DNA from: Candidatus Hydrogenedentota bacterium | GTDB taxonomy: Bacteria; Hydrogenedentota; Hydrogenedentia; Hydrogenedentales; SLHB01 | NCBI GenBank assembly: GCA_903925285.1 | Contig: CAIYET010000770.1 | Location: forward strand, 20,621-84,620 | Direction of reading: 5' to 3' | Length of the DNA: 64,000 nt | Shown: positions 1-64,000 of the stretch, piece after piece | Numbering within the stretch: position 1 is the first letter of the stretch | Layout of the letters: each line of letters starts with the position of its first letter | Translations under genes and position numbers: made by a program | The notes under the pieces: generated by a model | Seen by the model: the letters and a program-made list of their open reading frames with translations, nothing else | Told to the model about the DNA's origin: nothing | Database searches by the model: none

Positions 1-953
1 GACAATTGCGAGCACGAATCGCCGTTCAGGCTCGGATCCGCCCCTTGACGCCCACGGAGAGCAGAACGTATATCCGCCACAGATTGGCCCAGGCCGGTAG
101 CAGTGACGTCAATCTGTTTACGCCAACGGCCGTTCGCGCGATCATCAAGTACGCCAAAGGAAACCCGCGCGCCATCAACATCCTGTGCGATAACGCACTC
201 GTCACAGGCTATGGAAGCGGACGCCGTCCCATCACCCGCAGAAAAGTCAACGAGGTGATTGACGATTTGAAGGGCAAGTCTCCAACTTCCCCGCTAAGAC
301 GAATCTTGGCGACGCTGGCACTGTTCCTCGCCATCGGCATCTTTATTGCCTTGTCCGTTCAGATCGTGGCCAAAGATCTGGTCCTGCCTCTTGTTGATGC
401 GTCACTGGTGAACACGCTGCCAAGAAAGGCAAGAGATACGGAAGCGAGTACGCGAGCATGGCCGCAGAAAACGGACGTGAAATCGGTTGAGGCGCTCAAA
501 GAACCCCAGGAGATGACGCCGGCCGTCCCTTCTCCGCCTGCGCGAAGAGCGTCCGAAACAATCCCGGAACCACAGGCGATCTTGTCCAGTGTTCCTGAGC
601 CACCTCCTGCGCGTGGAACGACGGAGACGGTCCCAACACCCCAGGAAATTCCGCCCGGTACGGCTGCGTTGCCGCCCACGTCATCCGCCGACGCGCCCCG
701 TCCCGTCCAAGCGACTCGGGTTGTACTGAAAGGGGATCATCTCGTTGGCCTGATTACTGGCGTCTATGGGCGATGCGACAACGACCTCATTGCGCTGGTG
801 AAACGTCACAACCCCAGTATTCAAAACCCCGATTTGCTCTCCATAGGCGATGTATTGATTTTTCCAAAAACCGACGCGTCCCCACCGGTTGCGGGTACCA
901 CCTCTTCAGCGTCCAATTCCGGTTCTCCTGCCAATAGGAATCCACAGCAATGA
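1..953 (+). CDS. ExeA/GspA-like secretion-associated AAA ATPase, C-terminal part (5' end outside window), with TM segment, Pro-rich linker and LysM-like tail
   Basis: The ORF is open to the window edge. RPLTPTESRTYIRHRL...FTPTAVRAIIKYAKGNPRAINILCDNAL resembles the C-terminal lid of ExeA-type ATPases. There is one TM segment (LATLALFLAIGIFIALSV). The tail VVLKGDHLVGLI...NPDLLSIGDVLIFP is LysM-like. The stop overlaps the next start (ATGA at 950-953). Confidence 0.7.
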   Translation, partial: QLRARIAVQARIRPLTPTESRTYIRHRLAQAGSSDVNLFTPTAVRAIIKYAKGNPRAINILCDNALVTGYGSGRRPITRRKVNEVIDDLKGKSPTSPLRRILATLALFLAIGIFIALSVQIVAKDLVLPLVDASLVNTLPRKARDTEASTRAWPQKTDVKSVEALKEPQEMTPAVPSPPARRASETIPEPQAILSSVPEPPPARGTTETVPTPQEIPPGTAALPPTSSADAPRPVQATRVVLKGDHLVGLITGVYGRCDNDLIALVKRHNPSIQNPDLLSIGDVLIFPKTDASPPVAGTTSSASNSGSPANRNPQQ

Positions 954-1696
954 AGTTCTACGAGGCGCTAGAAAAGGCACGCAGGGAACGCAACAAGAAC
1001 GGGTCTGGGTTCGGAACCGAAGCCGGGTCCAAACCGTCTCCGCCCAAGACGCCGGATGGGTTGAGGCTGCCCAAGTCGATTGAAGGCAAGTTGCTGTCCA
1101 TGAATCAGCGCATCGAGTCGACGGTCGGGAGGCAAACGGGGATCGTCGTCGAGTTTGTCGGAAGCCCAACCAGCGAAGACGCCTCGAAACTCGTCTACGA
1201 GTTTGCCAAGCTCGTGGCCTTTCGGCTAAATAGAAAGGTTCTTTTGCTGGCGGCCGGCGCGTATCCGCATGTTCGCGAGGTTTTCAGCGGCGCTAGTGCG
1301 CAACAGTGGGAGGAAGTCATCGAAGACAGCAAGCTTGCGGGAGAGGTCGTCCATCCCGTTGACGAAACGCAAACCGCCACGAGCCTTGTCAGCGGAGCCC
1401 CGATGCCGCCATGCGCGCTGATGACCTCCTCGGCGGGACATGCGATTTTCGACGATTTGAGGCAGCGATTCGACTTGATTTTGATTGATGCGCCGCCTCT
1501 GGGCGTGTCTTCGGACGCGGTTCTGCTGTCTTCCGTCATTGACGGAGTCGTGCTGGTCATCGAAGCGGGCAAGACGCGCTGGCAAGTGATCAAGCATGAT
1601 TTGGACGAGATTACCGCGCGGCGCGGTCGCGTGTTGGGCGTTGTTTTCAACAAGCAACGGCATTACATCCCCGAGTTCCTCTATCGGCTTTTGTGA
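950..1696 (+). CDS. BY-kinase / MinD-ParA-fold protein (EPS tyrosine-autokinase-like) with degenerate P-loop
   Basis: FDLILIDAPPLGVSSDAVLLSSVIDGVVLVIEAGKTRW matches the Walker B/CpsD-Wzc-type fold. Tyr residues sit at the extreme C-terminus (HYIPEFLYRLL). The Walker A position reads GSPTSEDASK rather than GxxGxGK[ST]. The gene is translationally coupled to the upstream gene. Confidence 0.6.
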   Translation: MKFYEALEKARRERNKNGSGFGTEAGSKPSPPKTPDGLRLPKSIEGKLLSMNQRIESTVGRQTGIVVEFVGSPTSEDASKLVYEFAKLVAFRLNRKVLLLAAGAYPHVREVFSGASAQQWEEVIEDSKLAGEVVHPVDETQTATSLVSGAPMPPCALMTSSAGHAIFDDLRQRFDLILIDAPPLGVSSDAVLLSSVIDGVVLVIEAGKTRWQVIKHDLDEITARRGRVLGVVFNKQRHYIPEFLYRLL

Positions 1697-1852
1697 TGCA
1701 TGTAAGCGACCTCGGCGGGAAGCGACATGGAAACGAGGGTGCGTGTGTTCCGTACAGTAAATATTCAGGTGTAGCCTTCGGGAAACTGGTTTCGCCCTTG
1801 GGCGAAGAGTTGGGATTTTATTGGAGATTGGACTTTTAGCGCAGCCCCGGGT

Positions 1853-2785
1853 ATGGAAGACACGTGGGTACCAAGGGAGTCAAGAAGAATGGCAAGGATG
1901 AGATCGCACATTCGATTGTGCGGGATCAAGCATCTGGTAAGCGATGCATTGTGCGTGATGCTGCGCGCTCCCCTATGCTTGGCACTGCGCCTCTCGGGCA
2001 AGAAACCGCCGGGGAAGTGCGTAGTCCTCTATTACCACGCCGTTCGCCCGGACCAGGCAAGAGCTTTCGAGAATCAAGTGGACGAATTGCTGCGGCTGGC
2101 AAAACCCATAACCGCTTCGGAAATCGCATCGCTGGAACCGGGCGGCAAGTATTTCGCCATTACGTTCGACGACGCTTTCGCGAGCGTGCTCGATAACGCC
2201 ATTCCGGTGTTGGCGGCACGCAAGATTCCGTGCATCGTGTTCGTCCCCACGGGCTACATGGGCCGTTCGCCGGGCTGGGAGCACGAGGCGTATTTTCCGG
2301 AGTGCAATGAAGTCGTGGCTAGCACCGAACAACTGCTCGAATTATCCCCGGAGCTGGTGACTATTGGTTCCCATACAGTCATGCATTCGAACCTCGTGAA
2401 CCGCCAAGACAAGGTCGTCGAGAAAGAAATGCGTGAATCCAAGGAGCAATTGGAGACGTTGCTTGAACGCGAGGTCCACTTACTTGCTTTTCCCTATGGC
2501 CGTCTTACGCCGTCCTTGCTGGAATGTGCGCGCACGGTTGGCTATAAGCGGGTGTTTGGCACCGAACCCAACGCTTGTTGTCTCGGGCCGAAGTGCTACA
2601 TGGTGGGGCGGGTCAACGCCGATCCCAGCGACGGGATTTTGGAGTTCCGCCTCAAGATTCATGGCGCCTTCTGTCGCATCCCTGCCATGACCATGGCGAA
2701 AAACAAGCTGAAGTCTTTAATGGGCATGTCGCCTTCGTCCCGGAAGGATCGCCTGGCCAATGGCGTCATCGATGACCGCGACTGA
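1853..2785 (+). CDS. Polysaccharide deacetylase (NodB/CE4 family); start codon uncertain (internal Met candidates)
   Basis: CE4 motif 1 is present as FAITFDDAF. Motif 2 is present as GSHTVMHSNL (H-[ST]-x-x-H). LAFPYGR is also present. Confidence 0.75.
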   Translation: MEDTWVPRESRRMARMRSHIRLCGIKHLVSDALCVMLRAPLCLALRLSGKKPPGKCVVLYYHAVRPDQARAFENQVDELLRLAKPITASEIASLEPGGKYFAITFDDAFASVLDNAIPVLAARKIPCIVFVPTGYMGRSPGWEHEAYFPECNEVVASTEQLLELSPELVTIGSHTVMHSNLVNRQDKVVEKEMRESKEQLETLLEREVHLLAFPYGRLTPSLLECARTVGYKRVFGTEPNACCLGPKCYMVGRVNADPSDGILEFRLKIHGAFCRIPAMTMAKNKLKSLMGMSPSSRKDRLANGVIDDRD

Positions 2786-3929
2786 GCCTCTGCCGGTGGT
2801 TACGCCTACTCCAGCGTCCGATGTCGGGCTGTGTGTGGATGTCGATCACGTAAATCCCGACGAATGGGCCGATGTCGTTCGCGGCTTCGACGATGCTACC
2901 CTCTACCAGACGTGGGCGCACGATGCCGTGCGATGGGGCGAACGGCGGATGAGCCACTTGGTGCTCAAGAGGCGAGAGAAAGTCGTGGCCGCGGCCCAAG
3001 TGCGGATCTTGAAATTGCCTATTCTCAAAGCGGGGATTGCCTACCTATTCAAAGGTCCGATGTGGCGACCGACGGGAAGCGCCCCGGACATGGACATCTT
3101 CCGCCACATGATGAGGGCGTTGCGCGAAGAGTACGCGACAAGACGGGGTTTGCTACTGCGAGTCATTCCCAACGAGATTGACGAGGAGTCTGGACGCTTC
3201 CGCGACGTGCTGGAATCGGAAGGCTATCGACACCGCACGTCGGCCAAAGCCTACCGCACATTTCTTCTCGATCTCGAGCCTTCTCTGGAAGAGTTGCGCA
3301 AGAAACTGCGTCACACCTGGAGAACGAATCTGAACAAGGCCGAAACCCGGGACTTCCAGATTCAGGAAGGGACGCGCGATGACCTGTACGCGCAGTTCGT
3401 CCGGCTATACGAGGAGATGCACGAACGGAAACGCTTCGTGCGATTCGTCGACATTCACCAATTCAGAGACATCCAGCGGCAACTCCCAGAGCCTGAAAAG
3501 ATGCGCATCATGGTGTGCGGCCTCGATGGCGAACCGGTTGCCGCGGCAGTATGCTCCACCCTTGGCCAAGCGGCATTGGAAGTGTTCTTGGCCACTGGTA
3601 AGAAGGCGATGCAGACCCAGGCGGCTTTTTACATGATCTGGGAGCAGATTCGACGCTTCAAGCAGGAACACGTGCGCTACTTCGATATCGGCGGTATCGA
3701 TCCCGAGTCCAATCCAGGCGGTTACAGGTTCAAAGGAGGCCTTGGAGGCCAGGATATCCTTCATATTGGCGAGTTCGAAGCGCGCGGCAGTCTGCTCAGT
3801 TCGGCGCTCGTGCACACCGCCGAACGCGCGCGGACCGGCTATCGACGGTTCAGAATCCGTCTCGCCAACACCATGCGGGATCATGGTAGCCCAAATCGGC
3901 AAGGCCGGGAACGCAAGCACGATGGATGA
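2760..3929 (+). CDS. FemAB-family / GNAT-fold acyltransferase of the kind found in EPS loci
   Basis: Length is ~390 aa. YQTWAHDAVRWGERRMSHLVLKR..VVAAAQVRILKLPILKAGIAYLFKGPMW and a C-terminal FDIGGIDPESNPGGYRFKGGLGG resemble FemAB-like proteins. It overlaps the upstream gene by 26 nt. Confidence 0.55.
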   Translation: MASSMTATEPLPVVTPTPASDVGLCVDVDHVNPDEWADVVRGFDDATLYQTWAHDAVRWGERRMSHLVLKRREKVVAAAQVRILKLPILKAGIAYLFKGPMWRPTGSAPDMDIFRHMMRALREEYATRRGLLLRVIPNEIDEESGRFRDVLESEGYRHRTSAKAYRTFLLDLEPSLEELRKKLRHTWRTNLNKAETRDFQIQEGTRDDLYAQFVRLYEEMHERKRFVRFVDIHQFRDIQRQLPEPEKMRIMVCGLDGEPVAAAVCSTLGQAALEVFLATGKKAMQTQAAFYMIWEQIRRFKQEHVRYFDIGGIDPESNPGGYRFKGGLGGQDILHIGEFEARGSLLSSALVHTAERARTGYRRFRIRLANTMRDHGSPNRQGRERKHDG

Positions 3930-4097
3930 ATCTCGCGGCCCTATTCGTCTATCATGCGACGGATGTTCATCGAGGCCGATACGCGTCGCCGTATCGGCGT
4001 CGGACGCAGACAGGAAGAAAAGAAGGCTTTGTGCCGACTTTGAGATACATAGGAAAAAGAATCGTCAACGCATTTGGACTAGGAAAGGAACCAAGCA

Positions 4098-5114
4098 ATG
4101 GCCAAGAGACTCAGTGTTGCGGTAATTGGATGTGGGTATTGGGGTCCGAACCTTATACGAAACTTCAACAGCCTCGGCGATCACGACATGGCGCTTGTTT
4201 GCGACACCGATCAGGCGCGTCTGAATCACATGAGGAAGCTCTATCCACAGGTCAAGACGACCACCCGCGTGGATGACGTTATCAACGATCCAAGCATCGA
4301 CGCCGTGGCTATCGCGACGCCGGTGCGATTCCACTATGACCTTGCCCGAAAAGTTTTGGCGGCTGGCAAGCATACGTTCATCGAGAAGCCCATGGCGGCT
4401 TCCGTGAAGGAATGCGAAGACCTCATTGAACTGGCCGAAAAACACAAGCGGATCCTCATGGTGGGCCATACGTTCCTGTACGCGGACCATGTTCGCAAAA
4501 TCAAAGAGATCGTCGCTTCCGGCGAACTCGGGGAGATTCTCTATATCAACTCGCGGCGTCTGAACCTGGGCCTGCTCCAAAAAGACATCAACGTCGCATG
4601 GGATCTTGCTCCGCACGACATCGCCATCATCCTTTACATCCTGGGCGAAGTCCCCGAGTATGTCAATTGCGAGGGGCGGGCCCATTACGCCCCCGGGATC
4701 GAGGACGTGACAAGCATGACGTTGAGTTTCGCAAGCGGCGTCATTGCCATGATCCAAAGCAGTTGGCTCGACCCGAACAAAGTGCGCGAAATCACGTTCG
4801 TCGGCAAGAAAAAGATGTTGGTGTACGACGATATCCAGCCTTCGGAAAAGATCCGCATCTACGATAAACGCGTGGAAGCGCCGCCGCACTACGACACCTT
4901 CGCGGAGTTTCAATACTCGTATCACTATGGCGACATGTACGCCCCCTTCATCAAAATGTCCGAACCGCTGAAAGTGGAATGCCAGCACTTCCTGGATTGT
5001 ATTGTGGAAAACAAGAAACCTTTGACGGATGGCCACAATGGCCTGGAGGTCATTAGAGTATTGGAAGCGGCTAACAAAGCGCTTCACAAGCACGATCTCC
5101 GAAGGAAGAAATGA
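4098..5114 (+). CDS. Gfo/Idh/MocA-family NAD(P)-dependent sugar oxidoreductase (WbpB-like)
   Basis: The N-terminal Rossmann motif is VAVIGCGYWGPNLIRNF, and the EKP motif is FIEKPMA. An RBS-like ggaaaggaa precedes the ATG. Confidence 0.8.
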   Translation: MAKRLSVAVIGCGYWGPNLIRNFNSLGDHDMALVCDTDQARLNHMRKLYPQVKTTTRVDDVINDPSIDAVAIATPVRFHYDLARKVLAAGKHTFIEKPMAASVKECEDLIELAEKHKRILMVGHTFLYADHVRKIKEIVASGELGEILYINSRRLNLGLLQKDINVAWDLAPHDIAIILYILGEVPEYVNCEGRAHYAPGIEDVTSMTLSFASGVIAMIQSSWLDPNKVREITFVGKKKMLVYDDIQPSEKIRIYDKRVEAPPHYDTFAEFQYSYHYGDMYAPFIKMSEPLKVECQHFLDCIVENKKPLTDGHNGLEVIRVLEAANKALHKHDLRRKK

Positions 5115-5145
5115 CGGCGTATTCAATAGATCCGGATGATTCTTT

Positions 5146-6630
5146 GTGACGCTGAAACTGTTCGCCAAAGACGCTACGATATATGCTGTGGGGAACATAG
5201 GGCTGCGGGCCGCCGCCCTGCTGTTGACTCCCGTTTACACCTATTGTCTCACCGTGAGCGAGTATGGCCTCTGGGCCACGCTGCAAACGACGATACAGAT
5301 CATGTTGATCCTCTTCACCATGGGAATGCGCGAGACGCTTCTGCGTTTCACGAAAGAATACGAAGAGGACAACCGCCTGGGCCATCTGATAGGCACCACG
5401 ACGCTTGTAATCGTGTGTGGCGCACTCGGCGTAAGCGCTGTCACCTTGCTGTTGTTGCTGCCGGTTCTTCAGCATGTCCTGCACACCGACAACATTCGTA
5501 ATTTGATCTTACTGACTTGCGCCGCTGCCCTTGTGCAGTCCTTGAGCATCCACCTTATGTCGTATTACCGGGCGGGCCGTCAGGCAATCAAATTCATGAT
5601 CACGGGGCTGGGCGCCGCCGTCCTCCTTTTCACGGCCACGTTTGTTGCCGTCTATATCCTCAAACTCGGCGTACAGGGCGTTCTGTGGGCCTACATTGCG
5701 AGTTATGCGACCGTGTTCGTCCTGGTGGCGGCCGACGTATTCTCGCGGACGGGTTTCGGGGTCTCGCCGTCGATCGTCCCGCGATTGCTCCAGTTTGGCG
5801 CTCCTCTGATCGTCTCCGCCGCCGGCCAGTTTACCATGGGCGGCGCCAGCGTCTACCTGCTCAGCTACTTTGCGGGACTCGAAGTCGTCGCCATCTACTC
5901 GCTGAGCTACAAGTTCGCCAGCATCCTGCCCATCGTCGTCGCGTTGCCGTTCCAATTGGCCTTCCAACCGCTCGTGTTCTCGAATCTCAACAACCCGGAC
6001 ATTCGGCAGAAGACCGGACGGCTGTTGACCTACCTCGTTCTGGCCTCCACGTTCATGTCATTCTTCCTGGTTGTGGGCACCCACTTTCTGTTGCCTCTGA
6101 TTGCGCCTCCGGCGTACGCCGCCGCGTTCCTTGTGGCGTTGTTCCTGGTTCCGGCACAGGCCTTCTCGGGCATACACGGCTTTGGCGAAACGCTTCTGGG
6201 CGCCGTCAAGAAGACGCATATCGCCGCCTTCTTCAATGCGGGAGGCGCCATCGTCTGCGTGCTGTTGAACCTCGTGCTGGTGCCCCTCCTCGGATGGTAT
6301 GGCGCTGCAATCGCCACGGGTGTTTCCCTCATCGCCGTGGATACCACCGAAGCGGGAATCGGGATAAAGGAATTCAAGATTGGCGGCGAAATCGAGTGGC
6401 GGCGACTGATCATAATGGGCACTGGATTCGTGGCCTTCCTCGTTCTGTCTTCCGTGCTGTACACAATGCCCGCCATTGTCTTCTACTGTGGCGAGACCGC
6501 GTTCTGCCTGGCATCGCTGGCCGTCCTATGCGTGATTCCTTTCTTCTATGAGAACGAGAAGGCGGTCTTCCGTCAGATGACCCAAAATCTTGTGGCTCGC
6601 GTTCGCGCACAAAGAACTCCGTCATGTTGA
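5146..6630 (+). CDS. Wzx-type polysaccharide flippase (MOP superfamily)
   Basis: Multi-pass membrane protein of ~494 aa. The N-terminus FAKDATIYAVGNIGLRAAALLLTPVYTYCLTVSEYG is typical of oligosaccharide flippases. Confidence 0.7.
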   Translation: MTLKLFAKDATIYAVGNIGLRAAALLLTPVYTYCLTVSEYGLWATLQTTIQIMLILFTMGMRETLLRFTKEYEEDNRLGHLIGTTTLVIVCGALGVSAVTLLLLLPVLQHVLHTDNIRNLILLTCAAALVQSLSIHLMSYYRAGRQAIKFMITGLGAAVLLFTATFVAVYILKLGVQGVLWAYIASYATVFVLVAADVFSRTGFGVSPSIVPRLLQFGAPLIVSAAGQFTMGGASVYLLSYFAGLEVVAIYSLSYKFASILPIVVALPFQLAFQPLVFSNLNNPDIRQKTGRLLTYLVLASTFMSFFLVVGTHFLLPLIAPPAYAAAFLVALFLVPAQAFSGIHGFGETLLGAVKKTHIAAFFNAGGAIVCVLLNLVLVPLLGWYGAAIATGVSLIAVDTTEAGIGIKEFKIGGEIEWRRLIIMGTGFVAFLVLSSVLYTMPAIVFYCGETAFCLASLAVLCVIPFFYENEKAVFRQMTQNLVARVRAQRTPSC

Positions 6631-8030
6631 GCCAATTGACCCGGGATTTTGTCCCGCCCTTGCTGGTGTCATCGGCCTTGGTGATGGGGATTATGTCTAT
6701 CGGGCTGTTCCTGTTGTGCGTCAAACGCTACGAAGTGGCTATTCTCTTGATCCTCGCCTCCGATTGGGTCCACTGTTTCTACAACAAGAATGCGCCCGAT
6801 GCGGTGGGGCAGGTCGAAAGCAATCCAGCAACCTATATCCGGTTGGCCCTGGTCATCATGGTGGGCGTTATCGGATATTTCAAGTTCATCCAAGGCCAAC
6901 ACGTTCAATCCGAGCCGCGCACGTCAGTAAGCGGAACCGCCAGCCAGGATGAGCTTCCACTTCACTTCAAATTGCTCGGGGCATTCCTGCTGTTTGCCCT
7001 TTTCTCCACAACCTATTCAATCTCCCGGTCTTTTACACTCGTCCGAGTGCTGGAATTTCTCGCATTCTATGGATTCCTACTGGAATTGCATTACTGGATC
7101 GAGGACGAAGCCCGGATGGATAAAGCGATCAACGCACTTTTCCTCGTGACCGCATTAGGGATGTTGGTCAACCTCAGTGCCCTCTTCCTGTTGCGAAATC
7201 GTGTGTGGTATTACGAATCTCCCAACCGCTTTCAGGGTGTGATGGCAGGCCCCAACCAACTAGGAGCCATCATAATGGTTTCCTATGTCGTTTTCATGTG
7301 GAAATTCGCAACCTCCGACGCCCGGGGCAGAATTTGGCCCGTGCTTTTTTTTCTCCTCGCCTTGTTCATGCACGGCTTGTCTGGATCGCGATCCAGCATC
7401 GTTTCCGCAGTGGTCGGCTTTTTTATCTGGGCACTTGTGATGAAGAAGACCAAGATGCTGGCCTTGCTCCTTGTCCTTGTCGCATCGGGCGTCATCGTGA
7501 TTTCCGCCGGGGGCTTGCCCAGTCTCAAGCGCGAGCAAGCGGATAAAGACTCCATCGCCGATCTGACCGGAAGAACCAATATTTGGAATAAATCGTTCGA
7601 GGCCCTGCAGGCAAGACCTTTGCGTGGATACGGCTTTCAGGTTGGCGGCGCAATCTTCGCGCAATTGAAGCTCACCTCCAAGGACTATTTCCTGAATGAC
7701 AATACGACGGCGCGGTTTTCGCTGCATAACGGTTATCTGAGCGTGGCTGTCGGTTGCGGGATTCCCTGCCTACTGTTGTGGGTTGTGGCATTGCTACTGC
7801 CGCTTAAGCAGGGGTTCTCATTGCCCCTCAGCCCCTACAAAGCGCTCGGTATCGTCATGATTGCCCAATGTATGACCCACAATTGCGTGGAAGATTTCGT
7901 AACGCTCGCAAGCCGGAGCATGCCTTCGATGTTCTTCTGGATTTGCTGGGTGATCTGCGGCAGATTGCCTGCCCTGCAACGCGGCGCGCCGTCATACGCA
8001 GCGGCCGGACTTCACGAGGAAGCAACATGA
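6624..8030 (+). CDS. Wzy / O-antigen-ligase-like polymerase (multi-pass membrane)
   Basis: At least 10 predicted TM segments. LSGSRSSIVSAVVGFFIW and RGYGFQVGGAIF are Wzy_C-like. It overlaps both neighbours (7 nt upstream, ATGA downstream). Confidence 0.65.
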   Translation: MLSQLTRDFVPPLLVSSALVMGIMSIGLFLLCVKRYEVAILLILASDWVHCFYNKNAPDAVGQVESNPATYIRLALVIMVGVIGYFKFIQGQHVQSEPRTSVSGTASQDELPLHFKLLGAFLLFALFSTTYSISRSFTLVRVLEFLAFYGFLLELHYWIEDEARMDKAINALFLVTALGMLVNLSALFLLRNRVWYYESPNRFQGVMAGPNQLGAIIMVSYVVFMWKFATSDARGRIWPVLFFLLALFMHGLSGSRSSIVSAVVGFFIWALVMKKTKMLALLLVLVASGVIVISAGGLPSLKREQADKDSIADLTGRTNIWNKSFEALQARPLRGYGFQVGGAIFAQLKLTSKDYFLNDNTTARFSLHNGYLSVAVGCGIPCLLLWVVALLLPLKQGFSLPLSPYKALGIVMIAQCMTHNCVEDFVTLASRSMPSMFFWICWVICGRLPALQRGAPSYAAAGLHEEAT

Positions 8031-8920
8031 ACGACTCTGGTTATGTGTTGATAACACCCGCACGAAACGAAGCCGCCACCATCGGACAAACAATTGAGTC
8101 CGTCGTGGCACAAACCCTGCCGCCACGAAAGTGGGTTATCGTCAGCGACGCCTCCACGGATGAGACCGACGATATCGTCAAGTCCTACGCCGCGAAGCAC
8201 GCGTTCATAACGTTCCTGCGGAAGGAAGGCGAAAACCAGCGAAACTTCGGCGCCAAGGTCTATGCCATCAGAGTCGCCTACGAACAACTGGGCGACGCCG
8301 CTTATGCCTTCATTGGCAACCTAGACGCCGACATTACATTCGAGCCCGACTACTTCCAGCGCCTGCTCTCCAAGTTCGCGCAGAATCCAAGACTCGGGAT
8401 CGGCGGCGGCTTGACCTTCGACGTGTACAACGGCGAAGTTCATGAGCGCCATGCGAGCCTCGACAGCATCGGAGGCGCCGTCCAATTGTTCCGGCGCGAG
8501 TGTTATGAGCAGATCGGCGGATACCGCCCGTTTCGTCTCGGTTCCGAGGATGCCGTTTCCCTGCACATGGCCCGCTGGAAAGGGTGGGAAACGAGCGCGT
8601 TTCCCGACTTGCCCGTCATGCACCATCGCCGGACCGGAACTGCCGAACAGAGCATATGGCGTGCGCGATTCAACCAAGGGATAACCCAGTATGCCATCGG
8701 CTGGAGCCCAGCCTTTGTGGCGCTACGCGCGATATACCGATTTCGAGAGAAACCCTACGTGTTGGGTGCTCTGGTTCGAACGGGTGGGTTCCTTTGGGCA
8801 GCAATCCGAGGCGAAGAGCGTCCGCTCGACCCAGAACTCATCCACTTCATCCGCAAAGAACAACGACAGAAACTCCTCGACGGAATCCGCGGACGCTGGC
8901 ACCCAAAGAAGATGCGCTGA
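8027..8920 (+). CDS. Family-2 glycosyltransferase
   Basis: The GT-A signature is VLITPARNEAATIGQTIESVVAQTLPP..WVIVSDASTDETDDIV, with a DxD-like NLDAD. I chose the start at Met54 of the 7868 ORF because ATGA overlaps the wzy-like stop. Confidence 0.8.
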   Translation: MNDSGYVLITPARNEAATIGQTIESVVAQTLPPRKWVIVSDASTDETDDIVKSYAAKHAFITFLRKEGENQRNFGAKVYAIRVAYEQLGDAAYAFIGNLDADITFEPDYFQRLLSKFAQNPRLGIGGGLTFDVYNGEVHERHASLDSIGGAVQLFRRECYEQIGGYRPFRLGSEDAVSLHMARWKGWETSAFPDLPVMHHRRTGTAEQSIWRARFNQGITQYAIGWSPAFVALRAIYRFREKPYVLGALVRTGGFLWAAIRGEERPLDPELIHFIRKEQRQKLLDGIRGRWHPKKMR

Positions 8921-9089
8921 TAGTCTGAGGTAAGCCATTTCTCTAGCGGAATGCCCTTTTGAGGTATTGATCGCGGGCCTCGCTCAATCCGAAGCTTACG
9001 CCTTTCTACACATTAGTGCGATTTTCCCGATGGCGTCAGAGAACTTTCACCAAGGCCAAAGCGAAGAGTGAAATCCGTTCGCTTCCAAG

Positions 9090-9218
9090 AGTTAGAGATT
9101 TTCCTTGTATTTGTAAACAAATGATGTTAAACTAAATTGCAAATTCTTATATGAGTCAAGAATTATTTCTTTGCAATCAAGATTTGTATCGTAAGGCCAT
9201 TGAGGAAACACGGGAATC
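9090..9218 (+). promoter_or_regulatory. Strongly AT-rich promoter/operator region upstream of the sigma54 activator
   Basis: By hand count this ~110-nt stretch is only ~27-30% G+C in an otherwise GC-rich window. It holds several TTGnAA...TAAATT-type -35/-10 candidates and a short inverted repeat (AATTCTT..AAGAATT). Confidence 0.35.
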
Positions 9219-10640
9219 ATGAGTAAGGGCAAGGTTTTGATAATCAGCAGCGATGCTGAACTGTCGGAAACCATTGTTCAGGTTTTGGAGCAGGCTGAGT
9301 TCGACGTGGTTGCTGCCGCCAACAAGACGACGGCTCTGGACTTGGCCAAGAGTGACGTTTTCGAACTGGTGGTGGCCAATCTCACCTCACCCGATCATTC
9401 CAGTCTGGGAATACTGAGACATCTTAAGGATTCCTTTCCCACCACCGAAATCATCATGTCCTCCACCAATCCAACCCTGGACTCGGCGATCGCATCGATC
9501 CGGGAAGGCGCGTACGACTATCTCTGGCTGCCTCAGGACTTGACTTGGCTGCCTGAGTCGGCCAGCGGCGCCATCATGCGCCGCCGGAGAAAGATGAAGA
9601 TATTCGCACCGGACGAGGTCGGCGAAACGTCCGAGGACGCGATGGAAAGAACAACGAGTTCCGGCGCGGTGCGCGGCCATGTACCGGATCCAGCCGAAGA
9701 ACTCAGTGCTTCCGTGATGATTGGCGATACCCCATCGATGGTTGCCGCGCGGCAGCTTCTCTTGCAGGTGGCTTCTTCGGATATGACAGTACTGGTGCGG
9801 GGAGAGAGTGGTACGGGGAAAGACGTTGCGGCGAGATTGATTCACCGGGTATCGCCTCGAAACGAGACGGGCACATTCGTCAAGATTACGTGTCCCGCCG
9901 TACCCGAGTCGCTGCTGGAATCCGAATTGTTCGGTTACGAACGCGGGGCTTTCACGGGCGCCGTGGCACAGAAACCCGGCCGGTTCGAATTGGCGGGCAA
10001 AGGGACCATTTTCCTGGACGAAATTGGTTCAATCTCGCTGGCCATGCAAGCCAAACTCCTCGACGTAATCGAGCACAAACAGTTCACCCGTGTCGGGGGC
10101 GTCAAGACGATCACCGTGGATGCGCGCATCATCGCGGCCACCCATTGCCCCCTCGAGGAAATGATAGCGCGCGGGGAGTTCCGAGCCGACTTGTTCTACC
10201 GGCTTGAGCAGTTCACGATTACGCTGCCGCCGCTCCGGGAAAGAACCGAAGACATACTGCGCTTGTGCCGCCATTTCTTACGTTCGCACGCCGCCAAGTA
10301 TGGCTTCAAGCACCGCAAGACTCCGTTTCACATCATGGACCGGCTGGTCCGCTACCCGTGGCCCGGCAACGTCCGTGAGTTGGAGTCCACCATTGCACGG
10401 TTTGCCCTGACCGGTGAAATCGCCACATTCGAAGATGTCATGGAACCGGCCTCGGGCGAATCCCCGGCAAGTGCACCGGTGGCCAGCAAACTGGAAGAAG
10501 TAGAGGTCGCCGCCATCAAGGCTGCTTTGGAAGAGACACGCTGGAACAGACGCAAGGCGGCGGAGAAGCTCGGTATCAGCTACAGTGCCTTGAGGCGAAG
10601 ACTGGCAAAATACGACCTTGAAGGACGTAGTAACTCGTAA
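9219..10640 (+). CDS. Sigma54-dependent enhancer-binding protein (NtrC/PrsR-like): atypical receiver + AAA+ + Fis-type HTH
   Basis: Walker A is GESGTGKDV. The GAFTGA loop (ERGAFTGA) is present. The C-terminal HTH is RWNRRKAAEKLGISYSALRRRL. The receiver has Asn at the position aligned with the phospho-acceptor Asp. Confidence 0.85.
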   Translation: MSKGKVLIISSDAELSETIVQVLEQAEFDVVAAANKTTALDLAKSDVFELVVANLTSPDHSSLGILRHLKDSFPTTEIIMSSTNPTLDSAIASIREGAYDYLWLPQDLTWLPESASGAIMRRRRKMKIFAPDEVGETSEDAMERTTSSGAVRGHVPDPAEELSASVMIGDTPSMVAARQLLLQVASSDMTVLVRGESGTGKDVAARLIHRVSPRNETGTFVKITCPAVPESLLESELFGYERGAFTGAVAQKPGRFELAGKGTIFLDEIGSISLAMQAKLLDVIEHKQFTRVGGVKTITVDARIIAATHCPLEEMIARGEFRADLFYRLEQFTITLPPLRERTEDILRLCRHFLRSHAAKYGFKHRKTPFHIMDRLVRYPWPGNVRELESTIARFALTGEIATFEDVMEPASGESPASAPVASKLEEVEVAAIKAALEETRWNRRKAAEKLGISYSALRRRLAKYDLEGRSNS

Positions 10641-10854
10641 CACTACGAATTCGTTCTATCTCGATAGGGCTTCGGGGTTTTCTTTGACGGGTAAACGAAC
10701 CTTGATCTTGGTGGCCAAGTGTCGGTTTCGACTAATTATTGACCGGCAATAGTTGGCCAAGAAGGCCGCATCACAAGGTTTCGTTGAACGCATCGAAGTG
10801 CGATTTCTCATACAAACCCGCTCGAATTGCAGCGAACTGGACGTGAGTCCTTAT

Positions 10855-10870
10855 TGGCACATAGATTGCT
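10855..10870 (+). promoter_or_regulatory. Sigma54 (-24/-12) promoter
   Basis: TGGCACatagaTTGCt is an exact match to TGGCAC-N5-TTGC. It lies ~50 nt upstream of the ATG at 10919, which is preceded by an AGGAG RBS, and ~215 nt downstream of the sigma54 activator gene. Confidence 0.7.
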
Positions 10871-10918
10871 TATAAATTGGTGCAGTAGTGAAAATGATTC
10901 CTCAACCAGGAGTAGACT

Positions 10919-11323
10919 ATGAGCGAGAATTTCAGGATGTTGAACTGGGCGATCGAACACGAACTTCGATGTTCTCAACGCTACCGGCGTTTCTTGACAG
11001 TTGTCGGTGCGGAATGCCAGGACACGGACACTGGGCTTAAGGGATTGCTCGGCGAGGTACTCCGGGGAAGTGATGAGATCATCGAGTTGGACTCGACGGA
11101 AGTGGCCATCGTCATGGCTGAAACAGACAGGCTGGGCGCGTTGATGGCCATTGACCGGTATCATGCCCGGTTCAATGGCGCCTTCGACATCCGTTTCGGT
11201 GTCGCCACGTTTCCGCTCGATGCCGGCGACCACGAGGCCCTCCTGGGCAGAGCGCGAAGCCGCCTGCTTAAGGCCAAGAAAGGGCAACCCGGCACAGTGA
11301 TCTCGGAGGACGAATCGCAATAG
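10919..11323 (+). CDS. Small stand-alone degenerate GGDEF-like protein (I-site RxxD retained, active site DSTEV)
   Basis: LRGSD-EIIEL-DSTEVAIVMAETD aligns with RxxD-x5-GGDEF-hydrophobic-xxT of diguanylate cyclases. FGVATFPLDAGDHEALLGRARSRLLKAKKG matches the GGDEF C-terminal SiGvA...AD.AlY.AK.G region. An AGGAG RBS and the sigma54 promoter lie upstream. Confidence 0.6.
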   Translation: MSENFRMLNWAIEHELRCSQRYRRFLTVVGAECQDTDTGLKGLLGEVLRGSDEIIELDSTEVAIVMAETDRLGALMAIDRYHARFNGAFDIRFGVATFPLDAGDHEALLGRARSRLLKAKKGQPGTVISEDESQ

Positions 11324-11414
11324 ATCGTCAAGAATGAGTTCTCGTAGTGGTGAGCGGAACGAGTAGGCTCCATTCGATGGAGTTCGGGAAAGCAAGGAAG
11401 CGGAGGGACACATC

Positions 11415-11855
11415 ATGTTGGAAATGCTGCGGAAGTTGACGGTAAAGAAGGCGCCGGGGAATGGAATGGAGACAAAAGGGTTTTTGTCGCAAGATGATTT
11501 CGCCGACCAGCTAATCAAGGAGCGTGCCCGTGCCGATCGTGCCGGCGCTTCTTTCACGCTGCTCGCTTTCGATGTTGAGACGCCACCGGGATTGAACGGC
11601 AAGGCCGAGGCCATGGAGATTCTCGCGTCAATACTCGCGAAGCGGGCGCGCGTCACCGATACCAAGGGTTGGTTCGGTAACCGCTTGGGCATCATCCTAC
11701 CGAACACGCCGACCGAAAACGCCGACAATGTCGTTCGACCCATTCAGGAACAGTTCAAAAAGACCGTCGTTTCCAATTCGCCACACGCGTCTAAAGCACC
11801 CAAGATTGCTTATCAGGCATATGAGTATCCGAATAATGAAATAGTAAATGTGTAG
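11415..11855 (+). CDS. Second small degenerate GGDEF-like protein (I-site RxxD retained, active site GNRLG)
   Basis: GFLSQDDFADQLIKERARADRAGASFTLLAFDVE matches the GGDEF N-terminal block. RVTD-TKGWF-GNRLGIILPNTPTENA aligns with RxxD-x5-GGDEF-xxxxPxT. The start codon is uncertain (Met1, Met4 or Met18). Confidence 0.6.
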   Translation: MLEMLRKLTVKKAPGNGMETKGFLSQDDFADQLIKERARADRAGASFTLLAFDVETPPGLNGKAEAMEILASILAKRARVTDTKGWFGNRLGIILPNTPTENADNVVRPIQEQFKKTVVSNSPHASKAPKIAYQAYEYPNNEIVNV

Positions 11856-11922
11856 GGATGTAGATAACCCTCGCGAAGCAAGACGGCTGGCGCCGGTTGC
11901 CTAGGGGAAAGGGGAGTCTAAA

Positions 11923-12777
11923 ATGGCTACGGAGCATGATAAAATGTATACTATCGTAAATTCCCATCCCGGAACGAACGGGAAGAACGGGCGGGTAAGG
12001 TACGTTGCGGAGAGTCGAGAAGCTTCGACCGTTATGAGTCAGCCATCGGAACTATGCTTTGGGCGTCGGATTCCCTTGTGGAAGCGTGCCTTTGACATCA
12101 TCGGTTCCGGGGTGGGCTTATTCCTGCTTTCACCGCTTTTCCTACTCATCGCCCTTTACATCAAGATCGTGTCGCCCGGCCCCGTGTTCTTTAAGCAGAA
12201 CCGGATTGGCTGGTCAGGGAAAGAATTCACCATGTGGAAGTTCCGCTCGATGCGCCCCGATGCGGATTCCTCCGTCCATCGTCAACACATGGCCAAACTC
12301 ATCCAGAACAGTACCGATCCCAGTGATAAGCGCTCCGTGCAGGTCTTGACGAAAATCGCGAACGATCCCCGAATCATCCCATTTGGTGTGATCTTTCGTA
12401 AGTCGTGTTTGGATGAACTGCCCCAACTGATTAACGTGTTCCTCGGCTGCATGACCTTGGTTGGTCCCCGCCCCGCCATCCCCTATGAGGTCGAAAAGTA
12501 CATGCACTGGCACAAGGAACGCTTTGACACGGTCCCCGGCATGACCGGGCTGTGGCAAGTGAGTGGAAAGAACAAACTCTCGTTCAAGGAAATGGTGCGC
12601 TTGGACATCCGATATGTACGGGAGAGGTCGCCGTGGTTGGACATCAAGATCCTCCTTAAGACCCCGCCGGCCATTATCATCCAGGTGCGAGAGAATTGGC
12701 TAGTCAGGCAACGCAACAGCCGCGTTGAAGCGGCAGGAAAAGCACGCGCGCGGACTACTGCAAAGATCAACGAATAA
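11923..12777 (+). CDS. Polyprenyl-phosphate sugar-phosphate transferase (small WbaP/EpsL-type priming enzyme)
   Basis: KRAFDIIGSGVGLFLLSPLFLLIALYIKIVSPGPVFFKQNRIG..GKEFTMWKFRSM, DELPQLINVFLGCMTLVGPRP and PGMTGLWQVSG are bacterial sugar-transferase signatures. Confidence 0.85.
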   Translation: MATEHDKMYTIVNSHPGTNGKNGRVRYVAESREASTVMSQPSELCFGRRIPLWKRAFDIIGSGVGLFLLSPLFLLIALYIKIVSPGPVFFKQNRIGWSGKEFTMWKFRSMRPDADSSVHRQHMAKLIQNSTDPSDKRSVQVLTKIANDPRIIPFGVIFRKSCLDELPQLINVFLGCMTLVGPRPAIPYEVEKYMHWHKERFDTVPGMTGLWQVSGKNKLSFKEMVRLDIRYVRERSPWLDIKILLKTPPAIIIQVRENWLVRQRNSRVEAAGKARARTTAKINE

Positions 12778-12805
12778 TGTCTGCTTTTCCAGAAGGGTAG
12801 TCTAA

Positions 12806-15800
12806 ATGAAACGGAGAGGTTCTTCTCTTCTTTTAGATGTTGTGTCCTTATTACTTCTTGTCGGCGGTCTATATCACTCTCCGGCGTACGCCTATGCCAG
12901 TCCCGAGTCGACTTCGTTATCCGCTGATACACGGGCGGTTAAGCTGGATGCGTCGACTGTAATTCATATCCAGCCCGAGGGCGATCTTGACCCAAACTGG
13001 TCGTATGAATGGTCGGTCGATCGAGGCGAAATCGACGAGATTTCGGGCAACACAACCGCAATCTACACGGCTACAGCCGACCTGGATCCGGGGTGGGACA
13101 CCGTAACCGCGACGATCTGGGACAACTCGCCTCCGGGTCCGCCAATCCTTGTGGCAACGCGTACTATCGTGCTTCTCGTTTTCAAGCAGTTCATCATTCT
13201 CAAGGCAGACGATTGGCAACGCTGGGAATGGGCTCCGCCCGGCGCAAGTCCCAACTGGACGTATTACATGAACTATTGCATCAATGTGAAGCATATCAAG
13301 ACGTCCGCCGGCATCATGAACTTCTCCCTGGATCCGGACTACCCGGAGCCCCAACCCGCGCCCCCCGATCCCCCTATTAACTATTATCTTGCCGACTTCA
13401 TCGCCTACACCCAATCGCTCCATAACACGGGATATGTCGAGTTCTGGAATCACGGACAGACTCATATTTGCGACCCGTATGAATTCCAGGGTTCCTCGTA
13501 TGCGTTTCAGGCCGAGCATCTCGCGTACGGCCAAACCCAATCGCTGGCATTGCTTGGATTTACCTACACGGCATTCGGCGCGCCCTGTAACGCCATCGAC
13601 GACACGACTACCGCAGTCATTAATGACGCGCCAGACATCAAGGTGTGGCTCTTCGGTCTCCCCGAATCGACGAAGATGGTCCTTGAAAATGGCAACGGAG
13701 AGATTGAACCAGGCGACGTCGGCGTACCGAGTTATCTGGGTTTTCTCGCAGGGTATGACGCCGAGGCCGATTACGTCGTGCTGCAGCACCATCCCGCTTT
13801 CGAGGAATTCAGAAGCAACTTTGGCGAGTTCAATCTGATCATCGAGTACCTGCTCGACCAAAAGGCCACGTTCATCAAGCCCACCGAGTACTACCGCCTG
13901 ATCCACGACGGCATATTGCCGCTTGATCCTCAAGGCGACGTGCCGCCCTATATCACAACCCAGCCGGTGTCGCAGACGGTCAACCCTCATGACGACGTCA
14001 CGTTCACGGTGGAAAACACCGGCTCATTGCCCCTGGCCTATCAATGGAAAAAGGAAGGCGAAGAAATCCCAGACGCCACCACCGCGACCTACATAATTTC
14101 AGCCGCGACGGAAGCCGATGAAGGAGACTATGTATGTATAGCGACGAATCCGGCGGGAAGCGCCATATCCGATCCCGTCGCGTCGCTTAGCGTGAATGAC
14201 CCGCCGGAAATCGGCGAAGATCCCGTGTCACAGTCCGTGGACCCCGGCGATTCCGTGACATTCTCCGTGACGGTCACGGGCGCCCCGCCCTTGAGCTACG
14301 CATGGAGCAAAGACTACGGCGAGCCAATATCCGGCGCGACGGACGCTTCTTACTCGATAGATCACGCGACCCAAGACGATGAAGGCGAGTATGTCTGTTT
14401 TGTCAGCAATGAAGCGGGCATGATTCTCAACGACAATGAAACGTCCAATCCTGGGATGTTATGGGTGAACGATCCGCCGACGGTCACCGAGTCGCCCGTG
14501 TCTCAAACGAAAAACTTCGGCGACGTGCCGCAATTCTCGGTCGTCGTTACAGGCACCATACCCCTTTCTTTCCAATGGCGAAAGGGCGGTGTCGCCATCG
14601 AAGATGCAACGGATACGATACTGACCCTTCCCGCCGTGGCTAACGTCAACGAGGGGAGCTACGACTGCGTGGCGACCAACAGCGCCGGAACGGATACCTC
14701 TGCGTCGGCCACATTGACGGTTCAAGATCCCATCATTTTCACCCAGCCTGAAAACGTTCAAGTACTCGCGGGCGGTACGGCACACTTCAATGTCGTTGCC
14801 GGTGGCACTGGCAGCCTCTTATACAAATGGTTTCAAGGCGAAAGCCCGTTGAGCGATGGGGGCGATATTGGCGGCTCGGCGACCCCGAACCTTCAGATTG
14901 CAAACGTGACGAATCCCAATCCGGTTGAATACCACTGCGATGTAACCGGCGAGGATGGAACGATCGTCTCCGCCACGGCAACCCTCGAGGCAACCGACCC
15001 CGCCATTGCCACTCAACCCATTTCCCTTACGCGGAACCCCTCTGAAGAGGCTACGTTTTCGGTGGTTGCCATGGGGACCAGTCCGTTCACCTACCAGTGG
15101 CTCAAGAACGCCGAGAATGTACAGGGCGCTACCGAGGCGTCCTACACAATCCCGGGCGTCACAGAAGGCGACGAAGGGGAATACCGCTGCCTGATTTCCA
15201 ACAGCGTCAGTCCAGCCGGTATCCGGTCGAATCCGGCAGCCTTGGTCGTGAACGACCCGCCCATCATTACGACGCACCCCGTATCGCAGTCCGTCGATCC
15301 GACGGATCCCGTTACGTTCGCCGTGACCGCCACCGGCACGGCTCCGTTAAGCTACGAGTGGCGGAAAAACACGGTATTGATTCCCGGGGCGACCCGGTCT
15401 TCGTATTCCATCGCCGCCACCGTCCCAAATGACGCAGGCCAATATACTTGCTATGTAACTAATCAAGCGGGAATCATCTCGGCCCAAAACAAGCTGTCGG
15501 ACCCAGGCGTCCTGACGGTGAATGCGCCACCCGCCATTAGCGCCCAGCCACAGAGTGCAACAAAGAATCCGGGCGAGTCTGCAACATTCGGCATCACGGC
15601 AACCGGCGCCGCCCCTTTACAATATCAGTGGCGGAAAAACGGCAGCGAAATGCCCGGCAAGACCCTGTCCTCGCTTGGCTTCGCATCGGTAGCCGAAACC
15701 GACCAGGCGGCCTACACCTGCTACGTCAGGAACTCCGCGGGGGACAAGACCAACGCGAACGTCGAGTCCGCCCCGGCCGTGCTGACAGTGACCGACCCGC

Positions 15801-17770
15801 CCACGATTACCCGGCAGCCGGCTTCTCAGACCATCGCACCTGGGCTCTCCGTCACGTTTTCGATCGCCGCGACCGGTACATTGCCTTTCTCGTACCAGTG
15901 GAAGAAAGGTGTCCAGGATATCTCCAACGCGACGAACGCTCAGTACAGCATCGCTCATGTGTCGCAAACCGACCAGGGGCTTTATTCCTGTCATATCGCC
16001 AATTGCGCGGGAAGCGCGTTGTCGGATCAGGCCACGCTGACGGTTTTCGAGGCTGTCAAGATCGTCACCCAACCCGTTTCGGAGTCCGTGAACTATGGCG
16101 TACCCGCACAGTTCAGCGTCTCTGTCACCGGCGCGCCGCTCATCGATTTTCAGTGGCGAAGGGGAGGCGTGCCACTGGCAAACACCGGCAGGATTTCTGG
16201 CGCAGACGCGGCAACACTGCATATCGCCGCCAGCGTGAACGTGGATGAAGGCAGTTACACCTGCCGCGTCAGCAATCAGTTCGGCGCCATGACATCCTAT
16301 TCCGCGGTGCTGACGGTAAACGATCCTGCGATCGTCTCGCAGCCCCAAGGGGCGCAGGTACTGGTTGGCGGTACCGCCATGTTCTCGACGGAAGCCGTGG
16401 GCAGTGCGTTGACGTATCGGTGGTATAAAGGGGCCTCCCCATTAAGCGACGGCTCCAATATCAGCGGTTCAAGCGCGGCCACGTTGGCCGTAAGCAATTG
16501 CACCGGAGCGGACGAAGGCGCTTATCATTGTGTGGTTGGTGGCAGACCAGACCCGTCCGTGATTTCGGCAGACGCCGAACTCGATGTGGGCGATCCGGCC
16601 ATTCTCACTCAGCCGCAGTCCCAAACCGTAGATCCCGGCGTTGGGGTTACCTTCTCCATCCAGGCAGGGGGTACGCCTACATTCAGCTATCTGTGGCACA
16701 AGAATGGAATTAACATCGAAGGAGCGACGAACGACGTTTTCGTTATTGCTTCCGTCGCAGAAACCGACGAAGGCGCCTATAGCTGCCGCGTCACAAGTCC
16801 CGTTCGGCCCCTCGGAATCGAGTCGGACGAAGCAGGCCTGATCGTGAATGACCCGCCCGTCCTCGAGGGTGCGTTTGTCGACCCGCCCGGTGGACAAATC
16901 CATGCGATGAACTCCGCCAGTCTGACCGTGGGAATCTTGGGCGGTACGGCGCCCTTCTCGTACCAGTGGAAAAAGGACGGCAACAATGTCGATGACAATG
17001 GCCGGATTACGGGCAGTCGGACGGCAGCGCTTGCCGTCAATTCGGCGGTACAGGACGATGAAGGGGTTTATACCTGCGTTGTGACGAACTCGGCAGGCAG
17101 CAACACCTCCGACGCGGTTCATTTGATTGTCGGCGACCTGCTGGACTTCATCCGGCGGTTGGAGGATCAGAAAGAATACGTGGGCAAGGAAGTGCGCTTC
17201 ACGGTCCAGGTGATCGGCGGCCGTGGGACGATCGAATATGCGTGGAAGTTCCAAGGTGCGCGCAAGACGGCGATGCCGGTGGGCGCCAATTTGTCCACCT
17301 TAACGATACCCCAGGTAGCGCTGGCGGATGCCGGTTTATACTGGTGCGACGTGACGGACCAGCGGGGAACGCATCCCTCGAATCAAGCGGCACTCCAAGT
17401 GGCGTCTTCTTCCTTGGAGATCATCCAGGATCCGAGCGGCGGGCAGGGCACGTTAGGTTCACGGTACGAGTTCACCGTAGCGACGCGTGGCGGTTTCCTG
17501 CCCCTAACATACGAATGGCGCAAGGGTGACGTGCCGATTTCTTCCGCCACCACCTCAACGTTCACGATTCCGTCACTCCAAGATACGGATGCGGGAATCT
17601 ACACGGTCATCGTTTCGGACAGCGATTTCCATGTGTGTCAATCGAACACGGCCATTCTCGAAGTGATATCGGGCTTGTCGGTCGGCGGCCTTGCAGGTCT
17701 CTTACTGTTGACAACCATGCTTGCATTGGCCAGCACAGTCGTCTTGCGGAAATTTTTTCATATGATATAG
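12806..17770 (+). CDS. Giant surface protein, paralog 1: signal peptide, small beta-sandwich, CE4/DUF2334-like head (DD and H-x3-H present), 14 I-set-type Ig repeats, C-terminal TM anchor
   Basis: A signal peptide is present. The head carries ILKADDW...FWNHGQTH. There are 14 repeats of ~90 aa carrying [YF]xW[KR]K...DxGxYxC...N. The protein ends with a hydrophobic helix plus RK. Confidence 0.8.
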   Translation: MKRRGSSLLLDVVSLLLLVGGLYHSPAYAYASPESTSLSADTRAVKLDASTVIHIQPEGDLDPNWSYEWSVDRGEIDEISGNTTAIYTATADLDPGWDTVTATIWDNSPPGPPILVATRTIVLLVFKQFIILKADDWQRWEWAPPGASPNWTYYMNYCINVKHIKTSAGIMNFSLDPDYPEPQPAPPDPPINYYLADFIAYTQSLHNTGYVEFWNHGQTHICDPYEFQGSSYAFQAEHLAYGQTQSLALLGFTYTAFGAPCNAIDDTTTAVINDAPDIKVWLFGLPESTKMVLENGNGEIEPGDVGVPSYLGFLAGYDAEADYVVLQHHPAFEEFRSNFGEFNLIIEYLLDQKATFIKPTEYYRLIHDGILPLDPQGDVPPYITTQPVSQTVNPHDDVTFTVENTGSLPLAYQWKKEGEEIPDATTATYIISAATEADEGDYVCIATNPAGSAISDPVASLSVNDPPEIGEDPVSQSVDPGDSVTFSVTVTGAPPLSYAWSKDYGEPISGATDASYSIDHATQDDEGEYVCFVSNEAGMILNDNETSNPGMLWVNDPPTVTESPVSQTKNFGDVPQFSVVVTGTIPLSFQWRKGGVAIEDATDTILTLPAVANVNEGSYDCVATNSAGTDTSASATLTVQDPIIFTQPENVQVLAGGTAHFNVVAGGTGSLLYKWFQGESPLSDGGDIGGSATPNLQIANVTNPNPVEYHCDVTGEDGTIVSATATLEATDPAIATQPISLTRNPSEEATFSVVAMGTSPFTYQWLKNAENVQGATEASYTIPGVTEGDEGEYRCLISNSVSPAGIRSNPAALVVNDPPIITTHPVSQSVDPTDPVTFAVTATGTAPLSYEWRKNTVLIPGATRSSYSIAATVPNDAGQYTCYVTNQAGIISAQNKLSDPGVLTVNAPPAISAQPQSATKNPGESATFGITATGAAPLQYQWRKNGSEMPGKTLSSLGFASVAETDQAAYTCYVRNSAGDKTNANVESAPAVLTVTDPPTITRQPASQTIAPGLSVTFSIAATGTLPFSYQWKKGVQDISNATNAQYSIAHVSQTDQGLYSCHIANCAGSALSDQATLTVFEAVKIVTQPVSESVNYGVPAQFSVSVTGAPLIDFQWRRGGVPLANTGRISGADAATLHIAASVNVDEGSYTCRVSNQFGAMTSYSAVLTVNDPAIVSQPQGAQVLVGGTAMFSTEAVGSALTYRWYKGASPLSDGSNISGSSAATLAVSNCTGADEGAYHCVVGGRPDPSVISADAELDVGDPAILTQPQSQTVDPGVGVTFSIQAGGTPTFSYLWHKNGINIEGATNDVFVIASVAETDEGAYSCRVTSPVRPLGIESDEAGLIVNDPPVLEGAFVDPPGGQIHAMNSASLTVGILGGTAPFSYQWKKDGNNVDDNGRITGSRTAALAVNSAVQDDEGVYTCVVTNSAGSNTSDAVHLIVGDLLDFIRRLEDQKEYVGKEVRFTVQVIGGRGTIEYAWKFQGARKTAMPVGANLSTLTIPQVALADAGLYWCDVTDQRGTHPSNQAALQVASSSLEIIQDPSGGQGTLGSRYEFTVATRGGFLPLTYEWRKGDVPISSATTSTFTIPSLQDTDAGIYTVIVSDSDFHVCQSNTAILEVISGLSVGGLAGLLLLTTMLALASTVVLRKFFHMI

Positions 17771-17797
17771 TTTCTTAGCGTAGTAGAAGGGATCCCG

Positions 17798-20700
17798 ATG
17801 AGAGCCAATTGGACAAGGGAAATACTGAAATTCAAGAGGAAGGTTCTGGCTGGCTTCATACTGGCCATGGTTCTGGCGGCGCCGGGTTACGCCTTTGTCG
17901 ACCCCGAAACCATCTCCCTGTCAGCCGACTCCAAATCGGTCCGTTTGAACGAGACGACCATCATTCGTATTAACGAGACCGACTTGGACCCGCAGTGGAC
18001 CTATCAGTGGAGTGCCGTGAGGGGGGCGGTCGTCGCGAACCCCAATCCCCTCGCCCCCCATACGGCCATTTACACGGCGACGGCGGGATTGGATCCGGGA
18101 GAGGATGTTATCACGGTCGCGATCTACGATAACACCCCGCGGCTTCTTGCAACACGAACAGCCGTCGTTCTGGTTTTCAAGCAATTCATCGTCCTGAAAG
18201 CCGGCACGTGGGGCGTTATCACCACTAACTGGCAGTACTATTTTCAGCAGCTCCTCGATCTCCACATCAAGACGGCCGTTGCCATAATAACGCATTTCAT
18301 CGACCCGCTTTATTCCGGGTATGCCGGCCCTGCGTTTGTCACGTACACGAAAGCCAGACATGACAGTGGTTATGTCGAGTTCTGGAATAACGGGTATGAC
18401 TTCTCGAACGGTGCAGGTCCGCCAGCCTGGTGGGAATTCAGGGGAACGACCTACGGCTCTCAAAAGACACACCTCGAGGCCGGGCAGACGCTCGCCAACA
18501 CCACGTTGGGGTTTCCGTTCACGGCATTCGGCGCTCCCTACAACCAGTTGGATACAACCACCACTACGGTCGTCAACGAATCCCCCGAATTGCGGGTATG
18601 GCTATTCGGCGCAGCTACCGGCTCCACCAAAATGGTACTGACCCACGCTAACGGCGAGATAGAACAAACGACTGGACTGCCGAGTTTTACCTATTTCATG
18701 AGTACCTATAGCGCCACGCCCCGGTACGTCGTCCTCCAACACAATCCGGGCATGAATTCCTTCTACACCAACTTCCAACAGTTCAGGGACATCCTTAACT
18801 ACCTTATCGCCCAGAAGGTCACGTTTATCCTACCCACCGAGTATTGCCGCTTGATCCAGGACGGGATCCTCCCGTCAAACCCGGGCCGGACACCTTTCTT
18901 CATGGTGCAGCCAACCTCGCAGACGGTTAACCCGACGCAGAAAATCACCTTGACCGCTACGGCCTTGGGTACACAGCCCATCTCCTACCAGTGGAAAAAG
19001 GGCGGGACTAACGTTTCCGATGCGACGACCGATACGCTCATCATCACCGCTGCCGGACAATCGGACGAAGGCAGCTACCTATGCACGGCGACAAATATCC
19101 ACGGGAGTACGGATTCCAATCCAGCGACTTTGGCGGTCGACGATCCGCCGACGATTACCACCCAACCATTGTCCCAAACCCTGGATCCCGGCGTTTCGGT
19201 GACATTCACGGTCGAAGCGACTGGGACGGCCCCGTTGAGTTACGAGTGGCGAAAAGACAATTCGACCATTCCCGATGCCACGGATCCATCCTACACAATT
19301 TATCCCGTGGCCGAGTCGGATGAGGGCGCATACGCCTGTTACGTCAGCAATGCGGCCGGCAGCCAGGCCAGCCAGAACGTACTTTCCAACTCGGCGTTTT
19401 TTTCGGTGAACAACCCCGCTTACGTCATTGCCGACCCGGTGTCGGCCACTACGGACTACGGACTTTCGGCAACGTTTTACGTGATGGCAGGGGGGACTCC
19501 GCCCATCAGCTATCAGTGGCGCAGGAATGGCATCGGCATCGGCGCCGCCACCGACACGGAATACGCGATCGACAACTGCTCGAACGCCGAAGAGGACAAC
19601 TATGACTGCGTAGTGACAAACAGCGCAGGAGGCAGCGCCTCCGCAGCCGCTCGATTGGCCGTCAACGATCCTATTATCATCGGACAGCCGGAGGATGCGC
19701 AAGCGCTCGCGATGTCGACGGTGCACTTCACGGTCACTGCGGCTGGCAGCGGCGAGATCGCCTACCAATGGTTCAAAGAAACGACGGTGCTCGAGGACGC
19801 CGGAAAGATCAGCGGCGCCACCTCGCGAATCCTCCAAATCGAGGGTGTAACGGACTCCGATCAAGGGGTCTATCACTGCGCAGTCACCGGAGGCGATCCT
19901 ACGATTGTGACCCGCGACGCCCTTTTGGAGATCAGCGACCCTGCGTTTACAACGGAACCTCTGTCGCAGACCGTGAATCCCACCGATTCGGTGACCTTCT
20001 CCATCCGGGCGGTGGGTACGCCGCCATTCAGCTATCAGTGGCGGGATACGAACGGAATCGACATCGAAGGAGCGACGAGTGAGGATTTCGTTATTCCATC
20101 CGTTGCAGAAACCGACGAAGGCGCCTATAGCTGCCTCGTCACAAGTCACGTCCGGCCCTTGGGCTTCGAGTCGGCTCAGGCAGGCCTGGTCGTGAACGAC
20201 CCGCCCCTGATCGAAACGCAGCCCGAGTCGAAATCGGTCGATCCCACCGATCTCGTCGTGTTTAGCGTAGTGGCCACGGGCACGGATCCCTTGAGTTACG
20301 AGTGGCGCATAGGCGGCGTGCCGATTCCCGGCGCTACACGCGCAACCTATACCATTGTCTCCGCGCAGCAATCCGACGCGGGGCCGTACACCTGCTATGT
20401 GGCCAACGAGGCTGGCACGGTGTCCGGTCACAACACGACATCCGGCCCGGCTGTCCTGTATCTCTACGGTTTGCCGACCATTACGGTCCCGCCCATAAGT
20501 CAGACGGTGGATCCGAACCATCTCGTGACATTCAGCGTTGTGGCGGCAAGTGAAACGCCAATGAGCTATCAGTGGCGCCTGAACGATCTCAACATTCCAG
20601 ACATGACCGAGTCGACGTTGAGCATTCCGCTTGTCCAGGAGAGCGACGAAGGCGACTATACTTGCGTTGTCGGCAATTCCGCCGGAGACAAGACGAATAC

Positions 20701-22744
20701 GAATACGATATCCGCCCCAGCGACGCTGACGGTCAATGATCCCCCCGTCATCGTCGTTCAACCCGAGTCGCAACTCATCGCACCGGAATATGAAGTGTCT
20801 TTCTCGGTAACGATTACCGGTACGCCGCCTTTCAGCTTCCAATGGAGGAAAGGTGCGACTACTATCGGTGAAGAGACCGCTGACTCCTACACGAGTTCCT
20901 ACACCATTGCATCCGTGGCATCGAGCGACGCTGGCGTCTACTACTGTCACGTTAGGAACAGCGCGGGGCAGGTTACTTCCGATGGTGCGACGCTGAGGGT
21001 TCTGGAACCGGCAAGGATTGTGACCCAACCGGTCTCGCAGGAACTCAACTATGGGACAGCGGTGGAGTTTTACGTACAGGCGGACGGAATGTTACCGCTC
21101 TATTACGAGTGGAGAAAGAATGGCATTGCGCTCGTGGACGGCGGTAGGGTGTTGGGCGTTTCCGAGGCCCGGCTGAGCATCGAGGCTGCCGAAAACGGAG
21201 ATGAAGGCGATTACACCTGCTACGTTATCAACGATTTTGGCGGCATCGAATCGGCGGCCGCCACGCTGATTGTCCATGATCCCGCCATCACCGCGCAGCC
21301 TCAGCACCAAAGTGTGATGGGCGGCCACACGGCGCAGTTCTCGATAGGCGCGGTCGGCAGCAACCCTGTTTACAGGTGGTACAAGAACGGCCTGGCGTTA
21401 AGCGATACCGGCAGCATCGGCGGCTCGTCCACAGCCGTATTGAATGTCGACAACTGCCAAGTCGCCGACGAAGGCGTCTATCGCTGCACGGTCGCCGGCG
21501 GACCGGATGCGGATGTAACCTCGCAAGACGCAACACTCGCGATCGACGACCCCGCCGTCATTACACAACCGCAATCACAGACGGTTGACCCGGACGATAC
21601 AGTGACGTTCGCATTGGAGGTCGATCTCGATAGCTCCACGCCCATCACCTTTCAGTGGCGCAAAGACGGCAATGATATCCAGGACGCGAGCGGTGGTGTA
21701 ACGATCGGTCTCCCGATCACGTACGTCATCGCCAACGCGGCAGAGACGGACGAAGGCAGTTATACCTGCCTGCTCCGCGGGTTCGAGGACGTTGTCTCCA
21801 ACGCCGCGACGTTGAGCGTCAACGACGTTCCCGTTATTTCGGGCGTGGACGTGGACCCGCCGGACGCCCGGATCCAACTATCGAGCTCGGCCAGTTTCAC
21901 CGTTCAGTTGTCTGGCGGGACGGAGCCAATCTCGTACGAGTGGAAGAAAGATGGGATCGTCCTTACCGAGAGCGACCACGTCTCGGGTGTTTCGCAGCGG
22001 ACGCTGATCGTTAATCCCGCGCAACAGCAGGATGAAGGCCGCTATACGTGTGCCGTCTACAATTCCGCGGGCAGGGCGGTGTCTTCGGAGGTATATCTGA
22101 TTGTCGGCGAGATCCGTGCTTTTACGCAGCAGCCCTTAACCGAGCAAAAGAAATACATTGGCCAAGCGGTGCAGTTCGAGGTCGAGACCGTGGGGGGCCG
22201 CGGAACGCCTCACTACGCTTGGACATTCGACGAACGGCAAAAAACCACACAACCCGTGGGTGACGATTCACCCCTGCTGGTTTTCACGGTCACGCAGGCA
22301 AAGGCCGGCGCGTATAGGTGCGGCGTAACCGATGAGCGGGACACCTATTACTCGAATACGTCCACACTGGACGTTGCGTCGCCACTCGAGATACTCCAAC
22401 AACCACGAGGAGGTCTTGTGGCCGAAGGTTCCCTGCACACCTTTGCCGTGCAAACAAGCGGTGGATTCTTACCATTGGCTTATGAATGGCACAAGTACGA
22501 TGTCCCCACGGTTCTTGGAACGAACGTAACGTTGACGCTCGACCCCCTTCAAACGAGTGATTCCGGATCCTACTATGTCATTGTGTCAGACGCCATCAGC
22601 AGCGTCGAATCCAACACCGCTCCCTTGTTCGTCGGCACAAACGTTCCCGCAGCGGGCTTTGTGGCCTTGGGACTGTTGGCAGGAATATGCACCTTGGTTG
22701 GCGCGCTCACACTCGGTTCGAGGGGGCGTTCCACGTTTCCGTAA
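17798..22744 (+). CDS. Giant surface protein, paralog 2: same architecture, 14 Ig repeats, head motifs substituted (GT and N-x3-F)
   Basis: Collinear with paralog 1. For example, repeat 4 has WF[QK], repeat 10 has YRWYK and repeat 13 has YAW in both. The C-terminus is VPAAGFVALGLLAGICTLVGALTLGSRGR. Confidence 0.8.
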   Translation: MRANWTREILKFKRKVLAGFILAMVLAAPGYAFVDPETISLSADSKSVRLNETTIIRINETDLDPQWTYQWSAVRGAVVANPNPLAPHTAIYTATAGLDPGEDVITVAIYDNTPRLLATRTAVVLVFKQFIVLKAGTWGVITTNWQYYFQQLLDLHIKTAVAIITHFIDPLYSGYAGPAFVTYTKARHDSGYVEFWNNGYDFSNGAGPPAWWEFRGTTYGSQKTHLEAGQTLANTTLGFPFTAFGAPYNQLDTTTTTVVNESPELRVWLFGAATGSTKMVLTHANGEIEQTTGLPSFTYFMSTYSATPRYVVLQHNPGMNSFYTNFQQFRDILNYLIAQKVTFILPTEYCRLIQDGILPSNPGRTPFFMVQPTSQTVNPTQKITLTATALGTQPISYQWKKGGTNVSDATTDTLIITAAGQSDEGSYLCTATNIHGSTDSNPATLAVDDPPTITTQPLSQTLDPGVSVTFTVEATGTAPLSYEWRKDNSTIPDATDPSYTIYPVAESDEGAYACYVSNAAGSQASQNVLSNSAFFSVNNPAYVIADPVSATTDYGLSATFYVMAGGTPPISYQWRRNGIGIGAATDTEYAIDNCSNAEEDNYDCVVTNSAGGSASAAARLAVNDPIIIGQPEDAQALAMSTVHFTVTAAGSGEIAYQWFKETTVLEDAGKISGATSRILQIEGVTDSDQGVYHCAVTGGDPTIVTRDALLEISDPAFTTEPLSQTVNPTDSVTFSIRAVGTPPFSYQWRDTNGIDIEGATSEDFVIPSVAETDEGAYSCLVTSHVRPLGFESAQAGLVVNDPPLIETQPESKSVDPTDLVVFSVVATGTDPLSYEWRIGGVPIPGATRATYTIVSAQQSDAGPYTCYVANEAGTVSGHNTTSGPAVLYLYGLPTITVPPISQTVDPNHLVTFSVVAASETPMSYQWRLNDLNIPDMTESTLSIPLVQESDEGDYTCVVGNSAGDKTNTNTISAPATLTVNDPPVIVVQPESQLIAPEYEVSFSVTITGTPPFSFQWRKGATTIGEETADSYTSSYTIASVASSDAGVYYCHVRNSAGQVTSDGATLRVLEPARIVTQPVSQELNYGTAVEFYVQADGMLPLYYEWRKNGIALVDGGRVLGVSEARLSIEAAENGDEGDYTCYVINDFGGIESAAATLIVHDPAITAQPQHQSVMGGHTAQFSIGAVGSNPVYRWYKNGLALSDTGSIGGSSTAVLNVDNCQVADEGVYRCTVAGGPDADVTSQDATLAIDDPAVITQPQSQTVDPDDTVTFALEVDLDSSTPITFQWRKDGNDIQDASGGVTIGLPITYVIANAAETDEGSYTCLLRGFEDVVSNAATLSVNDVPVISGVDVDPPDARIQLSSSASFTVQLSGGTEPISYEWKKDGIVLTESDHVSGVSQRTLIVNPAQQQDEGRYTCAVYNSAGRAVSSEVYLIVGEIRAFTQQPLTEQKKYIGQAVQFEVETVGGRGTPHYAWTFDERQKTTQPVGDDSPLLVFTVTQAKAGAYRCGVTDERDTYYSNTSTLDVASPLEILQQPRGGLVAEGSLHTFAVQTSGGFLPLAYEWHKYDVPTVLGTNVTLTLDPLQTSDSGSYYVIVSDAISSVESNTAPLFVGTNVPAAGFVALGLLAGICTLVGALTLGSRGRSTFP

Positions 22745-22753
22745 GTCCAAACG

Positions 22754-24916
22754 TTACGGACAACGCCTCTTGAAGCATCCTGCCGTGGACGCGGCCAACA
22801 TGAACGCTAGGAGTATCAGTGCGGAGACGCTGGCCGCTGGTAGCGGAACCAGGTTTACGACAAGAGTCACCGTATCCGACGTGACTGAGGCTTCTGTTTC
22901 ATCGGCCACCACGACCGCGTAGTCGCCTTGGTTCTCGATTGAGACTGAATCCATGACCAGCGCCGCCTCGGTAGCGTCCAAAATCAGGTTGCCGTCTTTG
23001 TACCATTGATACGACAACACCCCGACTCCGCCCGTTGCCTGGATGAAGAACGTAAAGGATTCTCCCGCGTTGGCCTGACCGCTTTTCGGTTGAAGTAAAA
23101 TCGTTAGAGGAGCCAGGTTTACGACAAGAGTCACCGTATCCGATGTGACTGAGGCGTGTGTTTCATCGGTCACCACGACCGCGTAGTCGCCTTGGTCTTC
23201 GATTGAGACTGAATCCATGACCAGCGCCGCTTCGGTAGCGTCCAAAAGCAGGCTGCCGTCTTTGTACCATTGATACGACAACACCCCGATTCCGCCCGTT
23301 GCCTGGGTAAAGAACGTAAAGGATTCTCCTGCGTTGGTCTGACCGCTTATTGGCTGAAGTGAAATCGCCAGAGGTTCGAAGAACTCGTAGGCGCCAATAT
23401 CGGGTCCAATACCCTGGGGTATCGGAATAGCGTCGAAATCGAATAGAATCCCCGCGTCGGTACCGGCATCTATGCAGGGGGAGGCCACTTGCAGATGGTA
23501 GTCGCGAAGCGCGGCGTTTGCAAACAAGGGATCCCCGCCGACGGCGTGGGTGTCGAATCCGGAGGCCGTGCTGTAGCCGGTCAAAGTCTGGTAGGTCGTC
23601 GAACCAACCTGAATGGCATCCGAACCGAGCGGCATGTGCAACCAGCAATTGTAGTCGATCACCTTGTTGGTTGCGCTTGCCATCTTCAATACCGGACTCC
23701 AAGTTGGTACGGAATTCGTCATGCCGATGTTGTTCTTCAACGTCGTGTTACACGTTCCATCATCAAGATAGAAGTTGTACTGCCTGCAATTCGTAACGGT
23801 GTTGTTGTAAATCTGGGAGTTCACCAGCGTTGTGCCCGACAGGAATAGTCCGTTCCACGTTAGATCATAAACCACGTTGCCGTACACCTTGGGGTTCATC
23901 AGGTTGGGCCAGCTACTATCCGTTATCAAAACGATGCCGTTAATATTCTCGGTGAATCCCGGCGTGGCGTATACGGTGTTGTACCGGACGATGTTGCCGG
24001 TCGGGCTTGAAGGGCCACCCTTTATGTCAATGCAATGATGATGGGCATTGTATGAAATGCACTTCTCGACGATCGCGTTTGAACAGTCGATCACATTGAT
24101 GTTGTTGCCGCCGGATTCATAGACGACGCATTGTGTGACCAAGTGGTTGTAGCCCGAGATCATGGAAAGTCCCATTTTGTCGATGGCATTATGGGACGGT
24201 GGATCAAGACGCCCAGCATGATGCAGCACAACATCGCGAATAATCCAGTTGTCATTTGTCGGAAAAACAAATAAGGTCTGATGATTGGCATTCTTCAACT
24301 CGAGACTCTCGATCGTGATGTAGTCCGAGTTCCCGTTCCACACTCCCTGGACACAATAATCACGGGCGGCCACCTGGATATCCCCTGGAAGCGAAATCGA
24401 ATATACATACAGAATATCCAATGTCCAATACCAACTGCCGCTCGCAGCTAATTCAACTACCGAGCCCATGTGGACACCACGCTCTCCGTCAAAAAAGACC
24501 AAATCGGGCGTTGGGGCTTTCTCTATCGGCGTCCACGGAAGGTTTGCCCGCCAAATGTGTGAGCCTGACGCCGTCTCGGTCCATCCTGTGACTGGGTCGG
24601 AACCGGTTATTATCGGGCGATTCCCATCGCCGTAGGCGCCAAACACGATCCGTGAAGAAGCGTTGCCACTCGTTGCGTTGACGAGAAGTGTCTCACGCCA
24701 AGTTCCTCCCCGCTTGAAGAGAATGGAGTCTCCCGGAAGAAAATGGGATATATCGACCTTGTGAATGGTTTTCCACGCATCGGCGTCCGACAATCCGTTC
24801 CAACTGTCATTACCCCCAACGGAATCGACGTAAAACAGCCTGGCGTCGGCTGTCAGACAAGGCACAATCCCTAACAGGAAGACAACCCACGCCCAAGATG
24901 ATTGATTCTTCTTCAT
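22754..24916 (-). CDS. Secreted right-handed beta-helix (pectate-lyase/NosD-like) protein with two Ig repeats and PEP-CTERM-like tail
   Basis: The signal peptide is MKKNQSSWAWVVFLLGIVPCLTADA. RLFYVDSVGGNDSWNGLS..AWKTIHK and serial N-rich beta-helix rungs follow. Two 88-aa Ig repeats are present. The tail is VPLPAASVSALILLAFMLAASTAGCFKRR. I chose the start at Met14 of the listed ORF. Confidence 0.7.
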   Translation of the reverse strand: MKKNQSSWAWVVFLLGIVPCLTADARLFYVDSVGGNDSWNGLSDADAWKTIHKVDISHFLPGDSILFKRGGTWRETLLVNATSGNASSRIVFGAYGDGNRPIITGSDPVTGWTETASGSHIWRANLPWTPIEKAPTPDLVFFDGERGVHMGSVVELAASGSWYWTLDILYVYSISLPGDIQVAARDYCVQGVWNGNSDYITIESLELKNANHQTLFVFPTNDNWIIRDVVLHHAGRLDPPSHNAIDKMGLSMISGYNHLVTQCVVYESGGNNINVIDCSNAIVEKCISYNAHHHCIDIKGGPSSPTGNIVRYNTVYATPGFTENINGIVLITDSSWPNLMNPKVYGNVVYDLTWNGLFLSGTTLVNSQIYNNTVTNCRQYNFYLDDGTCNTTLKNNIGMTNSVPTWSPVLKMASATNKVIDYNCWLHMPLGSDAIQVGSTTYQTLTGYSTASGFDTHAVGGDPLFANAALRDYHLQVASPCIDAGTDAGILFDFDAIPIPQGIGPDIGAYEFFEPLAISLQPISGQTNAGESFTFFTQATGGIGVLSYQWYKDGSLLLDATEAALVMDSVSIEDQGDYAVVVTDETHASVTSDTVTLVVNLAPLTILLQPKSGQANAGESFTFFIQATGGVGVLSYQWYKDGNLILDATEAALVMDSVSIENQGDYAVVVADETEASVTSDTVTLVVNLVPLPAASVSALILLAFMLAASTAGCFKRRCP
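22851..23378. repeat. Near-identical tandem duplication, 2 x 264 bp (88 codons), inside the beta-helix gene
   Basis: The unit starting aggtttacgacaagagtcaccgtatccga occurs at 22851 and again at 23115. The encoded repeats differ at ~10 of 88 residues. Confidence 0.85.
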
Positions 24917-25557
24917 CGGAATCCAACGCAACGTCAACTTAACGAGTTTTGTCAAAGTTAGCTGGATAAATTCTATCCGTATTCTCCCTTTCTTGTCAAT
25001 AAACGCTTACAGGAATGTCTTATCCGGTCAAGAAACGGCGGCTTCTGGTGTTGGGTCCACAATACGTGCTGTCATCCTTGGCCGTGTGTTGAATTTGGCC
25101 ATTTATGGCGTTGCGAAATTCGTTCAGAATTATCACTTCTATGCGCTTTTCCTCTTCAGATTCCGCGATGTGGTCGCCAAACACGCGATTTGGACGCAAG
25201 AACGTAACGAGCCGCGATTGAACGGTTGCTGGAACCGGCGGCTGGCAAAGGCCGGATAATGCACGGATCGGGAACCCAGCGGCTTAGCCCAAGGTCGGCT
25301 GTTCGTCAGGAATAAAATGCAACGATTCGTCGTTAGCCCCACAACCGTTTGGACCCGCTCATGGCTGATCCCGTTCCAGCTTCCAGGAACAACCTGAAAT
25401 GCGATGCAAGCACGTGCAATGATCCTTGCGTTCCGCTTCGTGCATAATCGCACCATGTCGTGCTATATTCGCTCAGCAACCGATCGCAGCAATCGCGGGA
25501 TGATGCCGTGTGTGCGTTTTGGGAGGCCCATCCCAAGAACGCCGTTCTGGAGGGGGC

Positions 25558-26916
25558 ATGGGTGAACAAAAAATAGATGCTTATTGCAGAAGGTTAACGA
25601 TACGCAGTGATACCTGCAAGGTTACCGAGCGATATCTCTGTTATGCCGTTGTATCGGCTTCGTTCGTATTTCTCGTTGCGATGATGTGTCTATACAGCCT
25701 CGATTTCCCGTATCTCGACCAATGGGAATTCGTGTCGTCGATCGGGAAGTCGTTCGATGGCGGCGTGACCCTTGGCGACCTGTGGGGGCAACATAACGAG
25801 CACCGACTCATCTTTCCGAAGGCACTCATGCTCGTCATGGCGCACATGAGCGGCTGGGACGTGCGATGGGAACTTGCGACGAACGTCATTCTTGGTTCAA
25901 GCCTTTTCGCGGTTCTCGCGGCCCAGATTATGGCGACGGCGCGAAGAAACCGGCTGAGACGTGCTCATTTGGTCTTGGCCTGGGTGTCGCTGATGGTATT
26001 CTCGCTCAACCAATGGGAAAACTGGTTCCTGGGCTGGCAGTTACAGGAGTTCATGAACGTTCTCGCGGCGGTTTCGGGCATGTTCGTTCTTTCGAGAAGG
26101 CCGTGCGGGAAAAGTGCCTTCGCCGTCGCGATTTTCTTGGGCGTGATTGCGACGTACTCGTTCGCAAACGGAATGGCCTACTGGGTCATCGGCGCCATGG
26201 TCATTGCTTTGTCGTCGGGACGCCGATCCAAGGAATTGCCGGCTTGGGTTGCGGTGTCAGTCATTGTCATTGCCTCATATCTATACGATTACCACTCGCC
26301 CGAATACCATCCCTCGATAGGGTACCTCGTTTTCCATCCTCTCGATTATGGGGGATATGTCCTCAAGTATCTTGGTGCGGCGATGGTCGACTTCTCTGAA
26401 ACCGGCGCTCTTCTTGCAGGATGCCTGTGCTTGGCGTGCTTTGCGAAAGCAACACACGCCGTCCTCGAGAGCGAATCCCCGTCGGAGTCCCCATTCATAC
26501 CTTACCTCGCAATCGGCTTGTATGGCCTGGCGAGCGCCATGATAACCGGAGTAGGCCGGGTGGGCTTCGGTGGCAGCCAAGCGCTTGCCCCGCGCTACAT
26601 TGCGTTCTCGAACCTTGTGTGGATCGCGGACGCCGCGATGGTATGGATGTGGTTGCACAAGTCCAATATCTCCAGAGTCCCATACCAGCGAAAGGTCGTT
26701 GTCGGTTGCGTCCTGTTTTCAATGGGGCTGATAGGTTTTGGCTGTCTTTATGGGGCCTATAGGTGGACCGAGCGTTACCACTTTAGAATCGAGGCGCGAA
26801 CGGAATTACTCGATGGCGACAACCTCGACATGCTGCGAAGAATCTTTCCAATACCTGAAAAGATCGTCGGAGTACGTCCAATTCTGCGCGAGAAACACCT
26901 TTCGATCTTTCGCTAA
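25558..26916 (+). CDS. Multi-pass membrane protein, possible GT-C-fold glycosyltransferase (uncharacterised)
   Basis: About 11 hydrophobic segments. An acidic motif (YLDQWEFV) sits in the first loop after TM1, as in GT-C enzymes. No family is recognised with certainty, and the start could be 25510. Confidence 0.35.
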   Translation: MGEQKIDAYCRRLTIRSDTCKVTERYLCYAVVSASFVFLVAMMCLYSLDFPYLDQWEFVSSIGKSFDGGVTLGDLWGQHNEHRLIFPKALMLVMAHMSGWDVRWELATNVILGSSLFAVLAAQIMATARRNRLRRAHLVLAWVSLMVFSLNQWENWFLGWQLQEFMNVLAAVSGMFVLSRRPCGKSAFAVAIFLGVIATYSFANGMAYWVIGAMVIALSSGRRSKELPAWVAVSVIVIASYLYDYHSPEYHPSIGYLVFHPLDYGGYVLKYLGAAMVDFSETGALLAGCLCLACFAKATHAVLESESPSESPFIPYLAIGLYGLASAMITGVGRVGFGGSQALAPRYIAFSNLVWIADAAMVWMWLHKSNISRVPYQRKVVVGCVLFSMGLIGFGCLYGAYRWTERYHFRIEARTELLDGDNLDMLRRIFPIPEKIVGVRPILREKHLSIFR

Positions 26917-27130
26917 CGTATTTTCATGTTGACATTCCGTAGATCGTGTCGATCACTTTTCGTGTCGGGGACTCATCTTGTTTTCGGCGCGCGCAATGAG
27001 CCGTGTGTTTGCAATGGTTCCCATTCTTCGGGCATATTGACGGATGCTCGCGAATGCGGGCTTTCATTTTGACTGCGAACTATGCCGGGTGGCCTTCTCT
27101 TTCGAGCGGCTTCGGCAGGAGGCATAAACG

Positions 27131-28051
27131 GTGGTTCTGATAACGGGCGGGGCGGGGTTCATCGGTAGCCATGTGGCGGAGGCGTTTCTCGCGGCGAGAC
27201 ATGCCGTGGCCGTGGTGGACAATCTTTGCACGGGACGGCGCGAAAACGTGCCTGCCGATGCGAGGTTTCATGCCGTGGACATTCGTTCGCAAGAATTGGC
27301 GGAGGTGTTTGCGCGCGAAAAACCCGAGTGTGTGTGCCATCTGGCCGCGCAGATGAACGTGTCCCACAGCATTCAAGACCCTCTGCACGATGCCGATGTG
27401 AACATCCTGGGATCGATCAACGTCCTCGAAAATTGTGTGCGGCACAAGGTCAGGAAAGTGGTATTCGCATCGAGCGCCGGGGCCGTCTACGGCGAACCCG
27501 AATCATTGCCCGTGAGCGAGGAGCATCCGTCCCGGGCCGCCTGCCACTACGGGGTCAGCAAATACGCCGTCGAAAATTACCTGGGCCTCTACGCGCGCCT
27601 GTATGGCCTCAACTACACCACGTTGCGGTTTGCCAACGTGTATGGGCCGCGCCAAAATCCTTCCGGCGAGGCTGGCGTCTGCGCGATTCTGATGGGCATG
27701 ATGCTTTCCGGCAAACGTCCCACTCTATATGGACGTGGCGATCCGGTTCGCGAGTATGTTTACGTGACCGACGTGGCCCAGGCGGTCCTGCGCGCGTTGG
27801 ACAAAGGCGACAACGAGACGTTCAACATCGGATCGGGGCGTGGCACAACGGTGAGAGAGGTGTTCGACGCCATTCGCGATCTGTTGGGCTTTGCACACGA
27901 ACCCATCCTCGAACCGTTGCGGCCCGGGGAAGTCAAGCGCATCTACACCAGTCCCGAAAAAGCGGCCCGCCTCTTGGGCTGGCGGGCCGAAACGGGGTTT
28001 GCCGAGGGTATCGTCAAAACCCTCGAATTCGTCAAGTGCGCGGAACTATAG
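27131..28051 (+). CDS. NAD-dependent sugar epimerase/dehydratase (GalE-like extended SDR)
   Basis: The gene has a GTG start. ITGGAGFIGSH is the Rossmann motif and YGVSKYAVE is the catalytic YxxxK. Confidence 0.85.
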   Translation: MVLITGGAGFIGSHVAEAFLAARHAVAVVDNLCTGRRENVPADARFHAVDIRSQELAEVFAREKPECVCHLAAQMNVSHSIQDPLHDADVNILGSINVLENCVRHKVRKVVFASSAGAVYGEPESLPVSEEHPSRAACHYGVSKYAVENYLGLYARLYGLNYTTLRFANVYGPRQNPSGEAGVCAILMGMMLSGKRPTLYGRGDPVREYVYVTDVAQAVLRALDKGDNETFNIGSGRGTTVREVFDAIRDLLGFAHEPILEPLRPGEVKRIYTSPEKAARLLGWRAETGFAEGIVKTLEFVKCAEL

Positions 28052-28988
28052 CGGCGGGACGGCTGTCCCGTGCGCGGGCCAGGCGCGCCACTCCGGGCGA
28101 AATCCATTGCGTGAGCCGCAAGGGAAGTTTTTCTTCGCGCTTCCCAAGTTGAACGCCAAGCCACTTTACCGCATCTACCGCCAGGATGGCCGCAGCCAAA
28201 TCGAGCCGCCCCGACGATAGAAAATGGGCCACATCGTCGCGCAGGCGGCGCAGTCCGTAGCCTGTTTCGCCGCCGATGGCGGGATTGCGCAAGATCTGCA
28301 TTTGCGTGAGCGAAAACCCGTTTTCAAACGCAAACTGCAATTCGCCACGCAGGTTGCGCCCGTGTCCATGCACGACCGCTGCGGCAGGTTCATAAACGAT
28401 CTTGAGTCCGGCCATGAAGATATCGCGGCACATCCCCTGATCTTCGGCGAGCAGTAGCGTTTCGTTGAATTTGAACCGCGCCCAGATATCGCGACGGACG
28501 GCGCTGTTCACGTTGGAGAACCGGAATAATCCCGGGTGAACGCGGCGTATTTGCGCCGGATTTCGGATGATGCGCGTGGCCGGATACTCGTGTTCCAGTG
28601 CATGCGCACGCAGCCGTCCCAATTCTGTAGGCGGTACTTGGCGGCCATAGACGCCGCCGACTGCCGGGTCGTCGAAATGCGCCACGAGACTTTTCAGCCA
28701 CTGGTTGCTCGTCGGCAATGCGTCGCCCGACAGAAACACGAGGAGATCGTTTCTTGCGTGGCTGGCGCCAAGGTTGCGCGTCTTGCCATGATGAAACTCG
28801 GCTGGCGCTATGGCAATCAAGGTCACGCCATGATCGTCGAGAAACGCAACCGTGCCATCCGATGAGCCGCTGTCGACGCAGATAATTTCCACCGGGGCAT
28901 CGAATTCTTGCGACTGAACAATGGGAAAAATCCGTTCCAGATTTTTCCGCTCGTTTTTGACGACCATTACGATAGATACGCTGTGCAT
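28032..28988 (-). CDS. Family-2 glycosyltransferase
   Basis: VSIVMVVKNERKNLERIFPIVQSQ...EIICVDSGSSDGT and LVFLSGDALP (DxD-like) are GT2 signatures. The 3' end overlaps the convergent epimerase gene by 20 nt. The start could be 29048. Confidence 0.75.
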   Translation of the reverse strand: MHSVSIVMVVKNERKNLERIFPIVQSQEFDAPVEIICVDSGSSDGTVAFLDDHGVTLIAIAPAEFHHGKTRNLGASHARNDLLVFLSGDALPTSNQWLKSLVAHFDDPAVGGVYGRQVPPTELGRLRAHALEHEYPATRIIRNPAQIRRVHPGLFRFSNVNSAVRRDIWARFKFNETLLLAEDQGMCRDIFMAGLKIVYEPAAAVVHGHGRNLRGELQFAFENGFSLTQMQILRNPAIGGETGYGLRRLRDDVAHFLSSGRLDLAAAILAVDAVKWLGVQLGKREEKLPLRLTQWISPGVARLARARDSRPAAIVPRT

Positions 28989-29016
28989 ACTCCCCTTCTC
29001 ATGGAGCGGAGGGCGA

Positions 29017-29679
29017 TTATTTGCCTCCCATGTGGAGACTGGCTTCAATATCGGTGGCTTTGGCCTGGACTTCAGCGGCTTTGGCTGGCTGGTTTATTGC
29101 CGCATATCCTTGGCGCAAGTGGTCCAGCAAATACAGGTCGTTGGGAAACCCCTTCAACGATTGTTCGAGGAAAGGTATGGCGTCCGCGATTTTTCCCGCG
29201 CGCCAACATGCCTCGGCGAGATACCGTGGAAACGTTGCCGACGTAAAGCCTGCCTCCATTGCCTTCTTGCCTTCCGCGATGGCGTCGTCATAACGCTTCA
29301 GTTCAACCAAGGCCCATGTCGTGTTTAGGCGCGCGCCCTCATCCGCGCTGCCCTTCGCGACTGCGGTTCCATAGGCTGAAATGGCGCGTCCCCAGTTTTT
29401 GAGCCGGTAATGAACATGGCCGGCCATGATGTAAGGATCGGGCTTTTCGGGGGCGCGGCGGACCGCTTCTTCTACCTGTACCAAGGCGTCCGCATACGAA
29501 TTCTGACTCATGAAAGCGGTCGCTTTCGTCAGATACGTTCGATAATCGTTTTCGCGCATGTGACGGGCATGGAATTGCAGACTCAACGTGACGCCTTCGG
29601 CGAACACAACCGCGGCTACAAGCAACATAATCCACGCGACCCAAAGGCCTTTGGTGGCGCCGCTGGTCCGCTTGCCCAT
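29017..29679 (-). CDS. Membrane-anchored TPR-repeat protein
   Basis: An N-terminal TM (LWVAWIMLLVAAVVFA) is followed by TPR-like A/Y/L-spaced helices (YADALVQVEEAVRRAP, WGRAISAYGTAV, YDDAIAEGKKAM). Its start overlaps the upstream stop (TGATG). Confidence 0.6.
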   Translation of the reverse strand: MGKRTSGATKGLWVAWIMLLVAAVVFAEGVTLSLQFHARHMRENDYRTYLTKATAFMSQNSYADALVQVEEAVRRAPEKPDPYIMAGHVHYRLKNWGRAISAYGTAVAKGSADEGARLNTTWALVELKRYDDAIAEGKKAMEAGFTSATFPRYLAEACWRAGKIADAIPFLEQSLKGFPNDLYLLDHLRQGYAAINQPAKAAEVQAKATDIEASLHMGGK

Positions 29680-31034
29680 CAGACAGATCCTTTGCCGCTG
29701 AGGACAATGCGGATGGTGCCAATGATGATGCGCAGGTCAGACATCAACGATAGCGTGCTGATGTACACCAGGTCGTAACAGAGCCGGTCTTCCGGCTGGC
29801 TGAAATAGGATCCCAGCACGTGCGACAGGCAGGTTAGGCCCGGGCGCACCGCCAGCCGTTGTTCAATCAACGGCAATTCCCGGGCATTGCTCTCGTAGTA
29901 CTCCGTCCAGGCCGGCCGCGGACCAATCAGACTCATGTCGCCGCGCAGCACGTTGAACAACTGGGGTATCTCGTCGATTCGGTGCTTGCGGATAAGCCGG
30001 CCCACGGGCGTGATGCGCGAGTCGCCTTTCTTGGCCAGCACATGTCCGTTTTCATCCTTGAGATCAACCCCTTCCATCATTGAACGGAACTTGTAAATTT
30101 TGAATGGACGGCCGCCTTTGCCAAGACGCTCTTGCACGTATAGTACGCGGCCCGGCGAGCTTAGTTTGATGGCGATGGCGGTCACAATGCACACAGGGGC
30201 AAGCGCCAGCAGCCCCAGTGCCGATGCAACAATATCCATCAGGCGTTTGACGTACAGATACGGCGACAACATCTGCTCCGAGGCGACCTCGATCAGAGGC
30301 ACGCCGGCCACGGCGGTCAGATTCTTATGCTGGAACAACAGCACATCGCTGAGGTTCGGATGCAGAAACGTGCGCCGGAAATTCTGCCGGCAGAAATCAA
30401 GCATCTCCTGCAACTGATTGTGATCGGCCCGGGCAAGCGTGATTACGGCGTTTTCATGCGCAAAATACTCGATTCCCAGTTCCTTCTTTCGGCGTTCGAC
30501 CTTTTCTTTCAGCACATTAAGGCTGATGTAGCGCCCGCCTGCTCGTGGATGCCGAGATATCTCCCTGGCAATGCGTTCGGCATTCTCGCGACTGCCCAAT
30601 ACATAGAAGTAGCGGTGAAACAGGCGGAAACGACCGCCAAGAGACGCTGCGAAATAACGCCATGCCCCCAAGAAAATCCCGCCTGCAAACACGCTCAGTA
30701 TCATTTCACGCCGTGATATCGCCCGCAGTTCCGCCGGTATGACCGACGCAAGTACCAGGCCCGCAAGGCTCGTAAAGAATACCGCCCCCAGCGAATAGTA
30801 GACCGCATCGAACCGGTCCGTAATGCGTGATGGACGATAGGCCCCCATCATCACCGATGTCACCGCAAACAGCGCAAGACACACCAATCGATCACGGCGG
30901 ATTAGTCCGAAATCTACCTGCGCCAATGTTTCAAGGCGCGCCGCCGTTACCAGGTTGAGGGCCACCCAATACACAACCAGATCCGTCAAGAAAAACATGA
31001 ACAGGATCCGGCGCTCTTCTCGCAATCGCTTCAT
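29679..31034 (-). CDS. Large polyprenyl glycosylphosphotransferase (WbaP/EPS priming transferase with N-terminal TM domain)
   Basis: VKRLMDIVASALGLLALAPVCIVTAIAIKLSSPGRVLYVQERLGKGGRPFKIYKFRSM, DEIPQLFNVLRGDMSLIGPRP and an N-terminal multi-TM region are all present. Confidence 0.85.
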   Translation of the reverse strand: MKRLREERRILFMFFLTDLVVYWVALNLVTAARLETLAQVDFGLIRRDRLVCLALFAVTSVMMGAYRPSRITDRFDAVYYSLGAVFFTSLAGLVLASVIPAELRAISRREMILSVFAGGIFLGAWRYFAASLGGRFRLFHRYFYVLGSRENAERIAREISRHPRAGGRYISLNVLKEKVERRKKELGIEYFAHENAVITLARADHNQLQEMLDFCRQNFRRTFLHPNLSDVLLFQHKNLTAVAGVPLIEVASEQMLSPYLYVKRLMDIVASALGLLALAPVCIVTAIAIKLSSPGRVLYVQERLGKGGRPFKIYKFRSMMEGVDLKDENGHVLAKKGDSRITPVGRLIRKHRIDEIPQLFNVLRGDMSLIGPRPAWTEYYESNARELPLIEQRLAVRPGLTCLSHVLGSYFSQPEDRLCYDLVYISTLSLMSDLRIIIGTIRIVLSGKGSV

Positions 31035-31174
31035 GCAATCGCCTTACTGGAAGTCCAAGACACACAACATCCGCAGGCAAGTTACGGACACCCAGATAGT
31101 AGCATGTCAAGAACAATGCAGGCAAGAGTTTGCGATGAGGACCAGGGGTTGCGCATGAACGACGCCAAATGGCT

Positions 31175-31597
31175 TCACTCTTCCGGCTGTACGTTCCCCT
31201 GCGGCGCGGAATCGGATTCGCCATGGTTGGGTAGCAAGTTCTTCAACCCTTCAAACGCCTTGAAGCCAAGAGTCGGTCCGTTGCCGCCCATCGGAGATCC
31301 CTCATAATGCTCCCGCTGTTGAGGCGTCTCATGCTCATTATCATGGCAATACAGACACAGCAATTCCCAGTTGCTGCCGTCGGGCGGATTGTTCATGTGA
31401 TCGTTGTCTCGATGATGAACCGTCAGTTCACGAAGCCGCTTGCCAGAGAATTCGCGGCCGCACCGCCCACAAACGTGTGGATAGATGTTGAGCGCCTGCT
31501 CGCGATAGCTCTTGTCTCGAAGAGCGTGATCGCGCTGAACTTCAGCAAGAATCCTAGCCTTCTCATCGGGACTTAACGGCTGCTTTTTGGTTGACAT
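31175..31597 (-). CDS. yajD: YajD-like HNH nuclease-fold protein
   Basis: YPHVCGRCGREFSGKRLRELTVHHRDNDHMNNPPDGSNWELLCLYCHDNEHE closely parallels E. coli YajD. I chose the start at Met17 of the listed ORF. Confidence 0.75.
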   Translation of the reverse strand: MSTKKQPLSPDEKARILAEVQRDHALRDKSYREQALNIYPHVCGRCGREFSGKRLRELTVHHRDNDHMNNPPDGSNWELLCLYCHDNEHETPQQREHYEGSPMGGNGPTLGFKAFEGLKNLLPNHGESDSAPQGNVQPEE

Positions 31598-31771
31598 TTT
31601 TGTGACCTCGACTCGTTTCTCTGCCGACGCAGACGTCTTGCGCACAGCGGATTGGCTGCCCAGCTTGCTGAATCTACAATACTCGCGGACCTTATCTCAA
31701 GGTGGGGAGGCTGGCGCAAGTGCAAATACCGTGCGCGCACGCACGACCCTTTGTCGTGCTGCGCGGCGCTG

Positions 31772-32284
31772 TCAGTAGCTGAATACGGCTACACACAGCA
31801 TGGCGAGACCCACCGCGAGTTTCGCAAACATGCCTCCGAGCCGCCCCAACGCGGCCCCGATGCCTGTTCGGATCGACGCGCCGGGCGTCTTGTTCGCAAT
31901 CAACAGTTCGAAAAGCATTGCGCCTGAAAAGGCTCCCAAGAACGCGCCTGCCAACGTGCCGAGCAACGGGAACCACGGCGTCCCCATGATGGCCCCGGCG
32001 ATGCACCCCACCAGCGACGAAATCGCGGCCCCGCGGCCACCGCCAAAGCGCGATGCGCCGTAGCCTGCGGCAAGCATCTCGAGGACTTCTCCCAGCACGC
32101 CCAGGACCAGCAGAAAAATCATCGGCCACAATCCAAAATGCTCAAACCCCGTCACCGCCCACGCCACCGCAATGGTCCCGAGAATCACCCAATTCCCGAA
32201 CAAGCCAACGAGATCCAACGCCAGCCCTACGGTTATCCCCAGACCGAAAAACGTCCATCCAATAATACTTAACGCGAATGCCAT
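31772..32284 (-). CDS. DUF456-like small membrane protein
   Basis: A 170-aa protein with four Gly-rich TM helices. GLFGNWVILG and a repeated G-x-x-x-G pattern are typical of DUF456. Confidence 0.5.
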   Translation of the reverse strand: MAFALSIIGWTFFGLGITVGLALDLVGLFGNWVILGTIAVAWAVTGFEHFGLWPMIFLLVLGVLGEVLEMLAAGYGASRFGGGRGAAISSLVGCIAGAIMGTPWFPLLGTLAGAFLGAFSGAMLFELLIANKTPGASIRTGIGAALGRLGGMFAKLAVGLAMLCVAVFSY

Positions 32285-32335
32285 GTTTCTTCTCCGGATG
32301 CCTCGTGCATGCAGTCTACACTGTGGCCCTGCTTT

Positions 32336-32471
32336 AACCTAAAAAAGGCAGTTGGTGCAGGCAGGCATTGCTAAAAGAATGGGATTTATGAGAAGAATGG
32401 GGAGAATGGGACATCTTGACCGTTCGCCCTGCAGGTGAGAACCCTATTTGTCCCATAAGTCCCATTCTTTA
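32336..32471. repeat. Intergenic element starting with the 17-mer AACCTAAAAAAGGCAGT and containing an imperfect inverted repeat (CTAAAAGAATGGGATTTATG / CATAAGTCCCATTCTTTAG)
   Basis: The 17-mer is identical to the one at 48535-48551. The arms are at ~32381-32400 and ~32451-32471. Confidence 0.6.
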
Positions 32472-32519
32472 GGCGATGCTCCCTTGTTTCATGATCTCGC
32501 CGCCTCGGCGACAGAACCC

Positions 32520-33614
32520 TTATGCGCCAGCCTTGGATTCGTCCATGAGTTTGGTAAAACGGTCGAAGAGGTAGCGGCTGTCGTGCGGACCGGGCGAGGC
32601 TTCGGGATGGTACTGCACGCTGAAAATGGGGTACTCGCGATGGTCCATGCCTTCGATGGACTGGTCGTTGAGATTGGTGTGCGTGATGCGGACCTTCTCG
32701 ATGTCGAGCGAGTTCGGGTCGACTGCGAACCCGTGGTTTTGTGCGCTGATCTCGACTTGGCCCGTGATATGGTTGAGCACGGGCTGGTTGGCGCCCCGGT
32801 GACCGAACTTGAGCTTATAGGTTGTGCCGCCATACGCGTGGCCGAGCAGTTGGTGGCCGAGGCAGATCCCAAAAATCGGCGTCTTGCCGAAGAGTCCCTG
32901 GATCGTCGGATACAGGTACGGTAGCGCGGCGGGGTCGCCGGGGCCGTTTGACAGAAATATGCCGTCGGGCTTCTGCGCGAGGACGTCTTCGAGGCCCGTC
33001 GTGGCGGGCATGACGATGACGCGGCAACCGTTGGCCTCCAACCGGCGCAGGATGTTGTACTTGATGCCGTAGTCCATTGCGACGACGCGGTACTTGCCCT
33101 CGGCGTTCGGATTCCACTCATACGGCGTGTCAACGCTGACCGCCTTGACGTAATCGCTTCCGGACATCGGCGGCGAAGCGAGCGCCTTCCCGACCAAGCT
33201 GTCGTGGTCGAGATCGACCGTGCTGATGACGGAACGTTGCGCGCCTTTCGTACGGAGGAGCTTTGTAATCTTGCGGGTATCGACGCCGTCGATTGCGACG
33301 ACGTTGTGCTGCTTGAGGTAATCCGGCAGCGACATTTTTGCACGCCAGTTGCTCGGTTTCATGCAGCATTCGCGCATGACGAACCCTTCGGCAAAAGGCT
33401 TGCGCGACTCGATGTCTTCGTCGTTGCAGCCGTAATTGCCGATCAGCGGATAGGTCATCGTGACGATCTGCCCGGCGTACGACGGGTCCGTCAGGATTTC
33501 CTGATAGCCCGTCATACTGGTGTTGAACACCAGTTCGCCGAAACTCACGCCCTCCGCGCCTACCGCGTTGCCTTCGAATACGCTCCCATCTTCCAGCGCC
33601 AATACTGCTTTCAA
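32520..33614 (-). CDS. carA: Carbamoyl-phosphate synthase small (glutaminase) subunit
   Basis: The N-terminus is [45 protein letters not shown]. The GATase block is [12 protein letters not shown], followed by VQYHPEA. Confidence 0.95.
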
Positions 33615-33653
33615 TTACAGTTCCTCTTTTTACAGGAGTCAGGATTCCGAATT

Positions 33654-33792
33654 AAGGATGAAGGATGAAGGATGAAAAAAGCTGTAGGCTTCAGGCTTCA
33701 GGCTTCAGGCTTCAGGCTTCAGGCTTCAGGCTTCAGCAATAATCCACAATCTACAATCCGCAATCGCCAATTCATCCTTCATCCTTCATCCT
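33654..33792. repeat. Composite heptamer-array palindrome: (AAGGATG)x3, (GGCTTCA)x7, (AATCNNC)x4, (TTCATCC)x3
   Basis: Read directly from the sequence. The outer arms (33654-33676 and 33771-33792) are reverse complements. The element lies between pyrC and carA. Confidence 0.9.
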
Positions 33793-33812
33793 TTTCTTCT
33801 TTTACTTGGCTC

Positions 33813-35084
33813 TCAAGGGTGTTGGTACACCACTTTTCCGTCGCAGATTGTCGTCATGACCTTGCCGCGAAGCCTTTCACCCGCGAATGGCGTGTTGCGG
33901 CTCAATGAGGCAAACACCGCCGGATCGACGGTCCATTCCGCTTTTGGAGCGAAGACTGCGATATCCGCCGGACCGCCTTCCGAAAGCGTTCCGACGGGCA
34001 AATTCAAGATGCGTGCCGGCGCGGCGGTCATCAACTCGATGGCCCGTTCGAGCGACACGACTTCGGTCTCGACCAAGCCCGTGACGGCGAGGCCGAGGGC
34101 CGTTTCAAGCCCGACGATGCCGAACGGCGCCAATTGGAACTCGACATCTTTATCGGACACGGTATGCGGAGCGTGATCCGTCGCGATACAGTCGATGGTC
34201 CCATCGGCGAGGGCTGCGCGGATGGCCGCGACGTCGCTTGCCTCGCGCAACGGCGGGTTCATCTTCGCGTCGGTGCTGAACGTCGTGACGGCTTCGTCCG
34301 TCAGCATCCAGTAATGCGGCGCCGTCTCGCACGTCACACGCGCGCCGTTGGCCTTGGCGCGGCGGATGATCTCGACGCCGCCTGCCGTTGTCACGTGCTG
34401 GATGTGAATCTTCGCGCCGGCCAGCGCCGCCAGACGGATGTTCCGGTCGATGCGAATCTCTTCCATCTCGCGCGGCATGCCTGACAGGCCAAGCCGGGTC
34501 GAGTTATAGCCTTCATTCATCGCGCCGGCATCCATCAGCGATGCGTCTTCGCAATGGGCGAGGTACGTCAAGCCGCACATGTCGGCATATTCGAGCACGC
34601 GCCGCATGACCCAACTGCTCGCGATATCCGAACCGTCGTCGGTGACCGCCACCACGCCGATGTCTTTGAGTTCGCCCATCTCCGTCATTTCCTGGCCCGC
34701 GCGCTCCTTCGTGGCACACGCGCTCGGCCAGACCTTGATGCAGGCCGTTTCGCGAGCGCGGCGGATGACGAATTCGACCATGCCGGCATTGTCGATGGGC
34801 GGCGCGGTATTGGGCATCGGCACGACGGACGTAAAACCGCCGCGCGCCGCCGCTTTGCTGCCCGATGCGATGGTCTCTTTGGACTCGTAACCAGGCTCGC
34901 GAAAATGGACGTGGATGTCTACAAAACCGGGACATACTACGTAACCGGCGGCATCGATGGTCTTCGTGCCTTTCAGTCCCTTGCCGATCCGCGCGATATG
35001 CCCATGCTCGACGAGTATGTCGGCGATTTCCGAGCGCCCGGACGCAGGGTCAATCATATAACCGTTGACGATCGCGAGGCTCAT
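33813..35084 (-). CDS. pyrC: Dihydroorotase
   Basis: DIHVHFREPGYESKETIASGSKAAARGGFTSVVPMPNT and CATDHAPH are present. The start overlaps the pyrB stop. Confidence 0.9.
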   Translation of the reverse strand: MSLAIVNGYMIDPASGRSEIADILVEHGHIARIGKGLKGTKTIDAAGYVVCPGFVDIHVHFREPGYESKETIASGSKAAARGGFTSVVPMPNTAPPIDNAGMVEFVIRRARETACIKVWPSACATKERAGQEMTEMGELKDIGVVAVTDDGSDIASSWVMRRVLEYADMCGLTYLAHCEDASLMDAGAMNEGYNSTRLGLSGMPREMEEIRIDRNIRLAALAGAKIHIQHVTTAGGVEIIRRAKANGARVTCETAPHYWMLTDEAVTTFSTDAKMNPPLREASDVAAIRAALADGTIDCIATDHAPHTVSDKDVEFQLAPFGIVGLETALGLAVTGLVETEVVSLERAIELMTAAPARILNLPVGTLSEGGPADIAVFAPKAEWTVDPAVFASLSRNTPFAGERLRGKVMTTICDGKVVYQHP

Positions 35085-36064
35085 GCGCTTTCCCCTCTCC
35101 CGCTATTGACGAGCAGGTGCATGATGGCCATGCGCACCGCCACGCCATTGGTGACCTGGCGCAGAATGACGCTTCGCGCGCCGTCGGCGACCCCCGCCGC
35201 GAGTTCGATGTCGCGGTTGATGGGACCGGGGTGCATGATGAGCGCATGCGGTGGCGCGAGCCGGAGCGACTCCTGGTCGACGCGGAACAACCGAATATAT
35301 TCGCGCACGCTGGGGAACAGGCAGTTCTGTTGCCGCTCGAACTGGATCCGCAACGCGTAAATCACGTCTGCGTCGCAGATCGCCTCGCGCAAATCCGTCG
35401 TGACCGTTACGCCCATCCGTTCGATGTGCGGCGGGATCAGCGTGCGCGGGCCGCAGAGCGTGACGTGGGCGCCGAGCTTCGTCAGGCACCAGATATTGCT
35501 GCGCGCGACGCGGCTGTTGGCGATATCGCCGATAATCGCCACGCGCAAACCATCGAGTTGCGCGTTCGGATCCTGCTGGACTTCACGGATATGCTCGCGC
35601 ATCGTGAACGCATCGAGCAGCGCCTGCGTCGGATGCTCATGCCGTCCGTCGCCCGCGTTGATGATATGCGACGGATGCCGTTGCGCGAGGATGTGCGCCG
35701 CGCCCGCGTAGCTGTGCCGAATGACCACGAGATCCGTCCGCATCGCCTCGATGTTTGCAAGCGTATCGTGCAACGTCTCGCCCTTGACTGTGCTCGAGGC
35801 CGACGCCGTAATCGAAAGCGTATCCGCGCTGAGGCGCTTCGCAGCGAGTTCGAACGAGGTCCGCGTGCGCGTGCTCGGTTCGTAGAACCAGTTTACGACC
35901 AGCCGCCCCTGCAGCAACGGTACCTTCTTGATACCGCTCTCGCGTGCGGATACGGCGACGAACTGTGGCGCAGTGTCCAAGATGAGCGTGATTTCGTCGC
36001 GAGAAAGCTCCTCGATGCCCAAGAGATCCTTGCGCGTCCACGCGCCCTTTGCTGGAGGCGTCAT
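35081..36064 (-). CDS. pyrB: Aspartate carbamoyltransferase catalytic subunit
   Basis: EPSTRTRTSFELAAKRLSA, HPTQALLD and HPGP motifs are present. The start overlaps the pyrR stop. Confidence 0.95.
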   Translation of the reverse strand: MTPPAKGAWTRKDLLGIEELSRDEITLILDTAPQFVAVSARESGIKKVPLLQGRLVVNWFYEPSTRTRTSFELAAKRLSADTLSITASASSTVKGETLHDTLANIEAMRTDLVVIRHSYAGAAHILAQRHPSHIINAGDGRHEHPTQALLDAFTMREHIREVQQDPNAQLDGLRVAIIGDIANSRVARSNIWCLTKLGAHVTLCGPRTLIPPHIERMGVTVTTDLREAICDADVIYALRIQFERQQNCLFPSVREYIRLFRVDQESLRLAPPHALIMHPGPINRDIELAAGVADGARSVILRQVTNGVAVRMAIMHLLVNSGRGESA

Positions 36065-36690
36065 GGCTCGCCTCCCTGTTCCGTCTTGGGCGTGCGGGTG
36101 TCAAGCAGAACGATATCCTCGCCGTCTATTTCCTTGAGCCGGACCGACACGTATTCGCCGTGCGCAGTGGGTACGCTCCAGCCGAGGTAATCCGGCTGAA
36201 TCGGCAGTTCGCGCCCGCCCCGGTCGATGAGACACGCCAGTTGGATGCGCGCCGGCCGTCCATAGTCCATGACCTCATCGAGCGCGGCGCGGATCGTGCG
36301 TCCCGCCGCCAGCACATCGTCGACCAGAATGACTGTTTTGCCGTCGATGGGAAAAGCGAAGTGCGTCGTGCCGCCGCCCACTTTGATCGTACCCATGCCC
36401 ACACGCAAGTCGTCGCGGTACAACGTCGTCGCCAGCGAGCCAACTGGCGGAGCGGGTAAAACCCCCGTCATCGCGCAAATTTGCGCCGCCAGCCGTTCCG
36501 CCAGCGGACGCCCACGGCTCAAAATCCCCAATAACGCCAGCGAGGACACGTCCAAATTCGCCGAGACGATCTCCTGCGCCATCCGGTGAATCGCCGCGTC
36601 CATCGCGGCCGCATCCATCACAACCGTCCCCGCGAAATCACTGGTTAGCGACGATTTCACGATGTCCGTTGCTCCCTGGTCTGCATTCAT
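36061..36690 (-). CDS. pyrR: Bifunctional pyrimidine operon regulator / uracil phosphoribosyltransferase
   Basis: The PRPP-binding loop is VILVDDVLAAGRTIRAAL. LLGILSRGRPLAERLA and DRGGRELPIQPDYLG are also present. Confidence 0.9.
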   Translation of the reverse strand: MNADQGATDIVKSSLTSDFAGTVVMDAAAMDAAIHRMAQEIVSANLDVSSLALLGILSRGRPLAERLAAQICAMTGVLPAPPVGSLATTLYRDDLRVGMGTIKVGGGTTHFAFPIDGKTVILVDDVLAAGRTIRAALDEVMDYGRPARIQLACLIDRGGRELPIQPDYLGWSVPTAHGEYVSVRLKEIDGEDIVLLDTRTPKTEQGGEP

Positions 36691-36710
36691 AAGCGTTCTA
36701 CCGTCCAGGC

Positions 36711-36737
36711 AAAAAAAATCCCAGCCGCACGGCTGAG
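36711..36737 (-). terminator. Intrinsic terminator hairpin plus U8 tract in the pyrR 5' leader (candidate PyrR attenuator)
   Basis: The minus strand reads CUCAGCC-GUGC-GGCUGGG-A-UUUUUUUU, ending 20 nt before the pyrR ATG. No minus-strand gene lies upstream that it could terminate. Confidence 0.6.
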
Positions 36738-37137
36738 CTGTCTACGTTTACCGCACCCGCTCCCGCGTGCGCGCTTTTTACACATGGTGGCGTCCACCTT
36801 GTCGTTCTCGGATTGCAGTTTCCTTGTTCGCAACAGTCATGCTATGCCGCGCAGTACGATAAAAGAAATCATAGTCACGACTACGACATTGCGGCCATGC
36901 CGTATTAGGTGGATTCTATCAAGCAGGACGGGGCAAGTCAACACGCCTCCGCCGTTTCTGCAACATTTGTCTTGACAGCCGTCTTCACACGACTCTATAG
37001 TAAAGCGAGCAGTTACGGATATATTTTGCTTCACGGAACAGCTCTGCCTCTGCGTTGGAGAGCGTGCAACGCAGAGTCGCGGAGGATGCCGGGATTCGGA
37101 GAGACAGACAAGCAACTATGAACAGGAGGTCTTCAAC

Positions 37138-40983
<3,846 letters not shown>

Positions 40984-41103
40984 CGAGCAGGAAAAACCAG
41001 CGCTAGGCTAGATCGACCCTCGACGCGTTCGAGGCACTTGAACGCGTGCCGTCAATTTCGCGCGGCTTGCATTTGCCGGTGCAATCCCGCAGGATGTTTA
41101 TTC

Positions 41104-41952
41104 ATGGCCAAACGTTTCGCAAACAAATCGGCATTTATCACGGGCGCATCGTCGGGCATCGGCGCGGCGGTGGCGGAGGCCCTTGCGCGTGAAGGCGCAC
41201 GCGTGGCGTTGGCAGCGCGCCGTATCGAAAAGCTCGACGACGTCCGCAAGCGCGTCGAATCCGCAAGCGGCGTTGCGTTGCCAGTCGTGTGCGACGTGCG
41301 CGACAAGGCAAGCCTCGACGAAGCGGTCCGAAAAACGGTCGAGGCGTTCGGCGGGATCGACATCGTGCTGGCCAATGCCGGGTTCGGCGTAGTCGGCCAG
41401 TTCGCACGGCTCGACACGGACGCGTTTCGCGCGCAGTTCGAGACGAACGTATTCGGCGTCATCAATACCATCTATGCCGCGCTCCCACATCTGCTCGAAT
41501 CCAAAGGGCGGCTCGGCATCGTATCGAGCGTTCAGGGGCGCGTGGCCATGCCCTCGAGTTCGCCATATACCGCGAGCAAGTTTGCCGTGTACGGTTTGGC
41601 GGAATCGCTGTACCACGAACTCGCCCCGAAAGGCGTGTCGGTCGTCTGCATCCAGCCCGGCTTCGTGGCCTCCGAGATCCGCAAAGTCGACAACAACGGC
41701 GTATTCGAAGCACGCCGCAGGGAGTCCGCCCCCAACGGGCTCATCGTACCGGTGGAAAAGGCCGCACGCGATATCGTCGACGCGTTGTATCGCCGGCATT
41801 TCGATGCGGTCATCACCGGCCACGCGAAACTCATCGCCGGACTGTCGCGGCACTTCCCGCGCCTGACGCGCGCGATCATTCTGAAGAGCACGGGTGGAAA
41901 CGTCGACCCACGGGACAAGCCCAAGCGCCGTTCGCCGAGTAAAACCCCGTGA
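41104..41952 (+). CDS. Short-chain dehydrogenase/reductase (classical SDR)
   Basis: The cofactor motif is ITGASSGIGAA, NAG is present, and the catalytic motif is YTASKFAV (YxxxK). I chose the start at Met23 of the listed ORF. Confidence 0.85.
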   Translation: MAKRFANKSAFITGASSGIGAAVAEALAREGARVALAARRIEKLDDVRKRVESASGVALPVVCDVRDKASLDEAVRKTVEAFGGIDIVLANAGFGVVGQFARLDTDAFRAQFETNVFGVINTIYAALPHLLESKGRLGIVSSVQGRVAMPSSSPYTASKFAVYGLAESLYHELAPKGVSVVCIQPGFVASEIRKVDNNGVFEARRRESAPNGLIVPVEKAARDIVDALYRRHFDAVITGHAKLIAGLSRHFPRLTRAIILKSTGGNVDPRDKPKRRSPSKTP

Positions 41953-42001
41953 AGCAACTCGATCAAGTCTTTGGCGTCGCCGCAATCGGAAAGAAAGTTT
42001 C

Positions 42002-43564
42002 GTGAAAAAAACAAAGGTAATTCACCCATTCCTGTTCGCGGCATTTCCCATCTTGTCTCTATTTTCCGCCAATGCCGATACAGTGGCCCCAAGCGACGTC
42101 TGGTCCTCCATTCTCCTCGCAGTGTCCGGCGCGGCCATCTTGTGGTTCATGTTATGGCCGATTCTTCGCGACTCATTCAAACGCGGACTGGCGGTATCTC
42201 TAGCTGTATTTCTGTGCTTCTCCTACGGTCCCGCCATGGACGGGTTGCGCTGGATATTGGGGCAGAGCCGTCTGTTGCGAGACGTGTCCTCATTCTGGCT
42301 TCTGTGCGCGGGCATGGCCGCCCTTGCAACGGGCCTTCTTCCGTTGATGCGAACGCGGCGAAGCCTCGATGGGATCACGCGATTCCTGAACAAGTTTTCC
42401 TTGATCGTCGTCCTGATAGCCCTTTGCAGCGCCCTGGTCGAAGTGGGGCGGTACCAATACTACACGCTCCATACCCACACCGCGCCCACATCCGCGTCCA
42501 CCACTCCGGTCCGAGATCCGTCATCACCGGCGCCGCCCAACATCTACTACATTACTTTGGATGCGTACGCGCGTGCCGACATACTCAAGGACATCTTCCA
42601 TTACGACAACACATCGTTTGTAACCGCCCTGAGACAACGCGGCTTTTTCGTAGCGAACAAAAGCCACTCCAACTACATGTATACGAACCTTTCGCTCTCC
42701 TCGTCCCTGAACCTCGACTATCTGTCCCCGAACGACGACAGCCTCAAAGGAAACACCGCCTTCCGCATCCAAATTCTTAACCAAACCCGGACAAATAAGG
42801 TCTCCACGTTTCTGAAGGAGCGGGGATACAAGTACATCGCCTTCGACACCGGCTCCGAGTCCTTACGACAAACGAACGCGGATGTCGTCGAAAAACCTGC
42901 GATCATATTGAGCGAATTCCAGAACCTTCTGATAACCAAGACGCCCCTCCGGACGTTCTTGAGCCGAATGCCGAATCCTTGGCAGTACTTCGTACACCGC
43001 AATGTGATACTTCATGCGTTGGACCGGCTATCGGAACTGGCGACACTCGGATCGCCGCTATTCGTCTTCGCCCTTGTTCCCGCGCCCCATGCGCCATTTG
43101 TCTTAGACGCAAACGGCGACGCCGTGTATCCGAAGATCCCGTTCTCGATGCTCGATGGACACAGCCTGATTGGCTACGGCATGACGCCGGAAGACTACAT
43201 CGCCGGATACACGGCCCAACTCGCCTACGTCAGCAAACGCGTGCTCCAAATCGTGGATCGGATTCAGGCGGCCACGCCAAACTCGGTCATCATTATCCAG
43301 GGCGATCACGGTTCGAGAATGGGGTTGACCGACGACCCGGCAACGACAAACCTGCACGAAGTGTTCAGCAACCTGAGCGCCGTCTACCTGCCCGACCGCG
43401 ACGCCGACGCGCTGTTCTATGACGACATGTCGAATGTAAACGCCTTCCGGATCCTCTTCAACGCCTATTTTGGGACACATTATGAGCGGCTGCCCGACAG
43501 GAGTTTCTTCTCTCCCTGGTCGCTCAACGCCATGGTGGACGTTACGGACAAGACCAAGCGGTAG
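42002..43564 (+). CDS. Membrane-anchored sulfatase-fold (alkaline-phosphatase superfamily) protein, LTA-synthase/phosphotransferase-like
   Basis: Five N-terminal TM helices are followed by an extracytoplasmic domain with IYYITLDAYARAD and IIIQGDHGSRMG. I propose a GTG start at 42002, downstream of the SDR stop. Confidence 0.55.
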   Translation: MKKTKVIHPFLFAAFPILSLFSANADTVAPSDVWSSILLAVSGAAILWFMLWPILRDSFKRGLAVSLAVFLCFSYGPAMDGLRWILGQSRLLRDVSSFWLLCAGMAALATGLLPLMRTRRSLDGITRFLNKFSLIVVLIALCSALVEVGRYQYYTLHTHTAPTSASTTPVRDPSSPAPPNIYYITLDAYARADILKDIFHYDNTSFVTALRQRGFFVANKSHSNYMYTNLSLSSSLNLDYLSPNDDSLKGNTAFRIQILNQTRTNKVSTFLKERGYKYIAFDTGSESLRQTNADVVEKPAIILSEFQNLLITKTPLRTFLSRMPNPWQYFVHRNVILHALDRLSELATLGSPLFVFALVPAPHAPFVLDANGDAVYPKIPFSMLDGHSLIGYGMTPEDYIAGYTAQLAYVSKRVLQIVDRIQAATPNSVIIIQGDHGSRMGLTDDPATTNLHEVFSNLSAVYLPDRDADALFYDDMSNVNAFRILFNAYFGTHYERLPDRSFFSPWSLNAMVDVTDKTKR

Positions 43565-43611
43565 CGGTTAAGTTTCGTCAGCGACACATCCCTTTCTTAC
43601 ACATGGTTGAT

Positions 43612-45831
43612 TCAGCGGGGGACGATGCGGGCGGCAATGTCCTTTTCGATAGGCGGCATTGCGATGCCGAGGCCGGTTTGGGTGGCGGCGGATGGTACGC
43701 GCTGGTCGATGCGGCCTTGCCAGGTGTCCCACCATTCGATTGTGTAGCGGCCGGGGTTCAGGCCGTGAATCGTCGTTTCGGCGTTGGCGATGGTTGGGAT
43801 GGGGTTTCCATCGCGGACGTTTTTCCAGTTGTGATCGGCGTTGTGCAGCCAGAGGACCGCAGTGTTGCCGTTCGTCATGCCGTAACATTGCAGGTTCACG
43901 TAACGACTGCTCGTGTAATTCGTCACGCGGTAGTTGCCGACGCTGAGCCAATCGCCGTCCGTCACTTCGAGTTGAACGGCGTGTTCGCCGACGGGGATGT
44001 CGATCGCGTAATCCTTGTTGAAGATCGCCTGGTACAGGCCGTACTCATTGCGGAAATCGGTCTTCTCGAATTCCGGTTTGACGTTCGAGTCCGTCGGCGG
44101 GCATGCGGACAACGCGATGGTGCGCGCGAGTTGTCCATCGAGCAGGAATTGCAGACAAGCGCTGTGCGAGACGGAATCGACGTGCACGATGAACTGGCAC
44201 GGCCGTTCGCAATGGAGATGAAATACGGGCCTGGTTCGGATGTCGGACTTGACAGGCGCATAGATGAAACTGGGAAACGTCGTCGGATCGGGGACGCTGT
44301 CCGCCTTGAGCGTGAACTCTTCGGTTGGACACCGCTTCCACCCGCAACTGGGCGCGATAATCAGGTCGCGGAACGTCTCGTCACCGGCGGGGACGCGCGG
44401 TGCGTCGATGCGCAGGCGCCTCCAGCGTCCATGGGTCCACGGGGTCTTGTCCGCGAACGTACGCAACGGCGTAAACGTGGCGTACAAGTTCCCGGGATGC
44501 ACGTAGCCATCCCAATACCAAATCATCGCGCCGCCGGCGTTGCCCGAACAGGCCGAGGCCCAAAGTCCGTTGTGCAGGTTGACGCCTTTGAATTGGGGGT
44601 CGTAGGGATTGTCGCTGTTGCGCCAGTCGATGCCGAACTCGGCCATGAGGTGCGGTTTCGCGTAGGCGTCGTGGTTGCGTGCGTCGAAATGGATGACCGG
44701 CGAGCTATCGGCGACGTCGCCTTGGCCGTAATGGTGCGTCATCGTGAAATCGACATTGGGGATCTTCCACACGTCCTTGTCGCCGTACGTCGTCGATACG
44801 AGGTGGCCAAACGCGTCCGTTCCCTTGAGGTATGCGGCCATTTCGGCGACCCACGCGGCAGGCTCGATCGCCTCGTTCCAGAACTCCCACGCGCAGAGGT
44901 TCGCGCGCCAGCCGTAGCGTGCGGCGAGGTAGCGCAGGCGGCGCTGATACAGTTTGCGCGCCTGCTCGTTCGCCCAGAAATCCGCAGGTTGCGCGCAGGG
45001 TCCGCCGTTCGCAACGTTGTACGGATTTGCGTTCCATTGGCCTTCGTTGAAATAGCCGCCGGTCGTGAACTCGCCGTAGGTGCCCAGGCACAGCATGACT
45101 TGGACGGCGTTCTGCGCGGCCAAGTCGAAGATGCGGTCCAGCCTCGACGCCGTCATCAAATTGTAGCGGCCCGCGCCAAAATACCCGTCTCCGGTCCATT
45201 CGATGCCGCAGTTCCAACTGATCATCCAGAGGCGGATCCAGTTGCCGCCCGCGCGGCTTAGCGCAGGCAGCCAGTCCTCGTAATCGAATGTGCCGCGTTT
45301 GCCGGCCCAGCACATGTTTTCGCCCACGGCAAAAAACGGTTGCCCGTTCTCGAATGCGAAATACCGCGCTGGATTCCCGGCAGCCTTGACGAAACCGGGA
45401 TCGTCCGAGCGCACCGCGCGAAACGTTGCCGGACCCGTCTGGACGTATCCCGTCCGATCTTTCGCGAAGACCTGGTAATGCCAGCGGCCCAGTAGGCGCG
45501 GCGCGAATCGGATTTTCCACACCGGTTCGCCCGATGCCGCGTCGACTTCATGATCGCCTTCGAGTTTGTGCGTGAAATCCTGGTCGAGATACGCATTCAC
45601 GCGGATGGGCGGTCCTTCGGGCGGCGTGAACATGCCCCATACGTCGATGTCGCCGGGATCGAACGGATTGTCGTATGTCGCCGACAAACGAAGCGTGAGT
45701 TCGCACAACCCGTACCGGGGCACGGTCGTGTTATTGATGCCCGCTACGCTTAGCGCCAGCGGCGATTGGCTTGGCAACACATCGCCCGCTGTTCCGGCGA
45801 GACACAGAATAAGGATCGTCGCGCCATACAT
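43612..45831 (-). CDS. Secreted glycoside hydrolase, DUF5060-like N-terminal beta-sandwich plus GH5-like (beta/alpha)8 domain
   Basis: A signal peptide is present. LCELTLRLSATYDNPFDPGDIDV..WKIRFAP..GRWHY is the N-terminal domain. GGNWIRLWM and NLCAWEFWNE (acid/base NE motif) mark the TIM barrel. Confidence 0.55.
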   Translation of the reverse strand: MYGATILILCLAGTAGDVLPSQSPLALSVAGINNTTVPRYGLCELTLRLSATYDNPFDPGDIDVWGMFTPPEGPPIRVNAYLDQDFTHKLEGDHEVDAASGEPVWKIRFAPRLLGRWHYQVFAKDRTGYVQTGPATFRAVRSDDPGFVKAAGNPARYFAFENGQPFFAVGENMCWAGKRGTFDYEDWLPALSRAGGNWIRLWMISWNCGIEWTGDGYFGAGRYNLMTASRLDRIFDLAAQNAVQVMLCLGTYGEFTTGGYFNEGQWNANPYNVANGGPCAQPADFWANEQARKLYQRRLRYLAARYGWRANLCAWEFWNEAIEPAAWVAEMAAYLKGTDAFGHLVSTTYGDKDVWKIPNVDFTMTHHYGQGDVADSSPVIHFDARNHDAYAKPHLMAEFGIDWRNSDNPYDPQFKGVNLHNGLWASACSGNAGGAMIWYWDGYVHPGNLYATFTPLRTFADKTPWTHGRWRRLRIDAPRVPAGDETFRDLIIAPSCGWKRCPTEEFTLKADSVPDPTTFPSFIYAPVKSDIRTRPVFHLHCERPCQFIVHVDSVSHSACLQFLLDGQLARTIALSACPPTDSNVKPEFEKTDFRNEYGLYQAIFNKDYAIDIPVGEHAVQLEVTDGDWLSVGNYRVTNYTSSRYVNLQCYGMTNGNTAVLWLHNADHNWKNVRDGNPIPTIANAETTIHGLNPGRYTIEWWDTWQGRIDQRVPSAATQTGLGIAMPPIEKDIAARIVPR

Positions 45832-45872
45832 GTTGAACCCTCCAGGCTATGGGTAAACGCGTGCCGAGAACT

Positions 45873-45942
45873 GAGATTTGAGATTTGAGATTTGAGATTT
45901 GAGATTTGAGATTTTGGATTTTGGATTTTGGATTTTGGATTG
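45873..45942. repeat. Direct tandem heptamer array, (GAGATTT)x6 (TGGATTT)x3 TGGATTG
   Basis: Read directly from the sequence. It abuts the stop codon of the SSS transporter gene (45943) and lies 42 nt upstream of the GH5-like start. Confidence 0.95.
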
Positions 45943-47562
45943 TCACGTGTCTTCTTTTCGCGTCCAGACCGTCAGGTTCGTCAGGTCGCGTTTTTCGCGT
46001 TGAAACGCGGAGGCGATGGCGTAGGTAACAGCGAACATGACGATATTGCCGACAATGCCGGCGTAGTAGGTATGGACGGGCCGGGCGAGCCACGCTGCGA
46101 AATTGTGCGACACGGCGAGATGCGACATGATTGCGTCGACGGTGATGAGTTTCAATTCGATGGCGGCAATGTATGCGCTGAAGAGGAGCGTGCTTGCGAT
46201 GCCGACCGCGACGGTGCGTCCGTTGCCGCGTTTGGTCAGAAAACCGAGCGCGTAAAGTCCCAGGAGTCCGCCCGCCAGGATCGAGCCGATTTTGGCGCCG
46301 GTGTCTTGCAGCGTGAGTTTGGTCATTTGGAGGAATAGCGTGGCGCCGCCGATCATGAGCAGGCAACTGGCCGCGGAGACGAGGCGCGCTGCGAAGACGT
46401 AATGGCGCTCGTCGCGGTTCTTGGCCATGTGCCGTCGATAGATGTCGGTTATGCTCACGGCTGCAATCGAGTTGATGCTCGATGAGGACGCCGACATCGC
46501 GGCGGACAGCACGCCGGCGATGACCAACCCTGCGAGGCCCGTCGGGATCGCGCGCACGCAGAAGTATGGCAGAATCGATTCGGCTTTCGCGCCGTTCGCG
46601 CCGGTCAGGATCGCCGCGGCCATCGGATCGGGATGGAGCTTGAAGTAGACGTACATGCATGTGCCGAGAAACATGAAGAAGATCCATGTCGGCACGCTGC
46701 AGAAACAGCATATCCAGATCGAGCGCGTTGCTTCCTTTGGATTCTTCGCGGCGACGTATTTCTGAATCACGTTTTGATTGCTGCTGTATTCGGTGAGCCA
46801 ATTGGTGAGTCCGCACAGGAGCATCATGACGATGGCCTTGTCTTGCAGCGAGAACCACGGCGCCGGTTCGAGCACGTGGGTTGTCATATTGAGATCGCCG
46901 AGCATGAATTTGCCGTCCGCCATGGCGGTCGAGATTACCGTGGCGATGCCACCGTCGATGCCGTGGATGACGGTTACGAAGCACAGGCCCGCGCCGAACC
47001 ATAGTATGAACGCCTGGAAGAATTGCGCCCACACGATGGCCTGGATCCCGCCCGCGACGGTGTAAATCGCGATCACGACACCGCCCATGACAATGCAGGC
47101 GTATGGCGTCGAGCCGGTAATTTGCTGGAACACGAGCGAGACGAGATACAGGATTGTGCTGATACGCATGACTTGGCCCAATATGAACGCGCAGGCCGCG
47201 TACATGCGAACGCCGGGTCCGAAACGTCCCTCGAGATACTCGAACGCGGACGTACACCGGCTGCGGCGGTAGAATGGCAGAAAGATTCGGGATGCCATGA
47301 AAATGCCGATGGGCAGCATGAAACATGGCAGCAGCCGCAGGTACGCGGTCCTGTACGCGTCGGCGGGATACGCAATCACGGTGATCGAACTGATCGATGT
47401 GGCGAACATCGCCAGGCCCAGCAACCATGCCGGAAATTGCCGGTTGCCGACGAAGAAACTCTCGGTCGATCGATTCCTCCGTGCGAATATCGGTCCGATC
47501 GACGCGATGGCGCAGAAATAGACAATCAGAATGGCCCAGTCGAGCTTTCCAAAATTTGACAT
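45943..47562 (-). CDS. Sodium:solute symporter (SSS/SLC5 family)
   Basis: LDWAILIVYFCAIASIGPIFARRNRSTESFFVGNRQFPAWLLGLAMFATSISSITVIAYPADAY plus ~13 TM helices. I chose the start at Met28 of the listed ORF. Confidence 0.8.
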   Translation of the reverse strand: MSNFGKLDWAILIVYFCAIASIGPIFARRNRSTESFFVGNRQFPAWLLGLAMFATSISSITVIAYPADAYRTAYLRLLPCFMLPIGIFMASRIFLPFYRRSRCTSAFEYLEGRFGPGVRMYAACAFILGQVMRISTILYLVSLVFQQITGSTPYACIVMGGVVIAIYTVAGGIQAIVWAQFFQAFILWFGAGLCFVTVIHGIDGGIATVISTAMADGKFMLGDLNMTTHVLEPAPWFSLQDKAIVMMLLCGLTNWLTEYSSNQNVIQKYVAAKNPKEATRSIWICCFCSVPTWIFFMFLGTCMYVYFKLHPDPMAAAILTGANGAKAESILPYFCVRAIPTGLAGLVIAGVLSAAMSASSSSINSIAAVSITDIYRRHMAKNRDERHYVFAARLVSAASCLLMIGGATLFLQMTKLTLQDTGAKIGSILAGGLLGLYALGFLTKRGNGRTVAVGIASTLLFSAYIAAIELKLITVDAIMSHLAVSHNFAAWLARPVHTYYAGIVGNIVMFAVTYAIASAFQREKRDLTNLTVWTRKEDT

Positions 47563-47712
47563 AACGTATACGATTCCCCAAACAACACTCAGTCGCGACT
47601 CGGTAAACGGATGGAGTATAGCAGCAAGATCGCGAGCAATCACGCGAATTCAAGATGCCCGCCGGTTGACCCGCGCGGCTTCGGTATGCTGCAATTCACG
47701 CGGAGGTATGAC

Positions 47713-48489
47713 ATGCCGGAATTTCGTTGGGTAGACACACACTGCCATTTGCAGCACGCGGCGTTCGATGGCGACCGCGCCGAGGTGCTGGAACGTTCAC
47801 TCGCGCAACTCGACTGGTTGATCGTCATCGGCGACAGCGTGGCATCGAGCGAGCAAGGTTGCGCGATGGCTGGACCGCGCGTCCATGCGACGGTGGGTAT
47901 CCACCCGCACGAGGCGAAGCACGCGGACGCGGCGGCGCTCGAAGCGATCGAAACGCTGGCGCGGCGCGAAGGCGTATGCGCGATCGGCGAGATCGGACTT
48001 GACTACCATTACGATTTCTCGCCCCGTGATGAACAACGCTCGGCGTTCGCGGCGCAACTCGATTTGGCCGCACGGCTTGATATGCCCATCGTTATCCATT
48101 GCCGCGAAGCCGAGGAGGACCTTGCCGCCCTCGTCGAATCGGCGCCCGTCCGGCCGCGCGGCGTCATGCACTGCTTCGGCGGCGACGCGGCATTCGCCGA
48201 GCGTTGCCTCGGATGGGGGCTGTACATCTCGTTCGCGGGCAACGTCACCTTCTCGAAGGCGCAACGCCTGCGCGACGCGGCCGCAGTCGTACCGGTCGAT
48301 CGTTTGTTGGTCGAAACCGACAGTCCCTACCTCGCCCCGCAACCGTTGCGCGGTAAACGTTGCGAACCGCCTTACGTGCAATATGTGGGCGAAGCAATCG
48401 CGCGGCTCAAAGGGATATCGTCGGAGACTTTCGCAGGGCACGTCAAGGAAAACGCCCTGCGCGCGTTAGGTCTTAGTACCCGCGCATAA
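47713..48489 (+). CDS. tatD: TatD-family metal-dependent hydrolase/DNase
   Basis: WVDTHCHLQH, AIGEIGLDYHY, PIVIHCREA and LLVETDSPYLAP are present. I chose the start at Met35 of the listed ORF. Confidence 0.85.
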   Translation: MPEFRWVDTHCHLQHAAFDGDRAEVLERSLAQLDWLIVIGDSVASSEQGCAMAGPRVHATVGIHPHEAKHADAAALEAIETLARREGVCAIGEIGLDYHYDFSPRDEQRSAFAAQLDLAARLDMPIVIHCREAEEDLAALVESAPVRPRGVMHCFGGDAAFAERCLGWGLYISFAGNVTFSKAQRLRDAAAVVPVDRLLVETDSPYLAPQPLRGKRCEPPYVQYVGEAIARLKGISSETFAGHVKENALRALGLSTRA

Positions 48490-48536
48490 ATAACCCGCTC
48501 AAAAGAAATATGCCAAAACAAGGCGCAGAATATAAA

Positions 48537-48746
48537 CCTAAAAAAGGCAGTCAGAATTCAGGATTCAGAATTCAGAATGTTGAATAACAGTGGACTTACA
48601 CACGAGACTCGGCAACATTTGCGCTCACCCAACACCGGCGCGGAAGCGTTGCGCGCGGCGCGGTGAATACTTTCGCGCGTCGAAAGATACCGTAACCTGT
48701 TGCCATTCTGAATTCTGACTCCTGAATTCTGACTGCCTTTTTTAGG
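48537..48746. mobile_element. MITE-like element: 210 bp, 43-bp terminal inverted repeats (42/43 match), flanked by ATAAA on both sides
   Basis: The left TIR is CCTAAAAAAGGCAGTCAGAATTCAGGATTCAGAATTCAGAATG. The right TIR is its reverse complement with one mismatch. ATAAA sits at 48532-48536 and again at 48747-48751. The element lies between the convergent tatD and nuclease genes. Confidence 0.6.
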
Positions 48747-48788
48747 ATAAAAGCCTGATTGCTTTGGCGGGGAAGCCCGGCTCCACCA

Positions 48789-49571
48789 TCATTGCGGAGG
48801 GTCGCCGTCCTGTGACGCCATATCGTCCGGCATTATGGCTTGGGCTTCTTGGTCGGCTTTGATTGCAGCCACCTCGTTGCGCTTCTGTTCGGCGATAAAC
48901 TGCCTTTCCTGCTCGATGAGTAACCTTTGCTGCTCGGTGGCTTGGCGCGCGCGTTCTTCTCCCACAGCCTGTTGCTCTCTCTCGAACTGGGCGTGGGCCG
49001 CTTCGGCCACATCGGGATCGCCGCGCAGGACGAGTTTGATTTTTTTGCCTTTGGCGGGCTGTTCCGTTTCGGCTTTCGTAACGTCCGTCTTGTTCGGCTT
49101 GACACGCTCGGCTGGTTTGGCGGGCGCCACGTCCATTTCCCACAGACCGAGGTTCTGCATCTTGGCCCCTGCTTCGAGGTCGCGATACCGGGTGTTGTCC
49201 GGCGCGGTCAGGCGATTCCATGTGCCCATGCCTTCGCTCAATACCCATTGGGCCAGATCCGTCCCGTCCGGTAGAAACACCGTTCCCGTCACGATACGGT
49301 CGGAACGTTTGATTACCTCGACCTTGACTTCTTGGTCGAGTGCCCGGTTGGCGACGAACGCTTTGGCCTGCTTGCCTTCAGGCGTCTTGGAATCGGGCGA
49401 CGCGATCCCATTCAACACAACGATCTCGCGCTTGCCGTCGTGTTCCACTTGCACGATATGAGCCGATGAAACCGAAGTCACCTTGCCGGTGAAATCTTCC
49501 GCGTGTGCGATGACCGTATTCAACGCGATATACGCCGCTACCACGGCGGCAAACCCGAGCGTTCTTCGCAT
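48789..49571 (-). CDS. Secreted thermonuclease (SNase)-like protein with C-terminal charged coiled-coil
   Basis: A signal peptide is present. GKVTSVSSAHIVQVEHDGKREIVVLNGIASPD...AKAFVANRALDQEVKVEV...GTVFLPDGTDLAQWVLSEGMG follows the SNase OB-fold pattern. The tail is E/Q/R-rich. I chose the start at Met18. Confidence 0.5.
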   Translation of the reverse strand: MRRTLGFAAVVAAYIALNTVIAHAEDFTGKVTSVSSAHIVQVEHDGKREIVVLNGIASPDSKTPEGKQAKAFVANRALDQEVKVEVIKRSDRIVTGTVFLPDGTDLAQWVLSEGMGTWNRLTAPDNTRYRDLEAGAKMQNLGLWEMDVAPAKPAERVKPNKTDVTKAETEQPAKGKKIKLVLRGDPDVAEAAHAQFEREQQAVGEERARQATEQQRLLIEQERQFIAEQKRNEVAAIKADQEAQAIMPDDMASQDGDPPQ

Positions 49572-49668
49572 AACCGTCCCCTCTTCTATTGGGCGGACGC
49601 ACCGATGCGCCCCTCTCTCCAAACTATAACAAGTTTAGGCGATAACGCATTTCCTGTCAACTCGCTCC

Positions 49669-49747
49669 AAGGCTTCAGACTTCAGGCTTCAGGCTTCAGG
49701 CAATGCAGTCATGAAGCCTGAAGCCTGAAGCCTGGAGCCTGAAGCCT
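49669..49747. repeat. Heptamer-array hairpin: (GGCTTCA)-type x4, 12-nt loop, (GAAGCCT)-type x5
   Basis: Read directly from the sequence. The right arm overlaps the stop codon of the DUF1460-like gene. Confidence 0.9.
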
Positions 49748-50528
49748 AGAACGGTTTCCCGATGGCGTATGCCGTGAAGCCGAGGTAGCGGTTGGACTTC
49801 TCGAAGGGGGCGGCGAATTCGGTCGCAACGACCTTGCCTTCGGTCGAACTCGCCTGGTACAGCATGGGCCGACCATCCGCTTCGCGGACGAAAAGCGCGC
49901 AATGCAGCACGAACAGCCAGTCCGTCTTGCCGATGAGCAGGATGAGCGCGGGGTTGGGCAGGCGCTTGGCGGCCTTGCGCGCTTCGGCGCCCGGCACGTA
50001 AGTTATGGTCAGTACCTGGTCGTGGATATTGGCGCCGAGTTCCGGCGCCTTGCACGTTTCGAAGAGTTTCTTTCGTCCGATTGTGCGGGTGGCATCGACG
50101 GTGGCCGTCTTAAGTTTGGAGGACACGTCGCGGCAAAACCGGTTGTTGACCACCCAGTCGGCTTCCATAAAGTGGTTGCGATGGTCGAAAGCGATGACGC
50201 CGTCTTTGTAGCGAATTTTCTGCAGCGAGTCATACGCCTCCTGGTAGGAATGCGACGCAGCCAGCGCGATGCTCTGCTCGATGAACGTGACGCAGTCGAC
50301 TCGCTTCAGGTCCATCAACGGGTCTTTGTCGTAAGGAGCGTCCGGTCCTTCGCCCAAAGGACCATCGGCGTACGGCGTGCCGAGGCTGTCGCGCGCGACT
50401 ACTATCAGGCGCTTGCCGAAATCGGATTCGCGGGCCTGAAGGTCGTGAAGATACGCATCCATTGCGCCGGGGTCCAAATCGAACACCGGCGCGGCCATAG
50501 TCAATAACAAGGCGGCGATGAACATCAT
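49746..50528 (-). CDS. DUF1460-like secreted protein (amidase/transglutaminase-like fold)
   Basis: GTPYADGPLGEG...DLKRVDCVTFIEQSIALAAS (conserved Cys context) is present. There is an N-terminal hydrophobic signal. I chose the start at Met16. Confidence 0.5.
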   Translation of the reverse strand: MMFIAALLLTMAAPVFDLDPGAMDAYLHDLQARESDFGKRLIVVARDSLGTPYADGPLGEGPDAPYDKDPLMDLKRVDCVTFIEQSIALAASHSYQEAYDSLQKIRYKDGVIAFDHRNHFMEADWVVNNRFCRDVSSKLKTATVDATRTIGRKKLFETCKAPELGANIHDQVLTITYVPGAEARKAAKRLPNPALILLIGKTDWLFVLHCALFVREADGRPMLYQASSTEGKVVATEFAAPFEKSNRYLGFTAYAIGKPF

Positions 50529-50544
50529 AAACGGCCCATAGGCA

Positions 50545-50593
50545 GGCTTCAGACTCGAGACCTCAAGTCTCAAGCCTAACGCCTGAGGTTAGA
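50545..50593. repeat. Degenerate heptamer array (GGCTTCA GACTCGA GACCTCA AGTCTCA AGCCTAA CGCCTGA GGTTAGA) containing a 12-bp stem hairpin
   Basis: AGGCTTCAGACT at 50544-50555 pairs with AGTCTCAAGCCT at 50566-50577 (11/12). The array lies between the DUF1559 stop and the DUF1460 start. Confidence 0.7.
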
Positions 50594-51578
50594 AGGAGCT
50601 GGCGAAATTGGCGAAGTTCTTGGAAGCCGGGAAATCTCCCGGATACTTGTTGAACGTCACGTGACCGTCCATGTAGAGCGTGTTTGAACCGCCGGGCATA
50701 TGATTGAACTCCGTACCGGAATTGGCTTGGGCGACGATATCCCACATGATCGGCAATGTGCTTTGCGCGAAGGCGGAGGCGGCGGGATTGTTGATATCGG
50801 TAACCAGAAACCGCTCGACTCCTTCCCGAAGCCGGTAGATCGTCGTGCCGTCGCCGTTGCAGAAGCGCGCCCCGGCGGGTTGCACTGCCGCCGAGAAGAC
50901 CTGGTACGCCAAGTTTGAGTCGCCCGTGATGTCTTGATCGAGTACCCCGTCGTTCGTTGGGTCGTGATCCCCGAAGGCGTGATTCGGGCTTAGCGGACTG
51001 TCAAAACTCATCCACGCGAACAAGTAGGCTACTTGGGCGGGTGCTGGGCCGGTGCAGCGCGGGTCCATGCCGGTTGCGTCAAATACCGGGCTCGAGTCCT
51101 CGACCTTGTCCAGAACGAAGCCCACATAGAAATAGCTCGCATCGGGAAGCGAAATCTGGCCCTTGTAGGGACAGTTCTGTCCGGACGCGTCACGCACGAC
51201 GTGCAGGATATTGGGGACTATGGCTTCCGGATCGGACGGACACAGCAACACATTCGGGTCCGTCAGGTATTCGGGGTAGATCGCGCGCGAATCTGGCGCG
51301 ATGGCCGGTTCATCCTCGCCACCCTCGCAGTTGCCGACATACGGAGCATCGGTATTGCGTCCCCAACTTTGATCGGCATGCACGCGGGCAAAGAGGTTCT
51401 TGTTTTCCCCGGCGTACATCTTGAGCACGATACCCATTTGCTTGAGGTTGTTGGCGCAACTCGAGCGCCGGGCAGATTCGCGCGCACGCGCCAGCGCTGG
51501 CAGCAAAATGGCCGCCAGGATACCGATGATCGCGATCACCACTAATAACTCAATCAGCGTGAACCCATTCTTACGCAT
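50589..51578 (-). CDS. DUF1559 / type IV pilin-like (prepilin N-terminal methylation motif) protein
   Basis: [45 protein letters not shown] is present, with a C-terminal H-x(9-10)-DG-like [16 protein letters not shown] chose the start at Met8. Confidence 0.85.
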
Positions 51579-51745
51579 AATATACCCTGCACAAAACATG
51601 CCTCATGCGGACCTCTAAATGTTTACTTCAACATATAGGTAGTAAATATCCAACCATCTGTCGTCATGCGCACGGAAACATCGATTCCCACACGTTGAAA
51701 CAGTATGTCACAATATCTGTGAAACCTCAAGGGACACGAATCAAC

Positions 51746-55519
<3,774 letters not shown>

Positions 55520-55727
55520 TTAATGCATAAACCAAGAAACAGCCCCACAAGAATACGCAAAGCGCAATCGTGACGGCAAACCGAGAGCGCAACCGTGATG
55601 GCGCGATTGGCGCGCGTCTTGAGTGTTACCCCAATTTTGTGGTGACTTGTATCCTTTCCAGTACTTGCTCTAAAATCCAATAAAAGGTCATACGAACTGT
55701 CGCGGTGATTCTGCTTGGGGTGGCGAA

Positions 55728-57725
55728 ATGGGAAAAGCAAACAACTCTCCTGAAGATCGTTTCGATGCTCGGAGCCTGCGCCGCATCGCACTGGTTCCTA
55801 TTGGTTGGGTGGTCTTCCTGTCTCTCGTCCCCGACTTCTTGATGCGCGTTACCAAGCACAACATACCATGGATAAGCGCTGTCTCCTGGGGAATAGGCAT
55901 CATCCTGATAAGCGGATTCGTCGGCTACTTGATCACCAGGGGCCGTAGGGAACGACGCATTTCCTTTCTTGTTTTCATGGGTATTTCGTTGATTGCAGTC
56001 TCCGAATCGTTCCGAATTGCCCGGTCGATTGGCCTTCTTGACGATCCCGCCATTAATGATTGGCTCAACGTGTTGCGTGCGGTCGACAACCTTCTTAACG
56101 GCTTGGGACTTGTACTGATTGCACTAGCCTTCTTTCTTACGATTGTTGCGATGCTGGCATCGAGACAACAACTCCTGGCCGAACATGCCCGGCTTTCCGC
56201 TGAGATTGCGCGCCGCGAGCAAGTGGAAAACAGATTGCGTGAACACGAGGCGCTCTTGCATGGAATCAGTGCGTCGGCGCTCGATGCGATCATCGTGATG
56301 GACAATGCGGGACTTGTCAATTACTGGAACCCTTCCGCAGAAAGGATTCTGGGCTATCGCGCCGACGAGATTATTGGCAAGTCCGTGCACAAAATGTTGG
56401 CGCCTGCCAGTCAGCAACAGGAATTCACTCGAGGCGCCTCGGCCTGGCAGCACACCGGTCAAGGCCCAGTGGTCGGCAGGACAATGGTGCTCAAGGCCGT
56501 GACGAAAGCTGGGCCTGAAATCGACGTCGAACTCTCCGTGTCTTCGGTCGAGATTTCGGGGCAATGGCACGCGGTCGGCATCCTTCGCGACATCACCGCG
56601 CAAAAGCGGACGGAAGAATTGCTCCAAGAGAGTGAGGCACGGTACCGGACCCTCTTCGACCAAGCGGTGGATGGGATTGTGTTCTTGGACCTTGACGAGA
56701 AACACCTCCGCGTGAATGAAGCTTTCGCCAAAATGCACGGCTACAACAGCCCGCAGGAAATGGAGCACCTGCGACTGTTGGACCTGGACACGCCCGAAAC
56801 CGCGCAATTGGCGCCGGAGCGATTGCGCCGACTGATGGATGGTGAAGCGATGACCTTCGAGGTGGAGCATTATCGCAAGGATGGATCCCATTTCCCGTTG
56901 GACGTTAGCTGCAATGTCATCGAATCCGGAGGCAAACGGTACTTTCTGGGGTTCCATCACGACATCACCGCGCGCAAGCAGGCCGAAGAACTCATCGAAG
57001 AACATCGCGTGAAGATGATCGAAAGCGCCCGCCTCTCGTCTCTAGGAACCATGGCCGGTGGCGTCGCACACGAAATCAACAATCCCCTCGCGGTCATTGC
57101 CGGTTGTGCCGAACAAATCGAGAACCTCGCAATGAACGCCGACACGGCTCCGGCTACGACGAAACAGCTCGCGGGAATGATGCGCCGCAACGCCAGCCGA
57201 ATCCAGCGAATTGTCCAAGGGATGCGCGAGCTTTCCCGCGATGGTTCCGGCGCTCCCTTTGTTCCTACTCCCGTCGTCAGTATTATCGCCGATGTCCTCG
57301 AATTGTGCCAGGAAAGATTTCGGCTACATGACGTTCGCATCGAAAACGTGTGTCCCGACGACTCCCTTCTCATCGAGTGCCGCCCCTCGCAGATATGCCA
57401 AGTCGTCCTTAACCTGCTTAACAACTCGTTTCACGCAGTCGAAAACCTGCCTGAAAAATGGGTCAAACTTGACATAGCCGACTTCGGAAAACAGATCGAA
57501 ATCGCCATCTCGGACAGCGGCGCGGGGATTCCAAAGGAAATCGCGGACCACATCTTCACTCCATTTTTCACGACAAAGTTCGAGCAACATGGACTTGGAT
57601 TGGGGCTTAGCATATCGCGTTCCATCGTCGAAGCCCATCACGGCGAAATTGCACTCGATCCCTCCTGCAACAATACGCGTTTCGTCATCCGCCTTCCAAA
57701 ACGGGAAATCTATGGAGAGGGCTAA
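55728..57725 (+). CDS. Orphan sensor histidine kinase: multi-TM N-terminus, coiled coil, 2 PAS domains, HisKA + HATPase
   Basis: The H-box is AGGVAHEINNPLAVI, the N-box is LLNNSFHAV, G1 is DSGAGIP and G2 is GLGLGLSISRSIV. No response regulator is adjacent. Confidence 0.85.
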   Translation: MGKANNSPEDRFDARSLRRIALVPIGWVVFLSLVPDFLMRVTKHNIPWISAVSWGIGIILISGFVGYLITRGRRERRISFLVFMGISLIAVSESFRIARSIGLLDDPAINDWLNVLRAVDNLLNGLGLVLIALAFFLTIVAMLASRQQLLAEHARLSAEIARREQVENRLREHEALLHGISASALDAIIVMDNAGLVNYWNPSAERILGYRADEIIGKSVHKMLAPASQQQEFTRGASAWQHTGQGPVVGRTMVLKAVTKAGPEIDVELSVSSVEISGQWHAVGILRDITAQKRTEELLQESEARYRTLFDQAVDGIVFLDLDEKHLRVNEAFAKMHGYNSPQEMEHLRLLDLDTPETAQLAPERLRRLMDGEAMTFEVEHYRKDGSHFPLDVSCNVIESGGKRYFLGFHHDITARKQAEELIEEHRVKMIESARLSSLGTMAGGVAHEINNPLAVIAGCAEQIENLAMNADTAPATTKQLAGMMRRNASRIQRIVQGMRELSRDGSGAPFVPTPVVSIIADVLELCQERFRLHDVRIENVCPDDSLLIECRPSQICQVVLNLLNNSFHAVENLPEKWVKLDIADFGKQIEIAISDSGAGIPKEIADHIFTPFFTTKFEQHGLGLGLSISRSIVEAHHGEIALDPSCNNTRFVIRLPKREIYGEG

Positions 57726-57800
57726 ACAAACGTCTGGAAACGAACTTCGCAGGGAGTACAAACGAACCGACTTTAGCGGCCCCATGGGCGCAATCGCGAC
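57712..57800 (+). pseudogene. Decayed upstream copy of the small gene at 57891-58034 (overlaps the kinase 3' end)
   Basis: An 87-nt segment (57701-57787) is ~85% identical to 57880-57966, including ACGGGAAATCTATG and TTTAGCGGCCCCATGG. After that point the reading frame no longer matches the intact copy. Confidence 0.5.
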
Positions 57801-57890
57801 AGCTTGCGGGGGGCGCTGGTTTCTTGGATGCAAAACTCGCGCGAGCGGGATCTGTGCTACAATCAAACAATGAGAACTGACGGGAAATCT

Positions 57891-58034
57891 ATGAAGAAGG
57901 CTAAACCAACGTCGGGAGTCAAACTTCGCGCGGAGTACACACGGTCCGATTTTAGCGGCCCCATGGTGCGAGGCAAATATGCGAAACGCTTACGCGAGTC
58001 ATCGAATATCGTCGTCTTGAAACCCGAAGGATGA
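57891..58034 (+). CDS. 47-aa protein resembling the N-terminal part of a small antitoxin-like family (..LRAEYxxSDFSGxxVRGKYAKR..VVL.P..), C-terminally truncated
   Basis: The sequence is MKKAKPTSGVKLRAEYTRSDFSGPMVRGKYAKRLRESSNIVVLKPEG. The stop codon lies inside the (GAAGGAT)n repeat. The family assignment is from memory only. Confidence 0.35.
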   Translation: MKKAKPTSGVKLRAEYTRSDFSGPMVRGKYAKRLRESSNIVVLKPEG

Positions 58035-58077
58035 AGGATGAAGGATGAACCTATCAGTGCGCTTCGTTTTCATCCTT
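58026..58077. repeat. (GAAGGAT)x3 heptamer array with downstream complementary TTCATCCTT
   Basis: Read directly from the sequence. The array contains the TGA of the 47-aa ORF (58032-58034) and the ATG of the next ORF (58038). Confidence 0.85.
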
Positions 58078-60299
58078 TCTCCGACCGCCGAACTCACATT
58101 TGCCTGGTCCTGGCGGCGCTGACGCTGGCGGTTTACGCGCAGGTTTACAGCCACGGTTATCTCTTGGTCGACGACCACCTGTACGTGGGGGAGAACGCTC
58201 GAGTCCAGGCGGGGTTGAGTTGGGCCAATACTCGGTGGGCATTTACGACGACCGCGGCTGCGAACTGGCATCCGGTGACGTGGCTTTCGCACATGCTGGA
58301 TTGCCAATTGTTCGGGGTGCACCTGGGCGCGCACCATCTGGTGAACGTACTGTTCCACCTGATGAACGTGTTGCTGCTTTTCTGGCTGTTGGAACGCATG
58401 ACGGGCGCGATGTGGCCGAGCGCATTCGTTGCGGCTGTTTTCGCGTTGCACCCGTTGCACGTGGAATCGGTGGCGTGGATTGCCGAGCGCAAAGACGTGC
58501 TGAGCACGTTCTTTTGGTTGCTGACGATGGCGGCTTACCTGGGGTATCTCAAGAAACCGTCTTTGGGACGGTACCTTGCGATCCTGCCATTGTTCGCGCT
58601 TGGCCTGATGGCCAAACCGATGCTGGTCACGCTGCCATGCGTGCTGTTGCTGCTGGATTACTGGCCGCTGGGCCGGTTCACGCCGCCGCCCGCGCCGCAG
58701 AAACACGGCAAGGGCAAACCTGTCAAGCCAGTCAAACCGGCTTTTCCGTGGAAGGTCCTGATCGAGAAAATCCCGCTGTTCGGGCTTGTAGTACTTTCGA
58801 GCCTGATGACGTATCGGGCGCAGCAGGGCCTCGGCGCGGTGCAAACGTTGGACATGCTGTCGCTGACCCAACGGTTGGCCAACGCGGTCGTTTCATACGC
58901 GCGCTACGCGTTTCACACGGTATGGCCGGTACACCTGTCGACGTATTACCCGCTGGCCAAAGACGGGTTGCCCTGGTGGCAAATCGCGACCGCGCTGGTT
59001 TTCCTATCGGGCATGACGGCGTTGGTTATCTGGCAGATTCGCAGACGTCCGTTCCTCGGCGTGGGCTGGTTTTGGTATCTGGGCACGCTGGCGCCAGTCA
59101 TCGGGATCGTGCAGGTGGGCAGCCAGGCCATGGCCGACCGTTACATGTACGTGCCGCTGATCGGCCTTGGAATCATGGCGGCGTGGGGGGGAGACGCGAT
59201 CATTCCTCGGCTCCCCTATCGAACGCACGCACTCGCGGTTATTTGCGGTCTGTCGATCGTCGCGATGACAGGTTTGAGCGCGCTCCAGGTGTGGTATTGG
59301 GGCGACAACGCCGTTCTGTACGCGCACGAAGTCCAGCTTTGTCCCGACAGCTATTTTGCACATTACCAGTTGGGGATCGCGCTCAAGAAGGCAAATCGTA
59401 TAGACGAAGCCGAACTCGAGTTCCTCAAGACGGTCGAAATCATGCCCAACCATGTCGACGCCCAGTTGTCCCTCGGGCTGATCGCATACGGCAAGAAACA
59501 GTACGACGAGGCGATCAAGCATTACACCGTGGCGCTCGATCACGCCGTGGGCCATCGGAACCGAGCCGAGACGGAGATCAATTTTGGGACCGTCCTCATG
59601 GAAACGGGCCGGTTCGACGAGGCCGCGAAACATTACCAGATCGGGCTGCAACTGAAACCCGATATGGCGGCGGGGCATTACAACCTGGGCAACGCGCTGG
59701 TACGGCTCAACCGGCCCGACGAGGCGGCCCGGCATTATCGCGAGGTGTTGCGCCTCGAACCGGGGAACCAACTGGCGCAAACCCAGCTTCGCGAACTGCT
59801 CCAGTCGGGCGTCGCGACCACGAGTTCCGAGCCCAAACCCAAACTCGAGACCGCGAACGACTACTACGAGTATGGCAACAAGCTCGCCGAGCAGAACCGG
59901 TTTGCGGAGGCGGCCGAGCAGTACCAGGCGGCGCTCAAGCTGAAACCGAACGAATTGGCGGCACGGATCAACCTCGGCAATGCGATGGCCGCGATGGGCA
60001 AACCGCAGGATGCGTTGACGCAGTTCCAGGAGGCTCTGAAATCGCAACCCAATTGCGGCGACGCTCTCATCAACGCCGGCAACGCGTTGATCGAGTTGAA
60101 CCAGTTCTCGAAAGCGCGCGACTATTTTTCCAAGGCCACGCAAGCCAACCCGCGCAACGCCGAAGGGTGGTGCGGATTGGCGTGTGTGCTCGAGCGACTC
60201 AACCAGAACACCGATGCGGCCAAAGCCTATAGCAAGGCATTCGAGTTGGACCCCAACAACCGGCGCGCCAAAGAAGGCTTGCAAGAGTTGCACAAGTAA
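58038..60299 (+). CDS. TMTC/PMT-like membrane glycosyltransferase (DUF1736-type N-terminal multi-TM domain) fused to C-terminal TPR repeats
   Basis: VYAQVYSHGYLLVDDHLYVGENARV, about 10 TM helices, and at least 8 TPR units (YYNLGNALVRLNRPDEAARHYREVLRLEPGN and similar). The start is uncertain because the ATG lies within the repeat. Confidence 0.7.
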   Translation: MKDEPISALRFHPFSDRRTHICLVLAALTLAVYAQVYSHGYLLVDDHLYVGENARVQAGLSWANTRWAFTTTAAANWHPVTWLSHMLDCQLFGVHLGAHHLVNVLFHLMNVLLLFWLLERMTGAMWPSAFVAAVFALHPLHVESVAWIAERKDVLSTFFWLLTMAAYLGYLKKPSLGRYLAILPLFALGLMAKPMLVTLPCVLLLLDYWPLGRFTPPPAPQKHGKGKPVKPVKPAFPWKVLIEKIPLFGLVVLSSLMTYRAQQGLGAVQTLDMLSLTQRLANAVVSYARYAFHTVWPVHLSTYYPLAKDGLPWWQIATALVFLSGMTALVIWQIRRRPFLGVGWFWYLGTLAPVIGIVQVGSQAMADRYMYVPLIGLGIMAAWGGDAIIPRLPYRTHALAVICGLSIVAMTGLSALQVWYWGDNAVLYAHEVQLCPDSYFAHYQLGIALKKANRIDEAELEFLKTVEIMPNHVDAQLSLGLIAYGKKQYDEAIKHYTVALDHAVGHRNRAETEINFGTVLMETGRFDEAAKHYQIGLQLKPDMAAGHYNLGNALVRLNRPDEAARHYREVLRLEPGNQLAQTQLRELLQSGVATTSSEPKPKLETANDYYEYGNKLAEQNRFAEAAEQYQAALKLKPNELAARINLGNAMAAMGKPQDALTQFQEALKSQPNCGDALINAGNALIELNQFSKARDYFSKATQANPRNAEGWCGLACVLERLNQNTDAAKAYSKAFELDPNNRRAKEGLQELHK

Positions 60300-60435
60300 G
60301 GAGGCAAGGCGGGACCTTCGCGCATCGCGCGCTACCAGCCCCGCGTTGCCCTGCTGGTTTTGCCCCGTCGCATTTCAAAACGAATCCCCTGAAGAATCTC
60401 CATGACAATGATGCCGCATGTCTGAACATAGATTC

Positions 60436-60609
60436 GGCATTTCAAACACGCCGCACGCGGAAGCCTTGCGCGTGCGGCGTGTTTGAACTGCCTTTTTGGG
60501 GGCTGAATGGAGTCCTCTTCCCGCATGCCTTTTCGAGCCTGTCCACGAGCACGTTGCTCGTTCCGTTGAAGAAGTCAATCCATACCGAACTGTCAACCAG
60601 CATGGTCAT
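60436..60609 (-). pseudogene. Truncated PIN-domain (VapC-like) toxin remnant
   Basis: MTMLVDSSVWIDFFNGTSNVLVDRLEKA is a typical PIN N-terminus. After ~28 aa the frame runs into the hairpin/AAAAAGGCAG element and stops. The start overlaps the upstream antitoxin stop (ATGA). Confidence 0.6.
60441..60497 (+). terminator. 19-bp perfect hairpin followed by CTGCCTTTTT (candidate intrinsic terminator / repeat-element end)
   Basis: TTCAAACACGCCGCACGCG, loop GAAGCCTTG, CGCGTGCGGCGTGTTTGAA, then CTGCCTTTTT. It lies 140 nt downstream of the TMTC-like stop. Confidence 0.5.
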
Positions 60610-60810
60610 TCAACCCGGCCTTTGCGCCATTCGTCCAAGTCGCCTTCCTAGGCAACCGCTCCCTTAAGCGCCAACAACCGTCGTGCCGTACCCCTTCGCG
60701 CAAGTTCGCGCAATGCAAGATCGATCACCGCGTTGTATTCCACCACGCCCGTGATACGCATGCATTCCTCAAGGACGGCCTCGTCCAACTCTACGCTCGC
60801 TTCACGCATA
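60606..60810 (-). pseudogene. Decayed VapB (DUF2191-type) antitoxin: +1 frameshift plus in-frame TAG
   Basis: MREASVELDE lies in one frame and AVLEECMRITGVVEYNAVIDLALRELARRGTARRLLALKGAVA*EGDLDEWRKGRVE in the next. An extra G sits in a GGG run at ~60779-60781. A TAG (plus-strand 60648-60650) occupies the position where the family has Trp. Confidence 0.6.
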
Positions 60811-60906
60811 GCCCAACTCTCCAAGTCGCCAATCGCTCATACACTATTCTACCATGTCCCTTTCTTCATAACCACGTCCCCTGCGTCCGATTCTCCGCGA
60901 ACGCCG

Positions 60907-60975
60907 TGGCTCCGTGTGAGGCTACCCTTTCTCACACGGAGACACAAAGACACGGAGAATTCCCGCTCCGTTGTC
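60907..60975. repeat. Copy A of a ~67-bp repeat with internal 10/11-bp hairpin (TCCGTGTGAG..CTCACACGGA) followed by GACACAAAGACACGGAGAA..CCCGCTCCGTTG
   Basis: About 88% identical to copy B. It lies 47 nt downstream of the PIN gene stop. Confidence 0.8.
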
Positions 60976-61021
60976 CTATGGGCAGGAAGGGCTTCTTGCC
61001 GACCTCTTCGACGGTCCATCG

Positions 61022-61426
61022 TTACTCATTGAGCAAGACATGAAACCCTGCTTGCTCGAAATGATGGTCGGACGCCAGGGCTTCCGTGATGTCTCTGGCC
61101 CGCATCACGGTGAAGGATATGCAATCCGTAAGAGACCATTCCTTGTCGGGGCGGGCGGCATAAAGGGTAAGTCCTTCATCAAAGAGATCGGAAGATGTCC
61201 GAATCAGAATCGTGGATGGGTCGGAACGGAGACGCTCCACAAACCTGACAAAAAGGGAACGCAAATCCCCCCGCGACATGAGTGCCGCGAGTTCCACCAA
61301 CACGTAATCCGTTGTCACGATCTCCGCACGAAGGGATTCAAAGAGCGCAACGGCGGCCGCATGATGCTTGTCGCGCTTGCTGAACAAGGCTTGGTAAAAC
61401 GACGTGTCCGCGAAAACCCGATTCAT
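61022..61426 (-). CDS. vapC: PIN-domain toxin (VapC-like), apparently intact
   Basis: MNRVFADTSFYQALF..., VLVELAA, LTDCISF and ASDHHFEQAGF supply the four conserved acidic positions. The start overlaps the antitoxin stop (ATGA). Confidence 0.75.
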   Translation of the reverse strand: MNRVFADTSFYQALFSKRDKHHAAAVALFESLRAEIVTTDYVLVELAALMSRGDLRSLFVRFVERLRSDPSTILIRTSSDLFDEGLTLYAARPDKEWSLTDCISFTVMRARDITEALASDHHFEQAGFHVLLNE

Positions 61427-61662
61427 GACCCGTGTTGCGCTCGGAGATACGCGTCGTGGTTTTCCGACCAATCATCGGGCAGGCCATCGATAGCGCCAAT
61501 AAAACAGCGATAACGTTCGACCAGAGAAGTTCTGGTACTGGCGCTGTCCCGGCAGGCCGACTCGGCTACCGCTATTTCGATCGTGACCAAAGCGCCGTCG
61601 GGCAAGTGGCCAGCTTCATCCAATACGACGGCCCCGTTCTCCACGTGTCCTTTGTACGTCAT
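61423..61662 (-). CDS. Small antitoxin, DUF104/AF2212-like N-terminal beta-barrel
   Basis: MTYKGHVENGAVVLDEAGHLPDGALVTIEI matches the ikG.v.nG.ivL.e...lpeG..V.v pattern. It sits upstream of a PIN toxin and overlaps it by 4 nt. Confidence 0.55.
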   Translation of the reverse strand: MTYKGHVENGAVVLDEAGHLPDGALVTIEIAVAESACRDSASTRTSLVERYRCFIGAIDGLPDDWSENHDAYLRAQHGS

Positions 61663-61751
61663 CTCGCATTACTCCGATTTCGACACGTCAATTCTAACAC
61701 AAAGGCGTTACGCGTGGAAGATTCTCGCAAATCTCGATCTTTTGTGATCTT

Positions 61752-61818
61752 TGTGGCTCTGTGTGAGACTACTCTTTTTCACACGGTGACACAAAGACAC
61801 GGAGAACCCCGCTCCGTT
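61752..61818. repeat. Copy B of the ~67-bp repeat (extended stem CTTTGTG..CACAAAG)
   Basis: GTGGCTCTGTGTGAGACTACTCTTTTTCACACGGTGACACAAAGACACGGAGAACCCCGCTCCGTTG aligns with copy A. It lies between the FGE-sulfatase gene and the toxin-antitoxin pair. Confidence 0.8.
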
Positions 61819-61956
61819 GCGCTACAGGTCCCTGGGCTGCCTTGCCACAGTTCCTGCTTTACTTGAACTTGACTGTTAACGAGAACCAGTAGCGGGGCTC
61901 CGCACGCCCCTACGCTCGCAACCGGTTCGCCCAACCCTGACTTGGCCCGACAGGAA

Positions 61957-63573
61957 CTAACGAACTGCGGCCAAGCGGAACCCGACGTCGTATTGCCGAC
62001 TGCCCGGCGGGCCGTAGTTGCCCCGATGCGCCGAGCGGCAGTTCCTGGCGCCGTTGCCCCAGCCGCTGCCCCGGATCAACCGGGCCGAGGCCCTAGTCGG
62101 CGAATTGATCCACGCAGTCCCATTCGTCGGAGCGCTCGTGTAGTCCACGTGCCAATCATCCTCGCACTGTTCCAACACGTTTCCACTCATGTCATACAAT
62201 CCGAACGCGTTCGGCAGTTTGCCGCCCACGGGTTTGCTGCTAGAGGGTGTGTTGTTGTTGAAGCAATACCACATGTATTGGCTGCGCGTACCATCGTCTT
62301 CACAATCGTCGCCCACGCCCAGCGAATCCCCGAAATAGAACCGCGTCTGTGTGCCCGCCCGGCAGGCGTATTCCCACTCCGCTTCGCTGGGCAGCCGCAT
62401 CGTCGCCGGACCTTGGCCGGTCGCCGTGATGTGGTTGTTCAACGCCGTGACGAAGTTCCGCGCATCGTCCCACGAGATGTAGTACGCGGGATAATTGTCG
62501 CCCGCACCGTAGTCCGGTGTATGGATCAGTGCACCCATAACGGCGATCCACTGCGCCTGTGTCAACTCGTACTTGCCCATGTAGAAGTCATAGCCAATGT
62601 TCACCGTATGGACAGGACCTTCGTCAGACCCGCGCCAGCGTTCCGTGTCCGGCGAACCCATCTGGAACGTCCCGGCGGGAATCCGCACCAACACCAACGG
62701 CACGTTGCCGGGAAGAAGAATGGTGATTTCTCCTACGCCGCCTTCATCGGCAGTAACGCGGATGCGGGCATAAGGCATGTCTTCGTTGGGACAATCCGCG
62801 GCGATGTTCCACGCAATGTGCTTCGTCCCCGGCGTCACGCCCGGACCCACATCGCCCGACAGGTGTGCCAACGGCAACGTAGTGGGGAACGTTGCGCCGC
62901 CGTCCTTGGAAAACATTACGCTGATGGCGCACGGGACGAACCCGCCGAGATTGTAGGTGATATCCACTTGCGTGCCACCGGCGTATGGGCCTTGCGTGAA
63001 GGCGACGTTCGTGACCGTCGTCGGTTGAGCGAACGCCGCAGGCGCGGCGATAATCGCCGCCAACACGAGCAGCAGCAACGCACCGGCACGATTGCGGCGT
63101 CTGGCAAGGACAAGAAGACCTGCTCCCAACAGCGTCAGTGCCAACGGCCAAATATACAATGGAATCGGCGCTCCACCTATCCACGAAGCACTGTCATGTG
63201 ATAGGTCAATCGGATTGCCCACGGCGTCTTGGAGGCCCGTGGCCGTCACGGTGAAGGTTGTGGTGTACATCTCGCCTGAGAGCCACGTGAGGGTATACGG
63301 TTCGCTACCCGTTACCTCGGTAGGATGCATGGTCAGCGTGCCCACACCGTAGTCGAAAACCGAGTAGTTGTCCGGCGTCGTGACACCCGGTTCGAGCATC
63401 GGCTCGCTGAATGAGACTTCGAGCGACGACGCTGACATCGGCGTCAGGCTGTTTAGCCTCGGCTGTATCGTCTCGAGCGCGCCGGTCGCGGACTCGCCGC
63501 TGACCGTCAACGCATACGCGCCGGAGCACACCGCAAGAACCATCGGAATTGAGAAAAAAAGGACACGAGACAT
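61957..63573 (-). CDS. Two-part ORF: signal peptide + SbsA/Big-like Ig domain + PEP-CTERM-like TM/RRRNR segment, then a second signal-like segment + beta-sandwich + FGE-sulfatase (SUMF1-type) domain
   Basis: The FGE-sulfatase motifs are RIPAGTFQMGSP, HTVNIGYDFYMGKYELTQAQW, RLPSEAEWEYACRAGT, NAFGLYDMSGNVLE, RGSGWG and VGFRLA. The internal sequence is PIPLYIWPLALTLLGAGLLVLARRRNRAGALLLLVLAAIIAAPAAFAQ. I chose the start at Met36. Confidence 0.7.
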   Translation of the reverse strand: MSRVLFFSIPMVLAVCSGAYALTVSGESATGALETIQPRLNSLTPMSASSLEVSFSEPMLEPGVTTPDNYSVFDYGVGTLTMHPTEVTGSEPYTLTWLSGEMYTTTFTVTATGLQDAVGNPIDLSHDSASWIGGAPIPLYIWPLALTLLGAGLLVLARRRNRAGALLLLVLAAIIAAPAAFAQPTTVTNVAFTQGPYAGGTQVDITYNLGGFVPCAISVMFSKDGGATFPTTLPLAHLSGDVGPGVTPGTKHIAWNIAADCPNEDMPYARIRVTADEGGVGEITILLPGNVPLVLVRIPAGTFQMGSPDTERWRGSDEGPVHTVNIGYDFYMGKYELTQAQWIAVMGALIHTPDYGAGDNYPAYYISWDDARNFVTALNNHITATGQGPATMRLPSEAEWEYACRAGTQTRFYFGDSLGVGDDCEDDGTRSQYMWYCFNNNTPSSSKPVGGKLPNAFGLYDMSGNVLEQCEDDWHVDYTSAPTNGTAWINSPTRASARLIRGSGWGNGARNCRSAHRGNYGPPGSRQYDVGFRLAAVR

Positions 63574-64000
63574 AAACCCCGCCCTCCAGGTTACTTTCTT
63601 CGGTCGTAAACCCCACGCTCTAAATATTTGCCTACAATAACACGGTCTTACTTTAGCGGCTTTCCGGGTGGAAGTCAACGGGTCGAATCGACCAAGAACG
63701 CTCTACCCAAGCGTCGACGACGCTGCCAAAGACCTTCCGGCGACGGCATTTGCCGTGGCCATGAAACAGGACGGCACGTTCCGTATCGAGACCCTGCCGC
63801 GCCGCCGAAGCACCCGAAGGTATACGCTTTGGTCCGCTTACGGTTCCCGAAATCCCCGACGGCCGGAGCGACGAAACGTTGGACGTAGGCTTGCTCCCGC
63901 TGAACCCTGCTGCCCACGAGAAGTAACGGCATCGAGCAGCTTTCCGGCCTAGCCGCCCCTCCAAGCCACCAGCCCCTCCAGCCTCAAGCTTACGCCGTTT

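Follow-up and report, generated by a model that had tools for sequence, protein, structure and literature searches.

A sigma-54-linked section of a Wzx/Wzy exopolysaccharide locus carrying two truncated GGDEF-fold proteins and giant Ig-domain surface proteins

The window, by which we mean the whole 64,000-nt stretch of DNA analysed, contains a section for regulation and surface decoration that belongs to a Wzx/Wzy exopolysaccharide (EPS) locus, of a type that recurs in uncultured bacteria. Table 1 collects the features of the window. Most of the upstream EPS genes have orthologues in 3 other loci (L017, L023, and L024), the gene content of the locus looks PVC-like, and the locus is distantly like XrtA/PEP-CTERM loci. 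A preliminary description made from the sequence alone had embedded a surface module in an EPS locus, and the upstream genes, including Wzx, Wzy, and GT2, agree with that. It also listed 5 same-strand ORFs after the promoter (10919-22744), and the ORF coordinates give the same gaps of 91, 67, 28, and 27 nt, none of which holds a terminator-like hairpin. The convergent gene is placed outside the sigma-54 unit because its own sigma-70-like promoter precedes it. The small ORFs A and B are real genes; a longer antisense ORF, 10808-11743, was rejected as their shadow.

Table 1. Positions of genes and other features in the window
Feature	Positions	Strand	Basis or remark
Upstream part of EPS locus	6..8920	+	AAA ATPase (cut by the window edge), tyrosine-kinase-like, CE4 deacetylase, FemAB-like, GFO/IDH, Wzx, Wzy, GT2
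GFO/IDH oxidoreductase	4098-5114	+	Within the upstream part of the EPS locus
NtrC-family sigma-54 enhancer-binding protein, 473 aa	9219..10640	+	Pfam, sequence, NtrC1 alignment
Terminator-like hairpin and T-run, directly after the activator stop	10658..10678	+	Weak call
Candidate activator-binding region	10712..10761	+	Repeats and shared 9-mer; ~100-145 bp upstream of the promoter
Sigma-54 (-24/-12) promoter TGGCAC-N5-TTGC, TGGCACATAGATTGC	10855..10869	+	Motif match, conserved in orthologous loci
Small protein A, 134 aa, truncated GGDEF fold	10919..11323	+	Profile comparison, family alignment, gene contexts
Small protein B, 146 aa, degenerate GGDEF domain	11415..11855	+	Profile comparison, orthologue alignment
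Weak sigma-70-like sites before the transferase	11810-11837, 11897-11924		9/12
Short phosphoglycosyl transferase, 284 aa, priming enzyme	11923..12777	+	Bac_transf 207 bits, catalytic domain only
Giant surface protein 1, 1654 aa	12806..17770	+	Pfam, structure model, Foldseek, motifs
Giant surface protein 2, 1648 aa, paralogue of giant 1	17798..22744	+	Alignment, motifs
Convergent surface protein, 720 aa from ATG	22754..24916	-	Beta_helix, choice-of-anchor Q, Ig, C-terminal anchor
Sigma-70-like promoter TTGACA-18-TAGAAT for the convergent gene	24970..24999	-	11/12; consensus match only
Second, full-length transferase of the locus	29679-31034

Activator and promoter

The activator matches Response_reg (40 bits), Sigma54_activat (214 bits), AAA_lid_14, and HTH_8 in Pfam, with GAFTGA in the AAA+ domain and a Fis-type HTH C-terminal to it, which is the domain order that the preliminary description had read. 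Aligned with Aquifex NtrC1 (1ny5/4l4u), the receiver has S-S in place of the acidic pair E-D, Asn54 in place of the phospho-acceptor Asp, and Leu in place of the Lys of "TKP". Because of these replacements it is a pseudo-receiver, as had been proposed. Orthologous activators upstream of A (58% identity in L017, 48% in L019, and 46% in L023) retain the Asp, so the pseudo-receiver is lineage-specific. In L023 the receiver is fully canonical, and A is therefore not simply a substitute for phosphorylation.

The sigma-54 element lies 215 nt 3' of the activator stop and 49 nt 5' of the ATG of A. TGGCAC-N5-TTGC has no second exact match in the 64 kb, where 0.2 matches are expected and 20 of 100 shuffles gave one, and the same site is also the sole 11/11 match to the extended motif and the sole such intergenic site in the window. 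Taken alone, the motif suggests a sigma-54 promoter. The form TGGCAY-N5-TTGC lies 5' of A in the window and also in L001, L003, L017, and L019, reading TGGCAT in the last 3 of these, and because the element recurs before A orthologues a chance origin is very unlikely; the sigma-54 wiring that was claimed holds. L023 has a weaker element, TGGTAT-N5-ATGC, upstream of A.

Farther upstream, TGGCCAAG is present in 2 copies (10712-10719 and 10754-10761) at a spacing of 42 bp. CAATAGTTG at 10747-10755 occurs exactly once in the window and is the only 9-mer that the sequences upstream of A in the window, in L017, and in L019 have in common in either orientation. We tentatively regard 10712-10761 as a candidate activator-binding region, tentatively because the close relatives L001 and L002 carry 2 substitutions in CAATAGTTG. 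As to the hairpin after the activator stop, the total count of terminator-like hairpins in the region is not above that in shuffles.

Small proteins A and B and their neighbors

Profile searches uphold the domain calls of the preliminary description, but neither A nor B reaches the Pfam threshold, and no library family in Pfam or NCBIfam covers them. What places them in the GGDEF fold, as 2 proteins keeping the I-site only, is comparison by profiles: a 101-sequence profile of A has its best PDB match at E = 4.5e-9, and a 6-sequence profile of B scores E = 2.9e-11. Both have an RxxD aligned to the I-site and lack the GG[DE]EF motif, with FGNRL standing in its place in B, and hhalign joins B to family A at E = 9.5e-5. 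At least 326 clusters belong to family A, and most of its members stand alone and are 120-170 aa long. Across its alignment Arg21, Asp52, and Arg80 are conserved in 101/101 sequences and Arg49 in 100/101, and the positions in place of GGDEF are variable. In solved cyclases, the positions aligned with the triad Arg49/Asp52/Arg80 are the RxxD and an Arg downstream of it, and we take the triad to be equivalent to R359/D362/R390 of the PleD I-site (own numbering). The RxxD of B and the GW after it are invariant in 6 orthologues of 28-88% identity; the Arg equivalent to Arg80 is not conserved in B, which counts against the reading preferred below. A and B represent families that recur but are undescribed and that probably sense c-di-GMP; A is a candidate receptor for it with a link to the activator.

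A different view of the conserved Arg and Asp residues is that they make protein-protein contacts, A and B being ligand-blind adaptors or scaffolds, or that the ligand is GTP, pGpG, or cyclic GMP-AMP. Some degenerate GGDEF domains are known to act by contacting other proteins, both A and B are without much of the N-terminal half of GGDEF, and A is modelled with low confidence (pLDDT 56). The poor model also counts against the reading preferred below, as do its weak Foldseek matches, which are common to PII-like ferredoxin folds too. We find the adaptor or other-ligand view improbable, as the invariant residues of A are exactly those aligned to the c-di-GMP-contacting I-site, whereas the former active-site positions drift.

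Only five informative neighborhoods could be read among the family A clusters, which limits the preferred reading. The set of activator, sigma-54 promoter, and A is found in 4 of the 5 (the window, L017, L019, and L023), where 0.3-1.3 kb separates A from the activator upstream of it. The genes downstream of A vary: in L017 and L023 it is followed by Wza/Wzz/ATPase export genes, in L019 by unknown genes together with a secretin. Because the genes behind A differ, the activator is its constant partner. This variation bears on whether A instead acts on the product of the next gene, such as the Wza/Wzc export system or the secretin. A does head operons encoding Wza/Wzz or secretin, and secretion and export machines are commonly controlled by c-di-GMP at the post-translational level. 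That target is nevertheless quite improbable, with no export gene after A in the window and with activator and promoter staying constant while the downstream genes change; a stand-alone fusion of HTH_8 to A (P0110 in L026) also points to a DNA-linked function. A tandem A-A fusion is found as well (P0033).

The second recurring set is B followed by the short priming transferase, in 3 of the 4 loci having B. B lies directly 5' of it in the window, L017, and L023, with gaps of 67, 24, and 12 nt, and we infer that the transferase is its partner. The transferase, described as such from the outset, has one N-terminal hydrophobic helix with Ser-Pro and ~50 extra N-terminal residues; its orthologues are 62% (L017) and 42% (L023) identical. 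The exception is L024, where A and B stand behind a glycosyltransferase and the gene after B encodes a deacetylase in place of the transferase, which also counts against the preferred reading; there is no activator within 8 kb of A and B in L024 and no sigma-54 motif.

The preliminary description had treated 9219-24955 as one dedicated unit. As one dedicated, conserved unit it does not survive the comparison, which gives 2 separable units, variable downstream genes, and a convergent gene with a promoter of its own. The gene order is kept in close relatives (a JGI contig has a partial gene, A, B, and the transferase, with gaps of 279 nt before A and 91 nt before B) but not in the more distant L017 and L023, where B-transferase lies ~5 kb beyond A, and because of this distance the window order is taken as derived. 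The juxtaposition might then be a recent rearrangement, with the transferase and giants using their own promoters and the 5 genes not sharing one sigma-54 transcript. Internal promoters may exist at the weak sigma-70-like sites before the transferase, though these are no better than shuffles. Against a split transcript stand the short, hairpin-free gaps of the window, and since the intervening genes in L017 and L023 are likewise same-strand and tightly spaced, B and the transferase are probably in one long operon with A there too. A split is, on this evidence, unlikely.

Surface proteins

Giant 1 begins with a signal peptide, a beta-sandwich, and a CE4/DUF2334 head; 14 Ig domains follow, and a hydrophobic anchor with a basic tail closes the C-terminus. 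The head keeps the active-site residues (KADD, HGQTH, and QHHP) and looks active as a predicted deacetylase. Its model has a pLDDT of 90.8 and matches CE4 enzymes in Foldseek (best E = 2.8e-9). Giant 2 is 48% identical, and both have 14 Ig_3 stretches, in keeping with the 2 Ig-stalk proteins of ~1650 aa with DUF2334/deacetylase heads described before. The head of giant 2 is degenerate (KAGT, NNGYDF, and QHNP) with 4 of 5 conserved active-site residues gone; we predict a pseudoenzyme without catalytic activity that possibly binds glycans. The CE4 motifs are retained in giant 1 and the L004 and L005 homologues and lost only in giant 2. The giants are accessory. A DUF2334-Ig giant and a beta-helix-Ig protein adjoin A and B in L024, and beta-helix proteins adjoin DUF2334-head genes in L004 and L024.

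The convergent protein has a signal peptide, a right-handed beta-helix, choice-of-anchor Q, and 2 near-identical Ig domains, before a hydrophobic segment and basic tail. Its Ig domains are 30-41% identical to those of the giants, so the shared Ig module noted earlier stands; the likeness of its C-terminal anchor holds for architecture and not for sequence. Four window proteins terminate in this way. No sorting-signal model matched these anchors, and no PEP-CTERM model did even at E = 10.

Such anchors raise the question of a diverged XrtA/PEP-CTERM-type system, in which the activator would be a PrsR orthologue, the giants exosortase substrates made from a PrsR/sigma-54 promoter, and A and B passengers. 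The general paradigm, in which surface proteins with a C-terminal anchor are expressed under a sigma-54 activator in an EPS locus, is already described for PEP-CTERM/exosortase with PrsK-PrsR-PrsT (Haft et al. 2006, PMC1569441; Aquincola pepA/rpoN1, PMC9850573), where the activator is also NtrC-type and the promoter -24/-12. PEP-CTERM loci also share neighbors with the window (export protein, chain-length protein, ATPase, tyrosine kinase, sugar transferase, deacetylase, and FemAB), and there are matches to TIGR02915 (activator), TIGR03015 (ATPase), TIGR03018 (tyrosine kinase), TIGR03019 (FemAB), TIGR03013 (sugar transferase), and PrsT (TPR). However, all scores are far under the curated cut-offs: 306 bits versus 502.6 for the activator, then 69 versus 324.5, 50 versus 230.7, 33 versus 260, and 40 versus 312. 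In the window, no PEP-CTERM motif, exosortase, or PrsK kinase adjoining the activator was found, and the receiver is not phosphorylatable. The published pattern is of single PEP-CTERM genes, whereas the window promoter serves a multi-gene operon headed by 2 mini-GGDEFs and a priming transferase. Finally, A and B are the most constant neighbors of the activator and transferase, and for that reason are not passengers. We consider such a system unlikely, though less so than the other alternatives.

Proposed mechanism and known systems

The reading we prefer, at about an even chance (roughly 0.5), is that of a sigma-54 activator section of an EPS locus in which the I-site proteins A and B steer the activator and the transferase. 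The first gene after the conserved promoter is always the mini-GGDEF A; a second, distantly related one, B, stands before the transferase; and in the window the activator-A and B-transferase pairs are back to back, followed by the giants. The activator would bind upstream and open the promoter, with a receiver not phosphorylatable in this lineage. A would bind c-di-GMP at its I-site and modulate the activator, forming a feedback loop because A would itself be expressed from the sigma-54 promoter. B would bind c-di-GMP and gate the transferase, and polymer initiation would therefore need both transcription and a high second-messenger level. Giant 1 would deacetylate the polymer at the cell surface, and the inactive giant 2 and the beta-helix protein may bind or trim it, holding the matrix on the cell. 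The 64-kb window, which is all of the genome considered, shows no rpoN, diguanylate cyclase, or sorting enzyme.

The preliminary description did not recognize the gene combination as a described system, and likewise we found no paper describing activator, mini-GGDEF, transferase, and Ig giants together. Its parts have precedents. In some systems, EPS synthesis is under the control of I-site receptors with a degenerate GGDEF domain: PelD of Pseudomonas Pel (PMC2170427) and PssE of Listeria (PMC4125290) are catalytically dead, keep RxxD, are encoded in EPS operons, and license polymer synthesis. PelD has transmembrane and GAF domains in a synthase-dependent pathway, whereas A and B each consist of a single truncated domain, unfused and 130-170 aa long, and their locus is of the Wzx/Wzy kind. 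A is tied to a sigma-54 activator and B to a phosphoglycosyl transferase, with putative c-di-GMP binding. A c-di-GMP-binding sigma-54 activator is also known to control EPS genes (PMC4877007); FleQ, VpsR, EpsI/Nla24 (PMC4877007), and BerB (PMC9684580) are c-di-GMP-responsive EPS activators of the sigma-54 enhancer-binding family. In these the nucleotide binds the activator itself, whereas here it would bind a separate I-site protein, the product of the gene that opens the regulated operon.

Giant 1 is like the CE4/NodB deacetylases IcaB, PgaB, PelA, and Agd3 (PMC6307706, PMC7229062) in its NodB fold, Asp-Asp / His-x3-His / His motifs, and EPS locus, and the motif loss of giant 2 is like that of the CE4 pseudoenzyme BA3943 (PDB ID: 7bkf), which is among the Foldseek matches. 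The giants differ in the DUF2334-branch head, the preceding beta-sandwich, the 14 I-set-like Ig domains, and the C-terminal anchor. The transferase resembles small monotopic PglC-like phosphoglycosyl transferases (PF02397) in having the catalytic domain alone after its Ser-Pro helix, and differs from them in its N-terminal extension and in the degenerate GGDEF gene immediately 5' in 3 loci.

The sigma-54 unit and its activator

The small truncated-GGDEF protein A seems, on the comparisons below, to belong to a sizeable and unannotated family that has kept, out of the cyclase fold, just the I-site; this family is associated with sigma-54 activators, and a sister family, B, with the Wzx/Wzy priming enzyme. 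In the window, A and B are followed by a short priming transferase and 2 giant surface proteins (giants 1 and 2). The preliminary description had placed these 5 genes on the same strand after a sigma-54 promoter, and its ORF coordinates agree exactly with ours, as do its gaps of 91, 67, 28, and 27 nt. There is no terminator-like hairpin in the 4 gaps, and we infer that the 5 genes form one transcript.

Features of the window and of loci in other genomes or metagenomes (positions refer to the window unless a locus is named)
Feature	Position	Strand
ORF of 377 aa, rejected as antisense shadow	4065-5198	-
GFO/IDH/MocA oxidoreductase, 338 aa	4098-5114	+
Sigma-54 activator	9219-10640	+
Repeated element TGGCCAAG	10712-10719 and 10754-10761	
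ORF of 311 aa, rejected as antisense shadow	10808-11743	
Sigma-54 promoter TGGCACATAGATTGC	10855-10869	
A	10919-11323	+
B	11415-11855	+
Short transferase	11923-12777	+
Giant 1	12806-17770	+
Giant 2	17798-22744	+
Giant 2 head, degenerate CE4/DUF2334	17798-18892	+
Convergent beta-helix/Ig gene	22754-24916	-
Ig pair of the convergent protein	22826-23350	-
Polytopic membrane protein, 468 aa	25510-26916	+
Full-length phosphoglycosyl transferase, 450 aa, and small TPR protein	29017-31034	-
Ig/PKD surface protein, 1281 aa	37138-40983	+
DUF1559/N-methyl prepilin-like protein	50589-51599	-
GH2 beta-galactosidase, 1246 aa	51746-55486	-
FGE-sulfatase-domain protein	61957-63678	-
Variant -24 element	L002:~214 (aligned to window 10855-10860)	
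Tandem DUF2334-head/Ig genes	L005:676-3736	
Beta-helix and DUF2334-head/Ig genes	L004:2902-6496	
Cassette with secretin genes	L019:10496-16268	
HTH_8-A fusion P0110	L026:337-1110	

The activator had been read as a receiver, an AAA+ domain with GAFTGA, and a Fis-type HTH, and this is borne out by Pfam matches to Response_reg (40 bits), Sigma54_activat (214 bits), HTH_8 (56 bits), and AAA_lid_14, and by the presence of GAFTGA, the Walker A motif GESGTGK, and the Walker B DE. With its GAFTGA-bearing AAA+ domain and HTH it is an NtrC-family bacterial enhancer-binding protein. Aligned to Aquifex NtrC1 (1ny5/4l4u), its receiver has Ser-Ser in place of the acidic pair, Asn54 in place of the phospho-acceptor Asp, and Leu in place of the Lys of 'TKP', so that the Asp, acidic pair, and Lys of a two-component response regulator are all missing, which makes it a pseudo-receiver. 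The phospho-acceptor Asp is retained in the activator orthologues of loci L017, L019, and L023.

The perfect TGGCAC-N5-TTGC reported earlier holds up as well, TGGCACATAGATTGC being the sole exact match in the window against 0.2 expected, although one match occurred in 20 of 100 shuffles, a comparison by which a single exact match in the window is not rare per se. It is also the window's sole full extended sigma-54 match and its sole such site within intergenic DNA, and it has what a sigma-54 promoter should have, namely GG-N10-GC with the TGGCAC/TTGC consensus, a position 5' of a gene, and an element that is kept in orthologous loci. No rpoN was seen within the 64-kb window. In a side observation, 2 otherwise identical metagenome contigs from close relatives, L001 and L002, have TGGCAC and TGTCAC, respectively, at the -24 element; the difference may be a polymorphism that kills the promoter, or else it comes from an assembly error.

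The region 5' of the promoter contains the repeated element TGGCCAAG and the 9-mer CAATAGTTG. The latter is the sole 9-mer that the window, L017, and L019 have in common upstream of A, where it lies 108-210 bp 5' of the promoter, and we estimate the probability of its being shared by chance at about 0.004. L001 and L002 have 2 substitutions in it, so it is only a candidate activator-binding site. A wider local regulon was considered and rejected, there being no further sigma-54 sites and no more copies of CAATAGTTG in the window.

Small proteins A and B and the priming transferases

Neither A nor B passes a threshold in Pfam or NCBIfam. Word-based searches returned just 3 close homologues for each, by which family A looked very rare, but an exhaustive search, run in HMMER from the A alignment, overturned that. 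It found 326 clusters, formed at 50% identity, with E ≤ 1e-3, a lower bound for the family; 158 of them have E ≤ 1e-10. The members are mainly stand-alone proteins of 120-170 aa. Scans for related loci found nothing in genome contigs (query A2) or metagenome contigs (A3, then A2), and of 11 genome matches to a degenerate DNA pattern written for A's motif, the family HMM showed every one to be chance.

Both proteins had been taken for GGDEF proteins reduced to the I-site, and profile matching to the GGDEF fold (PF00990) upholds this. The family-A profile of 101 sequences aligns over the entire domain to PDB entries 6d9m (E = 4.5e-9) and 3ign (E = 1.8e-7), and GGDEF proteins make up all of its top 22 matches. 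Weak Pfam GGDEF matches are present in 12 of the 101 members, and P0176 exceeds the cut-off. The AlphaFold model from 4 sequences was poor (pLDDT 56) and could not decide the fold, and Foldseek gave it weak matches with a GGDEF protein at the top and PII-like ferredoxin folds alongside, so the fold assignment is based on the profiles instead of the model.

The GG[DE]EF motif is absent from both proteins, and the RxxD five or six residues ahead of the former motif is present in both; neither is a cyclase. In A, about 15 residues are deleted at the substrate/metal loop (DxFKxxND..GH), ELDSTE stands at the GG[DE]EF position, and positions 56-61 of the former active site vary among the 101 members. 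Arg21, Asp52, Arg80, and Pro99 are conserved in all 101, and Arg49 in 100. Superimposed on solved GGDEF domains, Arg49-x-x-Asp52 falls on the RxxD inhibitory site and Arg80 on the Arg of the 'ERIR' helix. We take Arg49, Asp52, and Arg80, by our own numbering, to be PleD R359, D362, and R390 of the primary c-di-GMP-binding I-site. Such conservation is what one would expect of a domain that owes its retention to ligand binding instead of catalysis.

Three fusions speak for A being a portable sensor module with a link to DNA binding. P0110 is a stand-alone HTH_8-A gene with a Fis-type HTH_8 (38 bits) and 336 nt of non-coding DNA upstream, P0033 is an A-A tandem, and P0091 joins an anti-sigma-factor-type HATPase_c_2 kinase domain to A.

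The family-B profile, from 6 sequences, matches 3ign (E = 2.9e-11) and 5euh (E = 4.1e-9), with its RxxD on the I-site and FGNRL, as WFGNRL, in the GGDEF place. All 6 orthologues have the RxxD (as RVTD, RLTD, RISD, RITD, or RLSD), and it is invariant together with the next Gly-Trp down to 28% identity. Direct BLASTP and hhalign of shallow alignments found no match between A and B, and hhalign with the deep A profile joins them at E = 9.5e-5, making them distant paralogues. The antisense ORF of 311 aa across A and B was dismissed as a shadow, A and B being 5 kb apart in L017.

The third gene, previously called a priming transferase, is indeed a Bac_transf (PF02397) protein at 206.8 bits versus a cut-off of 27; lacking the N-terminal membrane domain, it stays under the cut-off of TIGR03025, a full-length model. 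Another phosphoglycosyl transferase of this EPS locus is full-length, with a TIGR03025 score of 330 bits, above the cut-off, and adjoins a small TPR protein. There are therefore 2 priming enzymes in the locus, of which only the short one is behind the sigma-54 promoter.

The giants and other surface proteins

Giants 1 and 2 are 48% identical and have 14 Ig_3/I-set stretches apiece. That their heads are of the DUF2334/deacetylase kind and sit on Ig stalks, as had been proposed, agrees with PF10096 (DUF2334) and PF01522 in homologues of the first 375 residues. The head model from 20 sequences (pLDDT 90.8) is a beta-sandwich followed by an alpha/beta domain. Foldseek matches it to CE4 esterases/deacetylases, namely 7ax7 (E = 2.8e-9), 2c71, 4hd5, 7fbw, PdaC, and the pseudoenzyme BA3943, with target TM-scores of 0.75-0.81 for 7ax7, 2c71, and 7fbw and 0.45 for 4hd5, which assigns the head to the NodB fold (CE4, DUF2334 branch).

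The residues conserved in the head family are Asp135-Asp136, His216, His220, and His329, which we take to be those of CE4 motifs 1, 2, and 5. The catalytic and metal residues (Asp-Asp, His-x3-His, His) are present in giant 1, as KADD, HGQTH, and QHHP, and in all 18 other homologues, those of L004 and L005 having KADD, W[NC]HGxxH, and LQHHP as giant 1 does. Giant 2 alone deviates, with KAGT, WNNGYDF, and LQHNP and 4 of the 5 conserved residues lost, so the tandem is a probable enzyme, giant 1, beside a pseudoenzyme, giant 2. The DUF2334-head/Ig genes are again in tandem in L005, where an Asp-rich, TSP3/dockerin-like linker joins the head to the Ig part, and in L004 such a gene is preceded by one for a Pect-lyase beta-helix, comparable to the beta-helix neighbour in the window.

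The giants would deacetylate and bind polymer at the cell surface. An active and an inactive deacetylase on 14-domain Ig stalks suggest that matrix polymers are modified and held away from the cell, which is relevant to how flocs and biofilms form. PNAG, Pel, and GAG become adhesive through deacetylation (PMC6307706), and in floc formers cell-bound EPS is raised by a sigma-54-dependent anchored protein (PMC9850573).

The convergent gene ends 9 nt from giant 2 and encodes a right-handed beta-helix, choice-of-anchor Q, and 2 Ig domains. It had been described as sharing the Ig module and a similar C-terminal anchor with the giants, and both points stand, the Ig domains being 30-41% identical to theirs and the anchor similar in layout. 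Its inclusion in the sigma-54 unit does not stand; it has a good sigma-70-like site of its own, TTGACA-18-TAGAAT, and is a neighbour of the unit. The 2 Ig domains of the convergent protein are identical to each other at 74 of 87 positions, which points to a recent internal duplication.

A C-terminal hydrophobic segment and basic tail are found on both giants, the convergent protein, and the Ig/PKD protein of 1281 aa. The tails of the giants and the convergent protein have no common motif and match no sorting-signal model in NCBIfam at E up to 10. The Ig/PKD protein combines I-set, CARDB, DUF1565 beta-helix, PKD, TSP3, and CarboxypepD_reg domains with a (Gly-Glu)n linker.

Gene neighbourhoods and a possible c-di-GMP checkpoint

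The neighbourhood comparison draws on 5 informative neighbourhoods among the at least 326 family-A clusters. It had been asked whether the gene order is conserved, and the answer is divided. In a JGI contig from a close relative the genes are ordered and spaced as in the window, with a partial gene, A after a gap of 279 nt, B after one of 91 nt, and the transferase. Of 4 more distant loci, L017 and L023 keep the activator-promoter-A and B-transferase pairs and L019 only the first of them. L017 runs from the activator (58% identity) and TGGCAT-N5-TTGCT, 50 nt before A (46%), through Wza, Wzz, an AAA ATPase, and a tyrosine-kinase-like protein to B (46%), the short transferase (62%), a CE4 deacetylase, FemAB, GFO/IDH, and Wzx. 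L023 is laid out likewise, with the weaker TGGTAT-N5-ATGCT. In L019 the activator (48%), TGGCAT-N5-TTGCC, and A (46%) are followed by 3 unknown genes and secretin, with no B. L024 (NCBI MAG GCA_052033955.1) has the order Wzx, Wzy, GT2, ..., GT4, A, B, deacetylase, FemAB, after which it encodes a beta-helix/Ig protein of 1477 aa and a DUF2334/I-set giant of 1377 aa.

These gene orders thus mark the activator, the sigma-54 promoter, and A as a conserved cassette with varying output genes, and B with the short transferase as a second conserved pair. Both pairs, often along with DUF2334-Ig and beta-helix-Ig proteins, belong to a recurrent type of EPS locus, and in the window the two have been brought together. 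The window's own biosynthetic block (ATPase, kinase-like protein, deacetylase, FemAB, GFO/IDH, Wzx, Wzy, and GT2) is 5' of the activator and not behind A. Its GFO/IDH/MocA oxidoreductase is 68% identical to the L017 gene at the matching place; the antisense shadow over it was rejected though it is the longest ORF there. In L019 the cassette heads an operon for unknowns of 317, 329, and 551 aa, secretin, and a 119-aa protein. These are not EPS genes, and the operon is an uncharacterised, secretin-based system that is controlled alike.

What is established is the identity of the domains, the retention of the I-site where catalytic motifs have been lost, the promoter and its conservation, the two gene pairs, and the deacetylase pair. 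In the likeliest mechanism, A would bind c-di-GMP and modulate the activator, with feedback because A is the promoter's first product, and B would bind c-di-GMP and gate the priming transferase. In a further reading, to which we give about one chance in four, A and B stand for two undescribed families, of small GGDEF proteins encoded on their own, that form a two-tier c-di-GMP checkpoint on the making of surface polymer. A would then be a trans-acting sensing subunit of sigma-54 activators, encoded first in the regulated operon, and B an allosteric gate on monotopic phosphoglycosyl transferases. Against the likeliest mechanism are L024, where A and B are present with no activator within 8 kb, the canonical receiver of the L023 activator, and B itself, in which the second Arg is not conserved. 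To our knowledge, the targets through which c-di-GMP controls exopolysaccharides are synthase-dependent machines (cellulose, alginate, Pel, PNAG) or, by direct action, transcription factors, and the B gate, if true, would be the first case of a second messenger controlling the Wzx/Wzy priming step. Were c-di-GMP binding confirmed, there would be a new class of small receptors and a new control point at priming, and hundreds of hypothetical proteins of apparently PVC-like, uncultured bacteria could be annotated.

Two proteins with degenerate GGDEF domains, PelD and PssE, are I-site receptors on which EPS synthesis depends (PMC2170427, PMC4125290); A and B may work alike, yet they belong to no curated family. 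EpsI/Nla24 is a c-di-GMP-binding sigma-54 activator controlling eps genes (PMC4877007). The overall logic of the locus matches the PEP-CTERM/PrsKRT paradigm (PMC1569441), and neighbouring genes match XrtA-associated families, every score being far below cut-off. The activator scores 306 bits on the PrsR model TIGR02915, which has a cut-off of 502.6, and no kinase (PrsK) adjoins it, the sole histidine kinase of the window being 45 kb away. No exosortase was recognised and no PEP-CTERM motif found within the 64-kb window, so strict membership is rejected and we treat the locus as a putative distant cousin.

The window has no tRNA or Rfam elements. Its gene content (DUF1559/N_methyl, FGE-sulfatase, and many Ig/PKD surface proteins) looks PVC-like, and the giant heads have their best homologue in a MAG labelled 'FCB group bacterium'. 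The prepilin-like and FGE-sulfatase-domain proteins, together with the GH2 beta-galactosidase and its Laminin_G_3 insert, are of a kind typical for the PVC group and give the window its one pointer to taxonomy. The polytopic membrane protein of 468 aa, whose gene is flanked by the convergent gene and a GalE-like epimerase, has no Pfam or NCBIfam match and may be a polymerase, ligase, or sorting enzyme that has escaped recognition.

Follow-up and report, generated by a model that had tools for sequence, protein, structure and literature searches.

Two minimal degenerate GGDEF-fold proteins as candidate c-di-GMP sensors at the priming step of a Wzx/Wzy-type polysaccharide operon

Direct control by c-di-GMP has been documented for the synthase-dependent systems that produce cellulose, alginate, Pel and PNAG (PMC8461298), and the post-translational control of Wzx/Wzy-dependent pathways has been described as incompletely understood (PMC12802240). 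The present locus of a Candidatus Hydrogenedentota bacterium raises a question at the meeting point of these two subjects. Two small open reading frames, ORF1 and ORF2, precede the gene of a priming glycosyltransferase, and a sequence-only reading had recognized in each a stand-alone, degenerate relative of the GGDEF domain of diguanylate cyclases that still carries an RxxD motif at the place of the c-di-GMP inhibitory site (I-site). Are these genuine proteins, have they lost the cyclase activity of their relatives, and could they sense c-di-GMP on behalf of the neighbouring transferase? In what follows, the window is the whole stretch of 64,000 nucleotides (64 kb) that was analysed, and coordinates refer to its plus strand unless stated otherwise.

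Two conserved genes and their fold

ORF1 (10919..11323) encodes a protein of 134 aa and ORF2 (11415..11855) one of 146 aa; each consists of one soluble domain with no further Pfam match, and each gene is preceded by a ribosome-binding site (AGGAG, 6 nt 5' of ORF1; GGAGG, 5' of ORF2). Single-sequence, word-indexed homolog searches returned 3 close relatives for either protein, and searches seeded with profiles or alignments reached further. For ORF1 an alignment-seeded search yielded 33 homologs and thus a family of 34 sequences including ORF1 itself, and for ORF2 an exhaustive profile search yielded 634 clusters at 50% identity (E <= 1e-3), distributed over Hydrogenedentota, Nitrospirales, Deferribacteres-type genomes and many metagenomes. 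The few annotated clusters among these are labelled 'hypothetical' or, generically, 'GGDEF domain-containing protein', and neither a Pfam model nor a paper covering this widespread, unannotated ORF2-type family was found.

Among the things that could overturn it, the sequence-only reading had itself named an antisense frame (minus strand, 10808-11743) that might be the real gene and would make artefacts of the two small ORFs. This frame is indeed open for 311 codons, but that it should be the true gene is next to impossible, since its 311-aa product has no Pfam match and a best NCBIfam match of E = 0.21, it runs across the spacer between ORF1 and ORF2, and it has no conserved counterpart in L010, a syntenic locus where the longest antisense open stretch covers 118 of 328 codons. 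For the plus-strand frames, on the other hand, diverged homologs are numerous, the folds are predicted with confidence and a ribosome-binding site precedes each. Both ORF1 and ORF2 are genuine, conserved genes.

Taken as single sequences, and unlike members of the PleD/WspR type, ORF1 and ORF2 stay below the Pfam gathering score for GGDEF (14.6 and 15.4 bits, respectively; cut-off 23.8), and they likewise remain under the curated cut-off of 37.4 bits for TIGR00254, with 15.9 bits (E = 0.0077) for ORF1 and 19.6 bits (E = 0.00059) for ORF2; only 12 of 102 ORF2-type members gave a GGDEF family match at E <= 0.01. Despite these sub-threshold scores, profile comparison makes the GGDEF homology of both families significant. 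Searched against the PDB, the ORF1 family profile retrieved 11 matches, which are GGDEF proteins only (top match 6d9m, E = 2.6e-8), and the ORF2 family profile 21 matches, all of them GGDEF proteins (top match 3ign, E = 2.9e-14). The AlphaFold monomer models (pLDDT 91.6 and pTM 0.87 for ORF1; pLDDT 88.1 and pTM 0.82 for ORF2) point the same way: for each of them the best 50 Foldseek matches in the PDB comprise GGDEF domains only, each matched at probability 1.00, and the TM values range from 0.6 to 0.83 over both models and reach up to 0.83 for ORF1. The diguanylate cyclase core that had been read from the letters of both ORFs is thus borne out by profile as well as structure searches.

The description of the two proteins as twins does not hold. 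No similarity between them was detected by pairwise BLASTP or by shallow profile comparison, and their kinship emerges only from the deeper family profiles, for which hhalign gave 94.6%; a recent tandem duplication was rejected on this ground. Their genomic partners also differ, ORF1 being associated with a sigma-54 activator and the start of an operon and ORF2 with the phosphoglycosyl transferase (PGT), and each of the two is present without the other in several loci.

A degenerate active site and invariant residues at the I-site position

From their sequences and models, both proteins are predicted to be catalytically dead, and in each the GTP-binding helix is shortened, with most of it gone. 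At the position of the GG[DE]EF motif ORF1 carries D58-S-T-E-V62 (11090..11104, aligned to the GGEEF of PleD), in columns that are variable across the 34 sequences and contain a gap. ORF2 carries G88-N-R-L91 (11676..11687), which includes a one-residue deletion and lacks an acidic pair (G88, gap, N89, R90 and L91 against G-G-E-E-F in the profile alignment), and the corresponding columns vary, with G[DE]EF occurring in none of the 102 sequences or 52 fused copies of the domain. The replacement of the motif had been correctly recognized beforehand, exactly so for DSTEV (11090-11104); in the case of GNRLG (11676-11690) the coordinates are exact, but the 3' end is one residue out of register.

Other active-site parts have been lost as well. 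The stretch between the first strand and RxxD spans 26 residues in ORF2 and 17 in ORF1 compared to 32 in PleD, and this shortening, by 6 and 15 residues, removes the region bearing the guanine-binding residue, which in PleD is D344 (PMC7288161). The metal-binding aspartate position is not conserved in either family, ORF2 column 53 being D in only 33 of 102 sequences and ORF1 having E32 in a variable column, and the C-terminal phosphate-binding helix is entirely absent from the AlphaFold model of ORF2. ORF1 retains its C-terminal helix, where K120 occupies the 'AK' motif position of GGDEF domains, and this feature, together with the palm-type nucleotide cyclase architecture of the GGDEF fold, might be taken to indicate that one or both proteins are unusual diguanylate cyclases or other palm-domain enzymes with residual nucleotidyl-transferase or cyclase activity. 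Such a reading is very improbable and was rejected because of the missing acidic pair in variable columns, the unconserved metal-binding aspartate and the truncated guanine-binding helix, to which the missing phosphate-binding helix of ORF2 may be added.

A different set of residues has been kept. In the ORF1 family 11 residues are invariant across the 34 sequences, and these include R49 and D52 of the RxxD motif R49-G-S-D52 (11063..11074), which aligns with PleD R359-D362 and whose S51 is conserved in at least 90% of sequences, R21 (10979..10981; 34 of 34) in the N-terminal helix, aligned with WspR R198, and R80 (11156..11158), aligned with PleD R390. In the ORF2 family, where mean column identity is 18%, the only invariant residues among 102 sequences are R42 (11538..11540), again aligned with WspR R198 and located 44 residues ahead of R242 in the WspR alignment, and R79 and D82 of R79-V-T-D82 (11649..11660), which aligns with PleD R359-D362 and WspR R242-D245. 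The fused copies follow the same pattern, with RxxD in 52 of 52 and R42 in 51 of 52. The equivalent of PleD R390 and PelD R402 is missing from the ORF2 family, its place being taken in ORF2 by P109 in a variable column. RGSD (11063-11074) and RVTD (11649-11660) therefore stand, as the sequence-only reading had it, exactly five residues upstream of the motif position, with the spacing to the first G kept in ORF2, and their assignment to the I-site agrees with the PleD alignment and the invariance in both families. Although a single RxxD is common, its occurrence in both families goes beyond chance: its R and D never vary among 102 ORF2-type sequences, 34 ORF1-type sequences and the 52 fused copies.

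The significance of these positions is known from the enzymes in which they have been studied. In WspR, R198 contacts c-di-GMP in trans and R242 also contacts it, and the variants R198A and R242A come off purification free of nucleotide (PMC2270323); D245 is the remaining residue of the RxxD core. Analysis of the I-site residues of PleD assigned to R390 the role of third residue of the primary inhibitory site (PMC7288161), and its equivalent in PelD, R402, is needed for binding (PMC8461298). The conservation described above suggests that both proteins keep the allosteric c-di-GMP pocket, and it is from these residues that we infer c-di-GMP as the ligand; the lack of the R390/R402 equivalent counts against c-di-GMP binding by ORF2. 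Alternatively, the conserved arginines and aspartate could make up a surface for protein-protein contact or pair in a salt bridge within the protein. A search of the 64-kb window by motif and Pfam revealed no gene for a diguanylate cyclase or phosphodiesterase.

Genomic partners of the two families

The gene downstream of ORF2 (11923..12777) encodes a small monotopic PGT, identified by its Bac_transf domain (Pfam E = 2.4e-61) and matching TIGR03025 (EPS_sugtrans) at E = 3.5e-77 with 260.5 bits, which is below the curated cut-off of 295.55. Enzymes of this type start the synthesis of the repeat unit by transferring the first sugar phosphate onto undecaprenyl phosphate. In all 12 loci that were fetched, a PGT homolog lies directly downstream of the ORF2-type gene on the same strand, and in 34 of 40 longer ORF2-type relatives one to three copies of the domain are fused N-terminally to a PGT domain, no other recognized partner domain being present among these 40. 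This coupling of ORF2 and PGT is solid irrespective of the ligand. The genes that surround ORF1 and ORF2 are of the Wzx/Wzy type and are not pel genes. In the literature no link between a GGDEF-like domain and a phosphoglycosyl transferase was found, although an existing survey of monoPGT fusions might list the fusion.

The order ORF1-ORF2-PGT is repeated in a Hydrogenedentes chromosome, and an ORF1-type gene beside a PGT gene was seen only in the window and in L010. The sequence-only reading had considered two minimal domains directly upstream of a priming glycosyltransferase to be an unusual receiver arrangement: for ORF2 the link is much stronger than could be read from the letters, and the arrangement is not a one-off.

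ORF1 has a different context. Upstream of it lies the gene of a sigma-54 enhancer-binding response regulator (EBP; 9219..10640) with a receiver domain (REC; Pfam Response_reg), an AAA+ domain (Sigma54_activat, E = 1.6e-63) and an HTH_8 domain, which in NCBIfam resembles NtrC and the PEP-CTERM-box regulators at scores below the equivalog cut-offs. Between the two genes, the sigma-54 (-24/-12) promoter-like element TGGCAC-ATAGA-TTGCT (10855..10870) ends about 50 nt 5' of the ORF1 start codon, and the EBP is likely the activator of this promoter. The element is the sole exact match to TGGCAC-N5-TTGC in the window; about two one-mismatch occurrences would be expected by chance, and the weight therefore lies on position and conservation. 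Similar elements precede the ORF1-type genes of L001 and L005 (one mismatch each, at 36-52 nt), and an exact one is found 80 nt upstream of the ORF1-type gene of L010. Within the operon, scans for terminators and sigma-70 promoters did not rise above the background of shuffled sequence. ORF1-type genes stand first in polysaccharide operons driven by sigma-54, usually beside an EBP gene, a homolog of which adjoins them in the window, L001, L005 (where it is divergently transcribed and has no receiver domain), L006/L007 and L016.

This neighbourhood raises the possibility that ORF1 mainly modulates the EBP, as an anti- or co-activator with or without c-di-GMP, and is unrelated to ORF2, next to which it would have come to lie by accident, through the lack of a wza-wzz-ATPase block, which in other genomes stands between the two. 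In L001 and L006 four genes indeed part ORF1 from ORF2, and together with the recurrent EBP and the loci that carry only one of the two genes this is in keeping with such a role. ORF1 is, moreover, not near ORF2 or a PGT in L005, L008, L016 and L017, so that support for a joint ORF1-ORF2 mechanism is weak. On the other hand, the DNA fetched for L008, L010 and L017 contains no recognizable EBP, none of the 33 ORF1 homologs is fused to an EBP, and the first place after the promoter may mean mere co-regulation with the operon. Overall, we consider this reading less likely than not. It overlaps in part with the model favoured below.

A putative c-di-GMP switch on the priming step

The explanation that we favour, by a small balance of probability, is that ORF1 and ORF2 are c-di-GMP-sensing regulatory subunits built on a dead GGDEF fold, and that ORF2 gates the PGT. 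Under this model ORF2 would be the regulatory subunit of the PGT encoded downstream, and the one to three ORF2-type domains at the cytoplasmic N-terminus of the fused PGTs, which occur in many other bacteria, would play the same role. When c-di-GMP rises, its intercalated dimer would bind the RxxD of one domain and R42 of a second, as in WspR and PleD, and the cross-linking of domains would change the activity of the PGT, attached or associated, or its state of assembly, with the effect that transfer of the first sugar phosphate to undecaprenyl phosphate would be licensed only in a biofilm-type signalling state; the direction of this effect is what the model presumes. Since small monotopic PGTs have been reported to act as monomers (PMC12802240), a switch based on dimerisation is not assured. 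ORF1, with its full putative I-site (R21, R49, D52 and R80), would be a second c-di-GMP sensor, and its presumed target may be the EBP, providing feedback, or ORF2, for which it could serve as a cross-linking partner.

Alternatively, the two proteins could serve the PGT and the operon as regulatory or adaptor subunits that have a GGDEF fold but do not sense c-di-GMP, their invariant Arg/Arg/Asp set contacting the PGT or the activator, or binding an anion other than c-di-GMP, for instance (p)ppGpp or a different cyclic dinucleotide, UMP or a UDP-sugar, or the phosphate head-group of a lipid. The coupling to the PGT would be the same with any ligand, the R390-equivalent arginine is missing in ORF2, the window encodes no cyclase, and the ORF2 family has conserved motifs of its own, K84-G85-W86 and Y138-P139, which are foreign to canonical I-sites. 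The PDB also contains PleD with ppGpp or pppGpp (9g85, 9g86). Nevertheless, the invariant positions coincide with the c-di-GMP contacts of WspR and PleD, and they have been kept in two independently diverged families although RxxD is not required by the GGDEF fold itself, many active cyclases being devoid of it. We consider this alternative doubtful, and c-di-GMP sensing remains the preferred reading.

Several receptors of known function resemble the proposed ones. In PleD and WspR, which share with ORF1 and ORF2 the fold, the RxxD five residues ahead of the active-site hairpin and the helix arginine (R198 in WspR), and in the case of PleD and ORF1 also the R390 position, the I-site serves product inhibition of an active enzyme; in ORF1 and ORF2 there is predictably no activity to inhibit, so that their putative I-site can only be a sensor. 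PelD of Pseudomonas aeruginosa is a degenerate GGDEF protein without cyclase activity that binds dimeric c-di-GMP at R367, D370 and R402, is encoded in a polysaccharide operon and turns synthesis on post-translationally (PMC8461298). ORF1 has the same R/D/R triad, whereas the R402 equivalent is absent in ORF2. Unlike PelD, which has four transmembrane helices and a GAF domain, both are shortened, soluble single domains, and while PelD belongs to a synthase-dependent pathway and recruits the glycosyltransferase PelF, the cluster is here of the Wzx/Wzy type with a PGT as partner. PopA, PssE and YdaK are further c-di-GMP receptors with a degenerate GGDEF domain and an I-site, for polysaccharide machines. 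BcsE (GIL, a degenerate GGDEF domain) is the c-di-GMP receptor of cellulose secretion and keeps its I-site, and like PelD it activates a polysaccharide machine (PMC8461298). These four are larger multi-domain or membrane-anchored proteins, those acting on polysaccharides do so in synthase-type systems, and none is a minimal domain family of 130-170 aa with tandem-copy fusions; we know of none that pairs with a phosphoglycosyl transferase. The sequence comparison suggests that ORF1 and ORF2 are a variant of the PelD/PopA type of receptor with a new target, the PGT.

A precedent for the target is offered by Myxococcus xanthus, in which EpsW, a response regulator with a single domain, activates the initiating PGT EpsZ by direct contact, and regulatory domains fused to small monotopic PGTs have also been noted (PMC12802240). 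As in that system, a small stand-alone signalling domain here accompanies the enzyme that opens a Wzx/Wzy-dependent route to exopolysaccharide, the contact being proposed in our case. EpsW, however, is a phosphorylated receiver that promotes dimerisation of a large monotopic PGT, whereas here a GGDEF fold, a presumed nucleotide signal and a small monotopic PGT are involved.

With respect to the families as a whole, we propose tentatively, and with slightly less than even confidence, that the large ORF2 family comprises unnamed minimal c-di-GMP sensors, stand-alone or fused in one to three copies, that directly gate small monotopic PGTs and that the ORF1 family is a second sensor through which sigma-54-driven operon expression is tied to the same signal. 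To our knowledge, post-translational control by c-di-GMP is so far known for synthase-dependent systems only. If the proposal is true, this switch would be the first by which a second messenger acts on the initiation of Wzx/Wzy-type, undecaprenyl-phosphate-dependent synthesis, and it would sit at the natural control point, where scarce undecaprenyl phosphate is committed to polysaccharide. Structural and biosensor work would also gain a minimal receptor of about 130 residues, several hundred protein clusters would receive a name, and the reach of c-di-GMP control would extend to the other major type of polysaccharide pathway.

Two genes between a sigma-54 activator and a phosphoglycosyl transferase

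Two small plus-strand ORFs, ORF1 (10919-11323, 134 aa) and ORF2 (11415-11855, 146 aa), each with a good ribosome-binding site, are preceded by a sigma-54 enhancer-binding response regulator (9219-10640) and followed by a small Bac_transf phosphoglycosyl transferase (PGT; 11923-12777), with a Wzx/Wzy-type polysaccharide cluster further upstream (deacetylase, FemAB-like protein, GFO oxidoreductase, Wzx, Wzy and a GT2 glycosyltransferase). Downstream of the PGT are two Ig-repeat proteins of ~1650 aa each. These paralogous giants (12806-17770, 1654 aa, and 17798-22744, 1648 aa; both plus strand), which lie directly 3' of the PGT and apparently share its operon, each combine more than 10 Ig/I-set domains of the eukaryotic type with a hydrophobic anchor at the C-terminus; an additional Ig protein, with a beta-helix, is found at 22754-24955 on the minus strand, and the Ig proteins after the PGT may be surface adhesins or polysaccharide carriers. 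Another initiating transferase (29679-31034, minus strand; CoA_binding_3 plus Bac_transf, 451 aa) belongs to the large type and has no adjoining GGDEF-like gene, so that the genome has at least two PGTs and the putative sensor is paired with the small one only. The window also holds an ordinary pyrimidine biosynthesis block (32520-36690, minus strand: carA, a dihydroorotase-like gene, aspartate carbamoyltransferase and a PyrR-type phosphoribosyltransferase) and a protein (50589-51599, minus strand) with an N-terminal methylation motif and DUF1559. Proteins of this kind abound in Planctomycetota-like and related lineages, and this one, taken with the nearest homologs in Hydrogenedentota MAGs, gives a hint of the source lineage.

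ORF1 and ORF2 are real genes. ORF1 has homologs at 75-92% identity plus 29 more distant ones, while ORF2 has close homologs and its profile search of 1.84 billion representatives returned 634 clusters at E <= 1e-3, 77 of them at <= 1e-10. The antisense ORF 10808-11743, which the sequence-only reading had named as a competing gene, shows no significant family match, runs through the spacer between the two genes and is not conserved at the syntenic locus L010 (Hydrogenedentes chromosome OY782877.1). Several loci, not all, have an antisense frame opposite the ORF2-type gene that is free of stops over a long stretch or throughout (window 10808-11743, minus strand; L001 6001-6510; L012 4001-4369; L013 4001-4387); this is probably an effect of codon composition in DNA of 55-60% G+C rather than a gene.

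The GGDEF fold claimed for both ORFs is borne out by family profiles, predicted structures and structural searches alike. GGDEF models match the single sequences weakly, under curated cut-offs. On the family level, the ORF2 profile matched 21 PDB entries, all GGDEF proteins (best 3ign, 2.9e-14), and the ORF1 profile gave 11 GGDEF matches (best 6d9m, 2.6e-8). AlphaFold models built on the family alignments are confident (ORF2, pLDDT 88.1, pTM 0.82; ORF1, pLDDT 91.6, pTM 0.87), and for each of them the 50 best Foldseek matches among PDB structures are without exception GGDEF domains, at probability 1.00 (WspR, PleD, GcbC, DgcB, DosC, YfiN and others). Since the only recurrent Pfam matches among 102 ORF2-type proteins are GGDEF (12 members) and GGDEF_2 (6 members), the ORF2 family is an uncatalogued, divergent branch of this fold. 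The two genes are not twins as had been proposed: they lack pairwise similarity, have different genomic partners and are related at the profile level only (hhalign 94.6%, E = 6.7e-8, with the RxxD motifs aligned).

Active-site loss and inhibitory-site retention

Alignment to PleD and WspR, with PleD numbering verified against PDB chains, agrees with the earlier reading that GG[DE]EF is replaced and RxxD correctly placed in both ORFs, at exactly the motif coordinates it gave. At the GGEEF position ORF1 has DSTEV and ORF2 has G88, a gap, N89, R90 and L91 against G-G-E-E-F; these columns vary freely across the 102-sequence ORF2-type alignment and are variable and gapped among 34 ORF1-type sequences. 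The segment from the first strand to RxxD, which bears a guanine-binding residue in real cyclases (PMC7288161), is shorter by 6 residues in ORF2 and by 15 in ORF1, and the C-terminal helix of the GTP site is absent from ORF2. Neither protein can therefore work as a cyclase.

The c-di-GMP inhibitory site (I-site) of PleD comprises RxxD (R359, D362), R390 and, from a neighbouring domain, R313 (PMC7288161); that of WspR comprises R242/D245 and R198 from a neighbouring domain, and the R242A and R198A variants each purify nucleotide-free (PMC2270323). R49/D52 of ORF1 and R79/D82 of ORF2 align with PleD R359/D362, R21 and R42, respectively, with WspR R198, and ORF1 R80 with PleD R390. All four ORF1 residues are invariant in 34 sequences, and in the ORF2-type alignment (102 sequences, 18% mean column identity) only R42, R79 and D82 are invariant. 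Selection has nonetheless kept exactly the residues with which the allosteric site binds c-di-GMP, which makes c-di-GMP the most likely, though inferred, ligand of both proteins.

Several points weaken the c-di-GMP mechanism proposed below. The PleD R390 position is P109 in ORF2, which has no R390/R402-type arginine, and in PelD the R402-type arginine is required (PMC8461298). No diguanylate cyclase is encoded within the 64-kb window, and small monotopic PGTs are reported as monomers (PMC12802240). The conserved residues could instead serve as a contact surface for another protein or as a salt bridge within the protein itself.

Genomic partners of the two families

A homolog of the window PGT lies directly 3' of the ORF2-type gene, on the same strand, in 12/12 loci recovered (L001-L004, L006, L009-L015) from genomes in JGI, ENA, Logan and GTDB, among them members of Hydrogenedentota and Nitrospirales and a Deferribacteres-type MAG. 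Among the best 150 ORF2-type representatives, 40 exceed 210 aa, and in 34 of these the domain is fused N-terminally to a PGT catalytic domain, with no other recognised partner domain in the 40. Ten of the 40 have two tandem domain copies and one has three; R79 and D82 are kept in 52/52 copies and R42 in 51/52. Such fusions are classic 'Rosetta stone' evidence, suggesting that the PGT is the target of ORF2. Small monotopic PGTs have a cytoplasmic N-terminus (PglC-type topology), on the side of the membrane that a nucleotide sensor would have to occupy.

A conserved protein of ~190-240 aa with no Pfam match, ending in '...NK(Q/R)RH.IPDFIY(R/S)(R/K)L' and resembling the ATPase half of a tyrosine autokinase, is encoded immediately 5' of the ORF2-type gene in related loci (L001 5188-5913; L003 5207-5926; L006 8899-9480; L004 1-522) and may be a further partner of the ORF2-PGT pair. 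In P0081, a giant repetitive protein (6351 aa) from the profile search, a ~50-residue stretch of the ORF2 profile matched 9-10 times with a period of ~199 residues; per-repeat scores are weak and the matches are probably a compositional or repeat artefact.

ORF1 is associated with the operon start. An exact sigma-54-type element, TGGCAC-N5-TTGC, occurs once in the window, at 10855-10870, ending ~50 nt 5' of ORF1; the sole other near-match (33338-33353, one mismatch, within carA) is probably due to chance. The ORF1-type genes of L001, L005 and L010 have a comparable element upstream of them, and those of L006 and L016 a weaker one; a homolog of the enhancer-binding protein adjoins the ORF1-type gene in the window, L001, L005 (divergent), L006/L007 and L016. 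The L005 activator (a MAG; 5252-6277, minus strand, 341 aa), divergent from its ORF1-type gene (7001-7393, plus strand), has no receiver domain, which would fit ORF1 as a regulatory input in trans. In L001 and L006 the order is ORF1, wza, wzz/GNVR, an AAA ATPase, a tyrosine-kinase-like gene, ORF2 and PGT; the wza-to-kinase-like block is missing in the window and L010, and therefore ORF1 and ORF2 abut.

A putative sensor of polysaccharide initiation

The nearest relatives in kind are PelD and BcsE, degenerate-GGDEF I-site receptors (PMC8461298), and the nearest functional analogue is EpsW-EpsZ, in which a single-domain regulator activates an initiating PGT (PMC12802240). Three features set the present case apart: the domain family is minimal and soluble and lacks a Pfam model, fusions with tandem copies occur, and the proposed target is a PGT belonging to a Wzx/Wzy-type pathway. 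Full-text searches, with the PNAS survey of monoPGT fusions outside their coverage, found no paper linking GGDEF-like domains to PGTs. The receiver arrangement had been considered unusual; its interpretation as a putative c-di-GMP receiver is supported, but homologous loci elsewhere make it not unique.

In the proposed mechanism the PGT would have ORF2 as its sensor subunit, and an intercalated c-di-GMP dimer would bridge two domains much as in WspR and PleD, contacting RxxD in the first and R42 in the second. That second domain could be another ORF2, ORF1 or, in fused versions, the next tandem copy. ORF1, with its complete I-site, could either serve as the bridging partner or act as another sensor, with feedback on the sigma-54 activator. 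Bridging would alter PGT activity or assembly, in whichever direction, and may in this way gate the first committed, undecaprenyl-phosphate-consuming step.

Follow-up and report, generated by a model that had tools for sequence, protein, structure and literature searches.

What would a bacterium gain from two long, adjacent and similarly built envelope proteins, one carrying an enzyme-like head with all of its catalytic-type residues and the other the same head with every one of them replaced? This question is raised by a tandem gene pair in a 64-kb stretch of DNA (64,000 nucleotides, hereafter the window) from the uncultured phylum Hydrogenedentes. Named CarA homologs of the window come nearly all from Candidatus Hydrogenedentes (74-80% identity), and one at 83% is labelled Nitrospiraceae.

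The gene pair

The two genes are collinear paralogs whose products are identical at 792/1660 positions (48%) of an end-to-end alignment, and each product is identical to a database protein (P0033 for paralog 1 and P0164 for paralog 2).

12806..17770, forward strand: paralog 1 gene (1654 aa; signal peptide, beta-sandwich, CE4/DUF2334-type head with all five catalytic-type residues, 14 Ig domains and a C-terminal tail)
17798..22744, forward strand: paralog 2 gene (1648 aa; layout of paralog 1, head without all five catalytic-type residues)
12908..13180, forward strand: N-terminal beta-sandwich of paralog 1 (about aa 35-125; AF2 strands within 37-126, pLDDT >90)

A first-pass annotation of this DNA had described a layout common to both ORFs. 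We found its coordinates and lengths to be exact, and the signal peptide, the sandwich, a head of ~245 aa and 14 Ig domains were confirmed. The N-terminal sandwich is conserved in most homologs, and Foldseek aligns paralog 1 with the Fn3+NodB proteins 4hd5 and 4v33 over 336-377 columns.

Fold and family of the heads

13181..13915, forward strand: paralog 1 head, NodB/CE4-fold (beta/alpha) barrel (about aa 126-370; AF2, Foldseek and a family HMM covering aa 123-370)
18176..18868, forward strand: paralog 2 head, NodB/CE4 fold retained (about aa 127-357; AF2 and Foldseek)

Confident AF2 models were obtained for both heads (pLDDT 90.6 for paralog 1 and 92.3 for paralog 2), and the best PDB matches of both were the CE4 esterases/deacetylases 7ax7, 2c71 and 7fbw (target-normalised TM 0.75-0.80, E 1e-9 to 1e-7). 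The first-pass annotation had proposed a CE4/DUF2334-like fold, to be checked by structure prediction and Foldseek, and the placing of CE4 structures at the top for both heads bears this out. The CE4 pseudoenzyme BA3943 was among the top Foldseek matches of the paralog 2 head.

At the sequence level, DUF2334 (PF10096) was the best Pfam match of both heads, at subthreshold scores of 18.0-19.1 bits against a gathering score of 26, and the Pfam search gave no match to Polysacc_deac_1 (PF01522) in either window protein. Homology of the window heads to DUF2334 is supported transitively, because this model is matched by all of the 15 family members tested (15/15); PF01522 is matched by 11/15 at E <0.01. 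The close relatives P0022 and P0024 score 71 and 66 bits against DUF2334, and P0024 reaches 32.7 bits against PF01522 (cutoff 23.1). A PDB sequence search with a single head returned zero matches, and the family profile reached CE4 structures in the PDB weakly (E 0.003), aligning EFWNHGxxH with the CE4 metal motif HSYSH, and FGAP (FGAPxN) with the CE4 motif 3 RPPF (FRPPFG), of 7y51/7fbw. At the motif 3 position the Pro is invariant and kept in both paralogs and the usual Arg is absent; by analogy with the NodB2 deacetylases and Agd3, in which this Arg is supplied from elsewhere (PMC10967932), the missing residue could come from another part of the protein. CE4 motif 4 was not identifiable in the family. 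The family also has invariant residues of its own (K133, E212, E226, Q235, E301 and Q327), which are kept in both paralogs, and the pair E226-F227 is among the invariants that are peculiar to it relative to CE4. DUF2334 comprised 4547 representative clusters at E <1e-3, and DUF2334/PF10096 was mentioned only incidentally, in two papers, in the literature searched.

Catalytic residues

13208..13213, forward strand: D135-D136 of paralog 1, motif ILKADD, corresponding to CE4 motif 1 (conserved in 18/18 homologs; putative catalytic base and metal ligand)
13451..13465, forward strand: H216-x3-H220 of paralog 1, motif WNHGQTH, corresponding to the CE4 motif 2 metal ligands (alignment to HSYSH; 18/18)
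13790..13792, forward strand: H329 of paralog 1, motif LQHHP, probable equivalent of the CE4 motif 5 catalytic His (18/18; after strand E323-328)
18203..18208, forward strand: G136-T137 of paralog 2 in place of the motif 1 DD (LKAGT; homolog alignment)
18389..18403, forward strand: N198...F202 of paralog 2 in place of the motif 2 His pair (homolog alignment)
18743..18745, forward strand: N316 of paralog 2 in place of the motif 5 His (LQHNP; homolog alignment)

The pentad of D135, D136, H216, H220 and H329 thus reads DDHHH in paralog 1 and GTNFN in paralog 2; all five positions are conserved in 18/18 homologs, and paralog 2 differs at 5/5. Roles were assigned to D135-D136 from what is known of CE4 enzymes (PMC10967932), and H329 was matched to motif 5 by its position after the last barrel strand and by the form of the motif (L-x-H). 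The DDHHH pentad occurs in 156/178 domains from the best 150 representatives of the family and in 84/93 domains from genome loci. The scan of the genome collection, which did not include the genome of the window and in which the best head match stood at 46%, used catalytic-motif patterns and was thereby biased towards intact heads, which was corrected by an HMM search of the fetched loci. The codons quoted in the first-pass annotation are correct (D135-D136 at 13208-13213, H216 at 13451, H220 at 13463, and G136-T137 of paralog 2 at 18203-18208), and the FWNNGYDF that it had reported in paralog 2 lies where the paralog 1 motif aligns. Its account of motif loss holds for the DD and the H-x3-H but overlooked a third replacement, that of QHHP by QHNP.

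In the AF2 model the pentad residues lie at or just after the C-terminal ends of the predicted barrel strands E129-137, E211-215 and E323-328, and it is at the C-terminal ends of the barrel strands that NodB active sites form (PMC10967932). This topology suggests that the five residues would cluster in space.

Paralog 2 as a maintained pseudoenzyme

Among the 18 homologs, 38 columns are conserved at >=88%; paralog 1 deviates at 1 of these and paralog 2 at 8, leaving 30/38 retained. One of the eight deviations is common to paralog 1 and another is a conservative change of I to V. The five catalytic columns all fall within the seven deviations that paralog 2 does not share, for which our own combinatorial estimate of the chance probability is ~5e-5. 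The two heads form sister lineages (154/200 NJ bootstraps) with similar branch lengths. The dN/dS comparison of the paralogs, which had been asked for in the earlier annotation, gave a dN of 0.44 and a ratio of <= about 0.2 in head and stalk, which is an upper bound because synonymous sites are saturated (pS 0.72). With head 2 as the query, a search limited in sensitivity by its word index yielded a single distant match and gave no sign of a wider lineage of dead heads.

Because all five residues are lost while 30/38 columns are kept, the model is confident (pLDDT 92), dN/dS is <= ~0.2 and the branch is as long as that of paralog 1, we conclude from sequence that paralog 2 is a maintained pseudoenzyme and not a product of decay. 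The loss of all five residues leads to the prediction that it is inactive and cannot perform CE4 chemistry. The suggestion in the first-pass annotation of an enzyme plus a non-catalytic derivative gains support from this selective 5/5 loss with the rest of the family signature kept. That paralog 2 might instead be a functionless duplicate turning into a pseudogene would fit the loss of every catalytic residue and the failure of the word-index search to find close relatives of the dead head. However, its 4.9-kb ORF has remained intact despite saturated synonymous sites, ~50% amino-acid divergence and a dN/dS of <= ~0.2, it retains 14/14 Ig domains and the tail as well as most of the family-conserved columns, and neither its branch length nor the confidence of its AF2 model sets it apart from paralog 1; we regard such decay as highly improbable. 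A somewhat less remote reading, but still an improbable one, is that paralog 2 is a neofunctionalised enzyme and/or that paralog 1 uses its metal site for a hydrolysis other than deacetylation. Allantoinases and other enzymes are also built on the NodB fold (PMC10967932), the family invariants listed above have no assigned role and are kept in both paralogs, and two family members give weak GH57 matches. Yet paralog 2 shows no evident substitute set of catalytic residues, the amino acids that have come in (G, T, N, F and N) are not typical of catalysis, and the closest structural matches are all esterases/deacetylases.

The Ig stalks

13937..17689, forward strand: paralog 1 stalk, 14 diverged Ig_3/I-set domains (aa 378-1628; Pfam, repeat segmentation and identity matrices)
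18884..22660, forward strand: paralog 2 stalk, 14 Ig_3/I-set domains (collinear with the paralog 1 stalk; Pfam)

Pfam Ig_3 matched 14 stretches in each protein (E 1e-134 for paralog 1 and 2e-137 for paralog 2) and I-set matched 13 and 12 stretches (E 5e-127 and 2e-124, respectively). Comparison of the repeats of paralog 1 with those of paralog 2 gave a mean identity of 50% on the diagonal versus 36% off it. The eukaryote-like I-set signature described in the first-pass annotation was recovered in part: the YxC is present in 13/14 repeats, with YxV in the 14th, but this F-strand Cys is the one conserved Cys of each Ig domain, and the canonical B-strand partner of the eukaryotic Ig disulfide is absent from the repeats. 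A variable stalk of the Periscope type was considered and rejected, as TRF found no DNA-level tandem repeat in 12806-22744 and the mean amino-acid identity between repeats is ~36%. Titin-type Ig domains have a length of ~4.3 nm, and on the assumption of this length per Ig domain the stalk, if extended, would measure roughly 55-60 nm.

Genomic context and relatives

10855..10870, forward strand: TGGCACATAGATTGCT, sigma-54 type -24/-12 promoter-like element upstream of the putative operon (putative function)
11923..12777, forward strand: priming phosphoglycosyl transferase (Bac_transf) gene, 28 nt upstream of paralog 1 (Pfam Bac_transf E 2e-61)

TGGCAC-N5-TTGCW is matched exactly only once in the window (0.04 expected), by TGGCACATAGATTGCT, which lies 215 nt after a sigma-54 activator gene (9219-10640). 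Only the exact match is taken as meaningful, because matches to the consensus with 2 mismatches are not enriched in the window (30 found versus 30 expected). The priming transferase also matches NCBIfam EPS_sugtrans (E 3.5e-77), below the cutoff of that model. The gaps from this gene to paralog 1 and from paralog 1 to paralog 2 are 28 and 27 nt, terminator-like sites are no commoner than chance, and the RBS-like GAAGGG of paralog 2 resembles that of paralog 1. The paralog pair is probably co-transcribed with the priming phosphoglycosyl transferase from the sigma-54 promoter.

Neighbours in the locus encode Wzx, Wzy, GT2, priming transferases, an epimerase, a CE4 protein and a FemAB-like protein. 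The CE4 protein (about 1853-2785) is a canonical deacetylase and looks IcaB/PgaB-like; an hhalign comparison of the family profile with it was not significant (probability 0.3), and linear alignment to such a protein is not expected to work because motif 5 comes first there. Elsewhere in the window lie genes for further secreted beta-helix proteins with Ig domains and for a large beta-galactosidase.

At the syntenic locus L002, which has the same polysaccharide genes, a head predicted to be active stands on only 4 Ig domains that end in a similar tail, and the number of Ig domains has changed over evolution (4 in L002 versus 14 in the window). Multi-head metagenomic relatives combine intact and degenerate heads in one polypeptide, and in others Big_12 or Bact_surface_Ig-like domains form the stalk; among the relatives there are also dockerin, TSP3 and FGE-sulfatase modules and further ones typical of secreted carbohydrate-active enzymes. 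Polysaccharide-synthesis neighbours, as detected with the proteins of the window, were present at 5/80 genome loci. A family-wide link to exopolysaccharide loci was rejected on this count, which indicates that the link is local.

Anchoring and proposed function

17690..17767, forward strand: paralog 1 tail, hydrophobic segment then RK (hydropathy scan)
22661..22741, forward strand: paralog 2 tail, NVPAAG, hydrophobic segment, SRGRS
22754..24955, reverse strand: convergent neighbour, a 733-aa secreted beta-helix protein with two Ig domains (Pfam Beta_helix and Ig_3)

The tail of the convergent neighbour is of the same kind (VPLPAAS, hydrophobic segment, KRR), and besides the paralogs two Ig-bearing proteins of the window carry such a hydrophobic-then-basic tail. 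The C-terminal TM anchor proposed in the first-pass annotation agrees with the hydrophobic stretch and the basic residues after it, but these could also be an unrecognised sorting signal.

The reading that we favour, and hold to be reasonably likely, is that the pair is a tethered polysaccharide deacetylase with a glycan-binding or partner derivative in a Wzx/Wzy exopolysaccharide locus; the activity, the binding, the substrate and the surface exposure are all predictions. Both proteins would be Sec-exported to the envelope, where a two-domain head (the beta-sandwich and a NodB/CE4 barrel of the DUF2334 branch) would sit at the N-terminal tip of a rigid 14-Ig stalk of fixed length, held C-terminally by the hydrophobic-plus-basic tail. 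Paralog 1 is most likely a metal-dependent de-O- or de-N-acetylase acting on polysaccharide, since the Asp-His-His metal triad and the catalytic Asp and His are kept, and paralog 2 most likely binds glycan as a lectin-like module or serves as a partner to the enzyme. The substrate or ligand would most likely be the polymer of the locus itself, such that paralog 1 may edit matrix acetylation some way out from the membrane and paralog 2 may hold this matrix. Several observations count against this reading: the window proteins fall below the Pfam threshold for DUF2334 and have no PF01522 match, motif 3 is without its usual Arg and motif 4 is not identifiable, few family loci have polysaccharide-synthesis neighbours, and the locus already has a canonical CE4 deacetylase. 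Moreover, an inner-membrane anchor is awkward if the host is diderm, as the periplasm would be too small for a stalk of ~60 nm, and no known sorting signal was detected on the tails.

A possible but doubtful alternative is that both proteins are fibrillar adhesins or foraging devices for foreign glycans, whose position in an exopolysaccharide locus is incidental. The targets might then be chitin, peptidoglycan, acetylated polysaccharides of plants or algae, or the matrices of other cells, with the stalk reaching the target, paralog 1 deacetylating it for capture or degradation and paralog 2 binding it. Such a role is consistent with the location of most family members away from polysaccharide-synthesis genes, the dockerin, TSP3 and FGE-sulfatase modules of relatives, the Ig-bearing beta-helix proteins and beta-galactosidase in the window, and the known use of I-set as a stalk domain in fibrillar-adhesin-like proteins without a known adhesive domain (PMC8286594). 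However, the tight packing of the genes behind a priming glycosyltransferase, downstream of a sigma-54 promoter, and the synteny with the same polysaccharide genes in L002 speak against it. A separate question is whether the tail may be the cleavable sorting signal of an undescribed exosortase-like system that attaches Ig-bearing proteins to the outer surface or to a polymer, which we consider conceivable, though again with fairly low probability. Four Ig-bearing secreted proteins of the window end alike, with a short motif before a hydrophobic helix and basic residues clustered after it, and VP(L)PAA stands directly before the helix in two of the four; the L002 relative has GVPLAG, helix and RRR, and neighbours in the locus weakly resemble components of the XrtA/PEP-CTERM system. 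Against this, paralog 1 is without the VPxxA motif, NCBIfam and Pfam gave zero sorting-signal matches on the tails at E up to 10 (a negative weakened by the short models and the HMMER filters), and no exosortase- or sortase-like enzyme was matched by any model among the ORFs scanned in the 64-kb window.

Returning to the deacetylase and its partner, a bolder version, which we think rather unlikely, is that of a 'writer and reader': the intact head would deacetylate the cell's own exopolysaccharide and the dead head would bind the product or substrate, ~55-60 nm out, with the stalk as a ruler. If so, the stalk would determine the positions at which the matrix is charged and retained, its length (4 versus 14 Ig domains) would be an evolvable parameter of capsule architecture, and a first function would be gained for DUF2334 and for bacterial I-set stalks without a known adhesive domain. 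More generally, intact and fully disarmed heads on otherwise identical scaffolds form a natural experiment within the barely studied DUF2334 that singles out the catalytic residues and raises the possibility of a role in binding alone. For bacterial I-set stalks, on which surveys of fibrillar adhesins found no known adhesive domain, the pair would supply a concrete candidate function at the head, and it offers a testable idea of how the Hydrogenedentes edit or retain their matrix.

Comparison with known systems

The pair combines known parts in a new way and does not represent a novel type of system: precedents exist for CE4 pseudoenzymes, for stalked surface proteins and for exopolysaccharide deacetylases, and no new principle is involved. 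With CE4 proteins (CtCE4 2c71, SpPgdA 2c1g, PgaB and IcaB) the heads have in common the (beta/alpha) barrel and a conserved Pro at the motif 3 position, and paralog 1 has motif 1 (xxDD), motif 2 (H-x3-H) and motif 5 (L-x-H) in the same order and form; many CE4 members act on exopolysaccharides encoded by the surrounding locus. The window heads differ in their marginal sequence similarity, their own invariant residues and their place on a 14-Ig stalk. DUF2334, a branch of the glycoside hydrolase/deacetylase superfamily, is the nearest Pfam family, matched by all of the relatives tested and by the window heads at 18-19 bits, below its threshold of 26.

Bacillus BA3943, BA0150 and the lipoproteins BA0330/BA0331 resemble paralog 2 as NodB folds with missing catalytic residues that are kept as functional non-enzymes, and structures of inactive Bacillus CE4 proteins (6hm9/7bkf, 4m1b, 4v33 and 4hd5) were among the top structural matches. 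The membrane-tethered BA0330/BA0331 carry a beta-sandwich ahead of the NodB domain and stabilise the wall without deacetylase activity (PMC4505593). In contrast to the window pair, the Bacillus proteins belong to a monoderm, where they act on peptidoglycan, and are not mounted on a long stalk; they have lost one or two residues, whereas paralog 2 has lost five and stands in tandem with an intact twin in an exopolysaccharide locus. Fibrillar adhesins and Periscope proteins (SasG, Rib and Sgo_0707) likewise present a head on a tandem Ig-like stalk from a C-terminal anchor, and I-set is listed among bacterial stalk domains (PMC8286594), but the window head is an enzyme fold, not a known adhesive domain, and its tail is of an unrecognised type. 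Periscope proteins are defined by rapid length switching (PMC8201768), which is not expected here because the repeats have diverged. Proteins sorted by PEP-CTERM/exosortase systems differ in that the window tails go unmatched by models and no exosortase match was found among the window ORFs scanned.

PgaB combines an active CE4 domain and a carbohydrate-binding domain without deacetylase activity, of unrelated folds, in one periplasmic protein. It resembles what is predicted for the window pair in coupling a deacetylase with a glycan-binding partner that is inert or differs in catalysis and that handles the same polymer, and differs in that the window partner is a paralog of the enzyme, separately encoded, with both proteins carried on stalks.

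Paired genes and their locus

Two adjacent open reading frames on the plus strand, 12806..17770 (paralog 1, 1654 aa) and 17798..22744 (paralog 2, 1648 aa), share 48% identity end to end (792/1660, BLASTP). Each contains 14 stretches matching the Pfam model Ig_3 (E 1e-134 and 2e-137), and I-set also matches both (E 5e-127 and 2e-124). The first-pass annotation had described tandem paralogs of about 1650 aa and like layout, which is confirmed, and the codon positions that it gave for catalytic-type motifs are exact. A Sec-like signal peptide was read by eye at both N-termini, where AlphaFold2 models have helices (residues 6-23 in paralog 1, 2-27 in paralog 2), and both C-terminal ends have a hydrophobic stretch and then basic residues. 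The first ~370 residues of both paralogs gave no above-threshold Pfam match.

Table. Genes and sites around the paralogs
950-1696, +, tyrosine-kinase-like
1853-2785, +, CE4 deacetylase, IcaB/PgaB-like
2760-3929, +, FemAB-like
4098-5114, +, sugar oxidoreductase
5146-6630, +, Wzx
6624-8030, +, Wzy
7868-8920, +, GT2
9219-10640, +, sigma-54 response regulator
10855-10870, +, perfect sigma-54 -24/-12 consensus, TGGCACATAGATTGCT
10919-11323 and 11415-11855, +, two small ORFs (134 and 146 aa)
11923-12777, +, priming phosphoglycosyl transferase
12806-17770, +, paralog 1, 28 nt from the preceding gene
17798-22744, +, paralog 2, 27 nt from paralog 1 and with the same RBS-like GAAGGG
22754-24955, -, 733-aa beta-helix and two-Ig protein, convergent, same tail type
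27131-28051, +, epimerase
28032-29048, -, GT2
29679-31034, -, second priming transferase

The sigma-54 site (TGGCAC-N5-TTGCW, the only exact match in the 64-kb window against 0.04 expected) lies between the gene of a sigma-54 response regulator and a putative operon ending with the two paralogs. Two small ORFs separate this promoter from the priming transferase; by eye their products resemble degenerate GGDEF-like domains, and the 146-aa ORF has a 36% identical homolog adjoining the transferase in L002, a syntenic relative locus. The canonical CE4 deacetylase at 1853-2785 has a motif-5-like VVLYYH near its N-terminus and appears circularly permuted, in the NodB2 (PgaB/IcaB) arrangement, on the basis of a non-significant hhalign match and weak IcaB/PgaB NCBIfam matches. 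A 468-aa polytopic membrane protein encoded in the polysaccharide locus (25510-26916, +) gave no Pfam or NCBIfam match.

Fold and catalytic residues of the heads

Taken alone, each head matches DUF2334 (PF10096) below threshold (18 bits; gathering score 26), and a PDB sequence search with either single head gave no match. A database search with the head of paralog 1 (head 1) returned 21 homologs (best 44% identity, E 3e-87), most of them annotated with PF10096 and several with PF01522 (CE4 family) too; individual scans of 15 trimmed family members found DUF2334 in all 15 and Polysacc_deac_1 (E < 0.01) in 11. AlphaFold2 models built from the family alignment (pLDDT 90.6 and pTM 0.86 for paralog 1; 92.3 and 0.84 for paralog 2) both have an all-beta domain at the N-terminus and then one of alternating beta/alpha structure. 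The best Foldseek matches of both heads in the PDB are CE4 esterases/deacetylases, including 7ax7, 2c71 and 7fbw (target-normalised TM 0.75-0.80, E 1e-9 to 1e-7), and the matches also include the Fn3+NodB proteins BC0361 and BA0330 and BA3943, a 'CE4 pseudoenzyme'. Searched against PDB sequences, the trimmed-family profile pairs EfWNHGydH with the CE4 metal motif HSYSH, and FGAPgN with CE4 motif 3, FRPPFG, in 7y51/7fbw (NodB motif definitions as in PMC10967932). Together the Foldseek matches, the DUF2334 homologs and the motif alignment place the predicted head in the DUF2334 branch of NodB-fold domains, with the motif order of NodB1, and the deacetylase-like head first proposed is borne out for both paralogs.

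A pentad of catalytic residues (D135, D136, H216, H220 and H329 of paralog 1; DDHHH when intact) is conserved in 18/18 homologs of the family alignment, whereas in paralog 2 these positions read G, T, N, F and N. The motifs are thus kept in one copy and lost in the other, as first noted; a third lost motif, LQxHP with H329 (N316 in paralog 2, 18743-18745), had been missed. Among 38 columns at least 88% conserved in the 18 homologs, paralog 1 deviates in one and paralog 2 in eight, namely the five catalytic columns, G169A, a conservative I to V and one deviation common with paralog 1. By our own combinatorial estimate, all five catalytic columns would fall among seven random deviations with a chance of ~5e-5. 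We conclude that the stalked pair of a putative enzyme and its putatively dead twin is a real feature.

The Ig stalk

The I-set signature reported for the stalk holds in that each repeat carries [YF]xW and DxGxYxC-type motifs, but YxC is present in 13/14 repeats and the last has YxV. Because each domain has one conserved Cys, the canonical eukaryotic B-F disulfide pair is absent. Each exported paralog has 13 unpaired conserved F-strand Cys (13937-17689 and 18884-22660) with no B-strand Cys, a pattern also seen in the L002 relative. TRF found no DNA-level tandem repeats in the paralog stalks, so the stalk is predicted to be of fixed length, unlike the Periscope type.

L002, from a MAG labelled Nitrospiraceae, carries homologs of the window Wzx, Wzy, GT2, oxidoreductase, priming transferase and tyrosine-kinase genes, together with two head proteins:
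9608-11992, intact head, four Ig domains and TM/RRR tail (794 aa; tail GVPLAG-helix-RRR)
13226-15046, intact head, TSP3 repeats, one Ig domain and dockerin

By its CarA homologs the window's organism belongs to Candidatus Hydrogenedentes. The Nitrospiraceae label of L002 may stem from misbinning or misannotation of a Hydrogenedentes relative, because one CarA homolog (83%) is labelled in the same way. Repeat 1 of the 794-aa protein best matches window repeat 1, and repeats 3 and 4 best match window repeats 13 and 14; repeat 2 is closest to repeats 11-12 of paralog 1 (45%) but to repeat 6 of paralog 2 (47%). From these correspondences, the window stalk has probably been expanded by ten repeats.

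The 733-aa beta-helix gene carries two copies, 91% identical, of a 264-nt unit (22841-23374, -): one Ig domain has recently been duplicated in tandem here, unlike the old, diverged repeats of the paralogs. A 1281-aa secreted protein (37138-40983, +) combines I-set/Ig_3, CARDB, DUF1565 (beta-helix), PKD, bacterial TSP3 and CarboxypepD_reg domains; this organism evidently makes wide use of I-set-type Ig domains.

Duplication history and relatives

In a neighbour-joining tree the two heads are sisters (154/200 bootstraps) with near-equal branches, and their nearest clade comprises N-terminal heads of multi-head proteins. Collinear Ig repeats of the two paralogs are on average 50% identical, against 36% off the diagonal, which indicates that the duplication took in the whole 14-repeat gene. 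Two non-collinear repeats, repeat 11 of paralog 1 (16586-16858) and repeat 5 of paralog 2 (19931-20203), are alike at 69% protein and 79% DNA identity, compared with about 50% and 60-63% for collinear pairs, suggesting later gene conversion or recombination between the paralogs.

An exhaustive HMM search of 1.84 billion representatives gave 4547 relatives at E < 1e-3, 683 of them below 1e-30. Among the best 150 of these 4547, 156/178 head domains have DDHHH, and degenerate pentads are concentrated in chains carrying two or three heads.

Table. Chains that carry two or three DUF2334-type heads (metagenomic representatives)
P0022, degenerate EDKHH and DVNRQ, one intact head in chain
P0023, degenerate ENACH and EDSHH, one intact head in chain
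P0024, degenerate EDSRH, one intact head in chain
P0026, degenerate DDHHS, one intact head in chain
P0027, degenerate DNYHH, one intact head in chain
P0061, degenerate DDHSH and DDHSH, no other head in chain

Two or three head genes adjoin in 9/80 genome loci gathered by catalytic-motif patterns, and so biased to intact heads, in which heads were then sought with an HMM to correct for this; the nine are mostly Hydrogenedentes- or Nitrospirales-labelled MAGs, and every adjoining copy is intact. Head multiplication is thus common in the family. The pairing of intact and degenerate heads recurs in cis, within one chain, whereas an intact and a fully dead head in trans were seen only in the window pair, and of the degenerate heads found none is as completely disarmed as paralog 2.

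Proposed function and alternatives

Starting from the observed architecture, fold, motif states, selection and operon-like arrangement, we propose that paralog 1 is most likely a tethered metal-dependent polysaccharide deacetylase and paralog 2 most likely a catalytically dead derivative of it, binding glycan or partnering the enzyme. Decay of the second copy is the least likely alternative: the dN/dS comparison suggested in the first-pass annotation gave saturated synonymous sites (pS 0.72) and a dN of 0.44 in head and stalk, hence an upper bound of ~0.2 for both, and paralog 2 reads as an old duplicate under purifying selection and not as a decaying copy. Neofunctionalisation of paralog 2 is a rival to this dead-derivative reading. 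Both heads would be exposed at the end of a stalk that, if extended, measures ~55-60 nm (assuming ~4.3 nm per Ig domain), and would most likely act on the polymer whose synthesis the neighbouring genes encode; foraging on, or adhesion to, foreign glycans is the competing account.

The tail may be a cleavable sorting signal and not a membrane anchor. Four secreted Ig-bearing window proteins end in a common hydrophobic helix and basic cluster:
12806-17770, +, paralog 1
17798-22744, +, paralog 2
22754-24955, -, beta-helix protein
37138-40983, +, 1281-aa protein

VP(L)PAA precedes the helix in two of the four, and the shared tail looks like a sorting signal. NCBIfam and Pfam models gave no match to it, several locus neighbours weakly resemble XrtA/PEP-CTERM components (all below curated cutoffs), and an exosortase was not found among the window ORFs scanned.

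Comparison with known systems

The window heads are predicted to work in a CE4-like manner; their sequences make them no more than remote CE4 members, placed in the uncharacterised DUF2334 branch. Pseudoenzymes of CE4 type are already known (BA3943, whose missing residues have been restored in PDB 6hm9, and BA0150), the BA0330/BA0331 lipoproteins are inactive CE4-like proteins (PMC4505593), and stalked surface proteins have been described (PMC8286594, PMC8201768). What is new here is the tandem of a predicted enzyme and its predicted dead twin, on long I-set stalks and in an exopolysaccharide operon, together with the apparently complete disarmament at five residues and a probable expansion of the stalk from four to 14 Ig domains.

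Follow-up and report, generated by a model that had tools for sequence, protein, structure and literature searches.

Heptamer repeats in bacteria and in the window

STRR heptamer arrays have been known since 1990, with CCCCAAT, TTGGTCA and CAACAGT as their canonical words. In Nostoc and Anabaena, hairpins of 7-bp STRR units lie between hupS and hupL and have been suggested to act in transcript stability or translational coupling (PMC2670836). Mrazek, Guo and Shah (2007), as cited in PMC4679880 and PMC4692102, found heptamers to be the dominant long simple sequence repeat (LSSR) in many bacteria, and both citing papers describe over-represented intergenic heptameric SSRs. Xanthomonas genomes hold 70–75 inverted heptamer pairs each, possibly forming stem-loops, and two Xanthomonas species share about 83% of their heptamer positions (Rehm et al. 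2015, PMC4692102). The ‘class 3 global regulator binding sites’ of Geobacter metallireducens consist of five tandem heptamers, MTYCTGA, arranged in opposite-strand pairs, one of which lies between proB and proA (Aklujkar et al. 2009, PMC2700814). Finally, TAACTGA repeats occur in marine Beggiatoaceae, cyanobacteria and Bacteroidetes, where both a spread by horizontal transfer and a part in translational regulation have been suggested (MacGregor 2015, PMC4679880).

The arrays described here lie in a 64-kb stretch (the window) of a metagenome-assembled genome of Candidatus Hydrogenedentota. They belong to the class already described in cyanobacteria, Xanthomonas and Geobacter and are not a new kind of system; the initial annotation, which recognised no described repeat class, was wrong on this point (PMC4692102, PMC4679880, PMC2670836, PMC2700814). 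They extend the phenomenon to a candidate phylum. None of the cited heptamer papers names Hydrogenedentota as a host phylum. As in the LSSRs of Mrazek et al. (2007, as described in PMC4679880 and PMC4692102), the units are arbitrary 7-nt words, over-represented relative to other unit lengths, mostly intergenic and phylogenetically patchy, with close lineages differing; slippage with a preference for 7 nt was proposed there. The arrays of the window are densely spaced, at six loci within 30 kb, half of which are palindromic.

Each of the other precedents is matched in part. Cyanobacterial STRRs share the 7-bp tandem units and the hairpins in within-operon spacers (PMC2670836). The words and the host phylum differ from those of the window, so the arrays are not STRRs in the strict sense. 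The Xanthomonas GGGAATC and Nostoc GGGGA(C/T)T repeats are likewise intergenic arrays, of 2–26 units, whose lengths vary among related species, but they are G-rich and G-quadruplex-forming, with one dominant word family per genome (PMC4692102), whereas the window arrays have no G-tracts, use several words and occupy positions that are not conserved in relatives. The words of one window array (48705–48732) match the Geobacter consensus and are also paired, and the composite at 33.6 kb likewise sits inside a biosynthetic operon; in Geobacter, however, there are eight pairs with a single consensus, read as IHF/HU sites, while in the window those words are one of about six families (PMC2700814). 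The TAACTGA repeats are intergenic and often lie just upstream of start codons, as does the array at 58026, but comprise a single word, almost always direct and usually in 2–6 copies (PMC4679880).

Using TRF and a lag scan, we found nine period-7 arrays with at least three copies at five loci of the window, plus one decayed array. Their copy numbers range from 3.3 to 7.3, although exact values could be affected by the metagenomic assembly, and most have 100% matches. The TRF words are GGCTTCA, GGATGAA, GAGATTT, GGATTTT and TCAGAAT. In 64 kb, a run of 14 lag-7 matches would be expected by chance approximately 2e-4 times, so these head-to-tail units are beyond chance. In the lag scan, no array with three or more copies was found for period 5 or for periods 8–12, against nine for period 7. 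Period 4 gave a single array of at least three copies and period 6 gave three, all in frame within one surface-protein gene. The excess of period 7 over neighbouring unit lengths extends to other genomes and viral contigs (below). Only about 10% of the window is non-coding, and all six heptamer loci fall there.

Every heptamer array lies beyond 33.6 kb. The intergenic spacers of the first 32 kb contain no array of at least three copies by TRF or lag scan, as the initial annotation had observed; arrays occupy 0 of 12 spacers in the first half and 5 of 13 in the second, a marginal difference (hypergeometric p ~0.02).

The pyrC–carA composite and the other loci

The most elaborate locus (33654–33793) lies between pyrC and carA in a pyr operon, in agreement with the setting first assigned to it. 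A Pribosyltran (PyrR-like) gene, pyrB, pyrC and carA, the last two identified by homology, all point the same way there, on the minus strand. TRF and the lag scan recovered all four heptamer words given for the locus in the initial annotation. The array (AAGGATG)x3.3 (33654–33676, 100% matches), whose sense (minus) strand reads as the 3′ arm UUCAUCC, and the array (TTCATCC)x3.3 (33771–33793, 100% matches; sense (GGAUGAA)n) form the outer arms, a 23-nt inverted repeat with 100% complementarity and 94 nt between the arms, so the proposal that first and last arrays are reverse complements holds exactly. Between them lie (GGCTTCA)x7.3 (33686–33736, TRF score 102, 100% matches; sense (UGAAGCC)n) and the diverged (AATCNNC)x3.6–4 (33741–33771, 83% matches; sense GNNGAUU x4). 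The composite has a predicted RNA fold of −62 kcal/mol (z −4.0) and a DNA fold z of −6.3, with most of its length, the GGCTTCA and AATCNNC arrays, largely unpaired. A PyrR-binding attenuator (RF00515) or other known RNA family was considered and rejected: Rfam gave no match at E ≤1 in 33400–37300 and nothing at the gathering threshold anywhere in the window.

Tandem heptamers proved real at all the other loci listed in the initial annotation. At 45872–45941, (TGAGATT)x6 followed by (TTGGATT)x4.5 (TRF) begins 2 nt past the stop codon of an SSF symporter gene, upstream of a DUF5060 gene, and is unstructured (fold z +1.15). The element at 48537–48746, between convergent TatD and SNase-like genes, consists of CCTAAAAAAGGCAG, (TCAGAAT)x4, a 124-nt core, (ATTCTGA)x4 and CTGCCTTTTTTAGG. 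Its inverted arrays occupy 48551–48578 and 48705–48732, the latter reading ATTCTGA ATTCTGA CTCCTGA ATTCTGA, and the variant TCAGGAT is the second unit in both arms, in mirrored position. A6 and T6 tracts bound the element, whose inverted terminus of 42 bp reaches 14 nt past the arrays; a possible 5-bp ATAAA repeat flanks it, and it folds with −124 kcal/mol (z −9.6).

At 49.7 kb, (AGGCTTC)x4.6 (49670–49701) faces (TGAAGCC)x5.1 (49712–49747; both by TRF) across a loop of 10–14 nt. This element extends from the stop codon of an AmiA-like gene to just upstream of a promoter-like site of the SNase-like gene; the promoter region is retained in the relative L127 (86% identity over 42 nt). It gives a hairpin of −80.5 kcal/mol (z −10.3) and the sole Rfam signal, sub-threshold matches to miRNA hairpins. 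The decayed array at 50545–50593 (consensus AGRCYTC, about seven units) lies in the spacer from the stop of a DUF1559 gene to the start of the AmiA-like gene. TRF missed it, and it was called from its lag-7 matches (~60%): 25 of 42, where 300 shuffles of all intergenic sequence never exceeded 24 and other lags gave 3–12. Finally, (GAAGGAT)x3.4 (58026–58049, TRF) sits at the 5′ end of a TPR/PMT_2 gene, with a weak partial inverted partner at 58069–58082; like the 45.9-kb arrays, it has no significant structure. The claim that arrays are paired as hairpins is thus borne out at three loci (33.6, 48.5 and 49.7 kb; z −4 to −10).

Origin of the arrays

Exact-protein look-ups, with carA and pyrC among the queries, yielded no contig of the same species. 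To place the arrays in time, we compared the orthologous spacers of relatives whose flanking proteins are 72–94% identical. None has an array there, nor within 6–10 kb on either side. The closest relative, with 92.3% DNA identity, has a pyrC–carA spacer of 26 nt without arrays, against which the window carries a clean insertion of approximately 172 nt with an imperfect 13-nt flanking duplication. In the alignment with L145, both insertion flanks match positions 1156–1168. The right copy of the direct duplication, GTAAAAAGAGGAA (33626–33638), retains the carA Shine–Dalgarno sequence, while the left copy, GTAAAAGAAGAAA (33794–33806), runs straight into the GGATGAA array. A single indel separates the ancestral sequence GAAGGAAT from the array word GAAGGAT. 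Among relatives, the pyrC–carA spacer is 16–26 nt in some, where the genes are almost translationally coupled, and 105–127 nt in others. This comparison shows that the heptamer arrays were gained recently and lineage-specifically in this Hydrogenedentota lineage, and pyrC–carA provides a clean example of array birth, with a local seed and flanking duplication inside an essential biosynthetic operon. The 13-nt duplication could equally be the target-site duplication of a mobile insertion.

The initial annotation had reasoned that a constant period with changing words implies a period-specific generating process, and controls in other genomes back this. A further 797 kb, drawn from over 100 other genomes, held 217 period-7 arrays, 96 of them with words other than those used as queries; each other period from 4 to 10 gave between 1 and 31 arrays, and periods 11 and 12 none. 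In viral contigs, GGCTTCA arrays were found at 8 loci, against 6, 5 and 2 for composition-matched permutations, and GAGATTT arrays at 33, against 25 for its permutation, whereas period-8 extensions of window words were about ten-fold rarer (1 and 3 loci). These results support the view that the words are arbitrary and period 7 is special. GGCTTCA arrays occur at more than 115 loci in about 20 phyla, and AAATCTC arrays recur in L011, L063 and L139; a restricted cross-phylum vocabulary, as a sign of a sequence-specific mechanism, was nevertheless rejected, given that composition-matched permutations turn up in viral contigs at similar rates. We also rejected a common CTGA/TGA (stop-codon) core, an idea prompted by TCAGGCT, TCAGAAT and TCAGGAT together with the Geobacter MTYCTGA and Beggiatoa TAACTGA words: of 40 query-unrelated arrays, 10 contain TGA (null 8.8) and only 1 contains CTGA (null 1.9).

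Within loci and genomes the words are related. Those of the window are closer together than shuffled words (mean distance 2.53 versus 3.03, p ~0.009). Among the neighbouring arrays of other genomes, 31% differ from GGCTTCA by a single mismatch, where the null is 1.8%.

We consider that the arrays are probably heptanucleotide long simple sequence repeats, generated by slippage in unconstrained spacers, made palindromic by inverted duplication and having at most generic RNA-hairpin effects. A short local sequence would act as the seed; at pyrC–carA this may have been the native ribosome-binding region GAAGGAAT. The seed would be amplified in 7-nt steps by slipped-strand mispairing at replication, with 7-nt loops expected to escape mismatch repair, and arrays would survive in spacers only, since within a gene each added 7-nt unit causes a frameshift. 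Mutant units could then be re-amplified, leaving adjacent arrays of related words alongside older, decayed ones, as suggested by the relatedness of the words and by the presence of perfect arrays beside arrays with 83% matches and approximately 60% lag-7 matches. Some arrays would be copied in inverted orientation by fold-back, template switching or inter-arm conversion, yielding palindromes and very stable transcript hairpins; the variant TCAGGAT at the same second position in both arms of the 48.5-kb element points to such copying. The hairpins may serve as generic 3′-end or stability structures rather than as conserved operon-specific regulators. GGCTTCA recurs unchanged at two or three separate window loci and GGATGAA does so at two; independent seeding fits this only if the seeds are common motifs, and some inter-locus copying may have occurred. 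Slippage does not explain why the unit is 7 nt rather than 5 or 8.

Possible hairpin functions and other explanations

The hairpins could instead be selected terminators, 3′-end protective stem-loops or RNase III-type processing sites that adjust the mRNA levels of adjacent genes relative to each other, as proposed for REP and STRR sequences, heptamers being an easy route to long perfect stems. This is possible, although we think it unlikely. The three palindromic loci fold far better than shuffled sequences, and hairpins are in plausible places at two: the 48.5-kb element, framed by A6 and T6 between convergent genes, resembles a bidirectional terminator, and the hairpin at 49.7 kb fills precisely the gap separating a stop codon from a promoter-like site, the region of which is shared with L127, just where a terminator would be expected. 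The STRR hairpins between hupS and hupL, proposed as transcript stabilisers, offer a precedent (PMC2670836). Palindromes are also far more frequent in the window, at half of its loci, than at the GGCTTCA loci of other genomes, where 9 of 172 arrays are palindromic; this is a hint of selection, or of a process particular to the lineage that promotes hairpins.

By position, then, the terminator or stabiliser role suggested in the initial annotation is plausible for two loci, but the terminator scan called none of the array hairpins; a sense-strand U-tract is absent after those at 33.6 and 49.7 kb, and the 48.5-kb element, the only one with flanking A6 and T6 tracts, has a 124-nt interior. The orthologous spacers of all relatives examined are without hairpins, the 45.9- and 58-kb arrays are without significant structure, most of the 33.6-kb composite is unpaired, and the stem mismatches, too few for a test of RNA-level selection, show no bias towards G–U wobbles on the transcribed strand.

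A lineage-specific, active process is a more doubtful proposition. Here a foldback element or a repair or replication activity would amplify and invert 7-nt units, having begun after the split from the 92%-identical relatives, with the hairpins co-opted as 3′-end or operon-insulating RNA. Were this so, the pyrC–carA insertion would uncouple genes that are almost translationally coupled in some relatives.

It is very unlikely that the palindromic composites are non-autonomous foldback or MITE-type elements, with terminal inverted repeats built of heptamers and a transposase encoded elsewhere in the genome. Such an origin would fit the clean boundaries and imperfect direct duplication at pyrC–carA, the 42-bp inverted terminus and possible ATAAA repeat at 48.5 kb, and the identical words at separate loci. 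The duplications are, however, imperfect, purine-rich and of low complexity, and the inverted repeat at 33.6 kb is not at the insertion termini. REP/REPIN sequences and MITEs are also short, intergenic, hairpin-forming repeats, often between convergent genes or within operons, but they are conserved-sequence families with a cognate transposase (RAYT or IS), whereas the window loci have the period alone in common: internal content, arm lengths and words differ at each. A MITE with a conserved core was rejected, as the non-heptamer segments of the loci have no second copy in the window or among the other sequences compared, and the junction between the first and second arrays of the composite is absent from JGI metagenome contigs. 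There is no transposase or RAYT among the 20 window gene products scanned with Pfam (of 43 called ORFs). The mobile repeat family that the initial annotation offered as an option is therefore unsupported.

We attach a similarly low probability to the arrays being multimeric sites for a DNA- or RNA-binding protein, as proposed for Geobacter (IHF/HU-type; PMC2700814) and, with S1, Csp or CsrA as the binder, for the TAACTGA repeats (PMC4679880). The spacing is regular, several words have a GGAT core (GGATGAA, GGATTCA, GGATTTT and GGATTGT) and arrays lie near start or stop codons; on the other hand, the words are too unlike between loci for one sequence-specific binder, the GGAT strand is inconsistently oriented relative to transcription, the TGA/CTGA core is not enriched among the unrelated words of other genomes, close relatives with the same genes have no arrays, and no protein emerged as a candidate.

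An assembly or library artefact is extremely improbable: palindromes and tandem repeats are classic misassembly sites and copy numbers in a metagenome-assembled genome cannot be verified, but the flanks are collinear with several independent relatives, a typical read pair is longer than any one of the arrays, the words are unlike adapters, and similar arrays occur in finished genomes of cultured bacteria (e.g. Ectopseudomonas mendocina CP176620.1) and, in the literature, in Xanthomonas, Nostoc and Geobacter.

The arrays also have consequences for annotation. Assemblies break at such arrays, start-codon calls can be misled by them, as at 50573 and 58038, and spurious ORFs arise from them: a false ORF of 640 aa (45731–47653) runs through one.

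Period-7 arrays in the intergenic spacers

Gene calling by GC content at codon positions and Pfam searches together yielded one consistent gene map of the window. Non-coding sequence makes up approximately 10% of it, and all period-7 arrays fall inside that share. The composite at 33654-33793 consists of (AAGGATG)x3.3, (GGCTTCA)x7.3 and (TTCATCC)x3.3, each called by TRF with 100% matches, together with a diverged (AATCNNC)x3.6-4 array. The outer arrays form a perfect 23-nt inverted repeat with 94 nt between them. The composite lies in the 199-nt spacer from the pyrC stop (33813) to the carA start (33614, TTG), within a minus-strand pyr operon encoding a PyrR-like protein, pyrB, pyrC and carA. 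The array at 45872-45941 starts 2 nt past a sodium:solute symporter stop codon and is followed by a DUF5060 gene. Paired arrays at 48551-48578 and 48705-48732 separate convergent TatD and SNase-like genes, while those at 49670-49701 and 49712-49747 run from an AmiA-like gene's stop codon to a point just upstream of a promoter-like site (TTGACA-17-TAAACT), where the sequence is conserved with one relative (86% over 42 nt). The array at 58026-58049 spans the start predicted for a TPR/PMT_2 gene. A further stretch, 50545-50593, fills the spacer between the DUF1559 and AmiA-like genes. TRF did not call it, and we read it as a decayed period-7 array: it has 25 of 42 lag-7 matches, a count that none of 300 shuffled versions of the intergenic DNA reached, against 3-12 matches at other lags.

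An independent lag scan of the window found nine period-7 arrays of at least three copies, one of period 4, three of period 6 and none of period 5 or 8-12. Intergenic spacers of the first 32 kb carry no period-7 signal. The arrays are genuine and hold up statistically; the initial annotation, made from the sequence alone, described these loci, the composite and their absence from the first 32 kb correctly.

In 58026-58049, (GAAGGAT)x3.4, every unit holds an ATG with a Shine-Dalgarno-like GAAGGA 6 nt ahead of it, which gives ATGs in each of the three frames. The second ATG is the predicted TPR/PMT_2 start (58038), and one-unit slippage would keep an in-frame start. In the pyr mRNA (sense, minus strand), AUG appears in every frame of (GGAUGAA)n at 33771-33793, and UGA in every frame of (UGAAGCC)n at 33686-33736, which lies downstream and closes any short frame opened in the former. 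Two tandem units, CAGGAGT CAGGATT (sense AATCCTG ACTCCTG), sit at 33633-33646, with the composite on one side and the ribosome-binding site of carA on the other; they are of the same class as the 48.5-kb words and may be the leftover of a further array. Mechanical ORF calls are distorted: a spurious 640-aa minus-strand ORF (45731-47653; codon-position GC 0.73/0.52/0.46) crosses the 45.9-kb array, and for the AmiA-like gene the longest ORF opens with a TTG (50573) within the decayed array, while comparison with relatives suggests an ATG near 50525-50528 as the true start.

Origin of the arrays

Homologues of pyrC assign the window to Candidatus Hydrogenedentota. The pyrC-carA spacer is 26 nt in the closest relative (L145, GCA_026387875.1; pyrC 94% identical as protein, 92.3% as DNA), 16 nt in genomes L002 and L124 (86-87% protein identity), and 105 and 127 nt in L122 and L123 (88-89%), whose spacers are free of repeats and unrelated in sequence. 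Including the window (33615-33812), this spacer is hypervariable in close Hydrogenedentota (16, 16, 26, 105, 127 and 199 nt, with unrelated inserts), so the junction turns over fast even without heptamers. Alignment with L145 revealed a clean insertion of approximately 172 nt in the window. Both flanks align to one 13-nt stretch of L145, GTAGAAGAAGGAA, so the insertion is bounded by an imperfect 13-nt duplication, GTAAAAGAAGAAA and GTAAAAAGAGGAA. The ribosome-binding sequence of the ancestral spacer, GAAGGAAT, differs from the array word GAAGGAT by one indel, which points to seeding of the array from local sequence. In relatives with 72-78% identity, the spacer upstream of the AmiA-like gene measures 4 to approximately 30 nt, and the 6 kb to each side are free of period-7 arrays; a 56% relative (L139) is the only one with arrays there, two of them, AAATCTC and TTCCGCG. 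The absence of the window arrays from equivalent positions in relatives marks them as a recent, lineage-specific burst and not conserved regulatory elements.

We consider it rather probable that the arrays are heptanucleotide microsatellites generated by slippage. Local sequence would act as a seed and be amplified by 7-nt increments; arrays would be confined to spacers because a 7-nt unit shifts the reading frame, and would diversify by unit mutation followed by re-amplification. In this lineage, inverted duplication would often have turned them palindromic. At 48.5 kb, the two arms carry matching mirror-image variants as their second unit, which argues that the arms were copied one from another rather than grown independently. 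Inverted partners occur at three of the six window loci, versus only 9 of 172 at the listed GGCTTCA loci of other genomes.

Selection for RNA hairpins is a less well-supported reading, and on balance an unlikely one. Folding of the transcribed strand, which the initial annotation had proposed as a check, gave stable hairpins at three loci (z -4 to -10): 33.6 kb (-62 kcal/mol, z -4.0; a 23-bp outer stem with the inner arrays mostly unpaired), 49.7 kb (-80.5 kcal/mol, z -10.3; stem of approximately 40 bp) and 48.5 kb (-124 kcal/mol, z -9.6), where a 42-bp stem, part of which is CCTAAAAAAGGCAG paired with CTGCCTTTTTTAGG, encloses a 124-nt interior. As DNA, the 33.6-kb composite folds with z -6.3. 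The 45.9-kb array is unstructured (-6.1 kcal/mol, z +1.15), no U-tract follows the 33.6- and 49.7-kb hairpins on the sense strand, and a terminator scan called none of the array hairpins terminator-like. Rfam yielded no match at gathering threshold across the window, and around the arrays nothing relevant at E <=1 and no PyrR site. Under slippage, if the arrays act at the RNA level at all, for instance in 3'-end formation or stabilization at 48.5 and 49.7 kb, that role would be a generic one, gained recently. A foldback-type mobile element is supported less than slippage and seems very improbable: no non-repeat core is common to any loci, none of 20 window genes scanned encodes a transposase, and the array junction was not found in metagenomes.

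Period and word in other genomes

When 185,579 species genomes were searched for (GGCTTCA)x3, the matches listed comprised more than 115 loci from approximately 20 phyla, some of them in finished genomes of cultured Pseudomonas-group bacteria. In 797 kb of DNA from the listed matches there were 217 period-7 arrays (96 with other words), compared with 1 to 31 for each other period from 4 to 10 and none of period 11 or 12. In viral contigs, (GGCTTCA)x3 occurred at 8 loci versus 6, 5 and 2 for composition-matched permutations, and (GAGATTT)x3 at 33 versus 25, while period-8 extensions of the two words were found at only 1 and 3 loci. The word is arbitrary; the period is not. This supports the earlier proposal that a constant period with changing words reflects a period-specific process, and this control separates period specificity (present) from word specificity (absent). 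A special window vocabulary was rejected, since permutations were similarly common in viral contigs, as was a shared TGA/CTGA core, neither being enriched among unrelated words. Arrays serving as protein-binding sites are again less supported than slippage, and we give this idea little credence; least supported, and hardly credible, is an assembly artefact.

Words of neighbouring arrays resemble one another. At listed matches in other genomes, 31% of neighbouring-array words are one mismatch from GGCTTCA, versus 1.8% under the null, and 26% still are at distances above 300 nt; window words are mutually closer than shuffled ones (2.53 versus 3.03, p ~0.009). This pattern fits unit mutation then re-amplification, together with some within-genome spread. 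Multi-word composites also occur in unrelated phyla: a palindrome of approximately 300 bp, (GGTCCAC)(AGGCTAC)(AGGCTTC) ... (GAAGCCT)(GGCCTGT), in a Vicinamibacteraceae MAG (L109, 3075-3385), and, with word orders resembling the window composites, AAGATTG, GCCTGAA then CCTGAGA in a Pirellulales MAG (L020, 7271-7390) and TTGAGAT then TTGGAYC in a Planctomycetota MAG (L063, 5216-5330).

The initial annotation was mistaken in not recognizing a described repeat class, as published heptamer repeats are known from several groups. According to Mrazek et al. 2007, as cited in PMC4679880 and PMC4692102, heptameric SSRs are over-represented in intergenic regions of many bacteria, and 7 nt may be the DNA segment held by polymerase, favouring slippage. 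Cyanobacteria have 7-bp STRR hairpins between hupS and hupL, with a proposed effect on transcript stability or translational coupling (PMC2670836); Xanthomonas has approximately 185 GGGAATC arrays per genome, 70-75 as inverted pairs (PMC4692102); and TAACTGA arrays precede start codons in marine Beggiatoaceae (PMC4679880). In Geobacter metallireducens, tandem arrays of five MTYCTGA heptamers are paired across opposite strands; there are eight such pairs, and one of them separates proB from proA (PMC2700814). These words are exactly those of 48705-48732 (ATTCTGA, CTCCTGA). The window extends this known, still unexplained class to a candidate phylum, with a clean birth event inside a pyr operon and the period-versus-word control as its new elements.

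Other repeats and small genes in the window

The sole non-heptamer arrays of at least three copies in the window are one period-4 run and GGCGAA/GGCGAG hexamers of up to 9.7 copies (37270-37294, 38968-38998, 39513-39548 and 40786-40843), which lie in frame within a 1281-aa Ig/PKD/CARDB surface-protein gene (37138-40983, plus strand) and encode Gly-Glu repeat linkers. An Ig-like/beta-helix protein gene (22754-24955, minus strand) contains a 264-bp tandem duplication (22841-23374; two copies, 91% identical). A stand-alone HNH endonuclease gene lies at 31175-31645 (minus strand), and a PIN-domain gene (61022-61471, minus strand) is overlapped at its upstream end by a small ORF (61423-61662), the two being arranged much like a toxin-antitoxin pair.
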